DNA of 64,000 nucleotides from Candidatus Bathyarchaeota archaeon. Its GTDB lineage: Archaea > Thermoproteota > Bathyarchaeia > 40CM-2-53-6 > RBG-13-38-9. The notes under the pieces are model-generated. The model searched no databases and was not told where the DNA came from. It worked only from the letters and a program-made list of their open reading frames with translations. Within the stretch, counting starts at the first letter, position 1; each line of letters begins with the position of its first letter. This document shows positions 1-64,000 of the stretch, one piece after another. The DNA lies in the NCBI GenBank assembly GCA_963807605.1, contig CAWECG010000001.1, positions 1 to 64,000 of the forward strand, read 5' to 3'. The translations under genes were made by a program, and so were the position numbers.

Positions 1-1
1 A

Positions 2-214
2 GAGATTTGCAGGAAGCTCGGTATCAGAGACTGGTCCGGACTGAAGAAACCCAAAGTGACATCCAGGGAAGGTAAGGCTATACTTAGGGCACTCGCGATT
101 AAAGGAATGAGAATCGACCCAGAGCAGTTTCGTGAGGGGCTTGAAGTGGAGCTTGAGCATGGAACTGCGTTTGGGGATCAAAAACTCTGGTTACTATGGT
201 CTATCAATTGTTAG
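2..214 (+). pseudogene. 5'-partial, 3'-truncated DUF5661-like protein fragment
   Basis: Frame 2 reads EICRKLGIRDW...IDPEQFREGLEVELEHGTAFGD, resembling the DUF5661 motif (EQFRxGxxVELEHG). Similarity stops at about 179, where unrelated sequence begins. Confidence 0.5.
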
Positions 215-921
215 TGACGAAAACCGCGCACTAAAGAAGCATGATTTCTGGTATGCTAAAGAGAGAAGAAATCGATCATTAAGAGTTGAGAACCGCTTCT
301 CACACTTGGTTTTTGATATACCGTTGAGGTGCCTATCACCAAACATTAGACGGTATGCGGGGCTCAAGAAGTTCGACATCACAGATGAAACGGACTACAC
401 AATCATCAATGCCTTTGATCAGCTCACCGATTTTCTTGAGGGAAGCGATATTGAAAACGCTGAGAGAAAACATGCACTAAAACAAGTCAACAATGGTGAA
501 TGGGAAACGTTTGTCAAAAGTCATTCATCAAAGTTTGGCTCTGTTTTATCGAGCGGATATCACTGGGGTAGGCACACATAATCTGGCATTCTATTCGGAT
601 AAGAACATGTTCTTCGGCGGATCATTCTGGAATGTGGAAATCCAAGACGATACGCAGAATAAACTACTTTGCCTTTGGTTCAACAGCACTTTGAACCTCT
701 TTCAAGTTCTCACAGAAAGAAAGGAGACGCGAGGAGGTTGGATATGGCTAGATGATTACGTTCTGAGAGAATTCAATCTATTAGACCTAACCAAACTAAC
801 TAAAGACGAGATAGATACACTGCTTCAAACTTTCTCGCGATATGGCAAAACGGAAATGCCCAATTTATTAACACAACTTGAGACGAAAAACTCTACCAGA
901 AGAGAAATTGATAGAACCTTA
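179..921 (+). pseudogene. C-terminal fragment of a type IIG/Eco57I-like restriction-modification protein, frameshifted near 530
   Basis: ORFs 132-581 and 493- join if one A is removed at ~531 (HSSSLALFYRADIT). The segment KLLCLWFNSTL...ETRGGW...RREIDR resembles C-termini of archaeal IIG RM proteins. No N-terminus is present. Confidence 0.5.
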
Positions 922-934
922 GCGCGCGCGCGCG
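922..934. repeat. (GC)6G dinucleotide run at the junction between the RM fragment and the MTase gene
   Basis: gcgcgcgcgcgcg read directly. Confidence 0.9.
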
Positions 935-975
935 ATATGACTCAACTTGTCAAGGAACGAGGCATTTTTCTTGAT

Positions 976-1875
976 ATGAAACGCGCAGGTCGAGACGCCT
1001 ATCTTGATTTCCTCAGAAGTCACGGCTCTATCCAGATTGAAAATGTTGATGTAAAACTCGTTAAAAAATGGAACATAGAGAAATTCCAACCAGCTAACCT
1101 TGGTCCGGAAGAGTGGACCGTGTGGAGCTTTCAGGATAGAGGTGATTGGGCTACTCACGTGGGTAATTATCGCGGTAACTGGAGTCCATTCATACCGAGG
1201 AATCTGATTGATCATTACACGAAACCCGGTGAACTTGTCTGCGATCCCATGATGGGTAGCGGAACTACCCTCGTCGAATGTAAGCTACTGAGTAGGCAAG
1301 GAATCGGCGTGGACATCAACCCTAATGCCGTTATGGTTGCTATGAATCGACTCGATTTCACCTATTCACCCCTAGACCAACACTACAAAGAACCAAAGAT
1401 TCGCATCTATCAAGGAGACGCTAGGAACCTAAATCAGATCCAAGATGAGGAAGTTGACCTAGTCGCCACCCATCCCCCTTACTGCGGAATAGTCGCTTAT
1501 TCTAGGTCTCAGGTCAAAGGTGATCTGTCCTCACTTAAGTTGCCAGACTTCCTGAAAGAGATGAGCAAAGTTGCGACCGAATTTTTCAGAGTATTGAAAC
1601 CGAATCATTATTGTGCGATTCTGATCGGCGACACGCGAAAACACTTGCACTACGTTCCAATCAACATAGGCGTGCTCTCCAAGTTCCTAGAGGCGGGCTT
1701 CGTCCTGAAGGAGGACATAATCAAACTCCAACACAAGACCAAGGTAACCCGCGAACGCTGGAGAGGCCACAAATACGACTTCTACAAGATCGCCCACGAA
1801 CACCTGTACATATTTAGGAAACCCGCAAAGGAAGAACAGCTCTCAATCTATAAGTACAGCCTGAAATGGTGGTAA
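976..1875 (+). CDS. N4/N6 DNA methyltransferase (probable start ATG 976; the 493-1875 ORF is a chimera)
   Basis: SAM-binding motif DPMMGSGTT, catalytic HPPY, and the TVWSF..RGDWATH..YRGNW signature. Confidence 0.85.
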   Translation: MKRAGRDAYLDFLRSHGSIQIENVDVKLVKKWNIEKFQPANLGPEEWTVWSFQDRGDWATHVGNYRGNWSPFIPRNLIDHYTKPGELVCDPMMGSGTTLVECKLLSRQGIGVDINPNAVMVAMNRLDFTYSPLDQHYKEPKIRIYQGDARNLNQIQDEEVDLVATHPPYCGIVAYSRSQVKGDLSSLKLPDFLKEMSKVATEFFRVLKPNHYCAILIGDTRKHLHYVPINIGVLSKFLEAGFVLKEDIIKLQHKTKVTRERWRGHKYDFYKIAHEHLYIFRKPAKEEQLSIYKYSLKWW

Positions 1876-2360
1876 TGAAGCCAGTCGTGGAGTCGAGTCT
1901 GTGCCTTCAAAATTGCAGGATATTCCACTTCAAGTTTTCACAAAGGAGAATAGCCCATTTTCGCCGTTACTTTGACGTTTATTGTTACCAATATAAGGCC
2001 ATAGACAGAGTTGTAGCAGAGGCATGGCGAGAAGTATGGAGGAAGTGGGAGTTGATACCTGGCAACCATAGAGTTGCAGCTCCCGTTTTCTTTGACTTTC
2101 TCATCTAAAGACTAGGTTAGATATGTTGCAAGCCAAAAAAACCGAGCATGAAATGTACCATGCAACGGATCCCGCCTGACACAATTAAGAAAACTGATAC
2201 CTGATGCAGATAGATATTGTCCATTCAAGGAATTGCATGAGGAAAGAACTAAGATGCTTAATCACCCACGTTCCATTTCCATCTACGGAAGGACTGGTTG
2301 GAGAAGCAGAAAAACAAATAACGGCGGTGGCGGAGGAACTGCTCCTAATATAGGTTCAAT
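1875..2360 (+). pseudogene. Degraded gene coupled to the MTase (possible cognate nuclease)
   Basis: TAATG overlap with the MTase stop. The frame is broken by stops (2106-2120) and resumes as ORF 2233- (HPRSISIYGRTGW...GGGGG). Confidence 0.4.
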
Positions 2361-2549
2361 TCAGGTGAAAGTGCGTGCTACTATACTCATAACGGGTTTT
2401 GTTAGAAGAGACAAAACTAAATATGACTTCATTGTGTCCCGTCAATCGAGGCGCTCCATGGTGGCCCAAATCGAGAGACCTAATCAGTGACCCTGAGCCA
2501 GCATATTTAATCTCTTTTTGAAGTCTCAATCGGAAGGTAGGAGTCAAAC

Positions 2550-3365
2550 ATGCGACAAAGCTTAGATCTCACCCCTTTCGATACTACTTTTTTGCTCAAA
2601 CCCCCGCTCAAATGGGCCGGTGGAAAGAGATGGCTTGTTCCTCATCTCAAACCAATTTGGGAACCTTACAGAAATAGTCGGCTCGTCGAACCTCTGTGCG
2701 GTGGTCTCGCTGTTGCCCTAGGTTTGATGCCTATCAACGCTCTCCTGAATGACATTAACATTCATGCAATTAACTTCTTTCAGTGGGTCAAGAAGGGACT
2801 TGTGATAACCACCCCTATGGAGAACAATTCAAAGCTCTACTATGCAAATCGAAAACGATTCAATGAACTCATCAAAACTGGGAAGGCGGACAGCCGAGAA
2901 GCCGCTGAAATCTTCTATTATCTTAATAGAACATGCTACAACGGCCTATGCCGTTTCAACCGCTCAGGAGAATTCAATGTTCCCTTTGGCCGGTATGAGA
3001 AGATCAATTATGTACACGATTTTACACCCTATAAGCGGGTTTTCCAAGCGTGGGAGTTCACAACAGGAGACTTTGAGAATGTTACCTTGGCTCCGGATGA
3101 TTTTGTGTATGCGGATCCACCCTACGATGTTGAATTTACCCAATACTCCAAGGAAGGGTTCTCTTGGGAAGACCAAGTGCGCCTAGCTAGATGGCTCACC
3201 AAGCATCACGGCCCGGTGGCACTCTCTAACCAAGCAACCCGCAGAGTATGCGAACTCTACAGTGACTTGAAATACGAATTGCACTTCTTTAGTGCGCCTC
3301 GAATGATTAGTTGCAAGGGTGATAGAACGCCAGCCAGGGAAGTTTTGGCCCTCAGAGGGGTTTGA
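2550..3365 (+). CDS. dam: Dam-family (D12 class) DNA adenine methyltransferase
   Basis: PPLKWAGGKRWL, YLNRTCYNGLCRFNRSGEFNVPFG and YADPPY motifs. Confidence 0.92.
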   Translation: MRQSLDLTPFDTTFLLKPPLKWAGGKRWLVPHLKPIWEPYRNSRLVEPLCGGLAVALGLMPINALLNDINIHAINFFQWVKKGLVITTPMENNSKLYYANRKRFNELIKTGKADSREAAEIFYYLNRTCYNGLCRFNRSGEFNVPFGRYEKINYVHDFTPYKRVFQAWEFTTGDFENVTLAPDDFVYADPPYDVEFTQYSKEGFSWEDQVRLARWLTKHHGPVALSNQATRRVCELYSDLKYELHFFSAPRMISCKGDRTPAREVLALRGV

Positions 3366-3503
3366 AAAAGGCGCCTCGACAGGGCCTGTACAACCTTCAA
3401 ACTCCTTTTTCTAATTGCGGGTTTTGTCAAGTCTCCGTCGGTTCCCCAAATTCAATCTGGCTGTCAAGAACCGTCGGGTGCAAGACAGGAAGGGAGTAGT
3501 TAA

Positions 3504-5072
3504 GTGTTCACCCAAGAAAGTGGTAGTAGACTGGCATTGTCTCAGGAACGTTCTTGGACTCGGCGTTGGCGTTGGGTTGGGGCATTGATGCTAGAGGCTG
3601 TCCTTGTCGGGGTGATTGATAGGCTCTTCAATCCACTCTTAGACCTTTTGAATAGTCTATTCACTCAACAGACTCACAGTAACTCGACATTTCTACTTGG
3701 ATCGGTAGCCATCCTCACAATCATTGTCGCGTCGATTCTTGGATTCCTGCTGGTACAACACCTTTGCAGATGGGTGAAAGCCGCCAACCAAGCCATGCAA
3801 AGAACTAGAGTAACAATCCCAGAAACCCAAAAACAAGAAGTCACACAACCAACAAGCCCCATTAGTCGAGAAGCGGGAACTACAATTTCGATAACTTCAG
3901 TGAGTCCCGAACCTCTAATTGCTACTATGGCTGATCGACCTGTTGCCGAAGAATTGTCCACAAAGTCAGGTATAGAGTATTTCAATTCTCGTAAAGAGAG
4001 GGATGAGAAATATCCTCTCGTAGACCTTCTTTCACAAGCGAAGTTCAGGATAGTCTTGTTAGGGGGTTCGTTAGAGACAGTAGTATCACAACATGTTCGA
4101 CTTGTTGAAAAACTACTCAAAGGTGAGGTGGAGATGGAATTCTTAATTCAAGATCCTGAGTGGGTGAAGTCGGTTGAGATAGACAAAGGAACATCTTCTG
4201 GAAACCTTTCTGATGGCATTAACAGAACACTGGATTTGCTCCGTGAAATAAGACATAAAGTACGAGTTCCTGAAAATGTTAATTGTACAATTAAGATGTA
4301 TAAGTTCCATGCTACCCATAGTGGCATAGTCATAGATCCAGATAGTTCTGAAGCCAGAGCCATAATTGAGTTTTATCCGTACGATACAGACGCCGAGTTA
4401 AAACCCTCTATTGTAATCAATAGAAGAGAGAATGAGGCTGTTTTCAGTAAGTGGTGGCGCAGTTTTAAGTATGTTTTAGATAACTCAGAAGAATATACAA
4501 CTCCACCACCTAAGTTGATCGTCAAGCCAGCAGAACTAAGCCCAGATAAGAAACCAAGAGAAATCCGTGTCCTATTTCCTAATGGTCAAGAGAGGTCACA
4601 TGAAGCCTATTTTTACTTCCTTACAGTAAAGAATGCTGAGGGAAAGAGAATCAAAGGTTTACGACCATGTATCGACAAAATTAATATGAAGATCGTAGAA
4701 CCCGGTCAAAAGCGCACAATAAGAGTTGTCAATGACGGGTCTCTTGAAGATTTTGACAAATCCACTTCATCTTCGCCGGAAGCTTTCCTTTTCGCTTTGA
4801 ATCACGACAGGAGAAAAGCAAAAGATAGTAGCGTTGACTTGCTTGCAGATGAATCCTTAACATTTGCCCTTTTCGTCACTTTGAAGGATTTTCCGGAGTT
4901 GCATTATTTCGCAGACCCAAGTAGATACCCTGATCCTATCCCGGGTAAGAACCGGGTCGAACTAAGCTTTAGAACGGAGGACTTCCTTCCTTACCATGTG
5001 GCAACATACGAGATAATTACTAAATCGTGGTATGACATTGATGTCGACGAAGTTCAGGTTAGAGAAGTTTAG
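3504..5072 (+). CDS. Membrane-anchored protein with a DUF5919-like (PLD-fold-like) central domain
   Basis: Two N-terminal hydrophobic helices; IVLLGGSL...EFLIQDP...IKMYK...SGIVIDP...AIIEFYPY pattern. Confidence 0.55.
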   Translation: MFTQESGSRLALSQERSWTRRWRWVGALMLEAVLVGVIDRLFNPLLDLLNSLFTQQTHSNSTFLLGSVAILTIIVASILGFLLVQHLCRWVKAANQAMQRTRVTIPETQKQEVTQPTSPISREAGTTISITSVSPEPLIATMADRPVAEELSTKSGIEYFNSRKERDEKYPLVDLLSQAKFRIVLLGGSLETVVSQHVRLVEKLLKGEVEMEFLIQDPEWVKSVEIDKGTSSGNLSDGINRTLDLLREIRHKVRVPENVNCTIKMYKFHATHSGIVIDPDSSEARAIIEFYPYDTDAELKPSIVINRRENEAVFSKWWRSFKYVLDNSEEYTTPPPKLIVKPAELSPDKKPREIRVLFPNGQERSHEAYFYFLTVKNAEGKRIKGLRPCIDKINMKIVEPGQKRTIRVVNDGSLEDFDKSTSSSPEAFLFALNHDRRKAKDSSVDLLADESLTFALFVTLKDFPELHYFADPSRYPDPIPGKNRVELSFRTEDFLPYHVATYEIITKSWYDIDVDEVQVREV

Positions 5073-5257
5073 GCTCTCTCAATTTTCAATAATTGCCTTA
5101 GCAATCCCAAGTCTCGTTCGCATCCTTCGATGATTTCTTTCAGTTCTATGGCACGGATACGCCACAGAACTGTCTGATATCCCTTCAATCGTTCTCCTTT
5201 AAGGTATGCTTCTAGTATCTTGCGTTCTGTCCGTCCGAGTATCTCTTTGCGAACCAT
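5069..5257 (-). CDS. Small basic protein divergent from the transposase (possible regulator)
   Basis: 62 aa ORF, ATG 40 bp from the transposase start. Confidence 0.55.
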   Translation of the reverse strand: MVRKEILGRTERKILEAYLKGERLKGYQTVLWRIRAIELKEIIEGCERDLGLLRQLLKIERA

Positions 5258-5297
5258 CTAATTGACCGTGTTGCTATATTGCAACAGCGATTGAAAT

Positions 5298-6458
5298 ATG
5301 CGATTTGAGAAACCCGTTGATGATGGTCGTTTGATGAGAGGTCAAGTAATAGCGAAGCTGACCGATCAAGTCAAACGGCTAGATGATAAGACCTATCAGG
5401 TCAACTCTCAGTCAGGTCATGGCTTATACACGGTGGTCAAGGGTTATCGTGATTGGCGTTGCAGTTGCCCCGACCACATGTACCGAGAAGTGAAGTGTAA
5501 GCATATTTGGGCAATCGAGTTCAGCCTCAAATTAAGGGATAAGGTAAGAGAGAACGTTGTAATTCAGCCCGTCACAATCGACTCATGTCTGTACTGTCAA
5601 TCCGAGAACATAATTCGGGATGACTTGCGGCATAACAAGTGCGGAGGCATTCAAGTTTTCAACTGCAAGTCGTGTGGTCGATACTTCACATTGAATCTCG
5701 GCTTCGAGCACATGAAGCACAATCCGCATGGAATCACAACTGCCATGCAACTATACTTCTCAGGTGAAAGCCTCCGCAACACAGCTAGATCGCTACGCTT
5801 GATGGGAGTTCAGGTTAGCTATCAGACTGTTTGGAATTGGATTCAGAAATACACGGCTCTGATGGAGAAGTACCTAGACAAGATAACGCCTCAAGTTTCT
5901 GAGGTTTGGCGAGCAGATGAACTCTACGTGAAGATCCGAGGCAATATGAAGTATGTATTCGCCATGATGAATGATGAAACTCGTTTCTGGATAGCTCAAG
6001 AAGTTGCGAGTAGCAAAGAAGCGCATGATGCAAGAAACTTATTCCAGATGGCTAGGAAGAGAGTGGGAAAGAAGCCTCAGATTCTAGTAACAGACGACTT
6101 ACGTTCCTATCATGATGCTTGGCTGAAAGAGTACCGAACCAACAAACTAGCCAATAGCACCATTCACATTCGCAATATCACGCTTGAAGGAACTCACAAT
6201 AACAACAAGATGGAACGACTGAACGGTGAGATCCGTGATCGTGAGAAGATGATGCGTAACCTCAAGAAAGAGGATAGCCCGATCTTGAAAGGTTACCAAA
6301 TCTTCCACAATTATGTGCGTCCTCACATGGGTTTGAAGGGAAAGACACCCGCAGACTTGGCGAGAATAGAAGTCAAGGGAGATGACAAGTGGCTCACGCT
6401 AATCCAAAACGCAAGTCACCCCACGGTTAACCGACCCAACAATCCCCCACAGAAATAA
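5298..6458 (+). CDS. IS6-family DDE transposase with N-terminal SWIM finger and Zn ribbon
   Basis: SWIM CSCPD...CKH; CLYC/CKSC ribbon; WRADE, LVTD and NNKMER catalytic motifs; HNYVRPH. Confidence 0.88.
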   Translation: MRFEKPVDDGRLMRGQVIAKLTDQVKRLDDKTYQVNSQSGHGLYTVVKGYRDWRCSCPDHMYREVKCKHIWAIEFSLKLRDKVRENVVIQPVTIDSCLYCQSENIIRDDLRHNKCGGIQVFNCKSCGRYFTLNLGFEHMKHNPHGITTAMQLYFSGESLRNTARSLRLMGVQVSYQTVWNWIQKYTALMEKYLDKITPQVSEVWRADELYVKIRGNMKYVFAMMNDETRFWIAQEVASSKEAHDARNLFQMARKRVGKKPQILVTDDLRSYHDAWLKEYRTNKLANSTIHIRNITLEGTHNNNKMERLNGEIRDREKMMRNLKKEDSPILKGYQIFHNYVRPHMGLKGKTPADLARIEVKGDDKWLTLIQNASHPTVNRPNNPPQK

Positions 6459-6522
6459 CAGAACTCCAAATCCTAAGACATATCAGTGCGCTTAGTCGTA
6501 ACTGACTAAGGGGCTAGAAGGA

Positions 6523-7575
6523 TTGCTGAAACGATTATCGGGTAGGAATTTTGCCTGTTTTGGTAAGGGCGATTACCATCTTGATCTTGCTCCAGAAACA
6601 GCGATCATAGGCCCGAACAATGTTGGCAAGAGCGCGCTTATAGCCGCATTCAATTTCGTGCGATCTAATGGAATAGGAGCCTCGCGCTCAGGAGGCCTAC
6701 TTTGGAACTCTCCGACCTATAATTGGGGGAATTACAGAAACATCGTCCACCGACATGAAACAGATCGTGTAATAGAGGCCAGTGCGGTTCTCGACCATAA
6801 GACGAATTTAGTGACTGTTGATGCAAAAATCAAAGACGAGAGTATCGAATCATCAATCTCACCACATCTGACTCCAAGCGAACTGCGCGATGACATCGCC
6901 AATATTTGGTACTTCCACGCTTCAAGAAGGGAGATCCCATCTGGGATGGGAGTTGGGCCGACGGGATTTTACACAAGTTGGCAACAACCAATAGAACCTG
7001 ATGGGTCTAACGTAGTGACCTATCTACTTGAACGGTTCACAAGTAGGGACGAACGTTGGGCAGAAGCGGAAAAATGGCTTAAGCGCATAGCCCCAGAGTC
7101 TTCAATACTGAAGTCGCCTCTTCGGGGCAACACGGCCTCAGTGGAAATAACCCAAGCGGATTCAGGTATTGATGTTAATGTTGCTTATCAAGGAACGGGC
7201 ATACAGAAGGCTTTGGTGGTGATTGCTGGTCTCGTCTTCTCACCTGAAGGAAGCACAATAATCGTAGAGGAACCAGAAATACATCTGCACAAACGCTCCC
7301 AAGAAGGACTTGCAGATTTGTTCAACTTGGCAGTCAATGATTGGAAGAAACAGGTAGTATTCACTACCCATTCGGTAGATATGCTACTTCCCTTCATCAG
7401 CGATGTTGGAAAAGAGCCAACAAAGAGAGGAAAAGATCACATCAAGGCCAAGCCTGAGAATTTCAGTCTAGTGGAGTTCAGACGAGTTGATGGAGATATT
7501 GAGATAAAACCACTGGACATCAAACAGATGATGTGGACAGATTTCAAGGCTCACATAGACAAAACCTATGGTTGA
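6523..7575 (+). CDS. ABC-class AAA_15/AAA_21 ATPase (OLD/AriA-like ATPase domain, no nuclease domain)
   Basis: Walker A GPNNVGKS, QGTG signature, Walker B IIVEEPEIHLH, TTHS. Confidence 0.85.
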   Translation: MLKRLSGRNFACFGKGDYHLDLAPETAIIGPNNVGKSALIAAFNFVRSNGIGASRSGGLLWNSPTYNWGNYRNIVHRHETDRVIEASAVLDHKTNLVTVDAKIKDESIESSISPHLTPSELRDDIANIWYFHASRREIPSGMGVGPTGFYTSWQQPIEPDGSNVVTYLLERFTSRDERWAEAEKWLKRIAPESSILKSPLRGNTASVEITQADSGIDVNVAYQGTGIQKALVVIAGLVFSPEGSTIIVEEPEIHLHKRSQEGLADLFNLAVNDWKKQVVFTTHSVDMLLPFISDVGKEPTKRGKDHIKAKPENFSLVEFRRVDGDIEIKPLDIKQMMWTDFKAHIDKTYG

Positions 7576-7778
7576 GGTAAGTTTCCCAACTTCCCCGATC
7601 AGTTACCGAGTAGGAGAAGCTCACTTAACCCCCTACAAGTTACTAGACCCCGATGGGGAATCCCCCGACAGAACCAACGTAAGCCGTCACCCGACGAAAG
7701 TTGACAACACCGAGAAAGCATGGTAGCCGATGCAGACTTGACAGAATCGCTCAGATTTATACAAATGCGGCCTTGAGT

Positions 7779-9327
7779 CTAGACCTTTATTCTGCCTCGT
7801 TTTCCTGAAGGAACCTGATTCTTATCCACAAGATCGCTCAGTCCTGCCAGAGCTTTCTTGAAGTCTTTTGTGAGTTTTACTTCAGTTCCCTCTTCAGCCT
7901 GGGTGTGAGGCTCTCGTGCTCTCTTCTCTTCTGCTTCGAGGTAAGATTCTATTGTTTCCTGTTTTTCTTCTGTTTCTGGAGTGGGGAGTCTTCTGCGTAT
8001 GAGGATTTTGCTGTTTATGATCTGGACCATTTCCCATCCGTTATTCAGGTATTTTTCCAGCTTGTCTTCTGTGACGAGTTTGCTCTGGTACCGTGTTTCG
8101 TCTTGGGGGATGTGTTTCTCTTCTCTGAGTCTTGAGAGTTCGCTCTCGTAGAGGTCTAGCTCTTCTTCTATGGTGAGGTCTCTCTTGAGTCCTGTCATTT
8201 TGCTGATTCTTAGCATCTTGGAGGTCTACTCCGAAGAGGTTCCTGGCAAGGAGTTTGATTGCTTCAAGCTTCACCTGCTTGACCATGTCGCTCTGCTCTA
8301 GGGTGCTGGTTACTGTGCTCAGGAAGGGTTCGCAGTCTTGGTATTGTTGTCTCATGTCTGCTATCATGGGTGGTGGGAGTCTTCCTTTCTCTGTGCTGTA
8401 TCTGGCTTCGATGTCGCCTTTATGTCCGGCAAAGAATTGGAAGTATTGGTGGCCGATCTTTCCTTTATTCTCGGCGATGCTAAGTTGGGTTTCTGCGTAG
8501 GCTCTAAGAACGTAGGGTCTCTTGATGACTCCTGCTGCCCGCATATACTTTCTGATGAAGTGGGTGATCTTCTTTGTCATGGCGAATTTCTTTTCTGCTG
8601 CTCTGGGGCGTTCAGGACCGATTAAGGGTGTTTCTGGAGCTAGTTTCTCGCCGCCTCGCATTCTCTGTTCAAGGTATTCTTTGAGGATGCCACATCCTTC
8701 TTGGGATAGGAATGTGAAATATTTCTTTCTGGTCTTGCTGAGTGTTGATCTTACAACGATCATTGTGGGGATCTTCTCGAAGGTTACCTGTCCATTCTCA
8801 ATCTTTAGCTCTGATAAGTCTCCGATGGTTAGGCCGTCGCTTCCGTCATGGTTTCCGATGCTTTCAGGTCTGAGGTCTGCAAACGCCATCAGGGCTACAG
8901 CGAGCCTTATTCTTGGTGGAGCGGTGCGGAGGATTCTGGCCAGTTCTGACTGTGTGGGTATCTGCTCATTCTCAATGGTTGGGGTGGCATTGGGGTTAGT
9001 GACCTTGATGGTTCTGGTTAATGTGATGTTGTTGTATCTGAGCCAGGACTTTACTATCTTTAGCAGTCCGATTATGTAGCCTGGAGACTTCTTTTGGGCT
9101 TCAAGATCGGTCACCAGGTCTTCAAGAGAATTCTGGAGCTGTTTCTTATTCGTCCTAGCTGATCTGGTCAGTTCTTGCGGGGTTTTGGATAGGAGCTCAC
9201 AGGCTTTTCCAAGCCTTCTCAATGCAACCTCAGCGGTTAAGGGACTGCCCCTTGACAGGTTCCTGAGCCAACGCTGCAGATCTGCATTCTTCAGAAGATG
9301 GCTGTACTTTCCGCCTTTCTGAGACAA
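7779..9327 (-). CDS. Tyrosine integrase of the tRNA-Arg-linked island; C-terminal part shifted by one extra base near 8206
   Basis: LRPES (R), LSK (K), YVLR, GH and RY catalytic motifs in ORF 8041-9327. Deleting one A in gct-aag-aat-cag gives DAKISKMTG, joining ORF 7779-8216. Confidence 0.8.
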
Positions 9328-9383
9328 AACCGCTCAAGATACCGTATTCTGGAGCCTCATATAAGGTATTCGCACTTAGTTAT

Positions 9384-9491
9384 TGGCGGGCCCGGTGGGA
9401 TTCGAACCCACGACCCCCGGCTTTCCTCTAACAGGCGATTAGAGGGCCAGTGCTCTATCTGGCACAAGTATCCAGGCTGAGCTACGAGCCC
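9384..9491 (-). tRNA. tRNA-Arg(TCT) with two BHB introns (D-loop and canonical 37/38) and encoded CCA
   Basis: Acceptor stem GGGCTCG/CGGGCCC+G-CCA; D stem GCTC/GAGC; anticodon stem CTGGC/GCCGG; T arm GTGGG-TTCGAAT-CCCAC; A20 and G73 Arg identity elements. Confidence 0.88.
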
Positions 9492-9574
9492 GAAACGTCT
9501 CTGCACGGCTTAAATCCTTAAACCTTCTGATGGAATCCTCTCGAATTAATCATTCTTTTCATAAGTTGTGATCG

Positions 9575-10393
9575 CTAAATCCGTCTGAGATAGTCAGTGA
9601 AAGACAGGCAGTCTATGTCTCCGCTCAGACAGATGGCGGGCATCTTGGCCTTTCCTTCAGCTACCTCACTAAGGGTGGGCATGGAGCAACCTTGACTTTC
9701 GATATGACTGACGAGACCTTCAAGAAATCCGAGATTGTTCGGCTGACCAATCCTTATTGGGTGAAGTTGGAGGACGCACACTCCATCCCTCGGGACTGTG
9801 TCGATGTGTTCGAGGAATGACTTGAGGACCGTTCTCTGAGAAAATTGATCCAATAACTCATCACTCAAGTGGCAGACTGGAAAGGAAAGGAAGTTGGAGG
9901 TTGCTCCATCAAGGATCACGCGGAAGGGTCTTGAGAGTCCCCGAAAACACTCGTCTCTTCTGACTCCGGCATCGTAAGAAAAGCCCAACTGTTCCAAACA
10001 TCTGAAAGTATTGAGATCGTATGAGTTGTAGGGAGCCCTGAAACCACGTACTGAGACTCCTCTTGCCTGAAGGATTTCCAGAGATCTCTTGATGTACGCA
10101 AGCTGGATGTTAAAGGGTAAGCCCTTGTGTTTTACGTGGTAAAGACTATGAGAAGCAATCTCATGCCTGGTATCAACTAGTTTCTGCAGCAATTCTTCAT
10201 CGGCTATCGAGGCCACTATCGCAAAAGTGAATTTTGCATTATATCTATCCAGAATAGGAAACATGTTCCCCAGAATACTACTGAAATGAATTCTGTGGTA
10301 GAAGTACATCCTTAGCATTTGGTCTAGGCTAGCTTGAATGCCTCTAGCTGAGCTCAGGTGTTTAAGCCAAGCGAGGAGATTGCCCGCCTTCAC
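9575..10393 (-). CDS. Polysaccharide deacetylase family protein
   Basis: HEIASHSLYH, GFRAPY, YD, LQLHP motifs. Confidence 0.85.
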   Translation of the reverse strand: MKAGNLLAWLKHLSSARGIQASLDQMLRMYFYHRIHFSSILGNMFPILDRYNAKFTFAIVASIADEELLQKLVDTRHEIASHSLYHVKHKGLPFNIQLAYIKRSLEILQARGVSVRGFRAPYNSYDLNTFRCLEQLGFSYDAGVRRDECFRGLSRPFRVILDGATSNFLSFPVCHLSDELLDQFSQRTVLKSFLEHIDTVPRDGVCVLQLHPIRIGQPNNLGFLEGLVSHIESQGCSMPTLSEVAEGKAKMPAICLSGDIDCLSFTDYLRRI

Positions 10394-10847
10394 CTTGGGG
10401 AGTCACGTCCTTTATCTGTTTGGCTGGAATGCCAGCTACAATCGCGTAGTCAGGCACGTCACTAGGTACAACCGCGCCTGCTGCGACTATCGCTCCCTCG
10501 CCTACTACAACATTAGGCAGGATTATTGCGCCTGCCGCTATCCAAGCGCCTCTCTTTATCCAGACTCTTTGTGGACCCTTATGGTAGAGGTTGAGCCTTT
10601 GGTGGAATGGGCTCGCCCCAGAATGAGTAATTATCATGACGAAAGGGGCTATCGAAGCCTCGTCGTCAATCCTGATGTACTCTGGATATTGCCCATCCAT
10701 CAAGACGAAGTTTCCAATATACACTCCTTGACCGATTTTCACCCCGCAGAGTCTATGAAATAATACTCTCAAAGGATAATAGGGAGCGAGCCAGGCGAAG
10801 ATCCTGAATATCCTGCTGCCAAGCTTCCAACTCTTCCTCGGCTTCAT
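10362..10847 (-). CDS. Hexapeptide-repeat (left-handed beta-helix) acyltransferase
   Basis: IGQGVYIG, AWIAAGAIILPNVVVGEGAIVAAGAVV, VAGIPAK. Confidence 0.88.
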   Translation of the reverse strand: MKPRKSWKLGSRIFRIFAWLAPYYPLRVLFHRLCGVKIGQGVYIGNFVLMDGQYPEYIRIDDEASIAPFVMIITHSGASPFHQRLNLYHKGPQRVWIKRGAWIAAGAIILPNVVVGEGAIVAAGAVVPSDVPDYAIVAGIPAKQIKDVTPQGEGGQSPRLA

Positions 10848-10941
10848 CGGCTCACCAGCTTAGCCTTCATAGGCGAAATCATCTGCTTAAAGATTAGGCA
10901 GACGGCAAATCTTAAGCCGGATTCAGATCCTATAACAACAT

Positions 10942-11328
10942 ATGAGCTCGATAAAAAGAGTCAGCTGGATTGAGGGCGTCTCAAAACCTAGAGCCTCCTA
11001 CTCAAATCTGACCAGGGCTGGGAACTTCATCTTCATCGCCGGACAGGTTGCTATGGATCCTGAGACTGGAAAGGTTCCAGAGAAGCTTGCGGACCAGCTT
11101 AGACTAATCTTTGAGAACATTAGAAAGCTGCTTGAGAACGAAGGCGGATCCCTGATGAATGTTGTCAAGACCACCGCATTCCTAGCTGATACATCCTACC
11201 ACGAAGAGTACGATCAGATCTACCGTTCCTACTTCAAAGACGGATACCCGGCCAGATCTACAGTACAAGCAAAACTCATGCATCCCGACTTCAAAGTCGA
11301 AATTGAGGCAACAGCATACATGACCTGA
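10942..11328 (+). CDS. ridA: RidA/YjgF family imine deaminase
   Basis: FIAGQV, VVKTT, YPARSTV, VEIEATA. Confidence 0.9.
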   Translation: MSSIKRVSWIEGVSKPRASYSNLTRAGNFIFIAGQVAMDPETGKVPEKLADQLRLIFENIRKLLENEGGSLMNVVKTTAFLADTSYHEEYDQIYRSYFKDGYPARSTVQAKLMHPDFKVEIEATAYMT

Positions 11329-11400
11329 AGAGGGACAGACCAGATCCGTTCCCTTTGATGCCGGAATTCAGACAGTAACCGCCAGGCATATTAGACGCTA

Positions 11401-12570
11401 CTAGTCAAGCTTACTGCAGAACCTCTCCATCCGATCCATACCCTTCTCTATCGCTGAGGTCGAGGCAGCATAGCTTAAGCGGGCATTCTCGTCCTTACCA
11501 AAGATGATTCCTGGGACAACCGCAACATTTTCCTCGCTAAGAAGCCTTTTGGCAAAATCCATTGATGAACCTGCACCCTCTATGCGCGGAAACGCGTAGA
11601 ATGCGCCTTGGGGTAGTTCACACTCGATATTCTTCATTTCACGCAGTCTATCTACCATCAGTCTTCTTCGCTTGTCAAATGCTTCAACCATAATCCTCAC
11701 CGACTCCTGTGGCCCTCTCAGGGCCTCCAGGGCAGCCATTTGAGCTATACTGGTAGGGTTGCTTGTCATGTGATCTTGAAGTCTGCCTATCGCCTCAAGG
11801 ATCTCTCTCGGTCCTGCCGTGTACCCTATCCTCCAGCCTGTCATCGAGTACGTCTTGGAGAATGAATTCGAAATGACAGTCCGATTCTTGACCTCATCAC
11901 TCAGGGAGGCAATACTCATTTGTCTAAGTCCGTCGTAGACGAAGGCTTCATAGACCTCATCTGAAACGATCCAGAGATCATGCTCCAAGGCGAAGTCTGC
12001 TATCAATCTCAGCTCGCCATGAGTCATCACAGTCCCTGCCGGGTTCGAGGGCGAGTTTAGAATCAGTAACTTCGTCCTGCCAGTTACCTCTCTCCTCATA
12101 TTCTCAATGTTGAATCGGGGGTCTTTCTCCACTGGAATTAGTTTTGGATGAGCACCTGCAAGCTTGATCTGTTCAAGATAGCTAACCCAGTAAGGCACAA
12201 ACAGAAGAGCCTCATCGCCAGGATTGAGGAGGACCTGCATGATATTGTACAGGCTGTGTTTTCCGCCACAGGATACGACTATTTGCCGCGGTTCATAAAA
12301 CAGATTGTTAAGCTTCTGGAGCTTTTCTGCAAGGGCCTGTCTGAGTTCGTCGATTCCCGCGGTCGGGGTGTAGTAAGTGAAGTTGTCGTTTATGGCTTTG
12401 ATGGCAGCCGCCTTTATGTTTGGTGGAGTTGGAAAGTCGGGTTCACCGGCTCCAAGGTTCACAACATCCTTTCCCTGCTTCTTCAGTTGCTTGGCTGCTG
12501 CGGTTATGCTCAGAGTCAGGCTTGGATTGATTGATCTTGCTCTCTCAGCAATCATGTTTGAAACGGACAA
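11401..12570 (-). CDS. PLP-dependent class I/II (aspartate-type) aminotransferase
   Basis: GEPDF, NSPSNPAG, SDEVY, SFSKTYSMTGWRIGY. Confidence 0.92.
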   Translation of the reverse strand: MSVSNMIAERARSINPSLTLSITAAAKQLKKQGKDVVNLGAGEPDFPTPPNIKAAAIKAINDNFTYYTPTAGIDELRQALAEKLQKLNNLFYEPRQIVVSCGGKHSLYNIMQVLLNPGDEALLFVPYWVSYLEQIKLAGAHPKLIPVEKDPRFNIENMRREVTGRTKLLILNSPSNPAGTVMTHGELRLIADFALEHDLWIVSDEVYEAFVYDGLRQMSIASLSDEVKNRTVISNSFSKTYSMTGWRIGYTAGPREILEAIGRLQDHMTSNPTSIAQMAALEALRGPQESVRIMVEAFDKRRRLMVDRLREMKNIECELPQGAFYAFPRIEGAGSSMDFAKRLLSEENVAVVPGIIFGKDENARLSYAASTSAIEKGMDRMERFCSKLD

Positions 12571-12625
12571 TAAACCGGTGAGATTCTAATTAAAACTAAT
12601 TCTCTATCTGAGGAAAGGCCCTCTG

Positions 12626-13804
12626 ATGAGCCCCTCGGAAGACTTTTCATCCACCATGATAAACAGACTGTATCCGAGTGGAAAAAGATTGTTAACTCAC
12701 AAGGAACGGTACATGAAGGCTGTACATCTTGAAATTCCAGACATGGTGCCTGTCGAAGGATCCCTCGATCTAATTCACGCTCAGAGGATTCTTGGCAAGG
12801 AGCCCATGAGCCCATACATCTTCCTAACGCAGAAGAAACACGACCTAGACATGAATGACCTGACTAAACACAATCAGCGACTGCTGAATGAAACGGCCAT
12901 CAAACTGGACTTCGATTGTCTGATGGTCAATGATTGGAATATCTACCCCGATGGTTTCAAGCCACGATTCATAGATGAGACCAGCTATGTTGACCATCTC
13001 GGGAGAATCCACAAAGTCAAGCCTGATGTCAAGACAGTATACTGGGTCGACGGAGTAGTGAAGTCACCAAGCGACGTTGAAAAGCTAGAACTTCCAGATC
13101 CGGAAGATCTCAATATGGATGTTGTCGAAGAGACACTAGACGTAGCCGCAGGCGAATACCCCGTCATGGGCTGGTGCCACTCCGTAGTGCACGGGCCTTA
13201 CCAGGTAAGAGGTGGAATAGACAAACTTGCCATTGATATCTACAGGCAGCCAGAATCTGCGAGAAAACTGATTGAGAAATTCTTCAGCTACGAAATCGGC
13301 ATGATCAAGAGATTAATCGGGCTGGGTGTTGACATGATAGTCGAAGGCGACGATCTATCAGACATCAAAGGTCCGATGTTTTCGCCGAAGATACTCAGGG
13401 AGTTCTTCTTCCCATACATAAAGAAGTTCATTGAGGAATGCCACTCCCACAAGATCCCCGTCATGAAGCACTCAGATGGAAACCTCTATCCCATACTCGA
13501 GGATCTGGTAAACCTCGGTTACGACGGCATACACCCAATCGAACCGGCTGTCATGGACCTTGGAAAGGTCAAACAGCTCTACGGAGATCGAATCTTCCTT
13601 CGTGGAAACGTGGACTGTGTGCATATTCTGCCTTATGGCTCCGAGGAGGATGTGAGGCGTGATGTCAGGCGATGCATAGATGCGGCTGCTAAAGGAGGAG
13701 GCTTCATCCTTTCGGACAGCAACTCACTCCACAGCAACGTGAAGACAGAGAACATCAAGATAATGGTCGACGAAACAAGAAAGTACGGCAAATACAATCC
13801 ATGA
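12626..13804 (+). CDS. Uroporphyrinogen-decarboxylase-family protein (MtaA/CmuA-like methyltransferase fold); true start may be downstream
   Basis: GDDL...GPMFSP, HSDGN, HPIEP, GNVD, GGGFILS. Confidence 0.8.
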   Translation: MSPSEDFSSTMINRLYPSGKRLLTHKERYMKAVHLEIPDMVPVEGSLDLIHAQRILGKEPMSPYIFLTQKKHDLDMNDLTKHNQRLLNETAIKLDFDCLMVNDWNIYPDGFKPRFIDETSYVDHLGRIHKVKPDVKTVYWVDGVVKSPSDVEKLELPDPEDLNMDVVEETLDVAAGEYPVMGWCHSVVHGPYQVRGGIDKLAIDIYRQPESARKLIEKFFSYEIGMIKRLIGLGVDMIVEGDDLSDIKGPMFSPKILREFFFPYIKKFIEECHSHKIPVMKHSDGNLYPILEDLVNLGYDGIHPIEPAVMDLGKVKQLYGDRIFLRGNVDCVHILPYGSEEDVRRDVRRCIDAAAKGGGFILSDSNSLHSNVKTENIKIMVDETRKYGKYNP

Positions 13805-13907
13805 CAAAAATGAAACTGCCTTGAGATTCTAGATACACAGGCTTAGTAATCAGCCTAGATTCGGGAAAGTTTAATACCCGCAGAAACGAGAAAAATGCGA
13901 AGATTAA

Positions 13908-14336
13908 ATGCCGAGATGGAATCTAGATCGGCTGGGTCAAACCTCAAACGTTAGCTTTCCTGCGATCGTTCTGGTTGGCGTGGCATTCTTTGGAGTGTAC
14001 TGCCCGTTTTTTTATATTGATATGACCATTGACGCTCCGTCAACTGTATCTGTCGGTCAAACGTTTGTTATCTCGGGCACAAGCTATCAGTCAGCTGCTG
14101 AGCGTGTGAACCTTCATCTCACTGATTTTGGAGACTCAATAGCTTACGCGGTGGTTGGAACAGCGCCTCCGTACGCCTTTGAGTTCAGCGTCACAGTCTC
14201 TAGCACAGGTCTCAGCGTCAATGGGGTAACCGTCTACAATGGCACTACCTCAGGGAGGACTTTCTACTTCTTTGTAGTATCTAACAGCAGGCCCTACAAC
14301 GTAAGCCCCTTGGCTGGTGTTTCGGTCCAAGGCTGA
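13908..14336 (+). CDS. Hypothetical secreted or membrane-anchored beta-rich protein
   Basis: N-terminal hydrophobic segment followed by an Ig-like beta pattern. Confidence 0.55.
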   Translation: MPRWNLDRLGQTSNVSFPAIVLVGVAFFGVYCPFFYIDMTIDAPSTVSVGQTFVISGTSYQSAAERVNLHLTDFGDSIAYAVVGTAPPYAFEFSVTVSSTGLSVNGVTVYNGTTSGRTFYFFVVSNSRPYNVSPLAGVSVQG

Positions 14337-14380
14337 ATTGACTCAGTCGACGGAATGAGTCTAACGGTCTCTAAAGAATA

Positions 14381-15073
14381 TCAGACGTTTTTCTTTAACC
14401 CTCTTTTCGATATCTTTCTCCGTTTTCTCATCCTAGTGATTATCACTTGCGAAATTGTTCCTGTCGCCAGGCCGATCCCGACTAAGATACCGCCTATGAC
14501 AAGTGGGTTGCTGAAGACCCTCTCGATACCAAAATAAAGACCCCACGCAAGCAAACCACCTCCAACCAAACCAACAAATATTCCAGTCATTGCATAGGGT
14601 ATTTCAAGAACAGCTAAGAAGGTCAATATCACTGCAAGCCACCATCCGACAAGGAATGTGGTTAGAGCAAGGATTCCGAAGGTTCCTAACCGTCCAGCAC
14701 GAGCAGTTAAGAATCGATAGATGGGCCTAAAGCGCTTCTTCAGTATCCTAAGATAACGTTCAGCCGACGCATACTTGTCAAGAGATACCAGAATACTAAG
14801 TGAACTATACGATATGAATGTGAATATCCCAAGACACAATATTATGGACTCATATGGAGCTAACCCGATTCTAACACCGTACGTCACTGGGAGCGCAAAT
14901 CCCCCAACAAGAGCCAGAATTGCGAAGATCGCAAGGCCCTTCCCAAGAGCACCTCCGAAAGCTAGTATAGCCAGAAAGGCTAACATAATTACCAGAGTCG
15001 GGCACTTGCGGAAGAGATCTCTCAAGGAGATTATTTCTTCAGGCTGTGTCGCCGACGGGGCGTCTCGCCGCAT
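14381..15073 (-). CDS. Multi-pass membrane protein
   Basis: About 6 hydrophobic segments and a basic C-terminal tail. Confidence 0.65.
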   Translation of the reverse strand: MRRDAPSATQPEEIISLRDLFRKCPTLVIMLAFLAILAFGGALGKGLAIFAILALVGGFALPVTYGVRIGLAPYESIILCLGIFTFISYSSLSILVSLDKYASAERYLRILKKRFRPIYRFLTARAGRLGTFGILALTTFLVGWWLAVILTFLAVLEIPYAMTGIFVGLVGGGLLAWGLYFGIERVFSNPLVIGGILVGIGLATGTISQVIITRMRKRRKISKRGLKKNV

Positions 15074-15236
15074 ATATTATTGTAATGTTATGATGCTTAA
15101 AACTCTCATTGACCCTTTTTTGCTGCTTGCTACGTGACGCTTCTCTCATCAAATTACATGACTAGATTTAGTCGCTAGCATTTTCCCCTGACCTTTCACG
15201 CGGCGCTTAGTGAATGCTATCAGATAGCTTTCAGCT

Positions 15237-15956
15237 TTAAACGTACATCGTAGCAATAAGTTTCTTCACCATATTATCTTTGGGATTCTTCAAAAGTTCA
15301 GAAGGTGTGTCAACTTGGATTATTCGACCCTTATTCATGACGGCGATCCTATCTCCTAATGCGAAAGCGTCTTCCGGGTTATGCATGACGCATATAGTTG
15401 TTGCTTTGGCGTCTTTTAGACTCGCCCTAAGCCGCTCTCTGACATCAATCTTCGTGGCCTCATCGATACTGCTTAGAGGTTCATCAAGGAGGAGTAAAGC
15501 TGGGTTTGTTGCTAACGCTCTAGCTAGAGCAACTCTCTGCTTCTGTCCTCCGCTGAGCTCGTCTGGCCTTCTGTCAGCGAATTGTTTGAGCTCAACAAAT
15601 GATAGCATCTTATCAACTACTTGACTTACCTCGTCTCGAGGAACATTCCTAACTTCAAGTCCGAAGCTAATATTGTCGCGAACTTTCAAATGTGGAAAGA
15701 GACCGAAGTCCTGAGGCACATACCCTATGCCTCTTGACTCTACCGGAAGATCGTTGATAACAGCTCCATCCATCCAGATGTGTCCTTCATCAGGCTGAAG
15801 AGCGCCAAGGATAACTAGTAAGAGTGTTGTTTTTCCGCAGCCGCTGGGTCCCATCACGACCATGAATTCTTCTGTATCGATCTCAAGGTCGATGTGATCT
15901 AGTGCTCTGATGCTACCGTAGTTCTTGCAAATATGGTCAAGTCTGAGGTTCTTCAT
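15237..15956 (-). CDS. ABC transporter ATP-binding subunit (ModC/WtpC-like)
   Basis: GPSGCGKT, LSGGQKQRVALARA, LLLDEP. Confidence 0.9.
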   Translation of the reverse strand: MKNLRLDHICKNYGSIRALDHIDLEIDTEEFMVVMGPSGCGKTTLLLVILGALQPDEGHIWMDGAVINDLPVESRGIGYVPQDFGLFPHLKVRDNISFGLEVRNVPRDEVSQVVDKMLSFVELKQFADRRPDELSGGQKQRVALARALATNPALLLLDEPLSSIDEATKIDVRERLRASLKDAKATTICVMHNPEDAFALGDRIAVMNKGRIIQVDTPSELLKNPKDNMVKKLIATMYV

Positions 15957-16717
15957 CGTCTCTCCTTCACACCACGCCTCAACCAGATCAGAGCGATTAT
16001 CGATAAAGTCTCTGCAACTACCGCTGCTGCCACAGCAGTATGCGGTTCAGTCTGAGATACACTGAATACAAGTGTGGGTATGACCTCCGTCTTCCAAGGA
16101 ATTATTCCGGCAAAGACCATGGTGGCCCCCAACTCCCCCATAGCTCTGGCCCAGGTGAGAGAGAAGCCGGCAAGTAAATCTCTCTTCGACAGTGGCAGTA
16201 TGATTCGGAAGAGTAGAGGTTTCATGTCGGCTCCCAGTGACCGCGCTATCAAGTCCAGTCCTCTTGCCTTAACCTCTCGGAATCTCCTAGCCGCAAAACC
16301 AACCATGAACGGAGAGGAGACGTAGAATTTCGCGATGACGACTGCAGCATATGTGAACGCCAGATTCGCAGGCGAACCGGGTCCCAGCAGAATAAGATAA
16401 ACTAGCCCTATCGTCACAGGGGGAAAAGTCTGCGGAAGATCGACCATCAACGTCTCCAACGTCGACTTGAACCTAAAATCTCTATATGTCAAGAAATAAG
16501 CGAAAGGTATCCCGACCAAGACTGCAAGTATCCCTACAATGAATGATGAAGAAACGCTGATGAAGAGTGCTCCCAGCACTCTGCTGCTGAGAAACTGCGG
16601 AGCTACCTTGTCCCACGATATCAACGTGATAAAGTAGATGTAGAAACTTGCAAGTAGCATGTATCCTCCGAAGGCCAAAGCGCAGAGAGTCATTGCAAAA
16701 CTAATCTTGCTTCTCAA
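15953..16717 (-). CDS. ABC transporter permease (ModB/WtpB-like)
   Basis: LPQTFPPVTIG, ARSLGA, WARAMGELGATMVFAG. Confidence 0.85.
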   Translation of the reverse strand: MRSKISFAMTLCALAFGGYMLLASFYIYFITLISWDKVAPQFLSSRVLGALFISVSSSFIVGILAVLVGIPFAYFLTYRDFRFKSTLETLMVDLPQTFPPVTIGLVYLILLGPGSPANLAFTYAAVVIAKFYVSSPFMVGFAARRFREVKARGLDLIARSLGADMKPLLFRIILPLSKRDLLAGFSLTWARAMGELGATMVFAGIIPWKTEVIPTLVFSVSQTEPHTAVAAAVVAETLSIIALIWLRRGVKERR

Positions 16718-17055
16718 CCAGTTTCACCATCAACCTATCCTAAGACACGCATAAACAAATTAATTTTCTGTAAACGGTTTGATTGAGCTTCAGATGGGTA
16801 GCGCGCGAATTACCGCACCACGCTAAAGAAAAACACAGATTTCGATTGACAATAACAGAAACTTATTAGGAAGATGATAGAAGGGAGACGCACATCAATC
16901 CGTCTACGGCGAGATCGAGTGCTATTATGATGAAATCGCTAGAAAGGATGGATTCCCAAGTAACCCACAGCGAATCTGAGCGTGAAAGACACTCTCACCT
17001 TCCAAAAACCTGTCTTGACCAAAGCTGGTCTAAATCGAACAAAAGTTGATGCATC

Positions 17056-18891
17056 TTGGTCGATCTTAATGCCTTAGTCTCTGCAGAGTCCGGCAGGCTT
17101 CTCCTACAGGGAAATGAAGCGATAGTGAGGGGGGCTCTAGAGGGTGGTGTGAAGGTCGTAACAGCCTACCCCGGAACTCCTTCATCAGAGATTCTAGATA
17201 CATTCTATGAGATATCTGACCGGACCAAGGTATATTCTGAATACTCCACCAATGAGAAGGTAGCTCTCGAGGTAGCTGCAGGAGCCGCCATCTCGGGCTT
17301 GAGGGCTCTTTGCGCGATGAAGCATGTTGGGCTAAACGTGGCTTCTGACGCCTTTGTGACCCTCGCCTATACGGGGGTAAAGGGCGGATTCGTAATCGTG
17401 ACCGCTGACGATCCTTCATGTTGGAGCTCACAGAACGAGCAAGACAACAGACACTACGCTAGGCTTGCGAACGTACCGATGTTCGAGCCATCTAACAGCC
17501 AAGAGGCAAAAGACATGACACTGTCAGCTTTGGAGATCTCTGAGCAGCTTGAACTTCCAGTCCTCTTGAGAACCACGACCAGAATAAGTCATACATTAAG
17601 CCCTGTGTCTTTGAATACCATTAGAAGAATATCTCGCAAAGGAACATTCGTGAAAGACCCAGACCGCTTTGTCATGGTTCCGCGCAACGCGCTTAAGATG
17701 CATGATGTCCTCTTGGACAAAATGAAAAAAGCCGTTGAAATTAGTGAAGCTTCGACTTACAACAAGATAATTCGGAAAGATGGCGAGGTAGGAATGATAA
17801 CTTCCGGCGCGGCCTTCAACTACGCTATTGAGGCAGCAAATAAGCTCGGAATGAAAGCCTCGATCCTCAAACTGGGTATGACTTACCCCCTGCCTTCAAG
17901 ATTAATTCTCAAATTCGTAGAGAATTGTAGCAAGATATTCATCGTCGAAGAACTTGACCCCGTACTGGAGAATGATGTGAGGAGTATAACTTCCACCCTA
18001 GAAACGAAACCCCGAATTGTCGGGAAGCTGACAGGACATTTTCCGAGGAGTAGAGAATACTCTACTGAGATCGTATACGATGGAATCGCCAGAGATCTTG
18101 ACCTGCCGACATTCTTGGAAAAGAAGGGTTTGAAACCCATCAGTATACCCGATTCGCTCCCCCGGCCTCCGATACTCTGCGCAGGGTGCCCGCACAGAGC
18201 TTCGTTCTATGTCATGAAGAATACGCTCAGCAAGAACATTGTCTATTGCACTGACATAGGATGCTACGCTCTTGGTATACAGCCGCCACAGGCGGTGGGC
18301 GACCTACTGATATGCATGGGCGCGAGTCTAGGAACCGCAAGCGGAATAAGTCTATCTCAAGGCGAGCCTGCAGTAGCGATAGTCGGAGACTCAACCTTTT
18401 TCCACGCTTCCATACCCGCCCTTATCAATGCTGTGTACAACAACCACAGGATCGTGGTCGTAGTCTTGGACAATTCTACTACTGCCATGACCGGATTTCA
18501 GCCGCACCCTGGTGTCAAAACTGAGAAAGGCAACAGAGTGATGATAGAGGATGTTGCGAATGGTTGCGGAGTCAAGTACGTTAGAGTTGTGGATCCGATG
18601 AATGTGAAGGAGACCAAGAAGATCCTCAGTGAAGCCGTGGGCTTTCAGGGCCCATCCGTTGTCGTTCTCAGGCATATCTGCTCTATATATGAGAGGAGAC
18701 AGGGGATAAGACATCGCCCATATACAGTATCTGAGAAAGAATGTGACGGATGCCTAGCTTGCATCAAGGCCTTCGGCTGTCCCGCTTTTCACATCGTCGA
18801 CAACAAGGCAAAGATCGACGAAGTCCTATGTACAGGATGCGGATTCTGTGTCCACATCTGTCCAAAGAAGAGCATTCAACAGTTCAAGTGA
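17056..18891 (+). CDS. iorA: Indolepyruvate:ferredoxin oxidoreductase alpha subunit
   Basis: GNEAI, YPGTPSSE, MKHVGLNVA, SSQNEQD, LCAGCPHR, DIGCY, GDSTFFH and C-terminal ferredoxin motifs. Confidence 0.95.
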   Translation: MVDLNALVSAESGRLLLQGNEAIVRGALEGGVKVVTAYPGTPSSEILDTFYEISDRTKVYSEYSTNEKVALEVAAGAAISGLRALCAMKHVGLNVASDAFVTLAYTGVKGGFVIVTADDPSCWSSQNEQDNRHYARLANVPMFEPSNSQEAKDMTLSALEISEQLELPVLLRTTTRISHTLSPVSLNTIRRISRKGTFVKDPDRFVMVPRNALKMHDVLLDKMKKAVEISEASTYNKIIRKDGEVGMITSGAAFNYAIEAANKLGMKASILKLGMTYPLPSRLILKFVENCSKIFIVEELDPVLENDVRSITSTLETKPRIVGKLTGHFPRSREYSTEIVYDGIARDLDLPTFLEKKGLKPISIPDSLPRPPILCAGCPHRASFYVMKNTLSKNIVYCTDIGCYALGIQPPQAVGDLLICMGASLGTASGISLSQGEPAVAIVGDSTFFHASIPALINAVYNNHRIVVVVLDNSTTAMTGFQPHPGVKTEKGNRVMIEDVANGCGVKYVRVVDPMNVKETKKILSEAVGFQGPSVVVLRHICSIYERRQGIRHRPYTVSEKECDGCLACIKAFGCPAFHIVDNKAKIDEVLCTGCGFCVHICPKKSIQQFK

Positions 18892-18892
18892 A

Positions 18893-18903
18893 TTATCGTG
18901 TTA
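18893..18903 (+). repeat. attL core TTATCGTGTTA
   Basis: Identical to 58438-58448; begins 2 nt after the iorA stop. Confidence 0.88.
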
Positions 18904-19002
18904 CCGTGGCAGTTTTCGGCATGTGTTAATTTTGGTCTACTCTCCGGCAGTTCCAATTCGCTCTCTGGTTTATGAGTTCTTGAGGGCGTTATTCCGTCTT
19001 CG

Positions 19003-19194
19003 GTGAACTTGTTGAATCCGAGGGCTGAGGGTGCTTTTGAGGCTATCAGTTATGTGAAGGAGTTTCTTCACAGGTATGGAGATCGAGAGCGGTTTTCCGC
19101 GATGTTGGAGAAGGAGTTGGATGTTTTGATAAGTGATGTTGTGAGTGGGACCGCGGTGGATTTTCGGGTTCGGTTGCGAAATCCTGTGGGCTAA
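19003..19194 (+). CDS. Hypothetical viral protein
   Basis: 63 aa ORF next to attL. Confidence 0.5.
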   Translation: MNLLNPRAEGAFEAISYVKEFLHRYGDRERFSAMLEKELDVLISDVVSGTAVDFRVRLRNPVG

Positions 19195-19361
19195 ATTATT
19201 TCCTCCTTTTTGAGTAGCTCTCGTACCGCTTGAGAGATAACATCGGATTTGCTGTCTAGTCCCTGTTTCTTTGCTTTGTCTGTTGTCAGGTATACGTCAA
19301 CCATCTTCAGCAGGGGTGCAGGTATTCGGACGACTGCCTGTTTTCCCTTCGTTTTTGGCAT
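19191..19361 (-). CDS. Ribbon-helix-helix regulator (56 aa, not in the ORF track; candidate repressor)
   Basis: MPKTKGKQAVVRIPAPLLKMVD...SKSDVISQAVRELL; GGTGA RBS upstream. Confidence 0.8.
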   Translation of the reverse strand: MPKTKGKQAVVRIPAPLLKMVDVYLTTDKAKKQGLDSKSDVISQAVRELLKKEEII

Positions 19362-19370
19362 TTTTTCACC

Positions 19371-19440
19371 TATGTAACAGGCTGTTACTTCTACGTAACT
19401 GTTATATATTACTTGCGCATCTGTAACTTCTAAGTTACAG
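19371..19440. promoter_or_regulatory. Divergent promoter/operator region
   Basis: GTAAC-N5-GTTAC (19374-19388), GTAAC at 19395, central TTATATAT (19402-19409), and palindrome CTGTAACTT-CT-AAGTTACAG (19421-19440). Confidence 0.75.
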
Positions 19441-19448
19441 GTGATATT

Positions 19449-19631
19449 TTGAGAGAAAAAACAACTCCAGTACGCATGGATCGAGACCTTCTTCCGCCAC
19501 TCAGAAAAATAGTCTCTGAGTCAAGGGATGAGCTGGATCTCAAGAAGTACGGGAGCATTTCGGATATCGTAACCGAGGCCGTAAAACAGTTCCTGCGAAG
19601 ACAGAAGAAAACCGTGGGGGGTTCGGCTTGA
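19449..19631 (+). CDS. Ribbon-helix-helix regulator (candidate Cro-equivalent)
   Basis: TTPVRMDRDLL...YGSISDIVTEAVKQFL; GGTGA RBS. Confidence 0.75.
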   Translation: MREKTTPVRMDRDLLPPLRKIVSESRDELDLKKYGSISDIVTEAVKQFLRRQKKTVGGSA

Positions 19632-19711
19632 TCACCCTGCGCGACGCCATCATGGAAGCCCTAGGCATCCTCAGAAAGGCGCGGCGACCCCTCCAGGAGG
19701 CGACTAACTAA

Positions 19712-19906
19712 ATGACCGTTCAGAACTCTGTTGTCGGCAAGAGTGTCTTCGTGAAGCTCTTTGATGAAGACGCCAAAATCATTGAGAAGAAGGTTTTCGG
19801 CGACGACTGCTCCTTAGGCGATCAGACTGACATCAACACGAAAGTTTGGTTCCGGTACACCTCGGTTGAAGGTCATCCAGTCGTAGAGATGGAGGTGGCT
19901 ATCTGA
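19712..19906 (+). CDS. Hypothetical viral protein
   Basis: ORF in tightly packed early operon. Confidence 0.6.
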   Translation: MTVQNSVVGKSVFVKLFDEDAKIIEKKVFGDDCSLGDQTDINTKVWFRYTSVEGHPVVEMEVAI

Positions 19907-20169
19907 TGGTGATGGGATATTCAAATCTACCGACAACGGGCTCACCCGGTCTCTCTCCAAGTCCAGTCGAGCAAGTCCATCATTACATCGCCAAGTCTTG
20001 GACGGATCCCGACGTCAAGATTAGCGTCGAGACCATGAGCAAGGGCGACCCCAAAATCACAGTTGAGATCAAAGGCAACGATGAGAAAGACATCGCCAGG
20101 CGCGTTACTGAGGCTCTTACTCATGTGAAGGCGAAGCTGAAAGAAGCCGGCTACTCGGAGGCTTCCTAA
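19906..20169 (+). CDS. Hypothetical viral protein
   Basis: Coupled ORF with GGAGG RBS. Confidence 0.6.
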   Translation: MVMGYSNLPTTGSPGLSPSPVEQVHHYIAKSWTDPDVKISVETMSKGDPKITVEIKGNDEKDIARRVTEALTHVKAKLKEAGYSEAS

Positions 20170-20272
20170 TGACCCCACGAGACCTAGGTGAAATTCTCGG
20201 CTTGAAGAAATGGCACAAGACTCGAGACTACTATCATCCCCGATCAGAACTTGAGTACATCATGGAGGCGTC

Positions 20273-20857
20273 TTGATTTTGGGTCCAGACCAAATACTGC
20301 CCATTGGGCGCATTGAGCGAACAGACACTCTCTCAATCGGGCCTCACTACCGCAAGCTCTACAGCGGCATCAACCTATTCCTGCCAGACGGCACCCCGAT
20401 GACGACTGAGAACATTAGCACCGTCGCCCTGGCCGCTCAAGCAGAACTCGACGAGCGCATGGACAAATGGGCGGACACACACCTTGCCAAGCCAATTCCT
20501 GAAGCCCCGAAAACTGCCTATGAGCAATTCAAACCGAAAACTCAACCCGTGAACCCACACCAGGACGCAGCCCTAACCGCGCCAGCCCAGACCCGGCAGG
20601 GATCTCTGACGCCCATCCTTCCAGGAAGAGACCCTGATCGAGAAAGAGTTCTTGAGTGGAAGCCTTGGAGCAACCGGCAGGGCTTCTCAATATCTGGCGT
20701 CCACTACCCGGAGCTGGAGGACTTCCTCAGAAAAGGCAACCATGGCAACGAGAATCATTACCGCAGCGAAGATGGGAACGATTACTGGGCTCTGGCGCCG
20801 AGAGCCGGCGACGGCTATGGTCCCTGGGTTATAATGAAAAAGAAGCGGGGGTCCTGA
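20273..20857 (+). CDS. Hypothetical viral protein
   Basis: 194 aa ORF with GGAGG RBS. Confidence 0.6.
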   Translation: MILGPDQILPIGRIERTDTLSIGPHYRKLYSGINLFLPDGTPMTTENISTVALAAQAELDERMDKWADTHLAKPIPEAPKTAYEQFKPKTQPVNPHQDAALTAPAQTRQGSLTPILPGRDPDRERVLEWKPWSNRQGFSISGVHYPELEDFLRKGNHGNENHYRSEDGNDYWALAPRAGDGYGPWVIMKKKRGS

Positions 20858-20860
20858 GAC

Positions 20861-21088
20861 TTGGCTACTGTTCTCTGTGAAGATCAGGATCAAACCGCGC
20901 TCTCCTCAGTTTATCCTAGCGGAAAGGTCGCCCCACCCACCCGAATGATTCCCTGCCAACTCTGCGATAAGGCATTTCTCAGTCAAGTCTCTCTGGCGGA
21001 ACATATTCTCTGGCACATTAGGAAAACACCGACGAACGTGGCGAATGCGCTTGCGAAGGCTTGGTTCAAGGAGGCCTACTTGAAATGA
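20861..21088 (+). CDS. C2H2 zinc-finger protein
   Basis: CQLCDKAF....SLAEHILWH. Confidence 0.7.
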   Translation: MATVLCEDQDQTALSSVYPSGKVAPPTRMIPCQLCDKAFLSQVSLAEHILWHIRKTPTNVANALAKAWFKEAYLK

Positions 21089-21257
21089 GCGAGGAAGCAA
21101 AGTCTGGGAAGGCTATATTGACTGTCCTTGGTGCGGCAAGCCCTCCACCGTCAGAGTTGACAAGGCAACCATAACCCCGGCAGAACCCGCCCAGACGGAG
21201 ATCCTTGTCTCAGTGTCGAAGAGCCCTCAGACCAAGCTCGACGAGGTGGATTAACTC

Positions 21258-21698
21258 GTGACCCTCAACCTCCTCAGCAGCTTCAAGAGAGCAACAGAAC
21301 ACCCAGAATACAAGACCCCCCACTATCAGCCGAACCTTCGGAAGGAAGACCTGCAGCTCTGGCAGTACTGCGTCGTCGACGCCGTCGAAGGAATCATGAA
21401 GGAACAGGGCACCTCCGCCTCTCTGGAGGAGATTTATCAGTGGCTCCTGGACAACCAAGCGAGGCTCCGCCTTCCAGCCGTCCCTCACAGAAGATTCGGC
21501 CTGAACCTGGACCGCCGCGTAGCCGAAGCCGCCCTCTTCGACTCAAAACAGAACTTTTCAATGCTCAGGGGCCTACCCCAGATCCGCGGCATCGGCAAAG
21601 TCAAGGAACTGGAGGGAAACTCCCGCTACATCCTAAACCCCAACCTCTTCCCAGAAGCCGTCCCCCTTCTTCCAAAACAGGAGGATACCGCCTCTTGA
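21258..21698 (+). CDS. Hypothetical protein, possibly winged-helix DNA-binding
   Basis: GAGGTGG RBS; SASLEEIYQWL helix pattern. Confidence 0.55.
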   Translation: MTLNLLSSFKRATEHPEYKTPHYQPNLRKEDLQLWQYCVVDAVEGIMKEQGTSASLEEIYQWLLDNQARLRLPAVPHRRFGLNLDRRVAEAALFDSKQNFSMLRGLPQIRGIGKVKELEGNSRYILNPNLFPEAVPLLPKQEDTAS

Positions 21699-22249
21699 TC
21701 TTCGATAACCGCCCTCATGATGATGATGATGATCTTGTTTTAAACAAACAAACAAACAAACAAACAAACAGAGATCAACTGCAGGGACTCATTAATCCAA
21801 AGAGGCCACACGACGGGTTCGGAATACCGACGGCTCAAATCGGGATTCCCATCCCCAAGACGAAGGCGTGGGATAAGTTGAAGGCAGACCTTCTCATGCT
21901 GGCGGCGCGAGATGATGCTTCCCTGGCTTGGGTCGGCCGGGAGGCCTTGATCGAGTACGCCAAGCGACACTGTCCCGGCAATCCCCAGCTTCCACTAAGC
22001 AACTTCACAGGGAAGGAAGAGTTGAGCGAGGCTGCCAGGGAGAAACTCAAGCCGGCTGAAGAGGCTTACATGGAAGCTGAAAAACCAAAGCTTCAACCAC
22101 TGCCCGACTTCGAGAAGATGACAGATCAGGAGCTCATAGCTTTCTTCCGCAACCCCCGAACTGACTACGCCACCCAAGTAATAGCTGGATATGAAATTCA
22201 GCGGCGCGGCATAGACTTGAAAAAGGGCGTTTACCGGATGCTCTATTGA
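21695..22249 (+). CDS. RHH-like protein with microsatellite-encoded N-terminus (probable TTG start 21695)
   Basis: GGAGGA RBS and TTGA overlap; QIGIPIPK...LAARDDASLAWVGREALIEY resembles an RHH domain. Confidence 0.6.
   Translation: MIFDNRPHDDDDDLVLNKQTNKQTNRDQLQGLINPKRPHDGFGIPTAQIGIPIPKTKAWDKLKADLLMLAARDDASLAWVGREALIEYAKRHCPGNPQLPLSNFTGKEELSEAAREKLKPAEEAYMEAEKPKLQPLPDFEKMTDQELIAFFRNPRTDYATQVIAGYEIQRRGIDLKKGVYRMLY
21719..21769. repeat. (GAT)5 and (AAAC)7 simple sequence repeats
   Basis: Read directly at 21719-21733 and 21742-21769. Confidence 0.95.
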
Positions 22250-22647
22250 AGCCTGAACTATGCGCTAATGGCTGCGGTAGAAAGGTCGTTGGGAAGTTGA
22301 AGTACTGCGAAGTCTGCAGAAAAGTCCTCTTCAACAAGGCAATGGCCCGCATCAAGACAGCGCCTGCAACAGCCCAGAAAACCCCGCCCAGCGATCTATA
22401 CTTCAATCCTCGGCTATGTCTGAATCTTTCAAAACTAGCTCAAGAAGACAAAAAGAGGCATAAATCAGCCGAATTGCAGACTCGTGTTAAGAAAGCTTCT
22501 AGCCCTGATGGGGCACCCTCACACTTCTCCAGCTTACCGAAATGCACCATGCCAACCGTGGAGAATGTACTGGAGGAATCATGGAGGGTGCAGAATTGTA
22601 TTGGAAAGCGGCCTGAAATTTTTTTGGGGGTTTCCAGCCTTGTCTAG
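22246..22647 (+). CDS. Hypothetical Zn-binding protein
   Basis: CANGC...YCEVC. Confidence 0.55.
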   Translation: MKPELCANGCGRKVVGKLKYCEVCRKVLFNKAMARIKTAPATAQKTPPSDLYFNPRLCLNLSKLAQEDKKRHKSAELQTRVKKASSPDGAPSHFSSLPKCTMPTVENVLEESWRVQNCIGKRPEIFLGVSSLV

Positions 22648-22903
22648 GGAAGTTGACCTAGTTCCAACGGGCAAACGGAAGCTGGAGCGAACAATCAATG
22701 AGGTCATTCGCGGCGTCCGACGTCTCCGCATCGAAGTACAGAAGATGAGAGCCACCTTCCCAGCTGAGCTCAGCGTCAGAGGTAACAGCTACTATTTGAA
22801 AGTGCCTCCCAACGTTGTTCACCACTACCAACTCCTCGCCGGCGACTCGGTCGAGGTCCGCCTTCTCGAGGTCCGACGAATAAATCCTGAGGCGGAGGAC
22901 TAG
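22640..22903 (+). CDS. AbrB/MazE-like swapped-hairpin DNA-binding protein (probable TTG start 22640)
   Basis: RGNSYYLKVPPNVVHHYQLLAGDSVEV. Confidence 0.7.
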   Translation: MSREVDLVPTGKRKLERTINEVIRGVRRLRIEVQKMRATFPAELSVRGNSYYLKVPPNVVHHYQLLAGDSVEVRLLEVRRINPEAED

Positions 22904-23019
22904 CATTTGGTTTGTACCAGGAAGTGCGACTTAGAAGCTGAGATTCAAGAGCTGATGAAGAAGCACAACTTGACACGACAACAGTCTTTGGAACGATTAA
23001 GGAAGGCAGGATACTAGAA

Positions 23020-23265
23020 ATGACAACGATTACCTGGCGAAGTTTTGAGGATACCAAGAAAGTCTCTCAGCAAGAGGTAGACGAACTCATCAACCGAGCT
23101 GTCAATCAGTCTGCTAATTCTAGAATGGATCCTTGGATTCAGACTGGAGACACAATCATCTTCGCTCACCGCTACACAGACGGATCTATTGAGATCATGG
23201 ACTGTCGGCTGCGACGGATAGGATATGTTGAAGGCTGGAAAGGCAATGAGGCGACGAGGCAATGA
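23020..23265 (+). CDS. Hypothetical viral protein
   Basis: Coupled ORF. Confidence 0.55.
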   Translation: MTTITWRSFEDTKKVSQQEVDELINRAVNQSANSRMDPWIQTGDTIIFAHRYTDGSIEIMDCRLRRIGYVEGWKGNEATRQ

Positions 23266-23591
23266 ATCGCACCCTGCAGGATGAAGTAACCTCAAACAAT
23301 GACCGGCTCTGGCCTGAATGGAGAGATGTTCCTCATTGGTACTGGGTTCTTTGCATCTCTGGAGAAGCGGGCGAGTTGGCGAATAAGCTGAAGAAAATCT
23401 TTAGAGCAGAATGGGGCTGGCGTGGAAAGACAGCAAAGTTTGATGATTTAGTGGAAGAACTTGCGGACATTCAAATCTACCTCTATCTCTTAGCTGGAAA
23501 ACTTTCAATCAATCTTGAGAAAGAGACACAGAAAAAGATCGGAATAGTCAATGATCGCTTCGGCTGGAAGATTCAGGAGTTCCCAAAATGA
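23262..23591 (+). CDS. MazG-like NTP pyrophosphohydrolase
   Basis: GEAGELANKLKK...EELADIQIY (ExxE...EExD). Confidence 0.85.
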   Translation: MNRTLQDEVTSNNDRLWPEWRDVPHWYWVLCISGEAGELANKLKKIFRAEWGWRGKTAKFDDLVEELADIQIYLYLLAGKLSINLEKETQKKIGIVNDRFGWKIQEFPK

Positions 23592-23908
23592 AGAAATACG
23601 TTCGAGTTGCGCAGCGTCATCACGTCAGCTACGATCCTGAAGTCACCGTCATAATCTACCGAAGCGAACATGAAGTAATCACCAAACTAGTCCGCCTCTT
23701 GAAGTCAAGACCCAGCGAGGACTTCCTAGTCATCCTCGGTAAGATGGGTGAGATATTCCGTGAGAAGTGGAATCGGGAGCAGGAGGATTCGCAGAGGCGA
23801 CCTTTGACGCAGAAGCAGATGGAAGACCTCTACAGCGCACAGCAAGAAGCCAGCAAGAGACGCCGACGAGAGCGTAGACAGCAAAAGAAGTTGGAGTCAA
23901 AGACATGA
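23588..23908 (+). CDS. Hypothetical viral protein
   Basis: Coupled ORF. Confidence 0.55.
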   Translation: MKKYVRVAQRHHVSYDPEVTVIIYRSEHEVITKLVRLLKSRPSEDFLVILGKMGEIFREKWNREQEDSQRRPLTQKQMEDLYSAQQEASKRRRRERRQQKKLESKT

Positions 23909-24564
23909 CAACAGCCAAGGAGATTCTTCAACATGTAGATCTCCAGATAAGAAATATTCCCACCTCGCAGATCGACCAGGCTCCCGTCCAGCTTAGAAGA
24001 TTAGACATTGGCATCATGGAGGACATAGCTAACTCAGTCGATCAGGTTGGATGGCTGCAACCTATTCTCGTCCGCCCCAAAGGCGAACGGTTTGAAGTTG
24101 TCTTTGGGAATCACCGGCTGGAAGTTGGAAAGCAGCGCGGACTGGCGACTATGCCGTGCATCGTCAAGGACCTCGACGATGACGAGTCTTCTCTCACCGC
24201 GATTATTGAAAACTCTCAGAGAAACAATCACCTAGACCCGGCGAAGGAAGGCGAGATCTTCAACGACCTCTGCAACAAGTCGTGGACCGTGGAAAACATT
24301 GCGATAAAGATCGGTAAGAAGTCTGGGTACGTCTATAAGCGATTATACATCTACCGCAACTTACACGCAAAACTACTCGGCAAAGTATCGTCGAGACATC
24401 TGAACGTTGATGTGGCGGAGCAAATCGCCCGGTTCCCACTCGGCGAGCAACTAGAGATCGCAAAGAAATACATGAAAACCAGAGACCGCGTAAAGGCGGG
24501 CATCGGCAAATGCTACCACTGCCCAATCCACTGCCCCAAGACGGATTATGTTGGCTTTGTGTAG
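23905..24564 (+). CDS. ParB/Spo0J-like protein
   Basis: GWLQPILVRP, FEVVFGNHRL, IIENSQR, followed by an HTH. Confidence 0.85.
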   Translation: MTTAKEILQHVDLQIRNIPTSQIDQAPVQLRRLDIGIMEDIANSVDQVGWLQPILVRPKGERFEVVFGNHRLEVGKQRGLATMPCIVKDLDDDESSLTAIIENSQRNNHLDPAKEGEIFNDLCNKSWTVENIAIKIGKKSGYVYKRLYIYRNLHAKLLGKVSSRHLNVDVAEQIARFPLGEQLEIAKKYMKTRDRVKAGIGKCYHCPIHCPKTDYVGFV

Positions 24565-24986
24565 GGTGTAACATTTTGGGCTACAGAAATAATATCACAA
24601 GCTACGCGCGGGCCGAGAGTCAAGGCGAACATCAACTCCGAGAAGAATTTGCTAAAGCTGGATTGCACCCGCAATTCAATCGACCCCTAGACTGCTACGT
24701 CACAGAATCCGACATGGAGTTTTACCCCGGCTACAAGTATGAGATCCTTCAGGGATGGCCCGCCCTCGTCGTATTCGTCGACGGACCCCACCACGCCACG
24801 GATAAATTCCTAGAACGAGACGCCAAACTGACAGAACTCATCGAAAGCCCCTATCAAAAGGAATACCGTCGAAAGGTTGTCAGGGTTGAGAATTGGAAGG
24901 GCAGCCTACTCACGCAGAAACAGATCTGTGAAGCAATCGAGGAAGTCCAACAATACGTGCGACCACTCAGGAAAGGGGCGAAATAA
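24510..24986 (+). CDS. DUF559/Vsr-like endonuclease
   Basis: SQGEHQL, LVVFVDGPHH...RDAKL, KVVRV. Confidence 0.6.
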   Translation: MLPLPNPLPQDGLCWLCVGCNILGYRNNITSYARAESQGEHQLREEFAKAGLHPQFNRPLDCYVTESDMEFYPGYKYEILQGWPALVVFVDGPHHATDKFLERDAKLTELIESPYQKEYRRKVVRVENWKGSLLTQKQICEAIEEVQQYVRPLRKGAK

Positions 24987-25303
24987 TGGACGTCGTCGAA
25001 TGGCTTATGCTTGCTCGTGAAGTCACCAACACCAGGAGAAAGCAGGTTGGACCCCACTTGGGGGATCCCGTTGAATCCCTGAAGAAACTCAAGGAAGAGG
25101 TTAAGGAACTTAAGGAAGCTATCAAGCACGGCCACAACTCGCCCCCCCGAGAGAACCTGGATGAGATGTGGGACGTCATCCATGCGGTCCTGATGGTTGG
25201 TCACGACCTGAACTTCTCTAACGACTACCTAGCACGAGGACTATTCGAAAACCTGAGGAAGATCGAAAGACGAGCGGGCATCCTTGAAAAGGCAGGAGAC
25301 TAA
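24986..25303 (+). CDS. Second MazG-like pyrophosphohydrolase
   Basis: KLKEEVKELKEAI...DEMWDV. Confidence 0.7.
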   Translation: MDVVEWLMLAREVTNTRRKQVGPHLGDPVESLKKLKEEVKELKEAIKHGHNSPPRENLDEMWDVIHAVLMVGHDLNFSNDYLARGLFENLRKIERRAGILEKAGD

Positions 25304-25308
25304 CTGAA

Positions 25309-25476
25309 ATGACTGATTATCCTACTAGCGCAATCTATAATCGCCGGGCAACACAAATTCCTGTCAAGAGTGCTGAGCAACTCAATGCGGAAGACGGTGA
25401 CAGATTGATATGGAAATGGGATCCAGCCTCGCAGAAGATGATAGTTGAGGTTTGGAAAAAGCCCAGTAATCCCTGA
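25309..25476 (+). CDS. Small AbrB-like protein (55 aa, not in the ORF track)
   Basis: TQIPVKSAEQLNAEDGDRLIW. Confidence 0.55.
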   Translation: MTDYPTSAIYNRRATQIPVKSAEQLNAEDGDRLIWKWDPASQKMIVEVWKKPSNP

Positions 25477-25563
25477 ATCCTCGAATCACCTTAAATTGCT
25501 TTTCTTCCACCTTCTTCTTCAATATGATCCTTCCCCTAAACTCACCCGCCTAGAAAAGGTGGA

Positions 25564-25923
25564 TTGTCTTTAGAGGAATCTCTGATGCCACATAAACACT
25601 TGATGGGTAGTGGATGGCAGAAAAAACAAACCGCAAGAGGACGCGCCCTCGAAATTCTGGAATCTGACGAAGAACACTACATCTTCAAGGATAATGTTGA
25701 GAGTAAAGGCGAGGAAGTCCTCATCGCAACCCTCCCCGAGCTTGATATGAATCAGGGCGAGGTTCTAAGAGATCCCAAAGTGAAAAGCACCCGCAACCTC
25801 GGCCATGGTTACGAGCATCCAAACTACTCAATCTACTGTGACTATTTTAGCAGGCGACTCAGCGAGCTAACGGATTATCTGCGGCAGCGAGAGCGACCTG
25901 TTATCATGGTTGCTCAGCGTTGA
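25564..25923 (+). CDS. Hypothetical viral protein
   Basis: 119 aa ORF with AGGTGG RBS. Confidence 0.55.
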   Translation: MSLEESLMPHKHLMGSGWQKKQTARGRALEILESDEEHYIFKDNVESKGEEVLIATLPELDMNQGEVLRDPKVKSTRNLGHGYEHPNYSIYCDYFSRRLSELTDYLRQRERPVIMVAQR

Positions 25924-25929
25924 CTTCGA

Positions 25930-26691
25930 TTGAAAAACAAGGCTCTCGTAGTCATAAATGATCTACACTCTGGAAGCAAGTATGGGCCTATTCCTCCACG
26001 ATGGCGGCAAAGCGACCGTTCACTAGCACCTGGAACCGAGGCTAACCATTGGATCTATGAGAAGTTTGAATCCTCAGCCGAGGAGTTCAAGAAACCCGAC
26101 ATCCTAGTCTGTAATGGCGACATCACAGACGGCCACCAACACATCAACTACGGCCGGGAAGTCTGGGCGACAGACGCAATCGACCAGATTAAGCTTGGCG
26201 AATACCTAATCAGCCTTTATCAACCAAAAGAACTCTACATCGTGTACGGATCCCCCTATCACGTGCAGTATCAGGGTTTACAGGTTGAAAGGTTCATCGC
26301 AAGGTCGCTAAAAGCTAAAGGAGCCGGATGGCGTCTCAGACGAGAACTCGGCGGAACAACCTGCAGTATCGCACATCACATCACTGTAAGTTCTACGAGT
26401 TGGCAGTATCGGCTTACCCCACTCGGCATCCAAATGGTTCTCGATCGCCTGCAGAATGAGGATAAATCCGCTAATCTAATCTGTAGAGCTCATGCTCACT
26501 ACTATGGTTTTTGTGGTTTCGCTCACCAATTAGCCATCATAGTTCCCGGCTATCAAGGTCAGACTCCTTACGGTGCTATGAAGCAGCCTGAAGTCCGCCC
26601 GAAGATTGGCATGGTCGCCATTGAATTGCCCAGCCTAGATTTTACTTCGAGAACATGTGACGGACCAATTCTTGAGATGGAGGAGCCTTGA
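25930..26691 (+). CDS. Calcineurin-like metallophosphoesterase
   Basis: DLHSG, NGD, H, AHAH motifs. Confidence 0.8.
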   Translation: MKNKALVVINDLHSGSKYGPIPPRWRQSDRSLAPGTEANHWIYEKFESSAEEFKKPDILVCNGDITDGHQHINYGREVWATDAIDQIKLGEYLISLYQPKELYIVYGSPYHVQYQGLQVERFIARSLKAKGAGWRLRRELGGTTCSIAHHITVSSTSWQYRLTPLGIQMVLDRLQNEDKSANLICRAHAHYYGFCGFAHQLAIIVPGYQGQTPYGAMKQPEVRPKIGMVAIELPSLDFTSRTCDGPILEMEEP

Positions 26692-26981
26692 AGAAGGATC
26701 GTCCGCCTCCCAGCTTTCCGCGAGAGGATCCACCTGACTTTGATAAGGCTCTTGAACAATTAAGAGAGGATGCTAAACAGTATGTTCGAGTTGTAGACCG
26801 ACCGTGGACTGAGAAGGAAGAGGAAATCCTGCGGGAAATTCATGATAAAGTTCCTGCTAAGCAGATTGCTGAGCGATTACGTCGAACAGGGCCCTCAATT
26901 GATCATAAACTTCACAGAATGAATCTCGGTAAGAGGGCAATTGGAATTAGACTCTACCGTAAAAGAGATCCTGCACAATAA
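26688..26981 (+). CDS. Myb/HTH-like DNA-binding protein
   Basis: RPWTEKEEEIL...IAERLRRT..SI. Confidence 0.65.
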   Translation: MKKDRPPPSFPREDPPDFDKALEQLREDAKQYVRVVDRPWTEKEEEILREIHDKVPAKQIAERLRRTGPSIDHKLHRMNLGKRAIGIRLYRKRDPAQ

Positions 26982-27034
26982 TTATGCATAGAATTATGCA
27001 TGTAGATGCATAGTCAAGTCTTTGGCATGAGTAA

Positions 27035-27300
27035 CGCCTGTAGGATTAATTCTACAGGGAGCCGAAGGAACCTATCGACCCACAATAATGGGATCATCTC
27101 AAGTTCATGGGATCATAATGGGTGTCTTAAACCGAGAAAGCCGGACAATCCCGAGGAGTGTCGTCGACCTCTAGGGAATCTCCGCTTACAAAAAAATCGC
27201 ATTATTACTAAAACCGGCTTCGGGAGTTAAGACATCCGCCTTCTAATCACCCCTTAATTTGTACCGATGACCCCAGCGGGAGAGACTGGAAAGTCCCGCC
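27035..27300 (+). ncRNA. Candidate structured RNA or leader upstream of the PLD/protease operon
   Basis: Nested helices 27120-30/27227-37, 27138-44/27214-20, 27150-56/27168-76; hairpins 27037-58 and 27276-99. Confidence 0.45.
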
Positions 27301-27329
27301 ACTTTTATTCTTGTTATGAGGTAAAAAAA

Positions 27330-27878
27330 ATGGTAAAGAAGCAATCAGTAGATTTTGAAACTCTAAGAGCAGTTACGTTAGACCTAGCCTTCAGCCCTAA
27401 CGGTGACGTTGAGAAGAAGCTTACTGCTCAGCTTCAGGCGAATAAGAAAACTCTCGACCTTGCCATGTACTCCTTCACGAATACAAGGCTAGAACAGGTA
27501 ATAGAAGCAAGAGCCAAAGCAGGAGTCACAACCCGAATCATCTTCGATAAGGGTTGCACAACTGGCTCACAAGCCAAGATTCATGACCGACTCGCAAAAA
27601 CACCCAACATTACCGTCCGACTCTGCAATCCCATCGGTTACATAATGCATGACAAGTACGGCATCCACGACGGCCAGGCTGTCACAACTGGATCGTACAA
27701 TTGGACGTTTAGCGCTCAAATTGGCAACTTCGAGAACGAAATAATCACAGACGATCCCGACGCAGTTCTAGCCTACCAGCAGAACTTCGAGACAGTCTGG
27801 GGAAAGTCGAAGAGCGAGGCACGGACCCTCAGAGGGGTTAGGCGATTTTTCCGACGTTTCACGGTGACTAGATTATGA
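27330..27878 (+). CDS. Phospholipase D/Nuc-family protein with a single HKD motif (probable ATG 27330)
   Basis: FSP, LAMYSFT, MHDKYGIHD...TGSYNWT...NFEN; GAGGT RBS. Confidence 0.88.
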   Translation: MVKKQSVDFETLRAVTLDLAFSPNGDVEKKLTAQLQANKKTLDLAMYSFTNTRLEQVIEARAKAGVTTRIIFDKGCTTGSQAKIHDRLAKTPNITVRLCNPIGYIMHDKYGIHDGQAVTTGSYNWTFSAQIGNFENEIITDDPDAVLAYQQNFETVWGKSKSEARTLRGVRRFFRRFTVTRL

Positions 27879-29251
27879 AGAAACATTATAAACCATGGAG
27901 ATTAGGAAACCTGCTCACCGCAGGATACCTCTTCACCAGGTACTCCGACTACGTCTGTCATGACTGCATGAACCGCTTCCCTCGAGGCTTCAGAGGACGG
28001 GGAAGGCTGGTCAGCTTGCGGCATCGAGGCGACCACCACGTCACCGGGTTTGGACTAAGAGGCCTAGTTCCGCTCGTTCATCCGTCACTCAAGCAATACC
28101 TTGTTTCTCTGGACTACCTGAGAAGCCTTGTCACGGATACAGCCGGTACACCAATCTGGAATCCAACCAAAGAACAGAGAGAAGCCGCAGCAGCCGCAGG
28201 CGACATTGATTACAGTAGCGTCTACGAGAATGCAGGTTATCCTCACGACGATGACCAGGGAAGACAGGGCAGCTGCACCGCTTGGGACCTGATTCATCAC
28301 CTGATATACTGGCTCATCAAGAAGCTCGGAAAGTTCGCGGGAGTAATCCTGTCCGCCGCCTACGCCTACAGCTGGATAAGGAAGCGCGGAGGCCTCAGCA
28401 CCACTCAGGACACCGGCGGCAACATGATCGACGTCTGCTACACTGAGGTTGAGAGAGGATGCTGCTGGAACCCAACTATGCCTTACTCCGACACAAACTG
28501 CTCTAAGAAACCATCCGCGGCAGCCGAGACGGAAGCGGCAACCAACAAACTGCCGGCCGGCACAAAAATTGAGCGTGTTCTACCTGGAGACTTCAAAGCA
28601 GCGCTCCTCGCGACTGGAGGCCCGATTAACGGAGGGATCCCCGTCGACAACGCCTTTGAGAACGCAGTGATCGGGGGCTGGGTGACAAGCCCGGACGTGA
28701 ACAAGCCAGCTTCACGAATCAAAAGGTTCATCCGGTGGCTTCTACGGCCCCGCGGGATCCTCGGCTACCACGCCGTGGACATCGTGGGAGTTGTAACCCT
28801 GACTGCGCCTGACGGCTCGACTGGCGAGTTCGTCAAGCTGAAGAATAGCTGGGGCGACACCGGCGATCACAGCTACTGGAAACTATTCAAGACTTGGATA
28901 ACCAGCTACATCAACGACATCGAGGCCTACAAGATCACCGTTCCAACTCCCACACCGACTACTCAGTATACCCTGACGGTTCAGAAGACGGGGCAGGGAA
29001 CTATCAAGCCCTATGACGCAGGAAGCTACAAGCTAGACGCTGGAACCCAAGTAATCCTAACTCCCACAGCTGCAACAGGATATGCTTTCAGTTCTTGGAG
29101 CGGAGACGTCACAAGCACAAACCCCTCTTTAACAATCACAATGACGAAAGACATGACTGTAACTGCGACTTTCATCTCTACTACTCCGACGCCGGCGAAG
29201 GCCACTATCACGTTGAACCTGGATAAGACCGTATCGGGAAGTTGGTCTTGA
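27875..29251 (+). CDS. Papain-like (C1) cysteine peptidase with C-terminal InlB B-repeat-like domain
   Basis: DQGRQGSCTAW, GYHAVDIVG, KNSWG; PTPTPT linker; YTLTV...GYAFSSWSGD...VTATF. Confidence 0.88.
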   Translation: MKKHYKPWRLGNLLTAGYLFTRYSDYVCHDCMNRFPRGFRGRGRLVSLRHRGDHHVTGFGLRGLVPLVHPSLKQYLVSLDYLRSLVTDTAGTPIWNPTKEQREAAAAAGDIDYSSVYENAGYPHDDDQGRQGSCTAWDLIHHLIYWLIKKLGKFAGVILSAAYAYSWIRKRGGLSTTQDTGGNMIDVCYTEVERGCCWNPTMPYSDTNCSKKPSAAAETEAATNKLPAGTKIERVLPGDFKAALLATGGPINGGIPVDNAFENAVIGGWVTSPDVNKPASRIKRFIRWLLRPRGILGYHAVDIVGVVTLTAPDGSTGEFVKLKNSWGDTGDHSYWKLFKTWITSYINDIEAYKITVPTPTPTTQYTLTVQKTGQGTIKPYDAGSYKLDAGTQVILTPTAATGYAFSSWSGDVTSTNPSLTITMTKDMTVTATFISTTPTPAKATITLNLDKTVSGSWS

Positions 29252-29632
29252 ATGATGCCGCTTGAATTTCTGATACCTGCGGGCGTCGGCGTCGCCGCGA
29301 TAATCATCGCCGTCTCAGTCGCACTCTACCGGAACGATGCTGGTCAAGAGCGGATGACCTCGACGGTGGATCCCTTCGTCGGAACAGCCGCCATACTTCT
29401 CATAGTGATCGGGGCTATCGGGCTTTTCGGTGCCGCCTATCTCATGCCCGACTATCTTGGACAAGCGATGACCTTCGCCCAGTTCTGCCTTAACACGGCC
29501 CTTGGAATGCTGGGCATAACCCTCTACATGAAGTTCGCGGCTGGAAGGCAATCAATCGCTGAGTTGGCGATGGCAGTCGAGAATCAGCAATCACAAATTA
29601 AGGCTCTCACGGAGATCGCCGAGGCGCGTTGA
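29252..29632 (+). CDS. Three-TM membrane protein (holin-like topology)
   Basis: Three hydrophobic helices and a coiled-coil C-terminal tail. Confidence 0.6.
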   Translation: MMPLEFLIPAGVGVAAIIIAVSVALYRNDAGQERMTSTVDPFVGTAAILLIVIGAIGLFGAAYLMPDYLGQAMTFAQFCLNTALGMLGITLYMKFAAGRQSIAELAMAVENQQSQIKALTEIAEAR

Positions 29633-29767
29633 ATGGACCCGGTCAGCATAGCCGCGCTTATCGTCGCCTTAATCGCTCTTATCTACGCCTCGCTTCTCGC
29701 CGTGCTCAGTTTTAGTTATGCTTACCTTTTGAACCGGAAGCTTCGCCGGTTGCTTCTTGGAGGATGA
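29633..29767 (+). CDS. 44 aa single-TM protein (not in the ORF track)
   Basis: MDPVSIAALIVALIALIYASLLAV...RKLRR. Confidence 0.6.
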   Translation: MDPVSIAALIVALIALIYASLLAVLSFSYAYLLNRKLRRLLLGG

Positions 29768-29851
29768 AGAAGTGCCCTGGAGAATACCAATCTTTCTCGC
29801 CGCCGTGCTTCTGGCCGGCTGGATGATTGATGGTTACGAGCGTGATAGTCG

Positions 29852-30388
29852 TTGAAGTTTACGTTCGACCGAATAATCCTCATCGACTTATGCCTCTTCG
29901 CCTTCCTCCAGATCGGCGGACAAATTGGATTCCTCAGCTTTCTCGCATACGGTCGCTGGCAGAACGCGTATGTGACGTGGGACTGGTTTGACCAGATAAC
30001 CCACCGCAGCGGGGCCCTCCTGCTCTGTATGCTCTTCATCAAGGTCTTTGAGATGCCCCAATTCATGAAGAAGCGGGGCTTCGACCGTTGGCTTGTCTGG
30101 GTGCCCTGCACGGCCGTTCTCTGCACCATGATCCTAGCGGTTCTCTACGAATTTCTTGAGTTGACGATAACGTGGCTTCACCTGATGCCTCCGACTGAAA
30201 TGTTTGCAACCTTGAGTAATTCGTTCTGGGTAGATGTGCCTCACGGCTTGGACGGTTCAGTCATGGCGTCTCTGTTCTACGTCGTTTTGGAGGAGCCGAG
30301 AATTGAAGAAGTCTCAAGCAATTCTACTGACGATAATTCTGCTTACTATCCCGGTCATCCCTTCGACAAGCGCCCTACATTCCGATAG
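29852..30388 (+). CDS. Multi-pass membrane protein
   Basis: About 4 TM helices; WFDQITH and YEFLE motifs. Confidence 0.6.
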   Translation: MKFTFDRIILIDLCLFAFLQIGGQIGFLSFLAYGRWQNAYVTWDWFDQITHRSGALLLCMLFIKVFEMPQFMKKRGFDRWLVWVPCTAVLCTMILAVLYEFLELTITWLHLMPPTEMFATLSNSFWVDVPHGLDGSVMASLFYVVLEEPRIEEVSSNSTDDNSAYYPGHPFDKRPTFR

Positions 30389-31286
30389 TCCAAAAGTAGG
30401 TAACCGAATAGGTAAAGCCGTAGCCTATCTCGTCAGCCACTTCAACCCCAAGGTCGGACTAATCTATGAGAGCGAGGATCCGGGAACGCATTGGCTCAAC
30501 CGTACTGAGTATCCTTCTTATCGCTGGAATTATTCTTCTACTTACTGGCTTTATTCTGACAATCTATTTGCCGAGTACGCTCTTGCGCCTTTTGCTCCGG
30601 ACACCTCGGACAAGATCAACCAGACCATTCAGCGATACCATCCTCCGCCCTCTGGCAAATTCGAAGCATGCTTCGGTCAACCAGTCGGGCCCGACCGACT
30701 CGCTCGTGATGTCATCCTCGCCACATCCAGAGACTTTGTGGTTCTTCTACGCCTCCACGATGGACCTGCTGGCAATCCCCGAATCCCTTATGCTGACTCA
30801 ATGATTTACCGAGCCCTCTCAGAGTATTGGCTTGGACATCTGGACGAGGCGCGAAGAATAGTCAAGCAAGTTCACGACATGTGGAACGGTTCCCTCCTTG
30901 TCGACTATGGAGTCACGCAAAAGATTCTTACGAGAGGCAACGCTCCTAGTGATCTCGGCTTCGGCCTCAATTTCAAAATCGCTCTACTCCTCTACGCCTC
31001 CCAGATTACCGGGGCCAACTTCTCAGACTTCTCACAAATCGAGGAATACTTATGGACGATGCAAAACCCCGACGGCGGGATCGCGAGTCTCAGCCAAAAC
31101 GGCAAACCATTGGGCTCGGCGAACTGCGAGACGACAAGTCTCACGCTACTGATCTACAATTCTGTTTTTATTTCACACTTGCAGCAGCGTGAGACTGCAG
31201 TTCCGGAAGTTCACTCACTCCACATAATAGCAGTGCTCATGGTAATCCCAATTCTAACATCAAAAATAAAAAGGTGTAGGAAATGA
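30303..31286 (+). CDS. Secreted helical-barrel-like protein with PEF-CTERM-like anchor (probable TTG start 30303)
   Basis: Signal peptide MKKSQAILLTIILL...; QNPDGG; C-terminal VPE-hydrophobic helix-KIKR. Confidence 0.65.
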   Translation: MKKSQAILLTIILLTIPVIPSTSALHSDSPKVGNRIGKAVAYLVSHFNPKVGLIYESEDPGTHWLNRTEYPSYRWNYSSTYWLYSDNLFAEYALAPFAPDTSDKINQTIQRYHPPPSGKFEACFGQPVGPDRLARDVILATSRDFVVLLRLHDGPAGNPRIPYADSMIYRALSEYWLGHLDEARRIVKQVHDMWNGSLLVDYGVTQKILTRGNAPSDLGFGLNFKIALLLYASQITGANFSDFSQIEEYLWTMQNPDGGIASLSQNGKPLGSANCETTSLTLLIYNSVFISHLQQRETAVPEVHSLHIIAVLMVIPILTSKIKRCRK

Positions 31287-31627
31287 ATGGAAAAACTAAC
31301 AGCACCGGCTACAAGTTAGGCGAGCTCACCGCTGAGATGAAAGCAATGAACAACAGCATCACATCGCTGACCTCGAAGTTTGATAATTTTATGAATCAGT
31401 GTCAGCAGAACCGAACGGGTTGCCCGCCCGTCGTCCAGCTGCCCCAAATAGAGAAACGCCTCACGGACGTTGAGACATCCCTAGAGAGCACCGCGAAGGC
31501 GACTGTCGCTAAGAACCTGTCGAGGGCCAGCTACTTCAAACTGGCCGCGACGTCCGGCTCCATCGCGTCCGGCATAATACTCGCTACCTGGTACGGCTAC
31601 CAACTTTACATAGCAATTCACCACTAG
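31283..31627 (+). CDS. Coiled-coil protein with C-terminal TM helix
   Basis: Heptad N-terminus; hydrophobic C-terminus. Confidence 0.6.
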   Translation: MNGKTNSTGYKLGELTAEMKAMNNSITSLTSKFDNFMNQCQQNRTGCPPVVQLPQIEKRLTDVETSLESTAKATVAKNLSRASYFKLAATSGSIASGIILATWYGYQLYIAIHH

Positions 31628-31639
31628 AGGCTGGGAAAT

Positions 31640-31867
31640 CTGATAGTTCTACTCACCCCAACAGTCATAGCCTACATCATAATCAGTCTCGGCATCGGCT
31701 TCTTCGTGGAGGCCGTCGCGAACATCATCTACTGGCTGGTAGTACACAACTTCAAGAACGACACATTCTGGAGCTTCATCCTCTTCATACTCTTCGAGAT
31801 AGGACGGGCACTCCGCGCCCTCGGCGGAATAATCCTCTTCATAGTCGGACTTAGATCGCTGCCATGA
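31640..31867 (+). CDS. Small membrane protein (CTG start, not in the ORF track)
   Basis: 75-codon hydrophobic frame filling the gap, with ATGA overlap to the next gene. Confidence 0.5.
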   Translation: MIVLLTPTVIAYIIISLGIGFFVEAVANIIYWLVVHNFKNDTFWSFILFILFEIGRALRALGGIILFIVGLRSLP

Positions 31868-32133
31868 AACCGAGAAGAATTGACTCAGAACCTTGGAGGG
31901 ATGAAACCTACATCAACAAGGACGAAATGTTTCACTGTATGAAATGCAGCGGACCCGTCGAGACCGGCGAACCCTACGCAAGCATCATCATAGACAGGCA
32001 TGTTCCCTTTGATTCCGCCAAGCAAGGACTCCCCTTCATAGCCGAATCTTACGTGACAACCGCGGAGCTCTGGTGCATGACCTGCTATCGTACTCGAGAG
32101 AAGAAACCTGACGAGGCTGAGTGTATAGCTTGA
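31864..32133 (+). CDS. Zn-ribbon protein
   Basis: CMKC...CMTC. Confidence 0.55.
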   Translation: MKPRRIDSEPWRDETYINKDEMFHCMKCSGPVETGEPYASIIIDRHVPFDSAKQGLPFIAESYVTTAELWCMTCYRTREKKPDEAECIA

Positions 32134-32335
32134 CCTGCCCCCGCTGCGGATCCCCAATGGCCCTCGTTGCTGACATCGTCGTCTGCACTCTCTGCCCGAT
32201 GGCGATCCCGAGGTTCCTGGTGGTTTGAGTCTCTGCGACACCTGCCATTACACCCGAGCCTACTGTCCCCGAGGCATAACGGCGGGTAAGGATGTGACGG
32301 TCTGCTACTACTATGAGAGAGAAGGCATACTTTGA

Positions 32336-32719
32336 ATGAGCACTCCAAATGAACCAGTGACCCGTGGTGCACCGAAGAATACTGGCGGTAGACCACAGCG
32401 TAAGCCAGTTCCTTGGCCTAAGAGATTCAAACTTGACACCAGAGACGACGCTAGGGCTTTTCACCGCAACTATATCAAGACGGTTTGGACTGAGAACCCG
32501 ATGGATAGTCGCGCCGCTGGATCCTTGAATATGGCTTTACGATTGCTCTATGAGCTGGAGGGGTGGATTCAGAAGGCTCCACTGCAGATTATTCAAGCTC
32601 AGACCGTTGTGAAGTTTAACGTTGAAGAGTTGAAGCAGAAACTTGACGCTTTCAGCCAGGAAGAACAGCGAGTCCTCGCTAGAGCAATTGCCAAACTTGA
32701 AGCTAGCACTAGCACATAA
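32336..32719 (+). CDS. Probable terminase small subunit
   Basis: GAPKNTGGRP motif; position directly upstream of TerL. Confidence 0.6.
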   Translation: MSTPNEPVTRGAPKNTGGRPQRKPVPWPKRFKLDTRDDARAFHRNYIKTVWTENPMDSRAAGSLNMALRLLYELEGWIQKAPLQIIQAQTVVKFNVEELKQKLDAFSQEEQRVLARAIAKLEASTST

Positions 32720-34010
32720 GGATCCCATTAGTTTAGCGTCGCTCTATGCTAAAACGAACCCTAGTCCCGGACAGACTAGATTCATGGAGGCTATCTGTTC
32801 CACAGCTCCAGAACACCGTCAAATAGTAGTGAAGACTTGCAGGAAAGGCGGCAAAACCATAAGCGTCGCAGTTGCATTCGCCAGCCTATTCCTCACAGAA
32901 CCCACCATCAGGATCTTTCACCTATCTGGTAGCTATCTTCAAGCCTCAAGACTCTACGATTACTTCAAGCCAATAGTTGTCAATGAAGAACTCTTTCCAG
33001 ATGCTCTCGAGTCAGAGCCAACAAGATACTTTACCAGATTCAAGAAAGGCGGCTGCCTAGAAGTAGCAACCGCCAGCGCAAAGAGCATCCGAGGCGGAGA
33101 CTATGACATTCTCAGCATCGACGAAGCCGTTCTGGTTCCTCCACCCTTGATTGATGCGGCTTGGGCACTGCCACGTGCCTCTAAACGTCCAAAGAGAATA
33201 ATCACTAGCACCGCCAGCCCCGAGGTCAACCTTGAATGGTTCCTCCGGCTTTGGCAGCAAGCACAGCAATTAGGCTTCGAACCCTTTGAATGGCAACCTG
33301 AAGAATGCACTTGGCTCAACACCGACGATAATGCTCTCGCCAGAAAGATACTTGACAGCGTCACCTACGCAATTGAGTATGAGGGCAAGATTGGCGAGCG
33401 GAAAGGACTGGTCTGGAGCGGCAACCTAGTCAATGAGAAAGGCGAAGCCAAATCACTCATCGACAGTGCAATAGTGGATCCGCGAAGGGCAGAACAATAC
33501 CCCATCCCCCTGGCGCCTCCTGCAACCGAATGGTCATGTGGTCTCGACTGGGGATTCACACACCCCACCGTCCTCACAGTCTGGGAGAAACAGGGCGAAA
33601 CCGTCTATGCTCGTGACTGCAGAATATGGAGTGAGACGCGGTTCACAGAGATAATGCAGGAGATCAAGGAGGACTACGGCAACATTACAGTCAACGCTGA
33701 CTCCTCCAGTCCCGGTGAGATTGCGGAGTTGAAGAGTCTCGGCGTCACCGTCGTCCCCGTCATCTTCAGCAAGGAGAAGAGTGAGCTTATCAGTCATATT
33801 CGCTGGCGTCTCGAGAACAGGTTCCTGAAGATTCCAGACCCGGAAGTTGACAGCCGATTTTTCACTCTTGTTCAACAGATGAAAGCCTACCACTACGATG
33901 CCAGCGGTAAGCCGGCCAAGGTAAACGACGACGCTGTTGACTCAATGATTTGTGGAATGAAATTCTTTCTGCATCCACCAGTGATGCCGTTTGAGGCGAA
34001 AATCTTCTAA
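32643..34010 (+). CDS. terL: Terminase large subunit
   Basis: CRKGGKT Walker A, SIDEA Walker B, GLDWGFTHP, ADSS, NDDAVDS nuclease motifs. Confidence 0.92.
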   Translation: MTLSARKNSESSLEQLPNLKLALAHKDPISLASLYAKTNPSPGQTRFMEAICSTAPEHRQIVVKTCRKGGKTISVAVAFASLFLTEPTIRIFHLSGSYLQASRLYDYFKPIVVNEELFPDALESEPTRYFTRFKKGGCLEVATASAKSIRGGDYDILSIDEAVLVPPPLIDAAWALPRASKRPKRIITSTASPEVNLEWFLRLWQQAQQLGFEPFEWQPEECTWLNTDDNALARKILDSVTYAIEYEGKIGERKGLVWSGNLVNEKGEAKSLIDSAIVDPRRAEQYPIPLAPPATEWSCGLDWGFTHPTVLTVWEKQGETVYARDCRIWSETRFTEIMQEIKEDYGNITVNADSSSPGEIAELKSLGVTVVPVIFSKEKSELISHIRWRLENRFLKIPDPEVDSRFFTLVQQMKAYHYDASGKPAKVNDDAVDSMICGMKFFLHPPVMPFEAKIF

Positions 34011-34013
34011 GGT

Positions 34014-35789
34014 TTGAGAATAATGCCACACTGGCCTACACTATTCAACCGGACCAAGCAGGCAATCATAGAAGTTCCACCATCACCATCGCCAATTCAA
34101 CTCTATGAGGGACATGTCTGGGGAACAGCGCCAGATGATGAGACACCATTTAAAGGCATCAACTACTCCGTAACAGTTGACCAGACTGGTAAAGTACGAC
34201 CCGGCGCAATGTCGCGAACCCAGGTCTGGAAGCAGAACGATAAAATCTTTGAGATGCGCAGCGAAGTCAGCAGCGCCTTCATGGCCCTCGCCGGCTACGT
34301 CATCGCAAGAGGCTTCGTCACAGTTGCAACAGATCCAAAGGATCCCACTGCTATTAATGCTAAGGACATTTGTGACAAGTACACGCAGGATATTGGATTA
34401 GACCAGATAATCTATGAAGGCACCATGGACCTGGCGAAGCACGGCAACCTCTTCCTTGAGAACAAGATAGTTACCGGTAAACTCTTGGACACCCGACTCT
34501 TTCCCTGGCAGGACGCAATGGAGCCCGCGACTCTGACAGCTGACGGTGAGATTGCGACCTGGCGACAATATGTACCCGGCAAGCAATCCATCGAGTTTGA
34601 ACCTGAAGAAATAGTACACATAAGGCTTCCACCCTTGGATGAGCAACGATTCGGCACCCCACTGCTTCAATCCGTCAAGAAAGTGTTGGCTACAAATGAC
34701 CAGTTGGAAACCGACGTCGGAGCCTACATGCATGGATCCGCCTTTCCAAAGGAAATATTCAGTTTGAGCAGTCCACAGCCTGAGCGGGAACTCTCTGTTA
34801 ACAGTGTTCAACTAGCTTATGCCCGTCTTCGACAGTGGAATCCCGGCGACAAATTCGTCACCGACATGAATGTGAACTATCAAACAGCGGGAGTTGGCAG
34901 ATTTGAAAGTCGCCTGATACCCAGTTTCGTCAGCGATAACGCGGATAAGTGTGTTAGCGGCCTCATAATGCCAACCACATCGTACCTGCGAAGTGCAACT
35001 GAAGCCTCCGCCGCCACCATGGAGGATCATGCGAATCGTGCGCTTATAATGCCTATTCAGCGGATTTGGAAGCGCAAGATTGAGCTTGAAATGTTCAAGC
35101 CTCTCCTAGTCGGCGAAGGCATAGACGAGAAATATGTTCCCCAAATTGTTTTTGGATTACCAACAGAAGAGGAAGTCGCAAGTAAAACAGTGAGGATCAT
35201 CAGCATGTACACAGCTGGACTCCAGCAAGGCCAGCCGGGACTGCTTGACCGAGCGGAGTGTCGCGGCCTCTTAGACATTGCAGACCCTGAGAAACCACCT
35301 GAACCAATGCCGGCAACACAGCCGGGAAAAACAGGTTTGAACGCACCCACGCCCGCGGAACCAGTGACACCTCCTGAAGATGAAGGTGAACCTGCGGAAC
35401 CTGAAACTGAGAATGATGATGAGACGCCGGAGAAGAGACCGGGGTTAACTCCAACATTGCCGAAGACTCCTGATAGTGAGGAGCCTGAACAGGAAGAAAA
35501 ACCCGTGAAGGGTAGGCCTCACATCAATAAGCTTCATGAACGAAGCAAGTTGTGGACTGACCAACTGCAACAGGTAGTTAAGAATTACATGGAGAAGAAG
35601 GTCAATGAGAAAGAAGCCCGCAGTCAAGCAGTCACAGTCATTAATGTTCACTGTGAGCAGGTTGGAAAGATTGCTCTTGAACGATTGAAGACTACGAGTC
35701 TACCGCCGGAGACTGTTAGCCAGATTGAACGTTTGAAGCAGCAGGCTCTTCGAGACTTCGAGAAGATACTGAAGGATGTTAAAACTTGA
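34014..35789 (+). CDS. Portal protein with Pro/Glu-rich C-terminal extension
   Basis: Follows TerL; HGNLFLE, EEIVHIRL, FGTPLL. Confidence 0.85.
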   Translation: MRIMPHWPTLFNRTKQAIIEVPPSPSPIQLYEGHVWGTAPDDETPFKGINYSVTVDQTGKVRPGAMSRTQVWKQNDKIFEMRSEVSSAFMALAGYVIARGFVTVATDPKDPTAINAKDICDKYTQDIGLDQIIYEGTMDLAKHGNLFLENKIVTGKLLDTRLFPWQDAMEPATLTADGEIATWRQYVPGKQSIEFEPEEIVHIRLPPLDEQRFGTPLLQSVKKVLATNDQLETDVGAYMHGSAFPKEIFSLSSPQPERELSVNSVQLAYARLRQWNPGDKFVTDMNVNYQTAGVGRFESRLIPSFVSDNADKCVSGLIMPTTSYLRSATEASAATMEDHANRALIMPIQRIWKRKIELEMFKPLLVGEGIDEKYVPQIVFGLPTEEEVASKTVRIISMYTAGLQQGQPGLLDRAECRGLLDIADPEKPPEPMPATQPGKTGLNAPTPAEPVTPPEDEGEPAEPETENDDETPEKRPGLTPTLPKTPDSEEPEQEEKPVKGRPHINKLHERSKLWTDQLQQVVKNYMEKKVNEKEARSQAVTVINVHCEQVGKIALERLKTTSLPPETVSQIERLKQQALRDFEKILKDVKT

Positions 35790-36076
35790 GCCTGCAGGTT
35801 CAGGAAGCCTTCTGGACAAGCATGGAAGGCATTCTACAACGCATAGCCCTACTCGCTAAGAATTATGCTTGGCAGATTTACGGCATAATCATAGGCAATC
35901 ATGCAGAGCAGCTCATCTGGCGTACTAATCCTGAAATGAGCAAGAGCGGCCCATGCGATTTTTGCATAGACCTAGAGGCTGGCTCACCCTACAAGAAAGG
36001 TGAGGAACCCGATTATCCTGCACATCCAGACTGTTGCTGTGATCTGGATCTGGTTGAGGCTAACGAAGAACCATAA
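35786..36076 (+). CDS. Minor head morphogenesis protein (SPP1 gp7/MuF-like C-terminal domain)
   Basis: CDFC...PAHPDCCC. Confidence 0.65.
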   Translation: MSLQVQEAFWTSMEGILQRIALLAKNYAWQIYGIIIGNHAEQLIWRTNPEMSKSGPCDFCIDLEAGSPYKKGEEPDYPAHPDCCCDLDLVEANEEP

Positions 36077-36084
36077 CAAAATAG

Positions 36085-36495
36085 ATGCGTGTTATCATGA
36101 ATAATCGTTTCTTGATAGTGGCAGTTCTGCTCGGAGTCATCTTAGGATCCCCAGTCGGCTACTACTTCGCAGTCTGCGGCGAATACAACCTCACACATGA
36201 AAATACCCAATTCAACAGTACCATAAGAATCCACATAGTGGTTAAGGATGCTTTCGGATTCAGGCGAGTCAACTTCAACATGGTCTGCCAAGTTGAAAGC
36301 ATCATGTACTTTCCAACCTACAGCATACACGCATATTCCATGGCGCCCTGCCAAATCCAGATGGGACAGGCGTATCTTGTCTGGGTCTTCACAGTTGACT
36401 ATACGCTTACCGTTCGCTTCACATCAGCGCTCGGTAACTTCACTGAGACGTTTCATGTAGGCAATGAGACGGCGACACCAAGTCAAGCTGCCTAG
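36085..36495 (+). CDS. Hypothetical membrane-anchored protein
   Basis: N-terminal TM helix and beta-rich domain. Confidence 0.55.
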   Translation: MRVIMNNRFLIVAVLLGVILGSPVGYYFAVCGEYNLTHENTQFNSTIRIHIVVKDAFGFRRVNFNMVCQVESIMYFPTYSIHAYSMAPCQIQMGQAYLVWVFTVDYTLTVRFTSALGNFTETFHVGNETATPSQAA

Positions 36496-36526
36496 TTTTC
36501 TAATCACTCAAGGAGGGTGATGCAAT

Positions 36527-36817
36527 ATGAATTATGGAGAGTTCAAGAAACGTGATCCCGCCCTAGCAAACGCTGTGGCGGAGCTAGTTGGAAACTACAG
36601 CCCCGACTATTATCGAGGTTTCATCCGAGCTGTCAATATCGTTCAGGGCGACCGAGCATCCAACATTGATCGTTCTGAGGAGTACAAGGCTTACTGCAAA
36701 TTCAAGATTGGAGAACCCGGGGAAGTACAAATCAAAGACATGGTAGTCCAAGAACCAGAGATGCCGGAATTCTACGCGCCACAAAAGAGGAAACGAAAGT
36801 ATGTCGCAGAAGCTTGA
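36527..36817 (+). CDS. Hypothetical viral protein
   Basis: GGTGA RBS. Confidence 0.6.
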   Translation: MNYGEFKKRDPALANAVAELVGNYSPDYYRGFIRAVNIVQGDRASNIDRSEEYKAYCKFKIGEPGEVQIKDMVVQEPEMPEFYAPQKRKRKYVAEA

Positions 36818-38561
36818 AGTCAAGGAATCCTTCGAGTGGGCAGGGCCAATAAGCCTCTACAAGACTGAGAATGACGGTGCAAGAATCTATAAGGGCCGTG
36901 CTATTAGCGCCCGAATAAGCGGCAACAAAGTCAAATATGCTCCTGAAGAATTAAAATCAGCAGCAAAAAGCCTTGCCGACCATCCCCTAAACATCAACCA
37001 TAAAATTCCATTACCCTTCGACTCTACTAGGCAAACCATTGATAATCGCACATTAGACTCAGACTATAATCCTAAAACAAAAGCAGTCGAAGTCATCTAT
37101 CGTGTGGTTGATAAAAAAACAAACGACCTCTACGATCAGGGGAAAATCAATCACCTTAGCATCGAAGGAGCCGCACGAGATAAGCAGCCAAGCACAGGCG
37201 GATCTGAGGAAGCACAGGGATTACACTTCAATGGTCTAGCCTTAGTCACAAAAGATGTAACACCGGGGGACCCGACGACAAACATCAGTCTATGGGAGAC
37301 TGTTCAATTCTACGAGACTACCGTCGACCGGTTGCTAGGTGAACGGCCCGACCTTGCAGCCGCTACTAACGAGGAAGGCAAGACCCTTAGCCAAATGCTT
37401 AAGGATGCTCAAGTTGTCGCCGTCTGCAAGTGTGGCACCGAGTTTGATCCCACGTTAAAGGCTTGTCCCAAATGTAACGAACACTTCGAAGTGAAAGGCA
37501 AGCTAGTCTTACGATCACCAGATAACGAGGTGAAAAAAGATATGAGTAATAAAGTAGAAACTCCAAAATCAACCGAGAAAGTTGAGGAAGCAGGCTGGGG
37601 CGCCGCAGACTGGCCCAACTCCTGCTTCGCCTACGTTCCTAAAGACGGTAATCCAAGCGACCGTAAACTGCCCTACAAGAACAAGGATGGATCCGTAGAC
37701 ATACCCCATGTGAGAAACGCGTTGGCTCGTCTAGACCAGACTCAAGGCATCCCACCTGCCGAGAAAGAGGAGATTCGAACAATGCTGCAGAATCTCCTCA
37801 AGAAAGACAATCCAGACTATGAACCCTCAGAGAATAAAGCCCGCGTTGTAGCAGCTAAGGAAGAGAAGGATCCCCACATCGAGATCCCAGCGGTGTATGA
37901 TGGAATTGCGGGAGCGATGCATGAGAAGAAGATCGCGCCTGAAGTCTATCAAGAACTCAAACGCATCGCGACTAACAGCATCAACAAGGCCCAAGACCTA
38001 GACAGCAAGATCAATATTATTCGAGACCTGCAGAACAGTCAGATCGCTGAGATCAGTAAAGAAGTTGCCAAGGCAAACGAGGAACTCAAGAAGGTCGCAG
38101 CTTCAGCATCAACGAAGGCTGAAGTTATGGATGCCGTAACCAAGGTCGACGTTAAACTCAGCGGCGAACTAACTGAGACTAAGGAGCAGGTTCAAAAGCG
38201 TATCGAAGCAGGCGAGCTAGACAAGAAAGCAACGGAGACACAAGTAAAAAGCTTCAGCGAAACCATCACAGCACTCGGCCAGCGACTCGAAGCCTTCACG
38301 AAGAAGGTTGATGAAACCATGGAGAACATTCGCAAGGGCATGGAATCCTTCGATAAACGTGTTGACGGTGCAGTGAAGATAGCTGAGACAGTTAAGGAGA
38401 CTATTGAAAGCCGCAAGGCACTCAAGACTATACCGTTCAAAGGCACACACCCCGACGCATTGAAAGAAACTGTTGAAGCACCAGCAACACCGAAGACCGA
38501 GTCAACAGTTGACGAGGCTATTCAGGAAGCATGGACCAACAAGCTCAAGAAGAGACTGTAA
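36801..38561 (+). CDS. Prohead protease-scaffold fusion
   Basis: PLNINH...HLSIEG...GLALVT..PGDP protease-like N-terminus; CKC/CPKC; long coiled-coil C-terminus. Confidence 0.75.
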   Translation: MSQKLEVKESFEWAGPISLYKTENDGARIYKGRAISARISGNKVKYAPEELKSAAKSLADHPLNINHKIPLPFDSTRQTIDNRTLDSDYNPKTKAVEVIYRVVDKKTNDLYDQGKINHLSIEGAARDKQPSTGGSEEAQGLHFNGLALVTKDVTPGDPTTNISLWETVQFYETTVDRLLGERPDLAAATNEEGKTLSQMLKDAQVVAVCKCGTEFDPTLKACPKCNEHFEVKGKLVLRSPDNEVKKDMSNKVETPKSTEKVEEAGWGAADWPNSCFAYVPKDGNPSDRKLPYKNKDGSVDIPHVRNALARLDQTQGIPPAEKEEIRTMLQNLLKKDNPDYEPSENKARVVAAKEEKDPHIEIPAVYDGIAGAMHEKKIAPEVYQELKRIATNSINKAQDLDSKINIIRDLQNSQIAEISKEVAKANEELKKVAASASTKAEVMDAVTKVDVKLSGELTETKEQVQKRIEAGELDKKATETQVKSFSETITALGQRLEAFTKKVDETMENIRKGMESFDKRVDGAVKIAETVKETIESRKALKTIPFKGTHPDALKETVEAPATPKTESTVDEAIQEAWTNKLKKRL

Positions 38562-38842
38562 ACTGGACTAAGGAATACTATTACGTTGACGAAGTCAGCG
38601 ACATCAGCTTCCACGACGACTACGTTGAACTACACTTGAAAAGACGAAGCGGACACATCTTCATAGGACACCCCATCACCCTACCCCAACTCGCAGCCAG
38701 CAAAGAAATCCTAAAGGGCGACTGGGTCCGAGTTGACTTCATACAGAACGGCTACAGCGCTATTGGAGTTCACCGACTTTTAGAGCTCCGGAAGGCAACA
38801 CTTGAAGACTTAGACATTGCGGCTAAGCAAGGCGAATTATAG
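38531..38842 (+). CDS. Hypothetical viral protein
   Basis: ORF followed by a T7 run. Confidence 0.5.
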   Translation: MDQQAQEETVNWTKEYYYVDEVSDISFHDDYVELHLKRRSGHIFIGHPITLPQLAASKEILKGDWVRVDFIQNGYSAIGVHRLLELRKATLEDLDIAAKQGEL

Positions 38843-38849
38843 TTTTTTT
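38843..38849 (+). terminator. Oligo-T archaeal terminator candidate
   Basis: T7 directly after the stop codon. Confidence 0.45.
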
Positions 38850-39120
38850 CATGGTCACGCAGAATATCCGATACGTGACGCTGCTCCAAAAGTGGCAGAA
38901 TTGTTGTCGGAAGATTCTGCATGATAGAGCTAGCCCCGCGATGATGAGGGCTTAAAGAACCGACAGGCTGCAGTAACTTAGACTAAACTGCAAGGACTCG
39001 GTCGCAAACCGAGCGCCTGTCGTTATATTCACGCCTGTAAGACGGGCGGGTACACGGCACCCGTTCCCTAATCCTCGAAATGACGGGAGCCAAACCAGCG
39101 CACCTACTCAAGCGCTTAAC
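38850..39120 (+). ncRNA. Candidate highly structured RNA upstream of the capsid genes
   Basis: At least 8 helices, including a three-way junction closed by CGACAGGC/GCCTGTCG (38961-68/39015-22). Confidence 0.55.
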
Positions 39121-39137
39121 AAATGGAGTGATGAGAA

Positions 39138-39575
39138 ATGGCAATAGATTATTGGCCTCAGAAAGACGGCGTAATATCACTAAACCCAGTAGTCGGCTTC
39201 TTCATGACCGGCGACACATCAGTCGTCAACGGCTTAGGAGTCCAATGCTACACATCTGACACTGCTGGACAAGTCACGATTATGCTTGCCACAGCCAAGC
39301 AGGGTTGGGGCATAGCATTGGCAACACAGGCAACAGCCGGAAAAACTGTTCCCGTTTGCACTCGCGGATTTGTCAAGGCAATAGCAGGCGGAACCTATAC
39401 TCGAAACCTCGCGGTTGCTTTTGACTCAGCCGGCAAGGTTGTGGCACTAGCAGACCAAGCAGTCAACGAGTCCGGGTCATCCACCTACACGATCTATTAC
39501 AGCGCTAAGATTGGCAGAGCAATGCGGAGTGGAACACAGAGTGGCGATGAGATTCTCATCTACCTGAACCCATAG
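39138..39575 (+). CDS. Capsid cement/decoration protein (DUF2190-like)
   Basis: Small Gly/Ala/Thr-rich protein: GIAL...AGKTVPV..RG, GKVV, IGRA...GDEI. Confidence 0.7.
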   Translation: MAIDYWPQKDGVISLNPVVGFFMTGDTSVVNGLGVQCYTSDTAGQVTIMLATAKQGWGIALATQATAGKTVPVCTRGFVKAIAGGTYTRNLAVAFDSAGKVVALADQAVNESGSSTYTIYYSAKIGRAMRSGTQSGDEILIYLNP

Positions 39576-39588
39576 GAGCGGAAGAATC

Positions 39589-40659
39589 TTGATGCAACTC
39601 AAAGAAATAGGAACCCTAATGGAAACCCAGCTTAAAGACAAGTTGGGAATCACCGGCAGCGAATCTATGGAGAAATTCATGAAGATGCAAGCCGGATCCA
39701 AGAAGTCTGAAGGCTTCGTGGATCCGATAAGTTTCAGCCCCTACAAGGATGAAGTCTACGGCAGACTGCGAAAGACAAGTCTAAACCAGCTCTACGAGAT
39801 CGTAGGCGGCGGAACCGGCACAGACTGGATAAGCTTCGTCATACCCATCAAAATCTACCAGGTAATGGCTGATGCTTTCTATGATGCAGACATCGGCGAC
39901 GAAATCCTAGCCGCAGACATTCCTAACTTCGACGGTGGAACCCTCAACTACCTATGGGGAACCATCGACAGCATGTATCCTGTAGACTACGCAGAGCCCG
40001 GTTCACCTCCAATGGTTCAGATAGAACCCGACAAGGCAGCCCTCACCCCTACACCCTTCGGAATGGACATGGCGATTTCCAGATCGTTGGTTGAAGACTC
40101 AGCCTTCGGGCTGGTTGAAACCTACGTTCGCAATGCGGGTGCGGCTATGGGATTCTTCGCCACCGCTAAGATTCTTAAAGCCCTATACGCAGGCTACGAT
40201 GCCACAGACAATGCAGTCGCAGGATCCAGCGGCGCCATCACGGTCCAACAGGTTCTAGCAGCGAAAGGCAAAGTGGAGAATCAGGGTGGACTCGCAGACA
40301 AATGCGTAGTCACCGCACCTATGAAGACTAACATATTCGGCGATACCGCAACCTTCAATCTAGCACTTCTATGGAAACAGAAACAGGTCCAAGACTACGA
40401 CATTAACGGCACCTTCGAAATGGAATGGTACACCAGAAGGGCAGTCACATTCAATGGACTCTACGACACACCCACCAGCAAGTATTACGCTCTAATCTTC
40501 GAGCAGGCCCGTGGAGCAGTCCGAGCGTGGAAGCGACCCCTAACCATCACCAACTACGACGAACCCAACGAGGGCTACGTCGGAGCAGCGGTGACGGCTA
40601 GGCAGGCAAGTGCGGCTATCCATGACGGACGCTACGTCAGCGCCATCCTCGAGACCTAA
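39589..40659 (+). CDS. Major capsid protein (HK97 fold, inferred)
   Basis: 356 aa, canonical position; ISRSLVEDSAFGLVETYVRN. Confidence 0.8.
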   Translation: MMQLKEIGTLMETQLKDKLGITGSESMEKFMKMQAGSKKSEGFVDPISFSPYKDEVYGRLRKTSLNQLYEIVGGGTGTDWISFVIPIKIYQVMADAFYDADIGDEILAADIPNFDGGTLNYLWGTIDSMYPVDYAEPGSPPMVQIEPDKAALTPTPFGMDMAISRSLVEDSAFGLVETYVRNAGAAMGFFATAKILKALYAGYDATDNAVAGSSGAITVQQVLAAKGKVENQGGLADKCVVTAPMKTNIFGDTATFNLALLWKQKQVQDYDINGTFEMEWYTRRAVTFNGLYDTPTSKYYALIFEQARGAVRAWKRPLTITNYDEPNEGYVGAAVTARQASAAIHDGRYVSAILET

Positions 40660-40753
40660 GCAAATAATCGAACATATGTTCGGTAAAACGAACAATCATT
40701 TCTAACCCTGTCTTATTGACGCGACAGGTTTCCCAATCACATAGTGGAGGTGA

Positions 40754-40930
40754 GTTGTTGTTGTTGTAGATACACAGAAGGAACTGTTTGAATCAAAAGA
40801 TCAATTAGAAGTAATCAATACGCCTGACAATCTGCTCGTCATAAAGAAAAAGGGCAAGACCGTTGCCGTCTTCAAGAACTGGTTGTACTGGTATGTTTCT
40901 CCAACCATAGAGCTAGGTTCCTATGTTTGA
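40754..40930 (+). CDS. Small protein frame lacking a canonical start (GTT start or 1-nt indel)
   Basis: Strong GGAGGTGA RBS followed by a 58-codon open frame VVVVVDTQKELF...WLYW. Confidence 0.4.
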   Translation, partial: VVVVVDTQKELFESKDQLEVINTPDNLLVIKKKGKTVAVFKNWLYWYVSPTIELGSYV

Positions 40931-41600
40931 AGGCGAACTCTTCATATCCGTTCTCACTCGCGGGTCTAGTAGTGAGGATTTCAGGGAGACCTTTGAACAA
41001 TTACAGAAGCCACCGGATACGCTTATTGACTGGGAGTTTGGCAGGCATGTTGCGAAGGCTCGTAATGACGGAGTTGTCCGCTTTTTCAAGACAGACCGGG
41101 AATACTTGCTCTTCATAGATAATGATGAGATATTTCCACATAGCGAAGTTGTAATGAAGCTATTGTCAGACGATCAGGACATTGTGTCTGGCTTATACTT
41201 CAACCGTAGAAGTCCTTTCAACCCGTTACTGTTCTACAAGATAGATCACACATTCCAGCTGAAATATAATGCAGATGACTATCCAAAGAACCGGCTTGTA
41301 GAGGTTGAAGGATGCGGAGCCGGCTTATTACTGATTAAGCGCCACGTCCTCGAGAAGATTGCTCCACCATGGTTTGACTATCATGAGCAATGGCTTCACA
41401 TTGGGGATACGATTATCCGTGAGGCTTGGGGTGAGGATATTGAGTTCTGCCAGAAAGCACGGCGGGCAGACTTCCGCGTCTACGTTGACACAGGCGCAGC
41501 CGCATTACACCCCGCAACTATTCCTATCGGTCCGCGTGAGTTGATGGATGATTGGGAGAAGGTTGTTGCTCAACGCGACTGTGTATCACTCGGTAACTAG
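40923..41600 (+). CDS. GT-A fold (GT2-like) glycosyltransferase
   Basis: ARN, FIDND, GCGAGLLLIKR, GEDIEFC..A...VYVDT. Confidence 0.85.
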   Translation: MFEGELFISVLTRGSSSEDFRETFEQLQKPPDTLIDWEFGRHVAKARNDGVVRFFKTDREYLLFIDNDEIFPHSEVVMKLLSDDQDIVSGLYFNRRSPFNPLLFYKIDHTFQLKYNADDYPKNRLVEVEGCGAGLLLIKRHVLEKIAPPWFDYHEQWLHIGDTIIREAWGEDIEFCQKARRADFRVYVDTGAAALHPATIPIGPRELMDDWEKVVAQRDCVSLGN

Positions 41601-41897
41601 GTGAAATTCTCTTTGGGCGAAATAGTCTTCAGGTGCCCCCGCTGTCATAGAGTCTTTACTGGCAGCGACCAGCTTTACTCAATGCCCTGCGAATGTCATC
41701 TTGACTGTGACCAGTGTGGGCATATTGGAACCTTAACGATTCCTGTCACTAGGCAATTAACTGGGTCCATGTGGCCTGTCTGGTCGGATCCACATCCCTG
41801 GGGATCCTACCTGCAATGCAATTTCTGCGGTGCCTTGAGTGCGAAGCCGATTATGGATGCTTTGCCAACCAGTGAATGGAAGTTCGACGTTGCCTAG
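41601..41897 (+). CDS. Cys-rich Zn-finger protein
   Basis: CPRC, CEC, CDQC, CNFC. Confidence 0.6.
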   Translation: MKFSLGEIVFRCPRCHRVFTGSDQLYSMPCECHLDCDQCGHIGTLTIPVTRQLTGSMWPVWSDPHPWGSYLQCNFCGALSAKPIMDALPTSEWKFDVA

Positions 41898-42612
41898 CAT
41901 AGCCGTCTTAACTCCTATTCCACCCCGGATTACTAATAATATTTTTGAGCCGATGAAGAGCTGGAGCAGCCTTCAAGGCACCTTTGATCACTATCTCTGT
42001 GGATCTCAAGGCGTAGACCTCTCAAAGCTTCCTCTGAAGAAATATGTGATGCACTACCGGCAACCGAGGAAGTATCCGGGTGTTCCTGAAGATTGGCAGA
42101 AGCTTTACCGAATCGCTGACGCCCGCAACATCCTCCGAGAATATGGGGAAAACTACGATTACGGTCTCTATTTGGACGCTGACATTGAGGTTCCACCGGA
42201 CCTACTTGAGCGATTAATCCGTCATGGAAAAGACATCATCAGCCCACTTGTCAGGGTTCCAACAAGCGTCGGATTGGGCTGGGGCTTCGGCTACTTCAAG
42301 AATCCTCTGCGAGATGGCTGGGTGAACAAGGAAATTCGTGAGCCTCTGCAAAGAGTTGACGCGGTCTGTACTTCTTGTATGCTTCTCTCGAATCAAGTGA
42401 TGAATGATCAAGAAGTTGGTTTCAAGCCAGTTAAATTAAGAGAGGATTTATACGCGGGTGAGGATCACGGGTTCTGTTATCTTGCTGGAAAGGCCGGCTA
42501 CGAAGTTTACGTGGACACAACCTTTGAGGTTAAGCATTGGAAGGTCTGTTGGAATCATCAGAAACTAAAGCTGGAATTGAGACCGCTGGGTGAACTTGGC
42601 TGCCCAATATAG
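41890..42612 (+). CDS. Second GT-A fold glycosyltransferase (probable TTG start 41890)
   Basis: IADARN, YLDADI, GEDHGFC...GYEVYVDT. Confidence 0.82.
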   Translation: MPSIAVLTPIPPRITNNIFEPMKSWSSLQGTFDHYLCGSQGVDLSKLPLKKYVMHYRQPRKYPGVPEDWQKLYRIADARNILREYGENYDYGLYLDADIEVPPDLLERLIRHGKDIISPLVRVPTSVGLGWGFGYFKNPLRDGWVNKEIREPLQRVDAVCTSCMLLSNQVMNDQEVGFKPVKLREDLYAGEDHGFCYLAGKAGYEVYVDTTFEVKHWKVCWNHQKLKLELRPLGELGCPI

Positions 42613-43487
42613 CGCCTTTCACCGTCGCGCAGATTGAGACAGCTAACCAATGCAATGAACACTGTCTCTACTGTGCTTTCAAAAATCAGGATTGGCACCT
42701 ACCCGTCGGTGAGATGCCGCTTCCCACCTTCCAGAAGATCCTCAGCCAGATAGGGTCGCGAAGCCTCTACGATATACGTCCCTTCTACAGTGGAGATCCG
42801 CTCCTTGAGAAAAGAATGCCTAAGATCCTGCAGATGATTAAGGACTATTGCCATGCGAGGACGACTATTTACACGAATGGAGCCTTTCTAGATGGTAGAC
42901 GGATCCTACTGGATCCTAATCTTGACGAGGTTCACTTCACAATCAGCGCGGCGACACCTGAAACCTATGCGAGGGTTCACGGTCGACCGTTCTTCAGTAA
43001 TGCGGTTGGAACCGTGCGGTGGCTTGAGAACAGGCGTAGAGAAGCCCTACGGATCCTAATTCACTTCGTCATTGTTGATGATAACTTTCATGAGATTGAG
43101 GAGTGGAAGCAGCTCTTTGAAGGTTTCGAGCAGGTAATCTCACCGATCGTGAAGAATCAAGACCTGCAAGTTTCAGAGAAATACAACACTCACAGCATTC
43201 AAGAACAGCATGAGCGCGGAACCTTCAAAGGTGATATGGGTGGGATGCCCTGTGTTCTCTACAATAACCTGACAATTGATTGGATGGGGCGTTACCTTCA
43301 ATGTTGCACCTTCTACGATCCCTCACACTGGAATTATGGAACTGTGCATGAGAAGACCGTTGACGAGGCGTGGGCGGAGCGTCAAGCAAATAGATTGCAT
43401 AATCCGATCTGCGACAGCTGCAACCTGAAAAATAAGAATTACCGAAGCATAATTGCCGACTTGGAAATGAAGGCACTATTTAGGTGA
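42600..43487 (+). CDS. Radical SAM protein with SPASM/twitch domain (start extended to CTG 42600)
   Basis: The frame upstream of ATG 42714 contains IETANQCNEHCLYC (CxxxCxxC); GDPLL, TNG; C-terminal C...CC...CxxC. Confidence 0.85.
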   Translation: MPNIAPFTVAQIETANQCNEHCLYCAFKNQDWHLPVGEMPLPTFQKILSQIGSRSLYDIRPFYSGDPLLEKRMPKILQMIKDYCHARTTIYTNGAFLDGRRILLDPNLDEVHFTISAATPETYARVHGRPFFSNAVGTVRWLENRRREALRILIHFVIVDDNFHEIEEWKQLFEGFEQVISPIVKNQDLQVSEKYNTHSIQEQHERGTFKGDMGGMPCVLYNNLTIDWMGRYLQCCTFYDPSHWNYGTVHEKTVDEAWAERQANRLHNPICDSCNLKNKNYRSIIADLEMKALFR

Positions 43488-43495
43488 AATGAAAA

Positions 43496-43870
43496 TTGTC
43501 CTTATGGCTTGCAGCATCCGATGTTAGGCCGCTATCGCCGGGTGTTTTACCTGCATCGCTTGGCTTCACAGATGACTCCGCTTTCAACAGTTGGATTGAG
43601 TCAAGTCTCCTGCCAATGTGTCAGAGTATTATTGAGGATTTCTGCGAGCAAACCTTCGATCCCACAACGGTTCCCGCCTCCATCAAGGCCGTCTGCGCTC
43701 TCTTAGCCGGTCGAATTATGAAGGAGGGCATGCTTCTAGGCGGATCCTCTACTCAGCATCTCGCAGACTTCTCCGTGCAAGTCACAGCCTTCAAAGTCTT
43801 CGACACAGACCTCAAGGATCTATTGCTGCCCTACGCGAAGAGTCGAGGCATCTTCCTCAAAACCTGGTAA
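43496..43870 (+). CDS. Head-tail adaptor (gp6/gp15-like)
   Basis: IEDFC, VPASIKAVC, LLLPY; position. Confidence 0.7.
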   Translation: MSLWLAASDVRPLSPGVLPASLGFTDDSAFNSWIESSLLPMCQSIIEDFCEQTFDPTTVPASIKAVCALLAGRIMKEGMLLGGSSTQHLADFSVQVTAFKVFDTDLKDLLLPYAKSRGIFLKTW

Positions 43871-43879
43871 GAGAGTTGA

Positions 43880-44236
43880 GTGCAAATGATGGATGTTGTT
43901 TCCTCAATCATACTGGGTTATGGTGAAAGTCTAGAAATCATGCGTCAAATTCAAACTGGAATAGACCCTTATGGAAAGCCAATCTTTACGTGGGAAACCG
44001 CTGCAACCGAGTACATTTTCATTCAGCCGCTCACAAGCAAAGAAGTCTTCGGCTCAGGCGGCCAATACAGCATCGATGATGCGAAAGGATTCTTCATGAA
44101 GACCAGCGTAACACAGGAGAATGATCAAATAGTTTGGGGCGGCGTTACCTATGCGGTTCGTGGTCTCCAACCTTTAAGGGCTAACAGCATCACGATGTTT
44201 CTACGCTCCTATTTGAAGCGAGTAATCGGGGCTTGA
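43880..44236 (+). CDS. Head closure protein
   Basis: DPYGKP, IQP, NDQIVWGGVTYAV; position. Confidence 0.7.
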   Translation: MQMMDVVSSIILGYGESLEIMRQIQTGIDPYGKPIFTWETAATEYIFIQPLTSKEVFGSGGQYSIDDAKGFFMKTSVTQENDQIVWGGVTYAVRGLQPLRANSITMFLRSYLKRVIGA

Positions 44237-44237
44237 C

Positions 44238-45662
44238 ATGGAAGATCCTAAACAACTCATAGTCTCACTGTTGAACGGTCACATCGAAGTCTATGACGAT
44301 GCTGGGGCACTAGTTCCGGTGAGTGTGAGCGCAGCCTGGCCGCAGATCGCCATGACCTTTCCCTATGTGAGCGTAGGCCCGGAACTTGGAACCCACGACG
44401 ACCCGGAAGGACTGGGCGCCATCAAGTTCAAGAGTGAAGGAGTTTACCAGATTGATATCTGGTGTAAGCTGCCTCCAGCAAATAACTATTCGACTGATCG
44501 ATTGCTCTTCGATATCCGCCAGGAAATCAAGCGGTTAGTCAAAGCCTCGATGTTCAATCCTGACCCAAGCATCCAGTATGTTCTTCCTACCTTCTGGCAT
44601 GAAACCTTCGACGAGACTCTGCTGGCGAATCGATTGACCGGCCAGATCTCAGTCATCTACCGGGAGGATCGGCTCATCTCTGGTAGCAAGCGTAAGCCAG
44701 AATCACCGTTTATACTCCAAGATCTCCTAAGTTTCTCTGAAGAATACGGTATAATCCCTATGATAACTCATGAGGGCTTTCTCTACGTTGGAACCTGGAC
44801 TACTCCAGGGCAGATTACCAAGATTGACCTTTCAACATTTACAAAGGTTAGTACGCTCACGCTTAGTACAGCCACTCACCTCGGTTTTCTAGCTGTGAAG
44901 GATGGTTTTCTCTACGCTAGTTGTGAAAGCTTCCCTACTGGAGCCCTAGTCAAAGTTGATCTAGCTACCTTTACTGAAGTTGCCACGCTTACATTCGATG
45001 ATATTAGTTACTTGGAAAATATTGTCTTTGATGATAATTATCTCTATGCTACAAGTCGCATGGCGCAGCCTGGAATCATTCTTCGAGTCAATCTTTCAAC
45101 ATTTACTCGTGACAGTGTACTCACATTCAATACTGGCGAGGACTACAGCCAATCTTTGAATATCAAGAATGGATTTCTCTACGCTGGATGCAATACTTCT
45201 CCAATTCAAATCGTCAAAGTTGACACTTCCACATTCACTGAGGTTTCAACGCTTACACTCGGTGATGGAGAAGAATACCTGGATGGAAACACCAGCATTA
45301 TCATTGGAAACAATCTGTATGTTGGATGCTACTCTACTCCTGCAATGCTTGTTCAAGTTGACTTAGCATCTTTCACTGAAATAGCGACACTAGACTTTGG
45401 TACAAACTCCTCTTACATTACTACTATGACTTCTGACAATTATGGATTTCTCTATCTTGGATTAGTAATTTACAATACTTATCCAATGCTGGCTCAGGTC
45501 GACCCGTCCACAATGAGTATTATTGGCTACGTGCTACCATTGCCAAATTATACTGGAGGAAACATTTACGGCCTCGTAGTCGACAGCGATTGCTTCTATG
45601 CTGCAAACTATGATCTCACACCTGGAGTAATATCGAAGGGACCTACTGTCATCAGTTCCTAG
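44238..45662 (+). CDS. Tail terminator-like domain fused to a beta-propeller repeat domain
   Basis: N-terminal FPYVSVG...YQIDIW; about 7 repeats of G(F/N)LY...(K/Q)VDL(S/A)TFTEV(S/A)TLT. Confidence 0.7.
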   Translation: MEDPKQLIVSLLNGHIEVYDDAGALVPVSVSAAWPQIAMTFPYVSVGPELGTHDDPEGLGAIKFKSEGVYQIDIWCKLPPANNYSTDRLLFDIRQEIKRLVKASMFNPDPSIQYVLPTFWHETFDETLLANRLTGQISVIYREDRLISGSKRKPESPFILQDLLSFSEEYGIIPMITHEGFLYVGTWTTPGQITKIDLSTFTKVSTLTLSTATHLGFLAVKDGFLYASCESFPTGALVKVDLATFTEVATLTFDDISYLENIVFDDNYLYATSRMAQPGIILRVNLSTFTRDSVLTFNTGEDYSQSLNIKNGFLYAGCNTSPIQIVKVDTSTFTEVSTLTLGDGEEYLDGNTSIIIGNNLYVGCYSTPAMLVQVDLASFTEIATLDFGTNSSYITTMTSDNYGFLYLGLVIYNTYPMLAQVDPSTMSIIGYVLPLPNYTGGNIYGLVVDSDCFYAANYDLTPGVISKGPTVISS

Positions 45663-45750
45663 GAGAAATTTTATGACTATTTCAACAGATTTTCTTGAAC
45701 CACAAATCCTAGTCACGGCCGAAAGGCCATGATAAAACAATTAAGGAGGA

Positions 45751-46170
45751 ATGGAAATGTCTTTACCCGTTAAGGGATGGATTGGCAGACTCAGAATTGC
45801 CACCACTGACGTCGGACTCACAACCAATGTCACTGGAATCACCAACGTCTCACCAAACCTGACAAATAATGTTACGGCAGCATATGAGCTTGGCAGCAGG
45901 CTACCTCAAGCCGTCCTCGAAGGCAACATTAAACTGGACATGACAATAACCAGATTTTACATTGATAACACTTGGTTCAACTATGCGTACAGCGCGACAG
46001 CTCAGACAGCATACTACGTCCGCATATACCCACAAGGAGACGGCACAGGAATGCCGTATGTTGAGTACCTTGGTAAGTTTAGCAGCTGGAAGCTAACAGA
46101 GGCACAAGCAAACGAGGTTACTGAGCAATTGACCTTTGAGGGAAGCGCAGTAAGCATAGGAACGGCGTAG
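45751..46170 (+). CDS. Tail tube protein 1
   Basis: Beta-rich; YELGSRLP..VLEGN; position before the chaperone and tape measure genes. Confidence 0.7.
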   Translation: MEMSLPVKGWIGRLRIATTDVGLTTNVTGITNVSPNLTNNVTAAYELGSRLPQAVLEGNIKLDMTITRFYIDNTWFNYAYSATAQTAYYVRIYPQGDGTGMPYVEYLGKFSSWKLTEAQANEVTEQLTFEGSAVSIGTA

Positions 46171-46185
46171 GGGAGAAGGCCTGAA

Positions 46186-46866
46186 ATGTCTTTACCCTTC
46201 AAAGGATGGAATGGAGCCCTCGTCTTCTCAGGCGACCTAGTGAAGGAAGAATGCGTCGGCTCACCCGCAGTTGCGGCTCAGACAATCTTCTACACCAACT
46301 CGTTTCCCATCGTGAACTCTTCAACTAGAGTAGTCACAGACACGTCGTCCGACATCACCGTCTACGATAACGGCTCAGTCGTCGACTCTGGCAACTACAC
46401 CATCGTCGGAAGCCTCGGCAAGATAACATTTGGCACAGCCCCAGGAGCAGGACATGAGATCCTAGTCACATACAGTTACACCCTCACGGCTGGCTTCATT
46501 CAGAACGCCGGCATCGAGACTGACAACAAACTAGACGGCATCTACGGATATGGCAGTAGACTTCCTGGAGCAATCGGGGAAGGAGATATCACAATTAAGC
46601 TTACTTGCCAACGAGCCTTCGTCGATAGAGATCTGGTAGGCAAAGCCATAGCGGAGCTTGGGGAAACAACCTTCGGCGAAGGATCTGAAAGATTGCCCGC
46701 GTTCACAATCAACTTGTATCCTAAAGGAGTTGTGTCCACAGCGCCGTACTTCATCCTGACCGGAGCCAAGTGCAACACTTGGAAGCTGAACGGTCCACAA
46801 AACGCATGGGTCACTGAAGACTCGGAATTTCTCTGCGCCACGATAACCCCGGCAACGGTAAGCTAG
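46186..46866 (+). CDS. Tail tube protein 2 (paralogue with inserted beta domain)
   Basis: Shares MSLPxKGW and YxxGSRLPxAxxEGxI with tube protein 1. Confidence 0.7.
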   Translation: MSLPFKGWNGALVFSGDLVKEECVGSPAVAAQTIFYTNSFPIVNSSTRVVTDTSSDITVYDNGSVVDSGNYTIVGSLGKITFGTAPGAGHEILVTYSYTLTAGFIQNAGIETDNKLDGIYGYGSRLPGAIGEGDITIKLTCQRAFVDRDLVGKAIAELGETTFGEGSERLPAFTINLYPKGVVSTAPYFILTGAKCNTWKLNGPQNAWVTEDSEFLCATITPATVS

Positions 46867-47358
46867 ATGAGCAAGAACAAGAAGCCACGCCAAACCTCGG
46901 GAGAGATCGAGGTGAAGCGACAGCAAATAGTATCAAGAGCCAAGGCATTAGAGGACGCTCAACGTGCAGAGGAGGAACTCCTAGCCAGGGCTGAGAAAGC
47001 CGCCTACCTCACCCTTGAGGAAATCATCGCCAAAGAACCTAAGATGATCGAGGTCTACGTGCCCGCCCTCGACTGTAAGATCAAGATTAAACCTATCAAC
47101 GTGGAGGACTACCTCAAGAGCCTGAAGTTCAGATCCCAACGAGACGAGGAGGGCACGATGAACTACTTCGTCCACATGCTTCTAAGCTCGTGGGGCAAAT
47201 GTGACCCGACAGTCACCGAGGAAAAACTGCGAAAGATGAACCTCGCCACCCTCGTCAAGATAACCGCGGCGATCCCGATACCCAAGATAGACATTACACA
47301 GAACCCTTTACGATTGAATCAGTTAAAGCCGCCGCCCGAACCCCGGAAGGCCGCGTAG
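46867..47358 (+). CDS. Tail assembly chaperone (gpG-like); -1 frameshift product extends to 47492
   Basis: In-frame C CCT TTA heptamer at 47304-47310; -1 frame open to TGA 47490-47492. Confidence 0.8.
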   Translation: MSKNKKPRQTSGEIEVKRQQIVSRAKALEDAQRAEEELLARAEKAAYLTLEEIIAKEPKMIEVYVPALDCKIKIKPINVEDYLKSLKFRSQRDEEGTMNYFVHMLLSSWGKCDPTVTEEKLRKMNLATLVKITAAIPIPKIDITQNPLRLNQLKPPPEPRKAA

Positions 47359-47488
47359 TCTTCGTACTGCAAGACCGTTTCGGCAAGATCGAGAACATTG
47401 GCCAGCTTCAACTCGTCCAAGAATTGTTTCTCTTAGAGTCTATGAAGTATGAGAACGAGCTGATTGAGAAGGCGAGGAAGGGCAAGAA

Positions 47489-47839
47489 GTGAGCATCACC
47501 ATTCACCTAAAGGTCACGAAGGATACGGTGACGGCTCGACTTGACGAGTTGAAAGCAAAGATCCCCGACGTCGCCACGACGACTATGAAGGAATACACGG
47601 ATAAGATGGCGGCGATGGCCGAGGCTCAATGCCCCGTCGACACGGGTTATCTACTGTCAAGGATCTACTCAACAATTCTCGGCCCAATGAGTGTCGTCTT
47701 TGGAGATGACGCCAGCTACGCCGGCTTCGTCGATGGTGGAACCTACAAGATGGCCGCGCGTCCCTTCCTGACCAGCAGTGAACTCGCCTACGAGCGGGCG
47801 CTCGCTGATGCTCTCGCCGCGGATATAATCGCAATCTAG
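47489..47839 (+). CDS. HK97 gp10-like tail completion protein
   Basis: CPVDTGYL, YAGFVDGGTYKMAARPFL. Confidence 0.85.
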   Translation: MSITIHLKVTKDTVTARLDELKAKIPDVATTTMKEYTDKMAAMAEAQCPVDTGYLLSRIYSTILGPMSVVFGDDASYAGFVDGGTYKMAARPFLTSSELAYERALADALAADIIAI

Positions 47840-47858
47840 TTTAGGAAAGGGTTGAATC

Positions 47859-49622
47859 TTGTCGTTTGACTCAGCGGTTGAATTTGCCCTTACGGCCGAG
47901 GACGAGTACTCAGACGTCTTCAACGATCTAAAGTCACAGATCGAAGCGCTCAGCGGAGACATCACCGTCGGCATCACCGCGGATACAAGCGCCCTCGACG
48001 ACGTCAAGTCCGCGATCGCTGAGTTAAGCGGAGCCAGCGAAATCGATATTCCCGTCAACGTGACAGGTGACGCTTCGGACCAGATCTCTACTATCTCCGC
48101 CGACGTCGCAAACCTAAGCGGGCAAACGGCCGACATCACCGTGAACGTTGATGATGAAGCCTCAACAACACTGGCCGATCTTCAATCACAAGTGGACGCT
48201 CTTTCCAGCGGCGCCACTATTGGCGTCTCTACAACGGGCGGCGTGGGAGCCGCGGCGGGCGGGGTTGGGGGTCTTGGTGAGGCAGCGGCTGGCGCTGGAG
48301 GCGCTGGCTTACTTGCCGCCGCTGGGCCTATCGGGGTTGCTGTTGGCGCGGTAGTCGGCGCCGGCGCTGCTCTTAGCAGCGTGTCTGGTCAAGCCGCCAC
48401 GGCGCAAGACTCTATAACCCGGCTTCAACTTGCCGTTACAAATTCTGGCACTGCATGGTCTGACGTCGCCGATAAGACGAACGCCTACATTACAACATTG
48501 TCAGAGGCTACGGGTGTCAGTCACACCGCAATCGAAAGTACGGCCGCCGACCTTCTGTTGATGGGCATGAACTATACGACCGCGATGGGTACCGTCGCCA
48601 GCGCTCTTGACCTCGCCGCCGCGAAGCAGATCGACGTTGAAACCGCCGCGAACATGTTGGGCAAGGCGTGGGAGGGCAACTACACGATCCTGACCCGGTA
48701 TGGGATCGTGGTCGACGCGGCTACTAAGAAGACTGGCGACTGGGGCGCAATCCTCGACATCGTCGAACAACACTTCAAGGATGCCGCGGTCACAATGGGA
48801 GACACATTCAGCGGTGAGATGGGGAAGGCGACTAATGCGTGGAACGCCTTCCAGTCAACAATCGGTTCTGGAATAAACTGGTTAGGAAGCACGGTAATTA
48901 CTGGCCTTATGAGCGTATTTGGACTGGGTGGTGCACCTTCAACGGCACCGTCAATCGCGGGTCAGCCTATGCAGGGGATGGCCGCCCAGACCGCTCTCAG
49001 CACACTTGCAACCGAGCCCGCCGCCACGGTAACGACTCCCCTCGCAACAACGGCGAAGGCAACCGTTGACACCGCCGCTACGGTTCAGAACTTGATGACT
49101 CAGACGCAGTATCAATCGGACCTAATTGCTCAGCAGACCGCGGCCGTGTCAGACCTCTCAGGTAATCTTGAAAGATTCGTCACGACGGCGCCCACGCCTA
49201 CCGTCGCCGCCGCGGGATCGTCGAGTTGGCAACACGCCCAGGGCGGAGGCATTATTCCTAGGATGTCTGGGAAGGGCACACCTATACTCGCCGCGGAACA
49301 GGAGCCGGAAGCAATCGCGCCAATATCAGACCTTCAATCAATGATGGAACAGTGGGGCGCCAGCCTCGTCGGCAAGATCGCTCCGAGCCACTTCGGCACC
49401 TCGCCGAATATTCCGGTTCCAGCGCCGGGGCACTTTGGTTCTTCGCCGAATATTGGTGTTCAACCCGGCGGCCAGCAGACGCAGAAGGTTGAGCATACCT
49501 TTACGATCAATGTGCGTGGAGCCACAACGACTGACCTTCAGTTTGCTAATCAGGTGGCGAAGCAGCTCTCACAACTGAATGCTTTGAAAGGTACAAGTGG
49601 GAGGTCGTGGTCAAACGCATAA
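47859..49622 (+). CDS. Tape measure protein
   Basis: Ala/Gly/Thr-rich helical protein; ALDLAAA...LGKA; C-terminal GGII...AEQEPEAIAP. Confidence 0.85.
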   Translation: MSFDSAVEFALTAEDEYSDVFNDLKSQIEALSGDITVGITADTSALDDVKSAIAELSGASEIDIPVNVTGDASDQISTISADVANLSGQTADITVNVDDEASTTLADLQSQVDALSSGATIGVSTTGGVGAAAGGVGGLGEAAAGAGGAGLLAAAGPIGVAVGAVVGAGAALSSVSGQAATAQDSITRLQLAVTNSGTAWSDVADKTNAYITTLSEATGVSHTAIESTAADLLLMGMNYTTAMGTVASALDLAAAKQIDVETAANMLGKAWEGNYTILTRYGIVVDAATKKTGDWGAILDIVEQHFKDAAVTMGDTFSGEMGKATNAWNAFQSTIGSGINWLGSTVITGLMSVFGLGGAPSTAPSIAGQPMQGMAAQTALSTLATEPAATVTTPLATTAKATVDTAATVQNLMTQTQYQSDLIAQQTAAVSDLSGNLERFVTTAPTPTVAAAGSSSWQHAQGGGIIPRMSGKGTPILAAEQEPEAIAPISDLQSMMEQWGASLVGKIAPSHFGTSPNIPVPAPGHFGSSPNIGVQPGGQQTQKVEHTFTINVRGATTTDLQFANQVAKQLSQLNALKGTSGRSWSNA

Positions 49623-51318
49623 CTATCAAGTTCTAATTGGCTCAGTGTATTATCAGCCTACCTCTGTCAGGATAAATGCTGAACTTTCTTCAGCTCCTTG
49701 GACTTTCGAAATTGACTTCCCAGAGTATCCTACTGGTCTTCGCAGTTCTGACATGATTGATGTTTACAGGGATGGTAAGGACATCTTCACTGGACAGGTT
49801 TTGCTTCCCACTCAGAACTTTGATATTAAACGCGGCTGGAAGCTCACTGGAATAGACCGCACTAATTTTCTTTTGAAGAACAGCACCTACGCTGTTAGGG
49901 CCAACGTGAATCAGGAGCCTAAGACAATCATCCAGTCAGCCACGTCTTATTCTGGTGTGGGCAATGGTGCTCAGAGTAGCTACGGCGCTGCTGTTGATGT
50001 TCGCGTCGACTGGAACCAGTGTATAGACGTTGTGAGCCAGCTCACAGGCAGAGTCGGCTGGGAGACTCTTGTTCATCCGGTTGCTAATACTCTCGACTTC
50101 GCAAACCAAGTTGGCTCTGATAAGAGTGCTGCCATCCGTTTCAAGACGGGGGAGAATTGCACTCTAGCAAACTACCAGGATAGACGGGATGCAGTCGTCA
50201 ACAGGGTTTGGATGAAGGGGAAGGGAACTAGCGACGCTAATGAGATTGTTCTCGCGTCTCCCTACTACATTGAGGATGTTCCCAGTCAAGGAGTTTATGG
50301 GCTGAGGAGCCAGCTCTTTGTTGAGAGGGACATCGACTCTCAAGCTAACTTGCTTCTGCGAGCTCAGTCTTTGCTTGCCAAGCTGAAGATTTCTTGGCCA
50401 GTCTACACCATCAACGTGAAGGAGCCTCGTCTTGGCGATATTACTGCTCTCTACTGGATCGGGGATACTGTAGCCTTTGCTTGTTCTGAGATGGCGATTT
50501 CAGGAGACTACCGAATTAATCGCCTTGGCATTATCTGGGATGAGCATGGGGAAATCATTGACATGGATCTCAACAAGATGGGTTTGGCTTTTCAGGACTT
50601 GGCTGAGACTGAGAAGAGTTATCTCATTGGCTTGTACGGTCCTCAGATATTTGCTGAGATGGCTGGCATAAGCAATACGGGCAGTGACACAGGAAATTCT
50701 AACGTGAGCGGGGCCACAGGAAACTCGAACACCGGCCACTCTACAGGAAACTCAAACGCAGGATCTTCAACCGGAGATTCAAACGTCACCAACAGCGACA
50801 GCGATTCAACTACGGGAGCTGGAGGAGCTGTTTCAAGCGGCAACGTGACTCAGGCTGGCGCTTCCAGTGTAGCTGTGAACTGGCCTACTCTTGGTGGTGG
50901 AGATTCGTGTGGGTACTGGGGAAACTTGTCTAGTCCCACGAATCAGGGAAATTGCTATCTTGAGGATGTTAATGCTGGACCTTCTATTCGCTGGCAGACT
51001 CAACGGTTGGACACTGCTTCAAGGTTAACCGGATACTCTTTTGAGAATACTTACAGGGGAGGTCACACAGCTCAGTTTGGAACTGATACGGGAACTGCTA
51101 CTTTGACGCTCACTGTAAACTCTTACGCTTATATTGTGTCTACTCACACTCACCCTGTCACCAGTCCAACGCATAATCATACTCTGAATTCTCCATCTCA
51201 CACACATACCGTGACGGATCCCACCCACACGCACACAGTCTCAGACCCAACTCACACTCACGCTGTCTCGGATCCCACTCATACTCATGCCGTGTCTGAT
51301 CCAACTCATACTCATTAG
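49597..51318 (+). CDS. Baseplate hub-like protein with a C-terminal His-x-His needle
   Basis: Hub-like N-terminus; 9-aa-period TGNSN repeats and seven HxH repeats. Confidence 0.7.
   Translation: MGGRGQTHNYQVLIGSVYYQPTSVRINAELSSAPWTFEIDFPEYPTGLRSSDMIDVYRDGKDIFTGQVLLPTQNFDIKRGWKLTGIDRTNFLLKNSTYAVRANVNQEPKTIIQSATSYSGVGNGAQSSYGAAVDVRVDWNQCIDVVSQLTGRVGWETLVHPVANTLDFANQVGSDKSAAIRFKTGENCTLANYQDRRDAVVNRVWMKGKGTSDANEIVLASPYYIEDVPSQGVYGLRSQLFVERDIDSQANLLLRAQSLLAKLKISWPVYTINVKEPRLGDITALYWIGDTVAFACSEMAISGDYRINRLGIIWDEHGEIIDMDLNKMGLAFQDLAETEKSYLIGLYGPQIFAEMAGISNTGSDTGNSNVSGATGNSNTGHSTGNSNAGSSTGDSNVTNSDSDSTTGAGGAVSSGNVTQAGASSVAVNWPTLGGGDSCGYWGNLSSPTNQGNCYLEDVNAGPSIRWQTQRLDTASRLTGYSFENTYRGGHTAQFGTDTGTATLTLTVNSYAYIVSTHTHPVTSPTHNHTLNSPSHTHTVTDPTHTHTVSDPTHTHAVSDPTHTHAVSDPTHTH
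51142..51315 (+). repeat. 27-bp period tandem repeat encoding (V-S-D-P-T-H-T-H-x)
   Basis: Seven HxH units read from the translation. Confidence 0.9.
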
Positions 51319-51327
51319 GTGACTTGA

Positions 51328-51753
51328 ATGCCAATAGTGAAAATGGGATTAACTCCAAGCATCCGGGCTCTTCCAATGACTACTGAGTCTGATCCCTACA
51401 CGAATCCTGAAGAGTTCGAACCTGTAACCACTGAACACAATGAGGTAGTGATAGTATTTGATAATATGCCGGAGGCTAGAGCTTTCTTCAATGATGTTCT
51501 CAAGGATGGTTCCGTACTTCCAGAGCAACCATTCGCAGCAGGCCTTAGACGATTGACTCTTGAGCAGAGCGATCCTGTTGTCGTCATGGTAGTATTCGCC
51601 AGAGAAAAATACGCAGCAAATTATCTTCTGCAACAGAGCGAGGGAAAATACAAGGGTGACGTCAAGAGGTTTATCACTGTCAGGAAAGGCGGGGACTTGT
51701 CTGAGGGTGAAACATTGTCGCTGAAAACTCTTAATTTCATGGCTGGGAGGTGA
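51328..51753 (+). CDS. Hypothetical tail-region protein
   Basis: GGTGA RBS. Confidence 0.6.
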   Translation: MPIVKMGLTPSIRALPMTTESDPYTNPEEFEPVTTEHNEVVIVFDNMPEARAFFNDVLKDGSVLPEQPFAAGLRRLTLEQSDPVVVMVVFAREKYAANYLLQQSEGKYKGDVKRFITVRKGGDLSEGETLSLKTLNFMAGR

Positions 51754-51757
51754 GAGA

Positions 51758-52003
51758 GTGACAGAGAAATCACCGCCAAAGATTCAGGTCCTCTTCCGTG
51801 ACGTCATAGAAGATACTCTCAGCCTTACCATTCGATTTAACTATCCCAAAGGTGTCTCCGTCGAGAAGGTCTTCAACTGGCCCGTGATCGGGAACAAGGC
51901 CGAGATTGACATGAGCCTTCGAAGGCTTTGGGAGCAGTACAGGCCCGACAAGATGAAGATGAATCCTTTGGACATCGAAGATATTACTTGGGAAGATAAG
52001 TAG
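51758..52003 (+). CDS. Hypothetical tail-region protein
   Basis: GGAGGTGA RBS. Confidence 0.6.
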   Translation: MTEKSPPKIQVLFRDVIEDTLSLTIRFNYPKGVSVEKVFNWPVIGNKAEIDMSLRRLWEQYRPDKMKMNPLDIEDITWEDK

Positions 52004-52420
52004 ATGACAAACACTATTGGCAGCCTGAATATCTCTGTCGTAACTGACGTGCAGAGAGCTAGGTCGCCACTCTTCGAGTCGCTGAGGATTCCTAGCGGAG
52101 AGACTCTTTACCCGTATGCTGGCGCACCTTCTCGAAGTTGGACTGTGAAGGCTTCCCTCATCAGCGCAACAGTTTTTGATGACTATGCGGCCTTGGAGAA
52201 TATGGAAGCTAGCGCCGTCCCTTACTACTACAATCTCTATGTGTCCTGGGCTGCCCAGCAATGGCAGGGCTTCGGGAAGATATCAGATCTTAAACTGGAC
52301 TCCGTGGCTCCATCTAACAGGATTGATTGCAGCTTCACTCTTAACGAGGTTCCAAGCTGGGGAAGAACATATATGAGTACTCCTGGAAAACAGGCGTATT
52401 TCTCTGATCTTGATTTCTAG
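52004..52420 (+). CDS. Distal-tail-like beta protein; may be fused to the next ORF by a frameshift
   Basis: Beta pattern ending FTLNEVP; next frame is open from 52414. Confidence 0.55.
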   Translation: MTNTIGSLNISVVTDVQRARSPLFESLRIPSGETLYPYAGAPSRSWTVKASLISATVFDDYAALENMEASAVPYYYNLYVSWAAQQWQGFGKISDLKLDSVAPSNRIDCSFTLNEVPSWGRTYMSTPGKQAYFSDLDF

Positions 52421-52548
52421 GGCAGATAGAGGATATTCTCTCTCCTGCGTGGGCTAAACACAACTACTCAATTGATAGAGTTAACAAGAACATTAGCTGG
52501 GAGTTTATTCTTCAAAATCAGCTTGAGGAGACAGCGAGCGCTATTCTT

Positions 52549-54069
52549 ATGAATGATGATTCTGATCCTGATGGATACTGGGGCACTTTCTCTAGTGGTT
52601 CTGGCAGCCTAGGTGTTCCAACTCTCTCTGATGAGACGGCTTTCGTGGCAAGAGATGTGAACTCTCTAAAGATTGTTCCTGCAGCAGGCGCTTTCGGTGT
52701 TGTCGGGGTCGAACACACCTATGGAGGAAATCAGGATTGGTCGGCTGCAGACTTTCTCGGTTTCTGGTGGTATGGTAGTGGTTCAGGTGTTACTATAACC
52801 GTTGCTATATACTCGCCTGACTCAAGCAACTATTCTTCCTCAAGTTTCGTAGATAATTTCTATGGCTACCGCCGTTTTATTATTCCTCTGAGGTACTTCT
52901 CAAGCACAGGATCTCCTTCTTTGTCAACAGTGAAAGAAGTCATATTTTCTTGGACTGTTAATCCAGGCACTATCTATCTTGATCGTGTTGTTGCTGATGC
53001 AGGAACTTGGATCAATTTCGAGAGCCAGCTTCCAGATCGTGTTAAGATGCCCAGTGCGTCTGGAATATCTCTCTACAGTTGGAACGGGTCCGAATACAAT
53101 GTGGTGGATGCTGCCGATATTTATACCAAGTTGCTTTGTCCTTTTGATATTGACTATTCAGACTTCACAGGAGTTCACACGCTCACGAATACCAACTGCT
53201 CTATAAGCTCCTCTATCAAGAAGTTTGGTGCTGGAAGCTGTTACTTCGATGGTACAGCAGCCTTAACAATTTCACCTTACGCAGATATGCAACTTGGATC
53301 AAGTGATTGGACCATTGAGACTTGGGCGTATTTCCCGGTTGTGCCTGCTACTTGGGGAAAAATCTTTGCACAGGGCATTATTGCTAATAGTCTTGTTATG
53401 GGGATGTTTGGGTGGAATGACGTCTATAAGCTTTTCACAAATCTCTATGTGGGTAGCTCAAACATATTTACCACAATGAGTAGTTCCTTCTCCCTATCAA
53501 CGAATACATGGTATCATATTCGATTTGTGAGACAGGGCAGTAACTGGTATCAATTCTTCAACGGCTTTCTCGTTGGCGCGATAACAAACGCGACAGCCGT
53601 GCCTACTATGACTTATCCGCCCACGATTGGAGCGTGGCTCTGGAATGGATCAACCCTTGAAGATTTCATAACTGCATATCTAGATGATTACCATGTAACC
53701 TTTGTTGCTCTAAGCACGACAGATTATACTCCTCCAACATCTCCATGTGTTTACAGCCCTGGGGGATTCTATTTTTTGGACGGCAGCAAATCGGTGAATG
53801 TCTATTCAGGCACTTCCGGTATCAAAAGGTTCATGCCTAATGTGCTGGGTGCTACCGCGTATGGTGAAAGTCCTGACGCGGCCAGTTCTCTAGTCTACAC
53901 AAACAAGATGGGATGCAAGAACAGGTTTGGGTTGAGCGTTAAAATGCCTCCTGCAACATTCGATGGCTTGTATAATGCATTAGATGCTTCAGGCGCTCTG
54001 GCGTTGAACAAAACCCAGTTGAAAATCGTCGCTAGTTATGAGGATGATTCCACTACATGGGTTGATTGA
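52549..54069 (+). CDS. Tail adhesin with carbohydrate-binding and LamG/concanavalin-like domains
   Basis: DWSAADFLGFWWYG; KFGAGSCYFDG, DWTIETW, NTWYHIRFVR, YLDD. Confidence 0.75.
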   Translation: MNDDSDPDGYWGTFSSGSGSLGVPTLSDETAFVARDVNSLKIVPAAGAFGVVGVEHTYGGNQDWSAADFLGFWWYGSGSGVTITVAIYSPDSSNYSSSSFVDNFYGYRRFIIPLRYFSSTGSPSLSTVKEVIFSWTVNPGTIYLDRVVADAGTWINFESQLPDRVKMPSASGISLYSWNGSEYNVVDAADIYTKLLCPFDIDYSDFTGVHTLTNTNCSISSSIKKFGAGSCYFDGTAALTISPYADMQLGSSDWTIETWAYFPVVPATWGKIFAQGIIANSLVMGMFGWNDVYKLFTNLYVGSSNIFTTMSSSFSLSTNTWYHIRFVRQGSNWYQFFNGFLVGAITNATAVPTMTYPPTIGAWLWNGSTLEDFITAYLDDYHVTFVALSTTDYTPPTSPCVYSPGGFYFLDGSKSVNVYSGTSGIKRFMPNVLGATAYGESPDAASSLVYTNKMGCKNRFGLSVKMPPATFDGLYNALDASGALALNKTQLKIVASYEDDSTTWVD

Positions 54070-55424
54070 ATCTGGCTTTTCCTAGAGTTTCAAGGCCTAT
54101 GGGAGGCGGCATATTCCTTGGAGGGCCTCAAAGTAGTAGTTACATAGTGCAGGCTTTAGGTGATGTTGTCACGGCTTATCCAATGTCTGGAACTGGTTTG
54201 GAGTCTTTTGAAGGAGACACTCACACAGTCATTCAAGGATGCATTGATGCTGTTGCTGAGGTTGGTGGAGGAACAATTTTACTTCTTAAAGCTCGTTATC
54301 CTGCGCTCTCTGAAGGACTTCTAATCAACAATCGACACATTAGAATCTCTGCGGAGATTGGCACTATTCTTCAAGGATCGGTGATGCCTTTGCTAGAGGT
54401 TCTGGGGAACGGAATGGATCTTCCAAAGGAAGATGAGGTCATAAACGACGTTCAGGTTCTAGGGTTTCCTGAGTTTCTCTACACTGGCTCAGTTCAAACT
54501 GGGAAGGTAGTGAATATTCATGGAGGCATTTCATCGGACAATCGTTTTCAAGGGCCCATTATCTTCAACCTGATTACGAGATATTGTCCTTCTGGTACTG
54601 ACCAAAACACACAGATGGATGTTCCAACAGATGAAACCTTTGTAGGATTTAATCTGGAAGATTGTGTGGGTGCACATATCTGTTTTTCAACAGATTTCTT
54701 TGGAACAGGGTACAGGTATGGAGGAGGAGGGATATGGCAGGGAAGTCACAATGTATACACTCAATGCATGATCGGATACTGCAAACGTGGTGTATGGTAC
54801 AACTGGGCAGATACCACTTGTGAAACCTGGATTGCTTTGAAGATAATGCACACGGCCGAATACGCGTTTTATGGCGACTCGGATGGTTATCCGACCCAGT
54901 TGATTATGATTGCTCCACAGGTAGAGATTGCTTTTCTTAATGGGTACAACCTCAGGCCCTCTACTCTGCAAATAACTAATGGAGTGTTCAGCTCGATTTA
55001 TGACAATCCTGCAATAGTTTTTCAAGACTCTTCGACTGGTGCGGACTCTTCAGCTTGGCTTCAACAGAATAGTTTTTGGAACTGTCCTGCGGGGGCGATA
55101 AAAACTGCCTCTCCAACTTTTCTATGGGGTAATCAATACTCTGGCACTACCCCTGCTGCTCCTGTGATTTTGAATGGAGCATACGGCAAAATAATTCCCG
55201 CCTCGTTTGATTTGGGATATGTCATCGTCAATGCTGGAAATAGTATAGGAACTGGAGCTCAGCAAACAATTGCTCATGGACTATCAGCCATCCCCACCGC
55301 GGTCTACTTCAGTGACATAGACCTTGAAGCAGGACCTTACCAGTCAGCAGTCGCCGACGCGGCGAACATCTACATAACCGCTGTGTCAGGGAAGAACTAC
55401 CGTTGGAAGGCTGTGATCGAGTAG
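54066..55424 (+). CDS. Beta-helix (pectate-lyase-like) tailspike
   Basis: VIQGCIDAV...GGGTILL start motif; C-terminal TIAHGLSAIP. Confidence 0.7.
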   Translation: MNLAFPRVSRPMGGGIFLGGPQSSSYIVQALGDVVTAYPMSGTGLESFEGDTHTVIQGCIDAVAEVGGGTILLLKARYPALSEGLLINNRHIRISAEIGTILQGSVMPLLEVLGNGMDLPKEDEVINDVQVLGFPEFLYTGSVQTGKVVNIHGGISSDNRFQGPIIFNLITRYCPSGTDQNTQMDVPTDETFVGFNLEDCVGAHICFSTDFFGTGYRYGGGGIWQGSHNVYTQCMIGYCKRGVWYNWADTTCETWIALKIMHTAEYAFYGDSDGYPTQLIMIAPQVEIAFLNGYNLRPSTLQITNGVFSSIYDNPAIVFQDSSTGADSSAWLQQNSFWNCPAGAIKTASPTFLWGNQYSGTTPAAPVILNGAYGKIIPASFDLGYVIVNAGNSIGTGAQQTIAHGLSAIPTAVYFSDIDLEAGPYQSAVADAANIYITAVSGKNYRWKAVIE

Positions 55425-56374
55425 TGGAAATCTCAGTTAATCTCTATGATCAGAGCCAGCTTCAGTATCTTCCAGCATTAGCAGGGAAGATTCAAACTGT
55501 CATCTGGTACGGCCCGATAAGCAGCCAAGCCGCCGACGCCATCCACAACCATGGATTTCAGGTCTTCTACGCCTGCGATGCTCTCCGAGCCTGCAACACT
55601 TGGACCCTAGACGGTGTGACGCTCAACCCAAAGTGGTGCCAGTACGACTCCACAAGCAAGCAGTCATTCATCACGGATCAAAATGGTTACTGCTCCGCGC
55701 TCCCATGTGGCGCCGGAGGAACAGAAGCATGGTTCAGTCCACTCGGCCCCTTCACTTTCCGCGTCACAATTCCAAGAGTGAACTCGACAATTCAAGCGGG
55801 CTTCGATGGAATCTTCCTGATGAGCTTCAACCTCTGGCGAGATGATGGCGCGATGTCAGGCGGTGCTTGTGCTAACCCGGACTGGACTATGCCGATCAAG
55901 AATCAAGTCTACAGCTGCATCGCGGACTGGCAGCAGTTCCGCAAGGTCCAGATCGCGGACATGGCCAGCAGGATAAGCCAAGCCGCGAGGAGTAGCGGCC
56001 TCAAGGTTTGGTACAATGATGACAACATCTACATGCGGTTGTGGCCCGACGTCGTCAGACTTCGAGAAAGATTCGCCAGCAACCTCTCAGGAATGCAATC
56101 CTTCGCGGATGGCTATGTTTTTGAGTGGCTTGGAACCCCAGAGGACAACGCGATCGTTGACCATGTAACATTTCAGCAGGAGATTGACCAGGCGGTCAAC
56201 TGCATTCAGAACGCTAGGCAGGGCGACTCAATAGGCAAGCCGATAACGCTCATCGCCATAACCGGGCGCCAGGACGTCTACGACTATCTTCTCGCGAAGG
56301 CGTCTCAAAACACCTTCAACGTCTGGACTAGCTGGCGGTTCCTAGCCGGACTGCCGACGCCGCCCTACGCCTAA
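55424..56374 (+). CDS. Glycoside-hydrolase-like TIM-barrel protein (probable GTG start 55424)
   Basis: IHNHGFQVFY, GFDGIFL, WQQFR, ADGYVFE. Confidence 0.55.
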   Translation: MEISVNLYDQSQLQYLPALAGKIQTVIWYGPISSQAADAIHNHGFQVFYACDALRACNTWTLDGVTLNPKWCQYDSTSKQSFITDQNGYCSALPCGAGGTEAWFSPLGPFTFRVTIPRVNSTIQAGFDGIFLMSFNLWRDDGAMSGGACANPDWTMPIKNQVYSCIADWQQFRKVQIADMASRISQAARSSGLKVWYNDDNIYMRLWPDVVRLRERFASNLSGMQSFADGYVFEWLGTPEDNAIVDHVTFQQEIDQAVNCIQNARQGDSIGKPITLIAITGRQDVYDYLLAKASQNTFNVWTSWRFLAGLPTPPYA

Positions 56375-56387
56375 GTTCTGCTCAGTT

Positions 56388-57227
56388 TTAACCTGTTAGC
56401 GGATGCTCTCTCTTTCTCAACACCGAAACTGCAAGAACTACTACTATCAGCACAGGCATGACTTGCGGGAGTTCAGGGATTGGCTGTCCAGCATCCAGCC
56501 ATAAGGTGTGAAAAACAGTCGCCACCGCGTTTGCCGCCAGATTAAGGCTTACCCCTACTCGGGTCTTGAACTGGGGATCACTCCAGTTGTAGTGAGTATC
56601 CATCCACGTCGCATTAGGTGGCACAAACATAGTGTTGTATGCTAGTTCTAGAGTCGCTTGATAAGCCGTTGTGTGGTTAAGCGGTCCCATCACCATGATC
56701 GACTGGTCAAACATGGATTGGTGGTCGTTGACGTAGGTTTCATAGTCTTCATGATGCTTCTCAACACCCCACGGCGTATTCGCTCCCATAACGTGGCCCC
56801 AAACTGCCATGTCAGAAATATAGTGGCTTACGGCTCCGGCAACCATGACCCCGCCGGAAAAGTTGCCTTTCTTTAGTAGAGCTAGTGCTTCGTTGTAGGT
56901 CTCGTTGGCTCTTCTAGCAGATGAGTCGTCAGTTACTTGGTGTTTCTCATTAAAATACACGTGGTGGTTGAATTGGTCACCGTAGCCGCCCATGTTCTTC
57001 GGCCGGTCCGGCAATTCTGTACCGTAATACAACCAGTTGATGTTATTCTTGAAAATTGCAGTCTCACTGACAGGCAGAAGTAGAATTGCTTTCTCAGCTA
57101 TCCAGTCGTGTGTGCCCATAGCGGGATGGGAAGGTGAGGTGGACCAGCCGCCGTTGCTCCAAGCATAGACAGGAGTCCCGTAAGTTAAGAATAAGATTAT
57201 GATAGAAAAGACTGCGAGGCTCTTCAA
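56388..57227 (-). CDS. Secreted Zn-dependent phospholipase C/S1-P1-fold enzyme with PEF-CTERM-like anchor
   Basis: Signal peptide then W; THDWI, ELPD, HH, HYISD, HEDYE; C-terminal IPE-TM-RKR. Confidence 0.85.
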   Translation of the reverse strand: MKSLAVFSIIILFLTYGTPVYAWSNGGWSTSPSHPAMGTHDWIAEKAILLLPVSETAIFKNNINWLYYGTELPDRPKNMGGYGDQFNHHVYFNEKHQVTDDSSARRANETYNEALALLKKGNFSGGVMVAGAVSHYISDMAVWGHVMGANTPWGVEKHHEDYETYVNDHQSMFDQSIMVMGPLNHTTAYQATLELAYNTMFVPPNATWMDTHYNWSDPQFKTRVGVSLNLAANAVATVFHTLWLDAGQPIPELPQVMPVLIVVVLAVSVLRKREHPLTG

Positions 57228-58384
57228 GTTTTCACCTCCGCCTCTAGTACTTTGGGGTCAGCTGTCAGCATCTTCTTCAGCAACTCCTCAACCCGGCTGA
57301 TGCGTTCCTGATTATCACTTATCACCTCGTCCCGCTCCTGGAGATCCTGGCGGAGCTTCTTGACTTCTTGCTGCTCCCGATCGGTCTGCACCCCCGACAT
57401 GATGTTCAGATGTTTCTCAGCGATCCGGTAATGCTCCAATGTGTAGCTTCGGTCCATGTAGAACTTGTCGTACTGATTTGGATCCGTGGTGTGTCCCATC
57501 CAGTACTCAACGCATTGAAGATCAAGTCCGTCGCCTTTACCCTTCAAGTGCAGTAGGGTTCTTGCGACGTCTCGGAACTCGTGGAGATTATAGCCGTACC
57601 TGACCGCTGTTGAGTGGCTATGCTTAACATATTTGAGCCGCTCAAGCAGCCTCATGTGGAGCTGCCGGTAAGCGCCTTTTGTGCAGGATCCAGATCCGTT
57701 TACCAGGAGGATCGGCTCACCTGCACCGGGCCAGCCGCGGATCCGCTCAAAATACTCCTTCCACGCTGCCAAGGCGTCGCGGCCTATGAAGGTTTGATAG
57801 TTCTTCTTGTTCTTGGTCTGCTTCCTGCCAGGATACTCAAACATGAAGGGGGTTTGAATCCCCTCCTTCTTCAAGTGCTGGGTCAACGCCTCACCGCATC
57901 CTGCGTTGAACTGGGTGAACCGTTCCAGGTCCATGAGGCCCTGCCATAAAGTCAGATAGAAAGCCTTCCGGCCCATAGGTGAGTTTTCAACCAGCGCCTT
58001 TATGATCTCAACTGTCAGCTTTCCGCTCGAGGGAGGTCGATCCGCATGAATCGCAAAGTCATCCTCAGGCAGAGGGGCCCGGTTCTTTTTGAAGAAGGAT
58101 CTCAGAATCGCATACTGAACGACCAGGCTATTGTAGGTTCCCTTCCTCCCCTGAAAGTAGGCTTGTAAAGCATCCAGGATCACAAACTGATCCTTCTTCT
58201 CCGCGTTCGCTTGAAACTCAACAAGCTGCCGTGGGGTCAACCCGCGAAGCCGCTCATTACCCTGCAGGAACTCAAGAAACCCGGCTAGCTTATATAGGCG
58301 GCTCCGACAGTCCGCATCTGGATAATGGCCAAGCCACCGAGCAACAGCGGGATCCCCAGCTAGAGAATCAACCTTGGATGTCAT
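57224..58384 (-). CDS. Proviral tyrosine integrase (probable ATG 58384)
   Basis: HEFRD, WMGH, NQY motifs; adjacent to attR. Confidence 0.88.
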   Translation of the reverse strand: MTSKVDSLAGDPAVARWLGHYPDADCRSRLYKLAGFLEFLQGNERLRGLTPRQLVEFQANAEKKDQFVILDALQAYFQGRKGTYNSLVVQYAILRSFFKKNRAPLPEDDFAIHADRPPSSGKLTVEIIKALVENSPMGRKAFYLTLWQGLMDLERFTQFNAGCGEALTQHLKKEGIQTPFMFEYPGRKQTKNKKNYQTFIGRDALAAWKEYFERIRGWPGAGEPILLVNGSGSCTKGAYRQLHMRLLERLKYVKHSHSTAVRYGYNLHEFRDVARTLLHLKGKGDGLDLQCVEYWMGHTTDPNQYDKFYMDRSYTLEHYRIAEKHLNIMSGVQTDREQQEVKKLRQDLQERDEVISDNQERISRVEELLKKMLTADPKVLEAEVKT

Positions 58385-58415
58385 CAGTAAAACCACTAAC
58401 CAATACACAAATTAA

Positions 58416-58423
58416 CTATATAA
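58416..58423. promoter_or_regulatory. TATA box candidate usable on both strands (int and iorB)
   Basis: CTATATAA, 20 nt before the iorB GTG and 32 nt before the int ATG. Confidence 0.5.
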
Positions 58424-58437
58424 CAAGAATGACTGTG

Positions 58438-58448
58438 TTATCGTGTTA
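58438..58448 (+). repeat. attR core TTATCGTGTTA (contains the iorB GTG)
   Basis: Identical to 18893-18903. Confidence 0.88.
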
Positions 58449-59033
58449 ACCTACAGCATAGTCTTGGCTGGTGTCGGAGGACAAGGAGTCCTATTCCTGT
58501 CGAGGGTGCTGGGGCAAGCGGCACTAGATTCTGATCTAGAAGTCAAGGTTGCAGAGATACACGGAATGGCTCAAAGAGGCGGCTCTGTAACATCGACGGT
58601 GCGTTTTGGTAAAGAGGTCTTTTCCCCAACAGTCCCCCAGGGAGAGGCGGACCTGATCGTTGCACTCGAACCTATCGAGGCCCTGAGGAATATTGGATAC
58701 GCCAATTCCGAGACCCTCATAGTCCTAAGCACCAATATCATAGCACCTCCGGGCACCTATCTTTCAAAGGAAAAGTACCCCGACATAGCGAACATCGTAA
58801 ACAGTCTGAGAAGAGTCTCAAAGGACGTCTTGACAATCGATGCTTTGGAGTTGGCGGTAAAAGCTGGCAATCCGGCTACGCAGAACACTGTGATACTCGG
58901 ATTAGTCTCAGCCTCAGGGAAGCTACCCCTAGAAGCTGACGCCATAAAAAAGAGTATTCTGAGCTTGACTCAGAAGAAGTTCCAAGAGGTGAATCTGAAA
59001 GCCTTCGATCTCGGGCTGAACAACCTTGATTGA
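58443..59033 (+). CDS. iorB: Indolepyruvate:ferredoxin oxidoreductase beta subunit
   Basis: AGVGGQG, EIHGMAQRGGSV, ALEPIEALR, NLKAFDLG. Confidence 0.95.
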   Translation: MLTYSIVLAGVGGQGVLFLSRVLGQAALDSDLEVKVAEIHGMAQRGGSVTSTVRFGKEVFSPTVPQGEADLIVALEPIEALRNIGYANSETLIVLSTNIIAPPGTYLSKEKYPDIANIVNSLRRVSKDVLTIDALELAVKAGNPATQNTVILGLVSASGKLPLEADAIKKSILSLTQKKFQEVNLKAFDLGLNNLD

Positions 59034-59130
59034 TCATCCATAAGGCATAGCCTGCAGTCCAATGATAGACTAAAATAATAAGCGATTTGCTTATAGGTTC
59101 CTTGAAAGGCAGGTTTAGTCTGAATAACTG

Positions 59131-60534
59131 GTGAAAGAAATGAGTGAAAGCAAGATTACACGTCGTAAGTATTTGAAATACGCAGCAGCAGGTGTAGTGG
59201 CCGCTGCCGCAGCCGCCGTAGGAGTAGAATACTATTACTCCCAACCAGCAGCCAGAACCAGACCGATCAAGATAGGGATGCTCGCGCCGTTCTCACAACC
59301 TGAAGGCCCAGATATGGATCGGGCGTCCAAGATGGCCGTCGAAGAGATCAATTCAGCAGGCGGAGTCTACGTCAAGGATTGGGGTGTGTCAGCCCCAATA
59401 GAGATAGTGATAGCAGATAGTGAAAATGCATCCCCAGAGAAAGGAGTAACAGCGGTAACAAGAGCCATAATTGAGGACAAAGTTGACCTGATGATCGGAG
59501 GAATGTCGAGCGCTGAGACACTCGCAAGTCAGGTCCCAGCTATCGAGAATCGGGTCCCATTCATCATAACGGGCGCTTCAACCCACCTCGTCACCAGACG
59601 CGGGCCCCAAGGCAACTACGGCGGGCTTCCGGAAGGTAATCCGATGCGCATTGAGGACGCAGAAGGCATGAGTTACATGTTTCACTACTGCACGACCACC
59701 TACCATTACTCTAAGACAATAGTACATTTCTTCGGTGAATATCTTCAGCCGATAGTGGCTCCGAATCGCAACTTAAAACTCGCTGTGATATATCGTAATG
59801 ACCCCTATGGCGCAGGGGTTTGGCAAGCGAGCAAAGATTTCATTCAGAAAGACAATCTTCCGATCGATATTGTAGCCGAGAAGAACTATCCGATGGGAAC
59901 AACAGACTTCCACGCAGAACTGACAGCGATCAAAGCAGCAAATCCCGACGCGGTCTTCGCAGTCGACTTTACCGTCGGGACCTCTCAGATCTATATCCAA
60001 GGTCAGAGAGATGTTGGCCTCAACACGGTATACATGGCCGTCGAAGTCTGCGAAGGACCTGAATTCTACACCCTACTTGGAAAATGGGGAGATCATCAAT
60101 TATTGGAGTCAAAATTCGGACCGTACGCAGGCCCGCCTTTCTACCTGCCATTAATGAACACCTTCGTTCCAAACTTCAAGCAGAAATACAATGTTTCACC
60201 AGGCATGATGGGAGCAGACACCTATGATGCCTTTTTCATAGCAAAAGACGCTATCGAGAGGGCAGGCACATTAGATAAGGCAAAGGTTAGAGATGCGATC
60301 GAACAGACAAAGATGAAAGATATGCTCGTAGCAACCCAAACAGGTTACATCGAATTCAGTGAAGCACCTGACGCGTTCCACGAGATTGCACCCTTAACCT
60401 TCATAGAGCAGCTGTACTGGAAACAGGATCTTGGCGAGACTAGGCCCATGATAGTCTGGCCTGAGAAAGTTCCAGGCGTAGGAACGATCAAGCAGAAAGA
60501 CTTTGAACTGCCAGCAAACTACGCCTCGGTATAA
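59131..60534 (+). CDS. livK: Branched-chain amino acid ABC substrate-binding protein with Tat-like signal
   Basis: TRRKYLK twin-arginine motif; IKIGMLAP, AVEEIN, TDF, YDA. Confidence 0.85.
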   Translation: MKEMSESKITRRKYLKYAAAGVVAAAAAAVGVEYYYSQPAARTRPIKIGMLAPFSQPEGPDMDRASKMAVEEINSAGGVYVKDWGVSAPIEIVIADSENASPEKGVTAVTRAIIEDKVDLMIGGMSSAETLASQVPAIENRVPFIITGASTHLVTRRGPQGNYGGLPEGNPMRIEDAEGMSYMFHYCTTTYHYSKTIVHFFGEYLQPIVAPNRNLKLAVIYRNDPYGAGVWQASKDFIQKDNLPIDIVAEKNYPMGTTDFHAELTAIKAANPDAVFAVDFTVGTSQIYIQGQRDVGLNTVYMAVEVCEGPEFYTLLGKWGDHQLLESKFGPYAGPPFYLPLMNTFVPNFKQKYNVSPGMMGADTYDAFFIAKDAIERAGTLDKAKVRDAIEQTKMKDMLVATQTGYIEFSEAPDAFHEIAPLTFIEQLYWKQDLGETRPMIVWPEKVPGVGTIKQKDFELPANYASV

Positions 60535-60600
60535 AAAAAGAAGGCACTGAACAGTTCGCAGCGCACATCGCGATATTTTACCGCGTAGGCACGACCTATA

Positions 60601-61473
60601 TTGATTGAAGTCGTCACCCTAGCCCTGACTCTCCTTTGGGGGGTCGCCATCGGCTGCATCTATATCCTACTGGCTGCAGGGCTCAACTTGATCTTCGGAG
60701 TTATGAAGGTAGTCAACTTCGCACACGGACAATTCCTCATGCTGGGCGCCTACATGTGCTATTGGACTTCGTTTCTACTGGGCATTAACCCATACGTAGC
60801 TGTGCTGTTATCAATGCTGATTGTTACTGCCGTCGGAATTGCTGTTGAGCGTTTGTGTTTCAGCAGAATACTTGGAACATCTAAGCTGAATGAGATCTTC
60901 ATAAGCCTCGGACTGATATACATCTTTGACTACTCAGCCGTCATGCTGTGGACTGACAAGCCGAAGAATATTGTGACCCCCTTCCAGTACTCTGTCCTAT
61001 CTTTTGGAATTGTCTCTATCAGCTATGACTGGTTGATATCTATAGCAGTCGTCGTCGCGATACTAGTCGCGCTCTTCCTTCTCCTGGAGAAGACCAAGTT
61101 AGGAAGGGCCATGCGGGCTACCAGTCAGGATAGAATTGCCGCCATGCTCGCGGGCATAAACGTAAACAGAATACATATGGCAAGTTTCGGAGTCGGTTCA
61201 GCTCTCGCTGCGGCTGCAGGCTCACTATATGGGATAATCTTCTCGATAGATCCCTACATGGGTTCACTCCCAGCTGTAAAGGCCTTTGCGATAATCATCC
61301 TTGGTGGGCTTGGTAGTATCAATGGAGCGATCGTGGGTGGACTCTTGTACGGCCTCGCCGAGAACACCGCGACCTTTTTCCTCGGCGGGATTTGGAGAGA
61401 TGCAGTTCCATTTGTTGTATTGATAGTTGTACTGATAATAAAACCCACAGGGCTCTTCGGAGAACGCGAGTGA
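60601..61473 (+). CDS. livH: Branched-chain amino acid ABC permease
   Basis: GLNLIFGVMKVVNFAHG, GRAMRA, LGGLGS, KPTGLFG. Confidence 0.92.
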   Translation: MIEVVTLALTLLWGVAIGCIYILLAAGLNLIFGVMKVVNFAHGQFLMLGAYMCYWTSFLLGINPYVAVLLSMLIVTAVGIAVERLCFSRILGTSKLNEIFISLGLIYIFDYSAVMLWTDKPKNIVTPFQYSVLSFGIVSISYDWLISIAVVVAILVALFLLLEKTKLGRAMRATSQDRIAAMLAGINVNRIHMASFGVGSALAAAAGSLYGIIFSIDPYMGSLPAVKAFAIIILGGLGSINGAIVGGLLYGLAENTATFFLGGIWRDAVPFVVLIVVLIIKPTGLFGERE

Positions 61474-62405
61474 TGCAGAAGGGAAAGGGCATCTCCTCCT
61501 CCAAGATGATACTTGCATCGATCTTTCTCGGCTTTATCGCAGTATTGCCTGTATTCCAGAAGAATCAATATATTATCCATTTGATAATACTCTTCGGAAT
61601 CTACATAATCTACTCTTCCAGCTGGAACCTGTTGGCCTACTCAGGTCAGGCTTCCCTAGGGCACGCTGCTTTTCTGGGTATAAGTGGTTATGTCTCAACA
61701 TTGATGGTCATCGATCTCGGTATCAACCCTTGGATTGGTCTACTCGCAGGAGCATTGGTTGCATCGGTTATCGGCTTCCTCATAGGATTAACATGTGTGA
61801 GGTTAAGAGAATGGTTCCTGGCTATGGTGACATTTGGATTTGCGGTAATAGCGGGTACCGTTATTCTGGCTCTCGACTGGATCACACAGGGTTCTACTGG
61901 CTACGCTACCCCTAGCCTAGTTAATACTCGGATCGAGTACTATTACGTAGTGATGACGCTAGCAATAATGACGATTGCCACGATTTACCTCATCATCAAA
62001 TCTAGGATTGGGCTAGCTTTCAGTACTATTAGAGAGAATGAGCTTGAAGCGGAGAACATAGGGGTCAACACGACTAGGTATAAACTCTTGGCATTCACGT
62101 TAAGCGCCTTCTTCGCCGGTATCGCCGGAGGGGTATTGGCTTATTACATAGGCTACATCAGCGACCAAGTATTCAGTTTCGACCATTCCTTCATGCCTCT
62201 CATTATGGCCGTCACTGGTGGGTTGAATACCGTCGGAGGCCCAATAATAGGATCGATAATAATTCTTTCAATATGGGAAGCGCTGAATATTATCAATCCT
62301 ATTCAAAGGATGATCGCCATAGGGGTATTTCTCACCCTGATAGTGATTTTTGTCCCTCAAGGAGTCTTCTCAATTATCAAGAAGTATTTTGCATTTATCA
62401 AGTAA
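61473..62405 (+). CDS. livM: Branched-chain amino acid ABC permease (probable ATG 61473)
   Basis: SWNLL..GQASLGHAAF, IRENE, GPIIG. Confidence 0.9.
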   Translation: MQKGKGISSSKMILASIFLGFIAVLPVFQKNQYIIHLIILFGIYIIYSSSWNLLAYSGQASLGHAAFLGISGYVSTLMVIDLGINPWIGLLAGALVASVIGFLIGLTCVRLREWFLAMVTFGFAVIAGTVILALDWITQGSTGYATPSLVNTRIEYYYVVMTLAIMTIATIYLIIKSRIGLAFSTIRENELEAENIGVNTTRYKLLAFTLSAFFAGIAGGVLAYYIGYISDQVFSFDHSFMPLIMAVTGGLNTVGGPIIGSIIILSIWEALNIINPIQRMIAIGVFLTLIVIFVPQGVFSIIKKYFAFIK

Positions 62406-62438
62406 CGTCGAGTCACCGCGTACAGTGCACGGCTTCAC

Positions 62439-63143
62439 TTAGAAGCCGAGATACACTTCCCTGACGTAACTATCAGAGAGGAGTTCCTTCCCATCGCCGG
62501 ATCTCACAATTCTTCCATTCTCAAGTACGTAACACTTATCGGCCATCTCCAGAGACTCGCGTATATTTTGCTCTACCAGCAAGACCGTAACCCCGATCTC
62601 GTTTATTTGCGTCACGACGTCGAGCATCTTCTCAACCATGATCGGAGCTAGACCGAGTGAGGGTTCGTCTAGTATCAGCAGTTGTGGGCTGGACATGAGC
62701 CCTCTGGCGATGACCAGCATCTGTTGCTCACCGCCGCTCATAGTCTTGGCGCGATCACTCGCCTTATCTTTGAGAATGGGAAAGATCTGATAGAGGTTTT
62801 CCATGGTCTTTCTGATCTGTCTAGTGTCCCTTACTGGATAAGCGCCCATCAAGAGATTCTCATGTACGCTCATGTTGGGGAATACTCGTCGCCCCTCTGG
62901 TATGAGCGAGAGTCCTCTCTTCACAATGTCATAGGTTGGTAGCCTATCGATTCGTTCGCCTTTGAACGATACGGTCCCCAGAGTTGGCTTGTTTATGCCT
63001 AGTATCAGATTGACCAGTGTGGACTTGCCAGCACCGTTAGGCCCTATTATCGCGGTAATATCTTTCTCATTGGCTTCGAAGGAAATGTCCCATAGTACTT
63101 GGACCATGCCGTAGGAGAACGAGATATGTTCAGCCTTGAGCAA
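62439..63143 (-). CDS. livF: Branched-chain amino acid ABC ATP-binding protein
   Basis: GPNGAGKST, PEGRRVF, MSGGEQQML, LDEPSLGLAP. Confidence 0.93.
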   Translation of the reverse strand: MLKAEHISFSYGMVQVLWDISFEANEKDITAIIGPNGAGKSTLVNLILGINKPTLGTVSFKGERIDRLPTYDIVKRGLSLIPEGRRVFPNMSVHENLLMGAYPVRDTRQIRKTMENLYQIFPILKDKASDRAKTMSGGEQQMLVIARGLMSSPQLLILDEPSLGLAPIMVEKMLDVVTQINEIGVTVLLVEQNIRESLEMADKCYVLENGRIVRSGDGKELLSDSYVREVYLGF

Positions 63144-63146
63144 GCG

Positions 63147-63884
63147 TTATTCCCTTAGGAGATATTTCTTGCCCAAATATACTCTGATTACGGCTTCGTC
63201 GTCCATTATTTCTTTTGGAGTGCCCTCCGCTATCAACTCTCCATGGTGCAGGACTGAAACCGTGTCGCATAGCCCCATTATTATTTTCATGACATGTTCG
63301 ACCATAAGGATAGTAATGCCCTCTCCCTTCACTTTCTTGACAAGACTAATGGCCTTCTCACACTCTGCAGGGTTGAGCCCCGTCAGGAGTTCATCAAGCA
63401 GGAGAAGTTTAGGATTGGTGGCTAGCGCCCTTGCAAGCTGTATTCTTCTCAACTCTGTTATGTTGCAGTTCTTAACGGGTCTCTCGAATTTCTCTTCTGG
63501 TACGCCTACAAACTCTAATAGTTGACCCGCTCTTTCCAAAGGATCTTTATGCCCCCTGCTCCCGCCTCTGCCAAAGTGTACTCCCGCAAGAACATTTTCC
63601 AATGCAGTAAGATCTGGAAATGATTGAACAAGTTGGGACGTTTTGACTATTCCTTTGGAGCTTATCTTGTGTGTAGGTAGGTTAGAGATATCCTTGCCTT
63701 CAAACAATATCTGACCGCTGTCGATTCCGTGGATTCCGTTGATGCATGATAGCAGGGTAGTCTTTCCAGAACCATTTGGGCCGACTAGGCCTGTGATTTC
63801 TCCTTCTCTTGCAGTAATACTTACTTTCTTTAATGCTTGTACTCCGCCGAAGCTTTTCGAAACTTGAACGCATTCGAGCAGCAT
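63147..63884 (-). CDS. livG: Branched-chain amino acid ABC ATP-binding protein
   Basis: SFGGVQAL, GPNGSGKTT, LLLLDE, VEHVM, VYLG. Confidence 0.92.
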   Translation of the reverse strand: MLLECVQVSKSFGGVQALKKVSITAREGEITGLVGPNGSGKTTLLSCINGIHGIDSGQILFEGKDISNLPTHKISSKGIVKTSQLVQSFPDLTALENVLAGVHFGRGGSRGHKDPLERAGQLLEFVGVPEEKFERPVKNCNITELRRIQLARALATNPKLLLLDELLTGLNPAECEKAISLVKKVKGEGITILMVEHVMKIIMGLCDTVSVLHHGELIAEGTPKEIMDDEAVIRVYLGKKYLLRE

Positions 63885-64000
63885 GCGTGTTCTCCGTGAC
63901 TGACAACCAATGCTACAGAACTTATCTATTTTTCAGTCGGCAAATCGAAGGTTGATTCAGAGGAGCGCACCGTACCTAGAGTTTTCTGTTGTCAACTACT

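Follow-up and report, generated by a model that had tools for sequence, protein, structure and literature searches.

A head-tailed provirus between iorA and iorB in a Bathyarchaeia genome

The interrupted iorAB locus

Indolepyruvate:ferredoxin oxidoreductase (IOR) is a two-subunit amino-acid-degrading enzyme of which both subunits are required. Within the window (the whole 64,000-nucleotide stretch of DNA that was analysed), the genes for its alpha and beta subunits, iorA and iorB, are separated by a complete-looking 39.5-kb head-tailed virus genome (Table 1), the GC content of which is 0.49–0.56 against 0.45–0.49 in the flanks. Each ior gene is single-copy in the whole genome. Against TIGR03336 IOR_alpha, for which the cutoff is 651, the iorA product reaches 792 bits, and it carries the Pfam domains TPP_enzyme_C, POR_N and Fer4, while that of iorB, which matches PF01558 at 1e-35, finds its best matches in the IOR_beta models at 199–204 bits, slightly below the cutoffs of those models. 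The host is an uncultured sediment or soil archaeon of the Bathyarchaeia.

Table 1. Features of the interrupted locus, in window coordinates
Feature	Position	Strand	Remarks
iorA, IOR alpha subunit	17056..18891	+	intact; stop TGA 18889-18891
attL core	18893..18903	+	TTATCGTGTTA; aligns with related core at left end of sister remnant
Left arm, non-coding	18904..19002	+	two T4 tracts, GTGTTA repeat; homologous to left end of sister remnant
Ribbon-helix-helix-like protein, 56 aa	19191..19361	-	candidate lysogeny repressor; weak PF01402, E 0.021
Switch region, operator-like	19362..19448	.	TTATATAT at centre; GTAAC/GTTAC repeats, inverted and direct, on its flanks
Small DNA-binding-type protein, 60 aa	19449..19631	+	opens rightward operon; putative role, from position
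Early/accessory region	19712..32133	+	Pfam matches (next five rows)
MazG-like protein	23262-23591	+	Pfam
ParB-N protein	23905-24564	+	Pfam
Metallophosphatase	25930-26691	+	Pfam
PLD-family nuclease/phospholipase	27267-27878	+	Pfam
458-aa protein with InlB B-repeat	27875-29251	+	Pfam
Candidate small terminase (TerS)	32336..32719	+	conserved immediately 5′ of TerL in two IMG/VR relatives, 41–51% identity
Large terminase (TerL)	32643..34010	+	PF17289; phrog_5653 4.6e-14; phrog_38, phrog_9
Portal protein	34014..35789	+	phrog_9232 7.7e-10; PF04860 weak, below cutoff
586-aa head-module protein	36801..38561	+	no assigned role; N-terminus 45% identical in related virus contig
Head scaffolding protein	39138..39575	+	phrog_673 5.3e-7
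Major capsid protein (MCP)	39589..40659	+	HK97 type by transitive homology; 3′ of scaffold gene
Two glycosyltransferase-like genes and radical-SAM-like cassette	40923..43487	+	within head module; phrog_1574/34859, phrog_1802
Head-tail adaptor	43496-43870	+	phrog_1161/442
Head closure Hc1	43880-44236	+	phrog_501
Tail completion/Neck1 protein	47489..47839	+	phrog_5 9.5e-11
Tape measure protein	47859..49622	+	phrog_33360 1.5e-9; phrog_991
Distal tail, baseplate and fibre genes	49597..56374	+	PHROG tail matches; Pfam PF13385 (next three rows)
Tail protein	49597-51318	+	
Laminin_G_3/CBM baseplate-wedge-like	52549-54069	+	
Two proteins	54066-55424, 55403-56374	+	no assigned role
Zn-dependent phospholipase C-like	56388..57227	-	PF00882 1.5e-8, above cutoff; start overlaps integrase stop
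Tyrosine integrase, 386 aa	57224..58384	-	from ATG 58384; predicted fold and conserved motifs
Right arm with int promoter	58385..58437	.	TATA-like CTATATAA at 58416-58423
attR core	58438..58448	+	TTATCGTGTTA; includes iorB start codon
iorB, IOR beta subunit	58443..59033	+	intact; start GTG 58443-58445; iorA now 39.5 kb away

The element is bounded by two copies of an 11-bp sequence, the left of which starts 1 nt past the TGA of iorA and the right of which covers -5 to +6 relative to the iorB start codon. The first-pass annotation had claimed that a repeat flanks the element and that removing the element rejoins iorAB at an attachment site other than a tRNA gene, and both claims hold; its own refuting condition, virus-free relatives in which the two genes are not adjacent, fails to refute them. 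When the insert and one copy of the core, 39,545 bp in all, are deleted in silico, the result is AAG-TGA-ATTATC-GTG-TTA, in which 6 nt separate the iorA stop from the GTG of iorB. This sequence is colinear with the uninterrupted junction of L002, the closest relative with the operon, and has an equal spacer (AAGTGA-GAAGTT-GTG-GAA-ACCTACAGCATAGTC). Neither ARAGORN nor Rfam finds a tRNA gene within the window, and attB is the iorA/iorB junction itself. Finally, iorA lies immediately 5′ of iorB in all 11 related genomes that carry iorB, and the same holds for 74 of a diverse set of 80 genomes. Such an attB is unusual but not unprecedented, as archaeal non-tRNA sites and 8–13-bp cores are documented (PMC8371274).

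The 11-mer is rare, occurring only three times in the 2,653,217-bp genome (attL, attR and one other). By itself an 11-bp repeat is not significant: at least two matches arise in 14 of 100 shuffles, and a repeat scan of the same region returns a chance 13-mer. Its significance comes from its placement. Given a metagenome-type assembly, a viral contig might have been mis-joined to the chromosome through a short stretch common to both, but this is highly improbable, as a mis-join would need far more than 11 bp of overlap, each junction coincides exactly with one half of a single conserved operon, the layout is that of a canonical integration product (integrase gene by one core, switch near the other, both cores in the same direction), and the assembly is highly contiguous, consisting of five contigs.

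The virus genome and its relatives

The element holds about 60 tightly packed ORFs, and its structural genes, its integrase gene and all of its long ORFs are open. At the left end, the ribbon-helix-helix-like gene is transcribed divergently from that of the 60-aa protein, which, like the candidate small terminase, has no family match; six large ORFs of the early/accessory region are without a PHROG match, and no replicase or replication protein is recognisable in the element by Pfam or PHROG. The MCP has five full-length homologues at 43–52% identity, and two of the six aligned MCP sequences match PF05065 Phage_capsid (best E 1.9e-5). For the two distal tail proteins without an assigned role, the host genome encodes paralogues (43% and 64% identity). 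The virus is of Caudoviricetes type.

Two further claims of the first-pass annotation, that this is a complete-looking archaeal tailed provirus and that it probably belongs to an undescribed lineage, are supported, the former by the presence of TerL, portal, scaffold, MCP, adaptor, Hc1, Neck1, tape measure, tail and integrase genes, and the latter by searches in which the reference phage collection gave nothing that matched and metagenomes gave only a few partial relatives. TerL has no tblastn match in INPHARED, and in 300 species genomes of Bathyarchaeia the best TerL reaches 30% identity. The head module is common to one public contig only (GCA_041643135.1 JBGGHD010000141.1, 41–45% identity), which shares neither tail genes nor integrase with the element. 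Head-tailed viruses of Bathyarchaeia have been described from metagenomes as ‘Fuxiviridae’ and ‘Kunpengviridae’ (PMC10848311), along with eight Bathyarchaeia proviruses (PMC11705971), and the element resembles them in host class and in its Caudoviricetes-type head and tail modules; for Kunpengvirus a temperate lifestyle with an integrase has been proposed, as here. Two supplement files of PMC10848311 contain neither the related NCBI contig nor the IMG/VR identifiers of the viruses to which TerL is related. Provirus boundaries in PMC11705971 were marked by tRNA genes and recognisable integrases, an approach that would miss the present element.

Integrase, sister remnant and integration

The protein encoded next to attR has no Pfam, PHROG or NCBIfam match. 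Its AlphaFold model (pLDDT 88) nonetheless has a clear fold, which points to a highly divergent tyrosine recombinase: the model resembles archaeal XerA (Foldseek 1.5e-5; VIA Z 16.5), the SSV1 integrase catalytic domain (3vcf; VIA Z 15.1, rmsd 2.9 Å over 156/160 residues) and Cre (VIA Z 14.3), and the C-terminus forms a coiled-coil tail of roughly 50 aa. K196, H276, R279 and H306 are invariant and R163 and Y313 nearly so; the expected box I Arg position is occupied by M159, leaving R163 or R195 as candidates for the first catalytic arginine. SSV-type (‘suicidal’, type I) systems have attP within int, and integration splits that gene. Although the predicted catalytic domain is structurally close to those of SSV1-type integrases, the int ORF here is intact and its start codon lies 53 bp from the attR core, the core being upstream.

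The integrase family is represented in 65 of the 401 species genomes of Bathyarchaeia, and the present genome has at least three decayed copies, comprising a sister remnant, a copy on contig C3 that breaks off at a GC-repeat scar, and fragments. The sister remnant (2.4 kb, contig C4, about 96922–99290) encodes an integrase with 77% identity to that of the element, and its two ends match those of the element by homology that stops at the core and ends on the right at 58433. At the core position the remnant has TTAAAGTATTGC at its left end and TTAAGGTATTAC at its right end, related to the core through the pattern TTA..GT.TT. The genes that flank it are neighbours in 13 relatives. Because it has homologous ends and a related core in equivalent positions, the remnant supports both the element boundaries and site-specific recombination, and because it lies in another host locus with related sequence at both ends, the core can be taken as part of the element's end architecture. 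The same observation counts against a very improbable reading in which the 11-bp repeat is a target-site duplication left by Mu-like or casposon-like transposition rather than an attP/attB core. That the core was in the virus before integration is deduced, no free attP having been found, but a tyrosine recombinase gene adjoins the element end and neither a transposase nor Cas1 is present among the scanned ORFs of more than 250 aa.

Overall, the locus is very probably the product of a temperate head-tailed virus of 39,545 bp that placed itself between iorA and iorB by means of its own divergent tyrosine integrase, acting at the 11-bp core. What is observed are the two core copies, undamaged ior genes, their adjacency before the insertion, the set of virus modules, the motifs and modelled fold of the integrase, and the end architecture shared with the sister element. 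The integrase would have recombined attP with attB at the TTATCGTGTTA core to give a provirus in iorAB, and both ior ORFs survive because the core is duplicated. Identical cores, open viral ORFs, kept integrase motifs and two intact ior genes favour a recent integration. They also argue against a cryptic provirus, integrated in this same manner but able neither to excise nor to form virions, which we consider rather unlikely and which would amount to a permanent operon lesion with no switching and with IOR lost or expressed at a low level. In its favour, the assembly holds the integrated form only (no attP, attB, excised circle, same-strain empty site or junction-spanning read or contig was found there or in the public collections searched), no replication gene is recognised, and decay of such elements is common in this genome.

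IOR expression and comparable systems

If a temperate virus integrated as proposed, a single iorAB operon would have been cut in two. The upstream gene would keep its promoter and run into the viral left arm, where the T tracts reach only T4, so that read-through from iorA may be possible, and iorB would end up behind the divergent integrase gene, losing its transcriptional coupling together with a Shine-Dalgarno-like AGTGA. This motif overlaps the iorA stop; at attR it is replaced by CTGTG, precisely where the genome's SD-like motifs peak (-15 to -9). While the element is integrated, IOR would be either down-regulated or dependent on transcription out of the viral int promoter region. The element would still be competent for excision, which would restore the operon, such that lysogeny and excision may uncouple or recouple IOR expression.

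A doubtful alternative is that an outward or bidirectional promoter at the int end drives a leaderless iorB mRNA, placing the gene under viral control in the lysogen, in which case lysogeny would rewire IOR expression with no silencing. The TATA-like CTATATAA lies 20–27 nt upstream of the iorB GTG (centre 23.5 nt), a C/G pyrimidine-purine step marks the start codon, and TATA-like hexamers show a genome-wide minor peak at -24 to -26 before starts, which fits some leaderless genes. Elsewhere in the integrase family, divergent housekeeping genes of host type begin 58–105 nt from the int start (DHH/RecJ-like 62, GNAT 64, GMP synthase 89 and Cdc48 105 nt), and an Rpo7 gene lies 24 nt from int in another member, going by longest ORFs; if cut off from their own promoters, these genes would need one from the element. 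However, the TATA and its CTTG flank also precede int in elements that occupy other sites (CTTGTTATATA is kept in four family members, each inserted at a different place), and the TATA is 35.5 nt from int, the modal promoter distance here (genome peak -33 to -43), unlike its distance from iorB, so it is primarily the int promoter. Moreover, the A-rich BRE signal that the genome shows at -5 to -3 is absent in both orientations, and the other family members, in which att boundaries are unmapped, do not consistently have a TATA at a distance from the host gene that would suit a leaderless mRNA. A bacterial precedent does exist, as a promoter encoded by some SpyCI elements rescues the genes downstream of mutL (PMC3430984).

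Operon-splitting prophages in bacteria and non-tRNA attachment sites in archaea are already known. SpyCIM1 and related islands of Streptococcus pyogenes occupy the mutS-mutL operon (PMC4689407, PMC4129442, PMC3430984), and SpyCIM1, like the present element, is an integrase-bearing phage-like element at the 5′ end of the operon's downstream gene. In islands of this type co-transcription is blocked and excision restores the operon, effects that would be expected here as well. Both these islands and the ‘active lysogeny’ prophages, such as the comK phage of Listeria (PMC7397523), are bacterial, with growth-phase-dependent excision shown experimentally, whereas the element here is archaeal, a full-size virus, and known from sequence. 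Among archaea, psiM100 is intergenic, Halorubrum virus BJ1 sits in the HMG-CoA reductase gene, Msmi-Pro1 has an 11-bp att and thaumarchaeal elements an 8-bp att (PMC8371274), and all share with the present element a tyrosine integrase, a non-tRNA site, a core of 8–13 bp and an unsplit int. The open-access literature gave no archaeal precedent for a core at a start codon that splits a two-subunit operon; unlike in the archaeal non-tRNA proviruses, the second gene here has its start codon within the core, and integration parts two co-transcribed subunits without breaking either ORF.

Insertion of the provirus at the iorA/iorB junction

The genome holds single copies of iorA and iorB, which specify the alpha and beta subunits of indolepyruvate:ferredoxin oxidoreductase (IOR) and are encoded adjacently as a rule in other genomes. 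The assignment is firm for the alpha subunit, whose TIGR03336 (IOR_alpha) score of 792 bits exceeds the cutoff (651); the beta subunit matches PF01558 at 1e-35, and its top 12 matches are all IOR beta models, at 199–204 bits slightly under cutoffs of 206–238. Two plus-strand copies of an 11-mer lie at the ends of the 39,545-bp insert, the left one beginning 1 nt past the iorA TGA and the right one containing the iorB GTG. The provirus therefore splits the operon at the iorB start, as the first-pass annotation had claimed, and its removal in silico restores an iorA stop, 6-nt spacer and iorB GTG that are colinear with the nearest relative. The target was also said to be other than a tRNA gene, which agrees with the finding of no tRNA or Rfam family anywhere in the window. 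Two copies of an 11-mer at a distance of 39.5 kb carry no significance alone: at least two matches occurred in 14 of 100 shuffles, and a control repeat scan on the provirus turned up a chance 13-mer. Beyond these two, the 2.65-Mb genome has a single further copy, on another contig, C4. The weight of the evidence comes from the placement of the two copies at the iorA stop and the iorB start.

This placement can be compared with the ancestral arrangement. Copies of iorB with 37–66% protein identity to that of the window were found in 11 related genomes, and iorA ends 0–10 nt before iorB in every one of them. The junction of the nearest relative (locus L002) reads AAGTGA-GAAGTT-GTG-GAA-ACCTACAGCATAGTC, with the same 6-nt spacer. 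More widely, a search with IorA retrieved 80 loci from diverse archaea and bacteria; iorB lies directly downstream of iorA in 74 of them, and four of the six exceptions stop at a contig edge. Relatives free of the virus thus keep the two genes together, the point on which the original claim had been staked. The closest named IorA loci, like the integrase homologues, belong to Bathyarchaeia/Bathyarchaeota MAGs. On one Bathyarchaeia MAG contig (L076:2896-4345), a tryptophanase-like (beta-eliminating lyase) gene follows iorA in place of iorB, and a provirus is thereby ruled out as the cause of the missing iorB at that locus.

The boundaries of the element are further defined by a 2.4-kb sister remnant on C4, which has kept both arms and an integrase 77% identical to that of the provirus. 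Its int-proximal end aligns with the provirus to 58433 and diverges beyond, its other end matches the proviral left arm, and the host genes that flank it are direct divergent neighbours in 13 relatives. At the core-equivalent positions, its left end has TTAAAGTATTGC and its right end TTAAGGTATTAC, which are related to one another and have the pattern TTA..GT.TT in common with TTATCGTGTTA. Two sisters at different non-tRNA loci with one end architecture and a diverged core are as site-specific recombination predicts. The 11-bp repeat might otherwise be taken for a target-site duplication, a reading opposed by the end architecture common to the two sister elements, and the insert might be taken for an assembly artefact, which is hard to square with the same architecture in a remnant elsewhere in the genome. 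Identical end repeats, an integrase beside one of the ends and, in relatives, a target without interruption, the usual marks of a site-specific provirus, are all found here, and we consider the operon-splitting tailed provirus to be well supported and very probably real. A direct-repeat scan of the paralogous elements did not define their ends, because 10–13-mers, which equal the true core in length, arise by chance. The host pair at the remnant consists of a 243-aa gene and a beta-CASP/aCPSF-like RNase gene, and the left core lies ~15 nt upstream of the longest-ORF start of the former.

Only the integrated form is present in the assembly. One degenerate 39-nt pattern covering attB (the empty host site), attP (the circular viral site), attL and attR had no match in JGI metagenome contigs or IMG/VR. 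Logan contigs from four runs, compared with 50000-64000, included short contigs ~95–97% identical from 58476 on, that is, in the host flank, and covered the phospholipase-C-like gene in isolation; among these short contigs from small shares of the four runs none bridged 58438-58448, and none covered 50000-56000 except one short X3 contig near 51900-52300. The listed sequencing runs are small shares, none of them RNA, and are no evidence in either direction on an empty site or on expression. A recent insertion is suggested by the identical cores, the uniformly open ORFs and the intact ior genes; other places in this genome have decayed members of the integrase family, which indicates that erosion of these elements does occur.

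Viral gene content and lineage

Nearly all of the insert is coded on the plus strand. In the switch region, TTATATAT occupies the centre and is accompanied by GTAAC/GTTAC repeats. The layout is lambda-like: a TATA-like palindrome sits in the middle, and the region also has a 20-bp palindrome and an 18-nt direct repeat. Profile searches of the early region recognised no replicase.

Features of the provirus, its host junctions and related loci (window positions unless a contig is named)
Feature	Position	Strand	Description
iorA	17056-18891		611-aa ORF
Left core (attL)	18893-18903	+	TTATCGTGTTA
Left arm			99 bp, non-coding
Switch pair	19191-19631		Divergent small genes, 87 bp apart; minus-strand gene weakly RHH-like
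Early region			ParB-N, MazG-like, metallophosphatase and PLD-family proteins
Structural genes, in order			Candidate TerS, TerL, portal, scaffold, 356-aa capsid protein, head-tail adaptor, head closure, Neck1
After Neck1			Tape measure, then tail, baseplate and fibre genes
Between capsid and adaptor	40923-43487		Two glycosyltransferase-like genes, small Cys-rich ORF, radical-SAM-like gene
Proteins with host paralogues on C4	30234-31286; 54066-55424; 55403-56374		50%, 43% and 64% identity, respectively
Right end		-	Zn-phospholipase-C-like gene and 386-aa protein
Phospholipase-C-like gene	56388-57227	-	Zn-dependent; overlaps int stop
int	57224-58384	-	386 aa; ATG at 58384
TATA-like element	58416-58423		CTATATAA
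Right core (attR)	58438-58448	+	TTATCGTGTTA
iorB	58443-59033		196-aa ORF; GTG start inside right core
Sister remnant	C4, ~96922-99290 (L032:334-2702)		Integrase and both arms
Integrase paralogue	C3, ~85842-86726		57% identical

The large terminase matches PF17289 together with phrog_5653, phrog_38 and phrog_9, has 434 homologues at E<=1e-3 in a representative library, and fits the Caudoviricetes type of terminase with ATPase and RNaseH-like nuclease domains. The gene directly 3′ of it matches the portal family phrog_9232 at 7.7e-10, with Pfam Phage_portal sub-threshold. The tail module is supported by matches to phrog_33360/991 (TMP), phrog_5 (Neck1) and phrog_501 (Hc1), in addition to adaptor and tail protein matches; no tail sheath was detected among the element's genes. 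Neither Pfam nor PHROG gives a match for the capsid protein itself. In an alignment with five homologues (43–52% identical, full length) two of the six sequences match PF05065, and the position of the gene, after that for the scaffold, fits a major capsid protein (MCP). The AlphaFold model built from the six-sequence alignment was unusable (pLDDT 31), the capsid profile had no match among PDB sequences, and an MCP pattern search of IMG/VR returned no relative. By transitive assignment, then, the 356-aa protein would be an HK97-type capsid. The description of the provirus as complete-looking is fair, except that no replication or lysis functions were recognised among its genes.

The relationships of this virus differ from module to module. 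A tblastn search of INPHARED with TerL gave no match, identity of TerL reaches 30% at best in 300 Bathyarchaeia species genomes, and no more than three full-length proteins with over 40% identity are found among 1.84 billion cluster representatives. In four IMG/VR contigs (L063-L066) TerL is 50–64% identical, and two of the four also have TerS, but their portal, capsid and tail genes are unrelated to those of the element; apparently the packaging module (TerL, with TerS in two contigs) was exchanged as a cassette. One NCBI MAG contig (JBGGHD010000141.1, GCA_041643135.1) has the head module in common at 41–45% identity but neither the tail genes nor the integrase. On these gene comparisons the virus is a sparsely sampled, mosaic lineage, and the earlier suggestion that it is undescribed holds up in view of the lack of an INPHARED TerL match and its few, partial metagenome relatives. 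Bathyarchaeia are among the commonest archaea of anoxic sediments and essentially uncultured, and to our knowledge their viruses are known from metagenomes alone; for them this locus supplies a base-precise attL/attR pair together with a complete temperate virus genome. Tailed Bathyarchaeia proviruses have already been described (PMC10848311, PMC11705971); in two supplement files of one Bathyarchaeia virus survey (PMC10848311), neither the IMG/VR contig identifiers nor the NCBI accession occurs.

The NCBI contig has a GT2 gene and a methyltransferase gene at the position equivalent to that of the glycosyltransferase-like genes. The phospholipase-C-like gene is likely to be expressed with int in the lysogen; it is 85–100% identical to soil and sediment metagenome contigs that cover next to none of the 6.4 kb of viral sequence compared upstream of it. 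The host paralogues of the three proviral proteins, whose function is not known, point to exchange between viral tail or accessory genes and the host or other integrated elements. Outside the integrase paralogue, no 20-mer of the provirus recurs elsewhere in the genome, which therefore has no self-targeting CRISPR spacer.

An integrase family that escapes profile searches

The start of the integrase agrees with the database gene call and with the family alignment. The protein has no match in Pfam (E<=0.01), PHROGs or NCBIfam, recognition by the PF00589 profile fails, and all 65 of its homologues are annotated as hypothetical without a precomputed Pfam domain; the family occurs in 65 of 401 sampled Bathyarchaeia species genomes (~16%). 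Since family profiles do not see it, its membership of the tyrosine recombinases rests on fold and motifs. In a 31-sequence alignment, G-R-K (194-196), H276-x-x-R279 and H306 are invariant, while R163 and Y313 (GHxTDPNxYDKFY) are each at least 90% conserved. The expected G-L-R position of the first catalytic Arg is occupied by M159, and either R163 or the invariant R195 may serve in that capacity. The AlphaFold model (pLDDT 88) has the two-domain fold of tyrosine recombinases, core-binding plus catalytic. Foldseek gave E 1.5e-5 for XerA and probability 1.00 to XerA, Tn1549 Int, XerH, Cre and lambda Int; VIA Z was 16.5 for archaeal XerA, 15.1 for the catalytic domain of the SSV1 integrase (rmsd 2.9 A, 156/160 residues), 14.3 for Cre (260 aa, 4.0 A) and 11–12 for lambda Int. 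As modelled, the 386-aa protein is a tyrosine recombinase/integrase. The model also has an extra C-terminal helix of ~50 residues. C2H2-linker-like matches of the integrase profile to PDB sequences were discarded as spurious, the protein being without a Cys/His zinc ligand pattern.

The element differs from those with SSV-type (type I, “suicidal”) integrases, in which attP lies inside int and the gene is split on integration; here the int ORF is whole, with 53 bp between its start and the core upstream. Neither iorA nor iorB adjoins any other locus of the integrase family in 400 genomes, and this att site is therefore not a family-wide target. A paralogue on contig C3 is missing the N-terminal ~100 residues, and its break falls at a TCGCGCGCGCGTA run, of which there are many further copies close by.

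The family exposed in this way is widespread and is missed by standard profile searches; together with the non-tRNA site, this means that surveys relying on known integrases and tRNA boundaries undercount such elements. Non-tRNA att sites and 8–13-bp cores are on record in archaea (PMC8371274). What is new is an intercistronic attB that spans a start codon in an archaeal two-subunit enzyme operon, along with the integrase family invisible to profiles and the virus lineage.

Expression of the divided operon

Both ior ORFs are intact despite the insertion. At the ancestral junction AGTGA overlaps the iorA stop and occupies -11 to -7 relative to the iorB GTG (GGTGA in relatives), and the SD-like motifs of this genome peak at -15 to -9; at attR, viral CTGTG stands in place of the motif. 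The viral arm that now follows iorA contains two T4 tracts within 40 nt. With the insert in place and AGTGA replaced, iorB would be deprived of its promoter linkage and ribosome-binding context, and the insertion may interrupt iorAB expression.

IOR is an enzyme of aromatic amino-acid fermentation, and because the insertion point parts both subunits of the genome's only IOR, it becomes testable whether integration or excision would alter a carbon-degradation trait of these archaea. Prophage-controlled gene switches are established in bacteria, and none were found for archaea in the literature searched. SpyCIM1, which sits at the mutL 5′ end, exemplifies excision-controlled operon splitting there, and an island-encoded promoter rescues the downstream genes in some of its SpyCI relatives (PMC4689407, PMC3430984). 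A switch of the SpyCI kind interrupts a host gene or operon and is reversed by condition-dependent excision without lysis; of this, the window shows the co-transcribed genes physically parted and the SD-like motif lost.

The sole promoter-like element before iorB is CTATATAA; measured from its centre, the iorB GTG is 23.5 nt away and the int ATG 35.5 nt. In a profile of 1,917 ORFs of this genome, TATA-like hexamers are most frequent at -33 to -43 and form a lesser peak at -24 to -26 (a strict start-codon filter, leaving 193, was too noisy). In four family members inserted elsewhere, CTTGTTATATA is kept upstream of int. BRE analysis gave no orientation for the TATA. Spacing and conservation point first to int, and the element is probably primarily the integrase promoter. 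It might also fire outward to yield a leaderless iorB mRNA, a possibility that we regard as doubtful even though, in several other family members, divergent host-type housekeeping genes start 58–105 nt from the int start. Genes at this distance are DHH/RecJ-like, GNAT next to PolB, GMP synthase, Cdc48 and the gene before RpiA, and an Rpo7 gene lies 24 nt from int by longest ORFs (loci L036, L038, L040, L048, L165/L166 and the P0005 contig). This arrangement hints that the integrase family may prefer 5′ ends of protein-coding genes.

Joining the two ideas, the family would be specialised for 5′ ends of protein-coding genes rather than tRNA genes, and an outward promoter by int would take over the host gene, with iorB and, elsewhere, the RecJ-like, Rpo7, Cdc48, GMP synthase, GNAT and aCPSF-neighbour genes as candidate sites. 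We think this combination unlikely. If it were true, lysogeny would bring one IOR subunit under the control of the virus, as it would housekeeping genes in other hosts, and the host would regain control on excision; this would amount to active lysogeny in archaeal form, with promoter replacement built in.

The attP reconstructed from 58434-58448 and 18904-18929 contains three direct copies of (T/C)GTGTTA in ~45 bp, one each in the right arm, core and left arm, which are candidate integrase binding sites. GTGTTA/GTTAA-like motifs are found beside int in other family members too.

Follow-up and report, generated by a model that had tools for sequence, protein, structure and literature searches.

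A conserved cysteine peptidase and Lipocone-like gene pair upstream of the packaging genes in Bathyarchaeia proviruses, a candidate lysis/egress cassette

Results

A coupled gene set precedes the packaging genes of a Bathyarchaeia provirus

The window analyzed here, a 64,000-nucleotide stretch of contig CAWECG010000001.1, carries a temperate tailed provirus of an uncultured Bathyarchaeia archaeon, in which a set of genes lies immediately 5' of the DNA-packaging genes (Table 1). Reading the sequence from 27267 to 31627, we found that neighboring genes all abut or overlap through ATGA, TGAATG, or TTGA junctions, with TerS-like, TerL, and portal genes further downstream, which agrees with the tight coupling noted in a preliminary description of this DNA. 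CxxC ORFs comparable to the chain that links the cassette to the packaging genes also occur in two related loci (L057 and L033). The same description got the HKD enzyme, the C1 protease, the coupling, and the position right, but its count of five small membrane proteins becomes six by hydropathy (ORFs of 126, 44, 27-32, 178, 114, and 53 aa), and its statement on wall enzymes is too strong, as set out below.

Table 1 Features of the gene set and of the adjoining packaging region
Feature	Coordinates	Strand	Basis or remark
Single-HKD PLD-superfamily protein, Nuc/NucT/Zucchini-like, 203 aa	27267..27878	+	PF13091 E 1.2e-22; alternative ATG 27330
C1 (papain-family) cysteine peptidase, 458 aa	27875..29251	+	phmmer matches, catalytic residues, fold
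126-aa membrane protein, 2-3 TM, amphipathic coiled-coil-like C-terminus	29252..29632	+	Hydropathy; start abuts protease stop
44-aa single-TM protein, basic C-terminus	29633..29767	+	Hydropathy
Single-TM mini-ORF, 27 aa (GTG) or 32 aa (TTG at 29757)	29771..29855	+	Stop overlaps next start (TTGA)
DUF2238/Wok-like Lipocone membrane protein, 178 aa; core member 2	29852..30388	+	Weak PF09997 match, invariant residues
327-aa protein, signal-like N-terminus, C-terminal TM, (alpha/alpha)6 toroid glycosidase-like fold	30303..31286	+	TTG start behind GGAGGAG
114-aa coiled-coil protein, C-terminal TM (tail-anchored), YKLGEL motif	31283..31627	+	Third, weakly conserved core member
53-aa membrane protein, 1-2 TM	31706..31867	+	Hydropathy
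CxxC zinc-ribbon-like ORF chain, 89 + 35 + 36 aa	31864..32335	+	Cassette-to-packaging link; context
TerS-like ORF	32336-32719	+	Position only; context
TerL (terminase large subunit)	32643-34010	+	Terminase_6C E 5.6e-5, phrog_5653 E 4.6e-14; context
Portal protein	34014..35789	+	phrog_9232 E 7.7e-10; context

The PLD-family protein is a predicted nuclease outside the core

The first gene does encode the reported HKD enzyme, with a legible H-x-K-x4-D-x6-G-S-x-N motif beside its PF13091 match. In the PDB, the protein matches MitoPLD/Zucchini, Nuc (1byr), and NucT (6ehi), and the NCBIfam NucT model (E 8e-20) is far closer than that of cardiolipin synthase (E 0.004). A homologue was absent from all related cassettes examined. 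These findings argue against the suggestion that it serves the cassette as a lipid hydrolase, and we predict that it is an accessory nuclease outside the conserved core rather than a cassette lipase.

The C1 peptidase carries an intact catalytic set and a surface-type repeat

The peptidase comprises a conserved N-terminal CxxC...H...H module (residues 1-62), a catalytic domain (residues ~104-355), a PT-rich linker (residues 356-364), and an InlB B-repeat (Flg_new_2, residues 365-433, E 5e-14) whose matches are all to large extracellular-type proteins. Since the divergent window protein gave no direct PF00112 match at E<0.1 and no PDB sequence match, its C1 assignment rests on phmmer matches, catalytic residues, and fold. 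Its orthologues pass the PF00112 cut-off; Q128, C134, H299, and N324-S-W-G are kept in alignments with C1 peptidases; and its AF2 model resembles xylellain and cathepsins L, K, and S (Foldseek E 3e-14 to 1e-10). No hydrophobic segment exceeded the Kyte-Doolittle test, and no export signal was found. The protein can thus be described as a divergent C1 peptidase of the papain family in which the Gln/Cys/His/Asn set is intact and which is predicted to be active, and the earlier picture of a protease without signal peptide that bears a surface-type B-repeat on a PT linker holds. The peptidase of one related locus (L036) is a fusion protein that ends in TM helices; if it lacks a signal peptide, it would sit on the cytoplasmic face and might act on a cytoplasmic or membrane-face substrate.

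The membrane proteins include a candidate Lipocone enzyme

The 178-aa protein, previously grouped with holin-like proteins, belongs to a family in which N38, Y40, H51, W80, E100, E103, P114, D128, G135, and Y143 are invariant. H51, E100, E103, D128, and G135 match the ancestral Lipocone pattern of His/Glu/(Asp or Glu)/Asp/Gly, as given in the Lipocone paper, where the Wok family is predicted to modify lipids or glycan carriers and its biochemistry is itself prediction-based (bioRxiv 10.1101/2025.01.14.632903). The DUF2238 match of the window protein lies below the Pfam cut-off (20 vs 26.4 bits), and a profile scan matched 1 of 17 family members; precomputed annotations list PF09997, and the nearest clusters by language-model features are DUF2238. 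With this His/Glu/Glu/Asp/Gly signature, the protein looks enzyme-like, and we predict a candidate Lipocone lipid-head-group enzyme rather than a plain holin.

The 126-aa protein is holin-like as judged by features only, and the cassette contains no proven holin. For this protein and the 44-, 27-32-, and 53-aa TM ORFs, no relatives were detected in related cassettes, and these four could be accessory. The 114-aa protein has a match in L054 (E 7e-4).

The preliminary description overlooked the 327-aa protein, whose gene overlaps the preceding Wok-like gene by 86 nt. Its claim that no muralytic enzyme could be recognized was therefore too strong: with its glycosidase-like fold and signal-peptide-like N-terminus, the 327-aa protein is a candidate wall-degrading enzyme beside the protease. 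The protein is a member of a large unannotated Bathyarchaeia family with viral (L022, L023) and cellular (L024) homologues and a host paralogue (P0041). Many of the cellular homologues adjoin glycosylation genes. The protein is not conserved in the module, and the L022 virus has its homologue elsewhere in the genome. No further peptidase or glycosidase was found elsewhere in the provirus.

The peptidase and Wok genes form a conserved syntenic core

The peptidase gene is directly followed by the Wok gene in the window and in every related locus examined (L033, L036, L051, L052, L053, L054, L055/56, L057/58, and L059), and the pair is usually followed by a coiled-coil protein of ~90-114 aa whose TM lies at the C-terminus. 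Counted at <80% identity, these represent about eight Bathyarchaeia (pro)virus lineages, with TerL only 21-30% identical among them. In each of the seven loci where the contig extends further, TerL and portal genes lie downstream of the pair. When 401 Bathyarchaeia genomes were searched, all six strong Wok matches had a peptidase upstream, and relatives of the window peptidase occurred in only five genomes. Both genes are under purifying selection (dN/dS 0.12-0.29). The protease and membrane genes had been proposed to act together, and this conserved neighborhood upstream of TerL supports a functional unit. The C1 peptidase-Wok-(coiled-coil TM protein) core is a new result; the literature searched contained no description of a C1-Wok-tail-anchored module. 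The hosts of the module-bearing viruses are all uncultured.

Discussion

The domain assignments, complete catalytic motifs, coupled genes, conserved synteny, and purifying selection shown above are best explained by an envelope-attack (lysis/egress) cassette among the late genes of a temperate tailed Bathyarchaeia virus, a reading to which we give about an even chance and for which we infer timing, substrates, and lysis. It draws on the conservation, specificity, and selection of the intact peptidase and Wok proteins, the TM fusion in L036, phage C1 precedents, the pre-terminase position, the lack of another lytic candidate in the provirus, and the S-layer and sheath of the one cultivated Bathyarchaeia. 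Of the earlier interpretation, the functional unit is retained, while the lipid role of the PLD protein and the plain-holin reading are not.

The core peptidase, with its virus-specific N-terminal Cys2-His2 module, would be made in the cytoplasm, and the Wok-like enzyme is predicted to act on lipid head-group phosphate linkages in the outer leaflet. The window virus would add to this core four tiny TM proteins and a glycosidase-like protein that is predicted to be Sec-exported and membrane-anchored and was probably captured from the host. The cassette would be expressed together with the packaging genes, and its membrane components may permeabilize or damage the membrane or release lipid-anchored envelope components, after which the peptidase could reach the proteinaceous S-layer or sheath with its B-repeat domain as a docking element, and the exported protein could attack envelope glycan. 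The envelope of the sole cultivated member of the Bathyarchaeia consists of a membrane, an S-layer, and an outer sheath made of protein or polysaccharide (PMC10477458). How tailed viruses leave S-layer archaea is, as previously noted, still unsolved (PMC10791045), and we suggest that the core is the best current candidate for breakout of Bathyarchaeia viruses from protein-coated cells.

The cassette might instead remodel the envelope for the lysogen or virus (superinfection exclusion, receptor masking, or lysogenic conversion), with the surface modified and the cell not destroyed. The host paralogue of the 327-aa protein, the glycosylation genes beside its cellular homologues, its separate location in the L022 virus, and the lipid or glycan-carrier modification predicted for Lipocone/Wok enzymes would fit such a role. 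We nevertheless consider it unlikely, since the core is co-oriented with and translationally coupled to late packaging genes in all lineages, a cytoplasmic protease without export signal would be an odd surface modifier, and conversion genes are usually variable morons, whereas this core persists across lineages with widely diverged TerL. That unrelated accessory genes were juxtaposed by chance, with no common function, is very improbable: the four small TM ORFs, the PLD gene, and the exported protein do lack counterparts in related cassettes, but the three-gene order is kept in about eight lineages under purifying selection with overlapping start and stop codons, and identities of 21-63% among related loci argue against one recent mobile insertion.

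The remaining alternatives concern the peptidase. It could be a morphogenetic protease acting on capsid, scaffold, portal, or tail, with unrelated passengers as membrane neighbors; its gene adjoins the packaging genes, its product has no signal peptide, and we found no Pfam or PHROG prohead protease in the head module and no PF04586 match in five module-carrying genomes. This is improbable given its strict pairing with a membrane enzyme, the TM-helix fusion in L036, and the B-repeat binding domain at its C-terminus. A scaffold-like gene lies ahead of the MCP gene, and a 586-aa protein in the canonical position (36801-38561) resembles prohead-protease/DUF6582 clusters (language-model scores 0.86-0.90, a lead only). 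The Caudoviricetes prohead proteases known to us belong to families other than C1, which also counts against a morphogenetic role. We hold it equally improbable that the protease targets host proteins of defense, division, or secretion in the cytoplasm or at the membrane face while the lipid enzyme rewires membranes for replication. Cytoplasmic synthesis, an N-terminal Cys2-His2 module that may bind protein or nucleic acid, the inner-face topology suggested for L036, and an adjoining PLD-type nuclease that could degrade host nucleic acid are compatible with such takeover or anti-defense, but the cassette forms the last part of the early/middle region and is coupled to late genes, surface proteins are where InlB B-repeat domains typically occur, and phage C1 peptidases with annotated context sit in lysis regions.

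Comparison with known systems

In lambdoid phages, the lysis cassette likewise immediately precedes the terminase genes. The gene set in the window resembles lambda S-R-Rz/Rz1 in being a co-oriented cluster of a signal-less soluble hydrolase and small membrane proteins upstream of terminase, and it shares with holin-endolysin cassettes a hydrolase that pairs a catalytic with a binding domain. However, its hydrolase is a C1 protease rather than a muralytic enzyme, its membrane partner has an invariant His/Glu/Glu/Asp/Gly set whereas holins are fast-evolving and motif-free, and, since the host has no outer membrane, the spanin logic of Rz/Rz1 does not apply.

Two phages place a C1 domain in an annotated lysis context, as proposed here: in Thermoanaerobacterium phage THSA-485A, the C1A papain gene Tsac_2838 directly follows a GH25 lysozyme gene, and Alicyclobacillus phage MMB025 has an annotated 753-aa 'endolysin' with a C1-like N-terminal domain. 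The L033 orthologue matches both domains (tblastn E 6e-15 and 2e-7, respectively), and BFVD holds C1 folds within proteins named 'Peptidoglycan binding-like' and 'N-acetylmuramidase'. Unlike the window virus, these phages have peptidoglycan hosts, an accompanying muramidase, and neither the Cys2-His2 module nor a Wok neighbor, and their annotations are non-experimental. Baculoviruses dismantle host barriers for virus release with a protease-glycosidase pair, V-cathepsin (C1) and chitinase. The likeness is a viral C1 cathepsin-like protease alongside a glycosidase, but theirs are secreted proenzymes that liquefy tissue post mortem in a eukaryotic host, in an unrelated genome context.

To our knowledge, PeiP and PeiW are the only enzymes with an established lytic role in archaeal tailed viruses. 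These Methanothermobacter virus enzymes (psiM2/psiM100; MEROPS C71) are, like the window peptidase, clan-CA-type cysteine peptidases with wall-binding repeats and no signal peptide (PMC10791045). They differ in combining family C71 with pseudomurein-binding repeats rather than C1 with an InlB B-repeat, and in having no described Wok partner; moreover, the one cultivated Bathyarchaeia, with its S-layer and sheath, is not reported to contain pseudomurein. The PVAP proteins of Sulfolobus viruses (STIV C92, SIRV2 P98), which form virus-associated pyramids and mediate egress through the S-layer, have ~90-100 aa, one TM, and helical regions (PMC10791045, PMC12596118), and the tail-anchored coiled-coil protein of the window is of similar size. 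Its TM is C-terminal, the opposite topology, it has no sequence similarity to PVAP, the viruses belong to different realms, and PVAP acts alone, without enzymes.

As far as the accessible sections of the Lipocone paper extend, they contain no mention of a virus-borne, protease-linked Wok context (bioRxiv 10.1101/2025.01.14.632903). The window protein is shorter than the typical Wok protein described there, with about four hydrophobic helices instead of the core plus a 2-TM extension, yet it shares the multi-helix build and the His/Glu/acidic/Asp/Gly pattern of this partly DUF2238 family and its relatives VanZ, PTDSS1/2, and TelC. Lipocones of the TelC type (a lipid II phosphatase toxin) act as envelope toxins, a further likeness to the protein proposed here.

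A protease-centered envelope module is conserved upstream of the packaging genes

The tailed provirus in the window spans ~19 kb to ~56 kb, begins after a host metabolic gene, and encodes ParB-like and phosphoesterase proteins, TerL, portal, a scaffold-like protein, tube, tape-measure, and Laminin_G/CBM tail proteins. Its cassette occupies the + strand from 27267 up to the terminase genes, and we confirm that it is tightly coupled and lies just upstream of terminase, as the preliminary description had it, with starts and stops abutting or overlapping across 27267-31627. We count six small membrane proteins (126, 44, 27-32, 178, 114, and 53 aa) rather than the five reported there. The 126-, 44-, 27-, and 53-aa ORFs match holin features by size, TM count, and position, all of which are non-diagnostic; we found no relatives for them, and a PHROG search with the 126-aa ORF gave no match. 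The 178-aa gene shares 86 nt, read in a different frame, with the gene of a 327-aa exported protein, an unusually long overlap for an operon otherwise coupled by 1-4 nt. Three successive tiny CxxC zinc-ribbon-like ORFs are chained by stop/start overlaps to a TerS-like gene, and similar CxxC ORFs lie ahead of the terminase genes in two related loci (L033 and L057).

Features of the provirus cassette and of related loci in other contigs and genomes (L handles)
Feature	Location	Coordinates	Strand	Remarks
Host 2-oxoacid:ferredoxin oxidoreductase-type gene	window	17056-18891		provirus begins after it
Single-HKD PLD-family protein	window	27267-27878	+	PF13091 E 1.2e-22, 80.6 bits
C1 (papain-family) peptidase, 458 aa	window	27875-29251	+	InlB B-repeat, residues 365-433, behind PT linker
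178-aa Wok/DUF2238-like membrane protein	window	29852-30388	+	
178-aa/327-aa gene overlap	window	30303-30388	+	
327-aa exported protein	window	30303-31286	+	TTG start behind GGAGGAG; signal-peptide-like N-terminus, C-terminal TM
114-aa tail-anchored coiled-coil protein	window	31283-31627	+	
CxxC zinc-ribbon-like ORFs, 89, 35, and 36 aa	window	31864-32335	+	
586-aa protein	window	36801-38561	+	between portal and scaffold/MCP genes; coiled-coil C-terminal half
279-aa ORF	window	56388-57227	-	zinc-dependent phospholipase C domain, PF00882 E 1.5e-8
327-aa protein homologue	L022	10001-11071		tailed-virus contig (L022/L023)
327-aa protein homologue	L024	3973-4974		cellular glycosylation neighborhood
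C1 peptidase	L036	7989-9314		Cys-rich domain and two C-terminal TM helices in place of B-repeat
137-aa HExxH protein	L036	10399-10812		zincin-like motif
D12-class N6-adenine DNA methyltransferase	L033	12618-13499		PF02086 E 3e-20
D12-class methyltransferase	L053	8930-9817	-	
D12-class methyltransferase	L051	1-567	-	
109-aa CxxC...HD...N...CHHDHH protein	L055	6586-6915		directly upstream of protease
109-aa protein	L057	6565-6894		directly upstream of protease
109-aa protein	L059	6365-6694		directly upstream of protease

Conservation of the protease and TM gene neighborhood had been named as a test of the preliminary description, and we ran it here. Close relatives of the provirus are lacking: across 401 Bathyarchaeia genomes, its TerL has at best a 30% identical match, and the protease is nearly unique in the database search and the same genomes. 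Viral contigs scanned singly with the protease and with TerL gave no match, metagenome contigs scanned with patterns that were too degenerate gave one unrelated C1 locus, and a scan of genome contigs gave only already-found loci, all from Bathyarchaeota/Bathyarchaeia MAGs. In L033, a provirus from another genus, a 178-aa family gene lies 2.3 kb upstream of TerL, and a 335-aa C1 peptidase (PF00112, E 3.6e-11) is directly upstream of it. A profile of the window/L033-type proteases found an IMG/VR contig, L036, whose peptidase is a fusion with TM helices at its C-terminus. Downstream of it come, in order, a TM protein, a member of the 178-aa family, a coiled-coil protein with a C-terminal TM, more TM and Zn-ribbon ORFs, and the genes for TerS, TerL, and portal.

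Using a profile of the 178-aa protein, we found four more Bathyarchaeia genomes and 13 database proteins. In every context examined (L051, L052, L053, L054, L055/56, L057/58, and L059), a C1 peptidase is directly upstream of the 178-aa family gene, the L053 peptidase being a divergent form (hhalign probability 98.3%), and TerL or portal lies downstream in all loci whose contig continues. In L054, L056, L057, L058, and L059, a ~90-aa protein with a YKLGEL motif and a C-terminal TM follows, which aligns weakly with the 114-aa ORF of the window. By pairwise identity, the loci represent about eight lineages, and dN/dS in close pairs is 0.12-0.29 for the peptidase and 178-aa genes. The neighborhood is thus conserved by synteny in about eight (pro)virus lineages of Bathyarchaeia, and a conserved protease-centered envelope module exists. 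The other cassettes compared contain no counterpart of the 126-, 44-, and 53-aa ORFs, the PLD-family protein, or the 327-aa protein. When the TM region at the C-terminus of the L036 protease was set against the 126-aa protein in a single comparison, BLASTP gave E 0.12, suggestive at most of a Rosetta-stone link. Two further genes were seen in some of the cassettes: the extra HExxH protein of L036 and, in one sub-lineage of related proviruses, the D12-class methyltransferase between the Lipocone (178-aa family) and terminase genes.

The protease is a divergent member of the C1 family

Direct searches of the window protease gave no PF00112 match at E<0.1 and no C1 match in Pfam, PHROG, or PDB sequences, the N-terminal two thirds having no direct Pfam or PDB sequence match at all, so the C1 assignment rests on phmmer, alignment, and fold. 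An exhaustive phmmer search of 1.8 billion representatives returned 260 relatives (E down to 1.8e-15), of which P0002 (59% identity across the matched stretches) is the sole close one. PF00112 is carried by 32 of 40 aligned relatives, and the syntenic orthologues exceed its cut-off. Q128, C134, and H299 are invariant in the 40 aligned sequences and N324 nearly so, the latter being invariant in all 10 viral proteases, and the Q/C/H/N order is that of the C1 family. The AF2 model (pLDDT >90 over residues ~85-355) matched xylellain (3ois, E 3e-14, TM 0.75) and cathepsins L/K/S (E ~1e-10) in Foldseek, and hydropathy revealed no hydrophobic segment. Since the catalytic residues are conserved, the model has a papain fold, and no hydrophobic segment is present, this protein is apparently a divergent, active C1 peptidase that is synthesized in the cytoplasm. 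These findings bear out the earlier view of a papain-like protease that lacks a signal peptide and carries a B-repeat on a PT linker.

We also considered two other assignments. Pfam/NCBIfam scans of the protease list only InlB B-repeat/List_Bact_rpt, and we rejected identity with a pseudomurein endoisopeptidase (Pei, C71), as the catalytic domain is C1-type and no Pei domain or pseudomurein-binding repeats are among these matches. The L033 and window peptidases share an N-terminal module (Y-W-x-R/K-R-x-L-N-L-L-T-L-G, then R/P-Y/W-S, CxxC, V-S, H, H-R, F-G). The host genome has TatC; a Tat signal in the RR-x-x-N-L-L-T-L-G stretch is unlikely, since several members, the window protein included, have KR or WR in place of the Arg pair, and only 8-11 hydrophobic residues occur before charged ones follow.

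The main membrane partner resembles a lipid enzyme

The 178-aa protein, a putative Wok-family member with about four hydrophobic segments by hydropathy, matched DUF2238/PF09997 at 20 bits (E 6.5e-4), below the curated cut-off of 26.4 bits. DUF2238 was matched in one of 17 family members in the scan run here, PF09997.15 is listed in precomputed tables for 11 of 13 database homologues, and DUF2238 is carried by 29 of the 30 nearest Atlas clusters by language-model features (score 0.91). The paper defining the Lipocone superfamily counts DUF2238 within its "Wok" family, describes Wok as a predicted integral-membrane enzyme acting on lipid head-group phosphate linkages, analogous to HKD cardiolipin synthase, and gives an ancestral active site of a His (H2), a Glu (H3), a further acidic residue near the H3 end, an Asp (H4), and a capping Gly near the H4 end (bioRxiv 10.1101/2025.01.14.632903). 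An N-terminal 2-TM extension and an H3-H4 "handle" are Wok-specific traits. Across 17 viral family sequences, H51, E100, E103, D128, and G135 are invariant and fit this pattern exactly, with helices assigned by residue order only.

As judged from the alignment, residue conservation in the family is enzyme-like, unlike that of holins. The 178-aa protein had been placed among the holin-like proteins, and its invariant His/Glu/Glu/Asp/Gly set argues for an enzyme instead; the key membrane partner of the protease looks like a predicted lipid enzyme rather than a holin. A complex prediction for the peptidase and the Wok-like protein scored 0.00, which counts neither for nor against binding. A further lipid-active candidate, the phospholipase C-domain ORF, lies directly past the last tail-region gene at the right provirus edge, on the opposite strand.

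The flanking enzymes include a probable nuclease and an overlooked exported protein

The HKD enzyme at the cassette start is upheld by its Pfam match and by a HxK(x)4D(x)6GSxN motif legible in translation (H-D-K-Y-G-I-H-D...G-S-Y-N). The suggestion that it hydrolyzes lipids within the cassette is not supported: a sequence search of the PDB places it closest to Zucchini/MitoPLD, Nuc, and NucT, NCBIfam ranks NucT (E 8e-20) above cardiolipin synthase (E 0.004), and no homologue was found in related cassettes. Ranked by similarity alone, it is probably an accessory bystander nuclease, with lipid hydrolysis the less likely activity. In three related loci, the same slot is filled by a conserved 109-aa protein that has no Pfam match and is HNH-like by eye only, which may represent a non-orthologous swap of nucleases.

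The preliminary description recognized no muralytic enzyme. We likewise found no Pei, but the 327-aa ORF had been overlooked, and its AF2 model (pLDDT 91) is an (alpha/alpha)6 toroid resembling glycosidases. The nearest VIA-align matches are the glycoside hydrolases MmpH (7qsj, Z 14.5, rmsd 3.9, 223 aligned) and dextran dextrinase (Z 14.4), with GH15 glucoamylases at Z 12.4; these show the fold class only, because helical folds easily reach such Z values. The protein has no Pfam or NCBIfam match, Foldseek gave E >= 3.6e-3, and an Atlas search returned both GH15 and prenyltransferase-like toroid clusters. Its family comprises >130 unannotated proteins almost confined to Bathyarchaeia, with E56, D86, D165, and E276 invariant, and the host keeps its own paralogue (P0041, 50% identical). 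Members occur in two unrelated tailed viruses as well as in cellular glycosylation neighborhoods; on the L036 contig, the homologue follows portal.

Lysis or egress is the most likely role of the module

We regard lysis or egress as the most likely role, a reading on which we are evenly balanced. In its favor we count the tight coupling and the conserved location just ahead of the packaging genes, the combination of membrane partners with a soluble hydrolase that bears a binding domain, the membrane-fused peptidase variant of L036, the failure of our provirus scans to find another candidate lytic enzyme, and the annotated bacteriophage precedents described below. Against it, the topology of the L036 protein suggests action at the inner membrane face, a proven holin is absent among the cassette genes, and Wok biochemistry is itself predicted. 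Of the egress interpretation in the preliminary description, the conserved protease and membrane module is supported, while the PLD-family protein as a member and the key membrane partner as a holin are not. Once corrected, the cassette is richer than had been described.

The peptidase could instead be a morphogenetic protease acting in virion maturation, and our provirus scans did find no canonical prohead protease, with S78 (PF04586) missing from the 5 genomes searched. This explanation is weakened. Prohead proteases are expected to be S78/U35/ClpP-type and encoded between the portal and capsid genes; the peptidase is C1-type and encoded upstream of terminase. A scaffold-like gene is present in the provirus, and the canonical slot holds the 586-aa protein, which resembles prohead-protease clusters by features only. 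Neither Pfam nor PHROG has a family for this protein, the ESM Atlas clusters closest to it are viral DUF6582/prohead serine protease/capsid maturation protease (scores 0.86-0.90), and it is a candidate prohead protease-scaffold fusion.

Returning to lysis, the membrane of the only cultivated Bathyarchaeia is covered by an S-layer and an outer sheath of protein or polysaccharide (PMC10477458), an envelope for which several activities would be needed. It is possible, though we consider it doubtful, that Bathyarchaeia tailed viruses exit by a previously undescribed three-part system made up of a Lipocone enzyme in the holin's place, a papain-type "endolysin," and a tail-anchored protein. The virus-encoded Lipocone enzyme would replace the holin by attacking, in the archaeal membrane, either lipid head groups or envelope anchors or carriers that are linked to lipid, and its action would release or activate the Zn-module-bearing papain-type "endolysin." The latter would then cut the S-layer or sheath, assisted by the tail-anchored coiled-coil protein.

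Comparison with known lysis systems

What began as a guess from a single genome is, through our analysis, now a defined three-gene module that is conserved in about eight virus lineages with its catalytic signatures intact. The host class ranks among the most abundant archaeal classes of sediments, and the module supplies specific proteins for expression and assay. For the first time, it also places the recently defined Lipocone/Wok family in a virus-borne, protease-linked context, and it brings to attention a large unannotated exported (alpha/alpha)6 family of Bathyarchaeia. Should lysis prove not to be its role, the module would remain a trait of these viruses that is conserved but unexplained.

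We found no description of the peptidase-Wok-tail-anchored module in the literature searched, nor of any system by which tailed viruses lyse S-layer archaea (PMC10791045; PMC12596118). A 2024 review mentions no lytic enzymes besides pseudomurein endoisopeptidases, lists no verified archaeal holin, and acknowledges as a gap the exit of tailed viruses from archaea with only a proteinaceous S-layer (PMC10791045). Precedents for C1-type proteins in lysis come from bacteriophages: Thermoanaerobacterium phage THSA-485A has a C1A papain gene directly after a GH25 lysozyme (by annotation), Alicyclobacillus phage MMB025 has an annotated "endolysin" with a C1-like N-terminal domain, and in BFVD a C1-like fold is seen in phage proteins that bear the names "Peptidoglycan binding-like" and "N-acetylmuramidase." Should the three-part system prove real, tailed viruses of S-layer archaea would have their first defined lysis mechanism, and Lipocone enzymes their first use by a virus.

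Follow-up and report, generated by a model that had tools for sequence, protein, structure and literature searches.

A probable structured mRNA leader ahead of the cement and major capsid protein genes of an archaeal tailed provirus

Results

The window, that is, the whole 64,000-nt stretch of DNA analysed here, contains a tailed provirus at approximately 20-52 kb, and the 16S gene of the host is archaeal. The terminase, portal, cement and capsid genes of the provirus all lie on the + strand. The genes that frame the region of interest are the following.

32643-34010, + strand: large terminase gene
34014-35789, + strand: portal gene, after which several unknown head genes come
38531-38842, + strand: upstream gene of 103 aa, from the open reading frame list; its stop codon abuts an oligo-T run
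39138-39575, + strand: cement/decoration-like head protein gene of 145 aa (PHROG 673), the first gene behind the leader described below
39589-40659, + strand: major capsid protein (MCP) gene of 356 aa, with homologues at 43-52% identity

Searches of the 103-aa gene against Pfam and PHROG gave no matches, and small homologues of it occupy the same location in relatives. The 145-aa protein scored 22.5 bits against Pfam Phage_cement_2, slightly below the cut-off of 24, and the same family is recorded for the cement homologues in L034, L035 and L037. One of the MCP homologues has Pfam Phage_capsid (PF05065), an annotation that P0013 carries too. In the virions of this provirus, the most abundant proteins are the cement and the major capsid protein.

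Between the 103-aa gene and the cement gene lies a non-coding gap of 295 nt (38843-39137), kept long amid an otherwise tightly packed gene array. The original prediction had placed a gene-free, densely structured RNA directly in front of the capsid genes; the position is as predicted, and the gap is slightly wider than was given. That prediction had also allowed for a conserved peptide in place of an RNA, and none is encoded: across 38843-39137 every one of the six frames is broken or unconserved, with a longest open stretch of at most 53 codons. A peptide reading by way of the 15-17-codon ORF of L018 and L019 was rejected, as the differences between the two are mainly stem-compensating changes.

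Several smaller coding features were seen around this gap and its counterparts. A 36-codon ORF runs through 38851-38961 of the window from an AUG within a conserved CAUGG box; L003 has a 20-codon ORF at the same AUG, and most relatives have CAC or UAG there, so that the ORF is unconserved. In L013 (5121-5471) and L011 (1373-1786), an uncalled gene with a CxxCxxCC zinc/iron-chelating domain (PF03692, E 1e-5 to 5e-7) lies between the small upstream gene and the leader, and its frame extends into the first hairpin of the leader in L013 and through the entire leader in L011. A remnant of this gene was sought in the window and not found. In the hydrothermal-vent relative L034, a minus-strand gene of the vacuolar iron transporter family (VIT1, 4195-4731) sits between the capsid and connector genes.

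The 295-nt DNA had no further copy or match in its own genome, in 60 related genomes or in a phage collection. A repeat or mobile element was rejected on this ground, and homologous loci were reached by way of the capsid and cement proteins. About a dozen contigs with capsid proteins 36-52% identical came from protein searches and a single metagenome scan, and seven proviruses at 26-30% capsid identity from a six-frame search that covered 400 genomes of the host's class. In an MCP profile search, the close clade collapsed to one 50% cluster. Nearly all relatives have a gap before the cement gene, which measures 120-210 nt among the closer relatives and 45-125 nt among the distant ones; the intermediate hydrothermal-vent relatives L034 and L035 have a gap of 25 nt and are without the leader. 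The closest cement homologue, P0008 (72% identity), has a 162-nt gap and is known here without its DNA. Four short metagenome contigs (L016, L021, L027 and L028) end within the leader or shortly ahead of it, 34-125 nt 5' of the cement gene, which may reflect the chance ends of short contigs or an assembler that breaks at this region.

Folding of the gap gave a minimum free energy of -101.7 kcal/mol, compared with -82.9 +/- 5.3 kcal/mol for dinucleotide shuffles (z -3.5), and none of 200 shuffles was as good. The minus strand folds as well (z -4.0), as is expected of helices, and the energies therefore do not decide the strand. The elements of the region are as follows, in 5' to 3' order.

38843-38849, + strand: run of seven T (U-tract), read from the sequence
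38850-38879, + strand: linear motif CAYRG and short P1 hairpin (6 bp, 14-nt loop), from the alignment of 14 leaders and the P1 pair table
38854-38925, + strand: long-range alternative of P1, from minimum free energy and partition function (pair probabilities 0.8-0.99)
38932-38952, + strand: hairpin with AUGAUGA loop (pair probability 0.92)
38961-39022, + strand: three-way junction with an 8-bp closing stem and two 6-bp arms (probabilities 0.97-0.99)
39028-39137, + strand: conserved core of about 110 nt, from the covariance model and covariation statistics
39125-39132, + strand: Shine-Dalgarno sequence, left unpaired by the consensus fold and 5 nt away from the start codon at 39138

Every helix that had been read from the letters was recovered. 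The first hairpin is a perfect 6-bp helix (38854-38859 with 38874-38879), and its loop and 5' strand are complementary, as proposed, to 38905-38925 in blocks of 7, 7 and 4 bp; the second copy of the competing 7-mer is at 38895-38901. The long form of P1 consists of 38854-57/38922-25, 38859-65/38914-20 and 38867-73/38905-11, with an inner hairpin at 38881-98. Short and long P1 are mutually exclusive, the long form is dominant at equilibrium, and forcing the short one costs 5.9 kcal/mol; taken alone, this 5' subregion has a z of -2.5 against shuffles. The stem-loop with AUGAUGA has a 5-bp stem (38932-36 with 38948-52) and an 11-nt loop, one base away from where it had been placed. The three-way junction was likewise found, and alone it reaches a z of -4.07 (0 of 200 shuffles), and the further stems announced towards the ribosome binding site (RBS) correspond to hairpins at 39032-48, 39060-87 and 39097-39116. 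A helix between the 5' and 3' ends that would mask the start region is present in the minimum free energy fold of the window, but it is at shuffle level in most leaders and was rejected as a conserved feature.

The short P1 appears to be the ancestral form common to relatives, judging from the alignment. Its module consists of an oligo-T run, CAYRG and a hairpin with 5' GUCAC (or a variant) and 3' GUGAY, and it occupies the capsid-leader position in 13 viruses, related or distant. Across 14 leaders, the 5' sides form a gap-free alignment with four invariant columns. A T-run of 3-7 precedes P1 in 11 of the 14 (it is absent from L011 and L013), and a P1 of at least 4 bp is formed in all 14, at MCP identities as low as 26-32%. 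Position 3 of the stem is C-G in 11 leaders, U-A in two and A-U in one; positions 5 and 6 covary too, and six of the 14 close the stem with G.U on the + strand. The loops are 2-14 nt long and in relatives include the RNA tetraloops UUCG, UACG and GAAA; the loop of the window resembles those of L016, L011 and L013. The leaders measure between about 45 and 295 nt, and those of the most distant viruses consist of nothing but a T-run, P1, an A-rich linker and the RBS. In L018 (2381-2413) and L019 (2380-2412), an extra 8-bp hairpin that looks like a stem-loop terminator lies between the upstream stop codon and the T-run.

One of the 14 leaders, and the only one among them that is not a capsid leader, lies within the same provirus.

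45705-45750, + strand: second P1-type leader, before the presumed tail-tube gene, from the sequence, the motif matrix and the P1 table

It lies in an 88-nt gap and ranks third among the motif-matrix matches in the window. It reads GUCA, a C/A mismatch, a 4-bp stem with a GAAA tetraloop, UGAU, an A-rich linker and a strong RBS, and the base of its stem and the C/A mismatch are identical to those of the long-form P1 of the capsid leader. The gene that follows (45751-46170) has no family match and is presumed from its position to be the tail-tube gene. A strict hairpin scan of four distant proviruses found no P1 beyond the capsid position. Another gap of 263 nt, 3' of the capsid gene (40660-40922), contains two hairpins and a T-rich CCAAUCAY motif just before the RBS, and a similar motif is present in L014 (4126-4160), approximately 70 nt past its capsid gene. 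This gap may be another leader of the same style, ahead of a glycosyltransferase cassette.

Downstream of P1, the core runs in the order UCAC, P2 (39032-48, with a UAAGA loop), P3 (39060-87), a CAAACC junction, P4 (39097-39116), a UUAA A-rich linker and the RBS; P3 is extended by pairing of 39049-58 with 39089-96. The closer clade has a P2 with a UAAGU-type pentaloop, a P3 with a long loop and a P4 with a short stem, and its conserved unpaired bases are UCAC, AGG and CAAAYC, followed by UUAAA, the A-rich linker and GGUG or GGAGUG. One of the two latter sequences is found at the equivalent RBS place in all relatives, and the Shine-Dalgarno sequence of the window is complementary to the 3' end of the host 16S rRNA. 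In all members, P4 is followed by UUAAA-type A-rich sequence and not by a U-run, and the RBS lies within 8-25 nt.

A covariance model (R1) was trained on five sequences with a hand-set structure, as MAFFT misplaced the variable loops. It scored the core of the window at 86.7 bits and recovered five held-out relatives (E 1e-7, 5e-5, 5e-5, 6e-5 and 0.05). On the alignment fitted with this model, which covers related sequences and leans towards the structure so that the figures are generous, 84% of the cells are paired, compared with 69% when partners are shuffled and 24-50% when they are slid by 1-3 columns. Changes on both sides occur in 12 of the 17 core pairs, and none of 500 shuffles matched any of five measures, for a sample of about 10 sequences that represent perhaps 6-7 independent lineages. 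The core stems can be read directly when the gaps are placed side by side, and they differ at most positions between lineages. Compensatory changes of the kind that a conserved RNA should display are thus found for both P1 and the core in related viruses. RNAalifold recovered P2 alone from the gappy core alignment, and the thermodynamic z of the relatives' leaders is modest (+0.75 to -4.0). Nucleotide identity of the core or leader is about that of the adjacent coding gene (for example, 70 vs 63% and 61 vs 56%). The core contains 5 G.U cells vs 8 A.C cells, and as G.U is not in excess over A.C, the strand of the core is assigned from its context.

The core is single-copy in the genome. It was found neither in 150 other genomes of the class nor at the loci of the distant proviruses, and a pattern scan of IMG/VR gave 11 matches, none of which was confirmed by the covariance model.

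Between P1 and the core lies an insertion of about 145 nt (38880-39023) which has so far been seen in this virus alone and whose support is thermodynamic only. It contains the partner strands of the long P1, which partly equal an inverted copy of the P1 region, as well as a small hairpin, the hairpin with the AUGAUGA loop and the three-way junction. The closest relative with DNA is L016 (cement protein 67% identical), and there the UCAC that precedes P2 directly adjoins the 3' strand of P1. L010, L018 and L019 form a hairpin at the equivalent place, with a GA-rich loop of 8 nt; the stem changes between L018 and L019 are compensatory, and the loops of the three differ in register. The three-way junction is absent from all relatives with DNA and is not repeated within the genome. 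The features most stressed in the original prediction, namely the alternative pairing, the AUGAUGA loop and the junction, are thus the least supported by comparison. They lie in an insertion for which no homologue was available, so the idea of a switch rests on energy calculations.

A search of Rfam 15 at gathering thresholds returned no matches in the whole window and 15 related loci, in line with the claim that the RNA is undescribed. The best permissive matches were sR1 (17 bits, cut-off 45) and RAGATH-20 (17.3 bits, cut-off 101.4). Self-cleaving ribozymes (hammerhead, twister, pistol, hatchet and HDV-like) were not detected in 38600-39400 at E up to 10.

Discussion

The helices of this region, their conservation and covariation, their restriction to one position and the lack of coding potential are shown by the results above. 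We regard 38843-39137 as probably a conserved cis-acting structured mRNA leader for the cement and major capsid proteins, and our confidence in any specific mechanism is lower than in the leader itself. The RNA can be assigned to the + strand from the gene direction, the P1 tetraloops and G.U closure, and the terminal Shine-Dalgarno sequence. On the coding strand it directly precedes the cement gene, has no intervening terminator and is conserved through compensatory changes. Since P4 is followed by A-rich sequence and not by a U-run, and the RBS comes 8-25 nt later, the RNA would continue into the cement gene, which argues for a leader over a free small RNA. We infer its transcription, its 5' end and every functional step set out below.

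The leader may be built in three layers. Oligo-U and P1 would mark the start of high-output structural genes; the clade-specific P2-P4 core would follow, with an A-rich linker that leaves the RBS single-stranded; and in this virus, the 145-nt insertion would add an alternative partner for P1, a hairpin with a GA-rich loop and a Y-shaped junction. By analogy, the U-tract at 38843-38849 is a probable termination or attenuation signal for the upstream transcript, as U-runs are the archaeal termination signal and act with aCPSF1 (PMC8716108), and internal terminators set expression ratios within archaeal operons (PMC10450193). The U-run might thus end or attenuate the transcript of the low-copy head genes upstream, and the capsid message may start, or be cut, just ahead of P1. 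P1, at or near the 5' end, could then shield the message from 5'-to-3' decay, and the core might serve as a folding or protein-binding platform which keeps the RBS open and sets the translation yield. A U-run in this position would lower read-through into the capsid genes, and a promoter or processing step must therefore be assumed. The lack of a TATA element at a fixed distance from P1 speaks against this scheme and is its main gap.

A more elaborate version would join these elements into a virus-wide "late leader code" of U-run, CAYRG and P1. Here, aCPSF1/FttA would cleave beside CA and free the upstream message, the hairpin would block a 5'-to-3' exonuclease while the polymerase proceeds into the capsid or tail genes with a protected 5' end, and the P2-P4 core, as an operator bound by protein, would adjust how much capsid is made. 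We consider this combined reading distinctly unlikely as it stands; if true, it would be an RNA-based antitermination or processing device without a described archaeal counterpart.

Another explanation is a regulatory switch or operator, in which a viral head protein, the host's L7Ae, another RNA-binding protein or a small ligand binds the core or the GA-rich hairpin, and the competing folds of P1 set capsid translation in this virus. The conserved unpaired UAAGU loop, the UCAC and CAAAYC junctions and UUAAA are typical of tertiary folds or protein sites, the two P1 folds exclude each other and the short one would form first during transcription, and a hairpin with a GA-rich loop recurs at corresponding positions of the window, L010, L018 and L019. 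The core also has traits of a riboswitch aptamer, as its helices covary and its junction bases are conserved, but it matched no known riboswitch class in Rfam and its gene context gives no hint of a ligand. An expression platform was rejected because the RBS is unpaired in the consensus with no conserved helix to sequester it, no U-run follows P4, and the closing helix of the 5' and 3' ends is unconserved. As the alternative pairing is moreover private to this virus, we judge a switch unlikely.

The original description called the loop C-box- or K-loop-like. K-turns and K-loops, the sites of L7Ae, have tandem sheared G.A pairs beside a helix; a K-turn combines these with a 3-nt bulge, and a K-loop with a loop of approximately 7 nt (PMC7991803). 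The loop at 38937-47 resembles both K-loops and box C/D RNAs in having AUGAUGA (38941-47), which agrees with the C box consensus RUGAUGA, and in its two GA dinucleotides, which might pair in tandem as sheared pairs. In contrast to the described K-loop, however, its GA steps are placed differently (PMC7991803): pairing them leaves a 2-nt loop closed by U.U, and the 5' GA is 3 nt from the stem. A box C/D sRNA was rejected, since there is no CUGA D box, terminal stem or guide, the motif lies inside a hairpin loop, the covariance model aligns over the C-box half only, and the score is far below threshold (17 vs 45 bits).

A separate, stable small RNA that works in trans, whether in packaging or assembly, as a host-factor decoy or as an excised intron-like product, seems very unlikely to us. 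The dense, stable structure of 270-295 nt would suit it, and a closure resembling a bulge-helix-bulge can be drawn between 38845-57 and 39129-38, with a 6-bp outer helix, 3-nt bulges and a 4-bp central helix. We defined the bulge-helix-bulge as a 4-bp helix with two 3-nt bulges on opposite strands, conserved among homologues; the closure occurs in only 2 of 14 leaders and in up to 41% of shuffle trials, which is chance level, and an intron of this kind was rejected. Excision at 38845-38857/39129-39138 would leave a short leader of oligo-U and RBS. Against a trans RNA, there is no terminator between P4 and the RBS in any member, leader length varies from about 45 to 295 nt down to minimal leaders of P1 and linker, and the genome holds no second copy or target-like complement. 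The suggestion of a free non-coding RNA is thus disfavoured relative to a cis leader, and nothing pointed towards a role in packaging or assembly, which had also been proposed.

The oligo-T run and the P1 palindrome could alternatively form a promoter, operator or terminator block recognized by transcription factors at the DNA level, with the other hairpins incidental. The linear motif before P1 is conserved in sequence, beyond what pairing requires, across very distant viruses, the palindrome sits where archaeal operators often lie, and L037 has a good TATA box approximately 26 nt upstream of the motif. However, a TATA-like box before P1 was sought in the other 13 leaders, and none stands at a fixed distance. 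The spacing of the half-sites is not kept, as the P1 loop ranges from 2 to 14 nt; the loops include classic RNA tetraloops, the stems tolerate G.U on the + strand only, and P2-P4 covary without sequence conservation. We therefore hold a purely DNA-level element to be highly improbable. A neutral spacer, in which the helices arose by chance or as mutational debris, is scarcely credible for the region as a whole: the insertion has no homologue and in part resembles an inverted partial duplication of the P1 region, and some relatives cope with gaps of 25-50 nt, but the fold departs from shuffles overall and at the junction (z -3.5 and -4.07), the core covaries and is conserved at the level of coding sequence, and a long gap is retained in a tightly packed gene array. 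It is unlikely for P1 and the core and possible for parts of the insertion.

The cis-acting leader that we prefer can be compared with several described systems. Among highly expressed phage and bacterial mRNAs, those with the T7 gene 10 leader or the 5' stem-loop of ompA are protected from 5' decay by a hairpin. By analogy, the present leader would share a stable hairpin near the presumed start of the message, an A-rich unstructured stretch and a strong RBS ahead of the major capsid gene; the decay enzymes would here be archaeal (of the aCPSF or aRNase J type), in contrast to those systems, and there are three extra conserved hairpins. The antitermination RNAs nut of lambda and put of HK022 combine a conserved linear box with an adjacent hairpin near a termination signal. 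A linear box and a hairpin lie by a termination signal here too, but the U-run is upstream of the hairpin, not downstream. To our knowledge, no N-like factor is known here and no archaeal antitermination RNA has been described.

Structured leaders of phage genes are a known kind of element. For IMG/VR, Fremin and Kyrpides (2023, PMC10690425) listed candidate structured RNAs that directly precede phage genes, at most 25 nt from the start codon; behind five of these motifs lies a major capsid protein family. The present RNA resembles those motifs in being covariation-supported, in ending no more than about 25 nt before the start codon of a head structural gene and in its presumed cis-regulatory role. 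It differs in that it belongs to uncultured archaeal (Bathyarchaeia-type) tailed viruses, whereas the IMG/VR motifs, which we compared by description only, are mostly from bacteriophages; in standing before the cement gene and not before the capsid gene; and in its modular build, with a first hairpin that is widely shared. In the halovirus HF2, intergenic repeats were shown by reporters to be AT-rich promoter elements (PMC8707807). Both cases involve a short conserved intergenic module reused ahead of several transcription units in an archaeal tailed virus, but here it is a hairpin whose loops are of RNA type and whose sequence changes compensate each other, and no promoter was found. What is new is this particular RNA, which is not in Rfam and which unites a widely shared first hairpin with a clade-specific core.

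Almost nothing was found in the literature on how archaeal tailed viruses time or scale the expression of their structural genes, and a survey of Bathyarchaeia viruses says nothing about promoters, intergenic regions or non-coding elements (PMC10541130). The leader would place a conserved RNA handle at the very point where output has to rise from the few copies of the portal to the hundreds of the capsid and cement proteins. As P1 is common to viruses whose capsid proteins are 26-32% identical and is reused before the presumed tail-tube gene, it appears to be a common regulatory signal and not a one-off. Were it only a stabilizing leader, it would be an ordinary feature in an unusual host. If the function is confirmed, this would be a first class of cis-regulatory RNA restricted to archaeal viruses, and it would serve as a practical marker of late operons in uncultured archaeal viromes.
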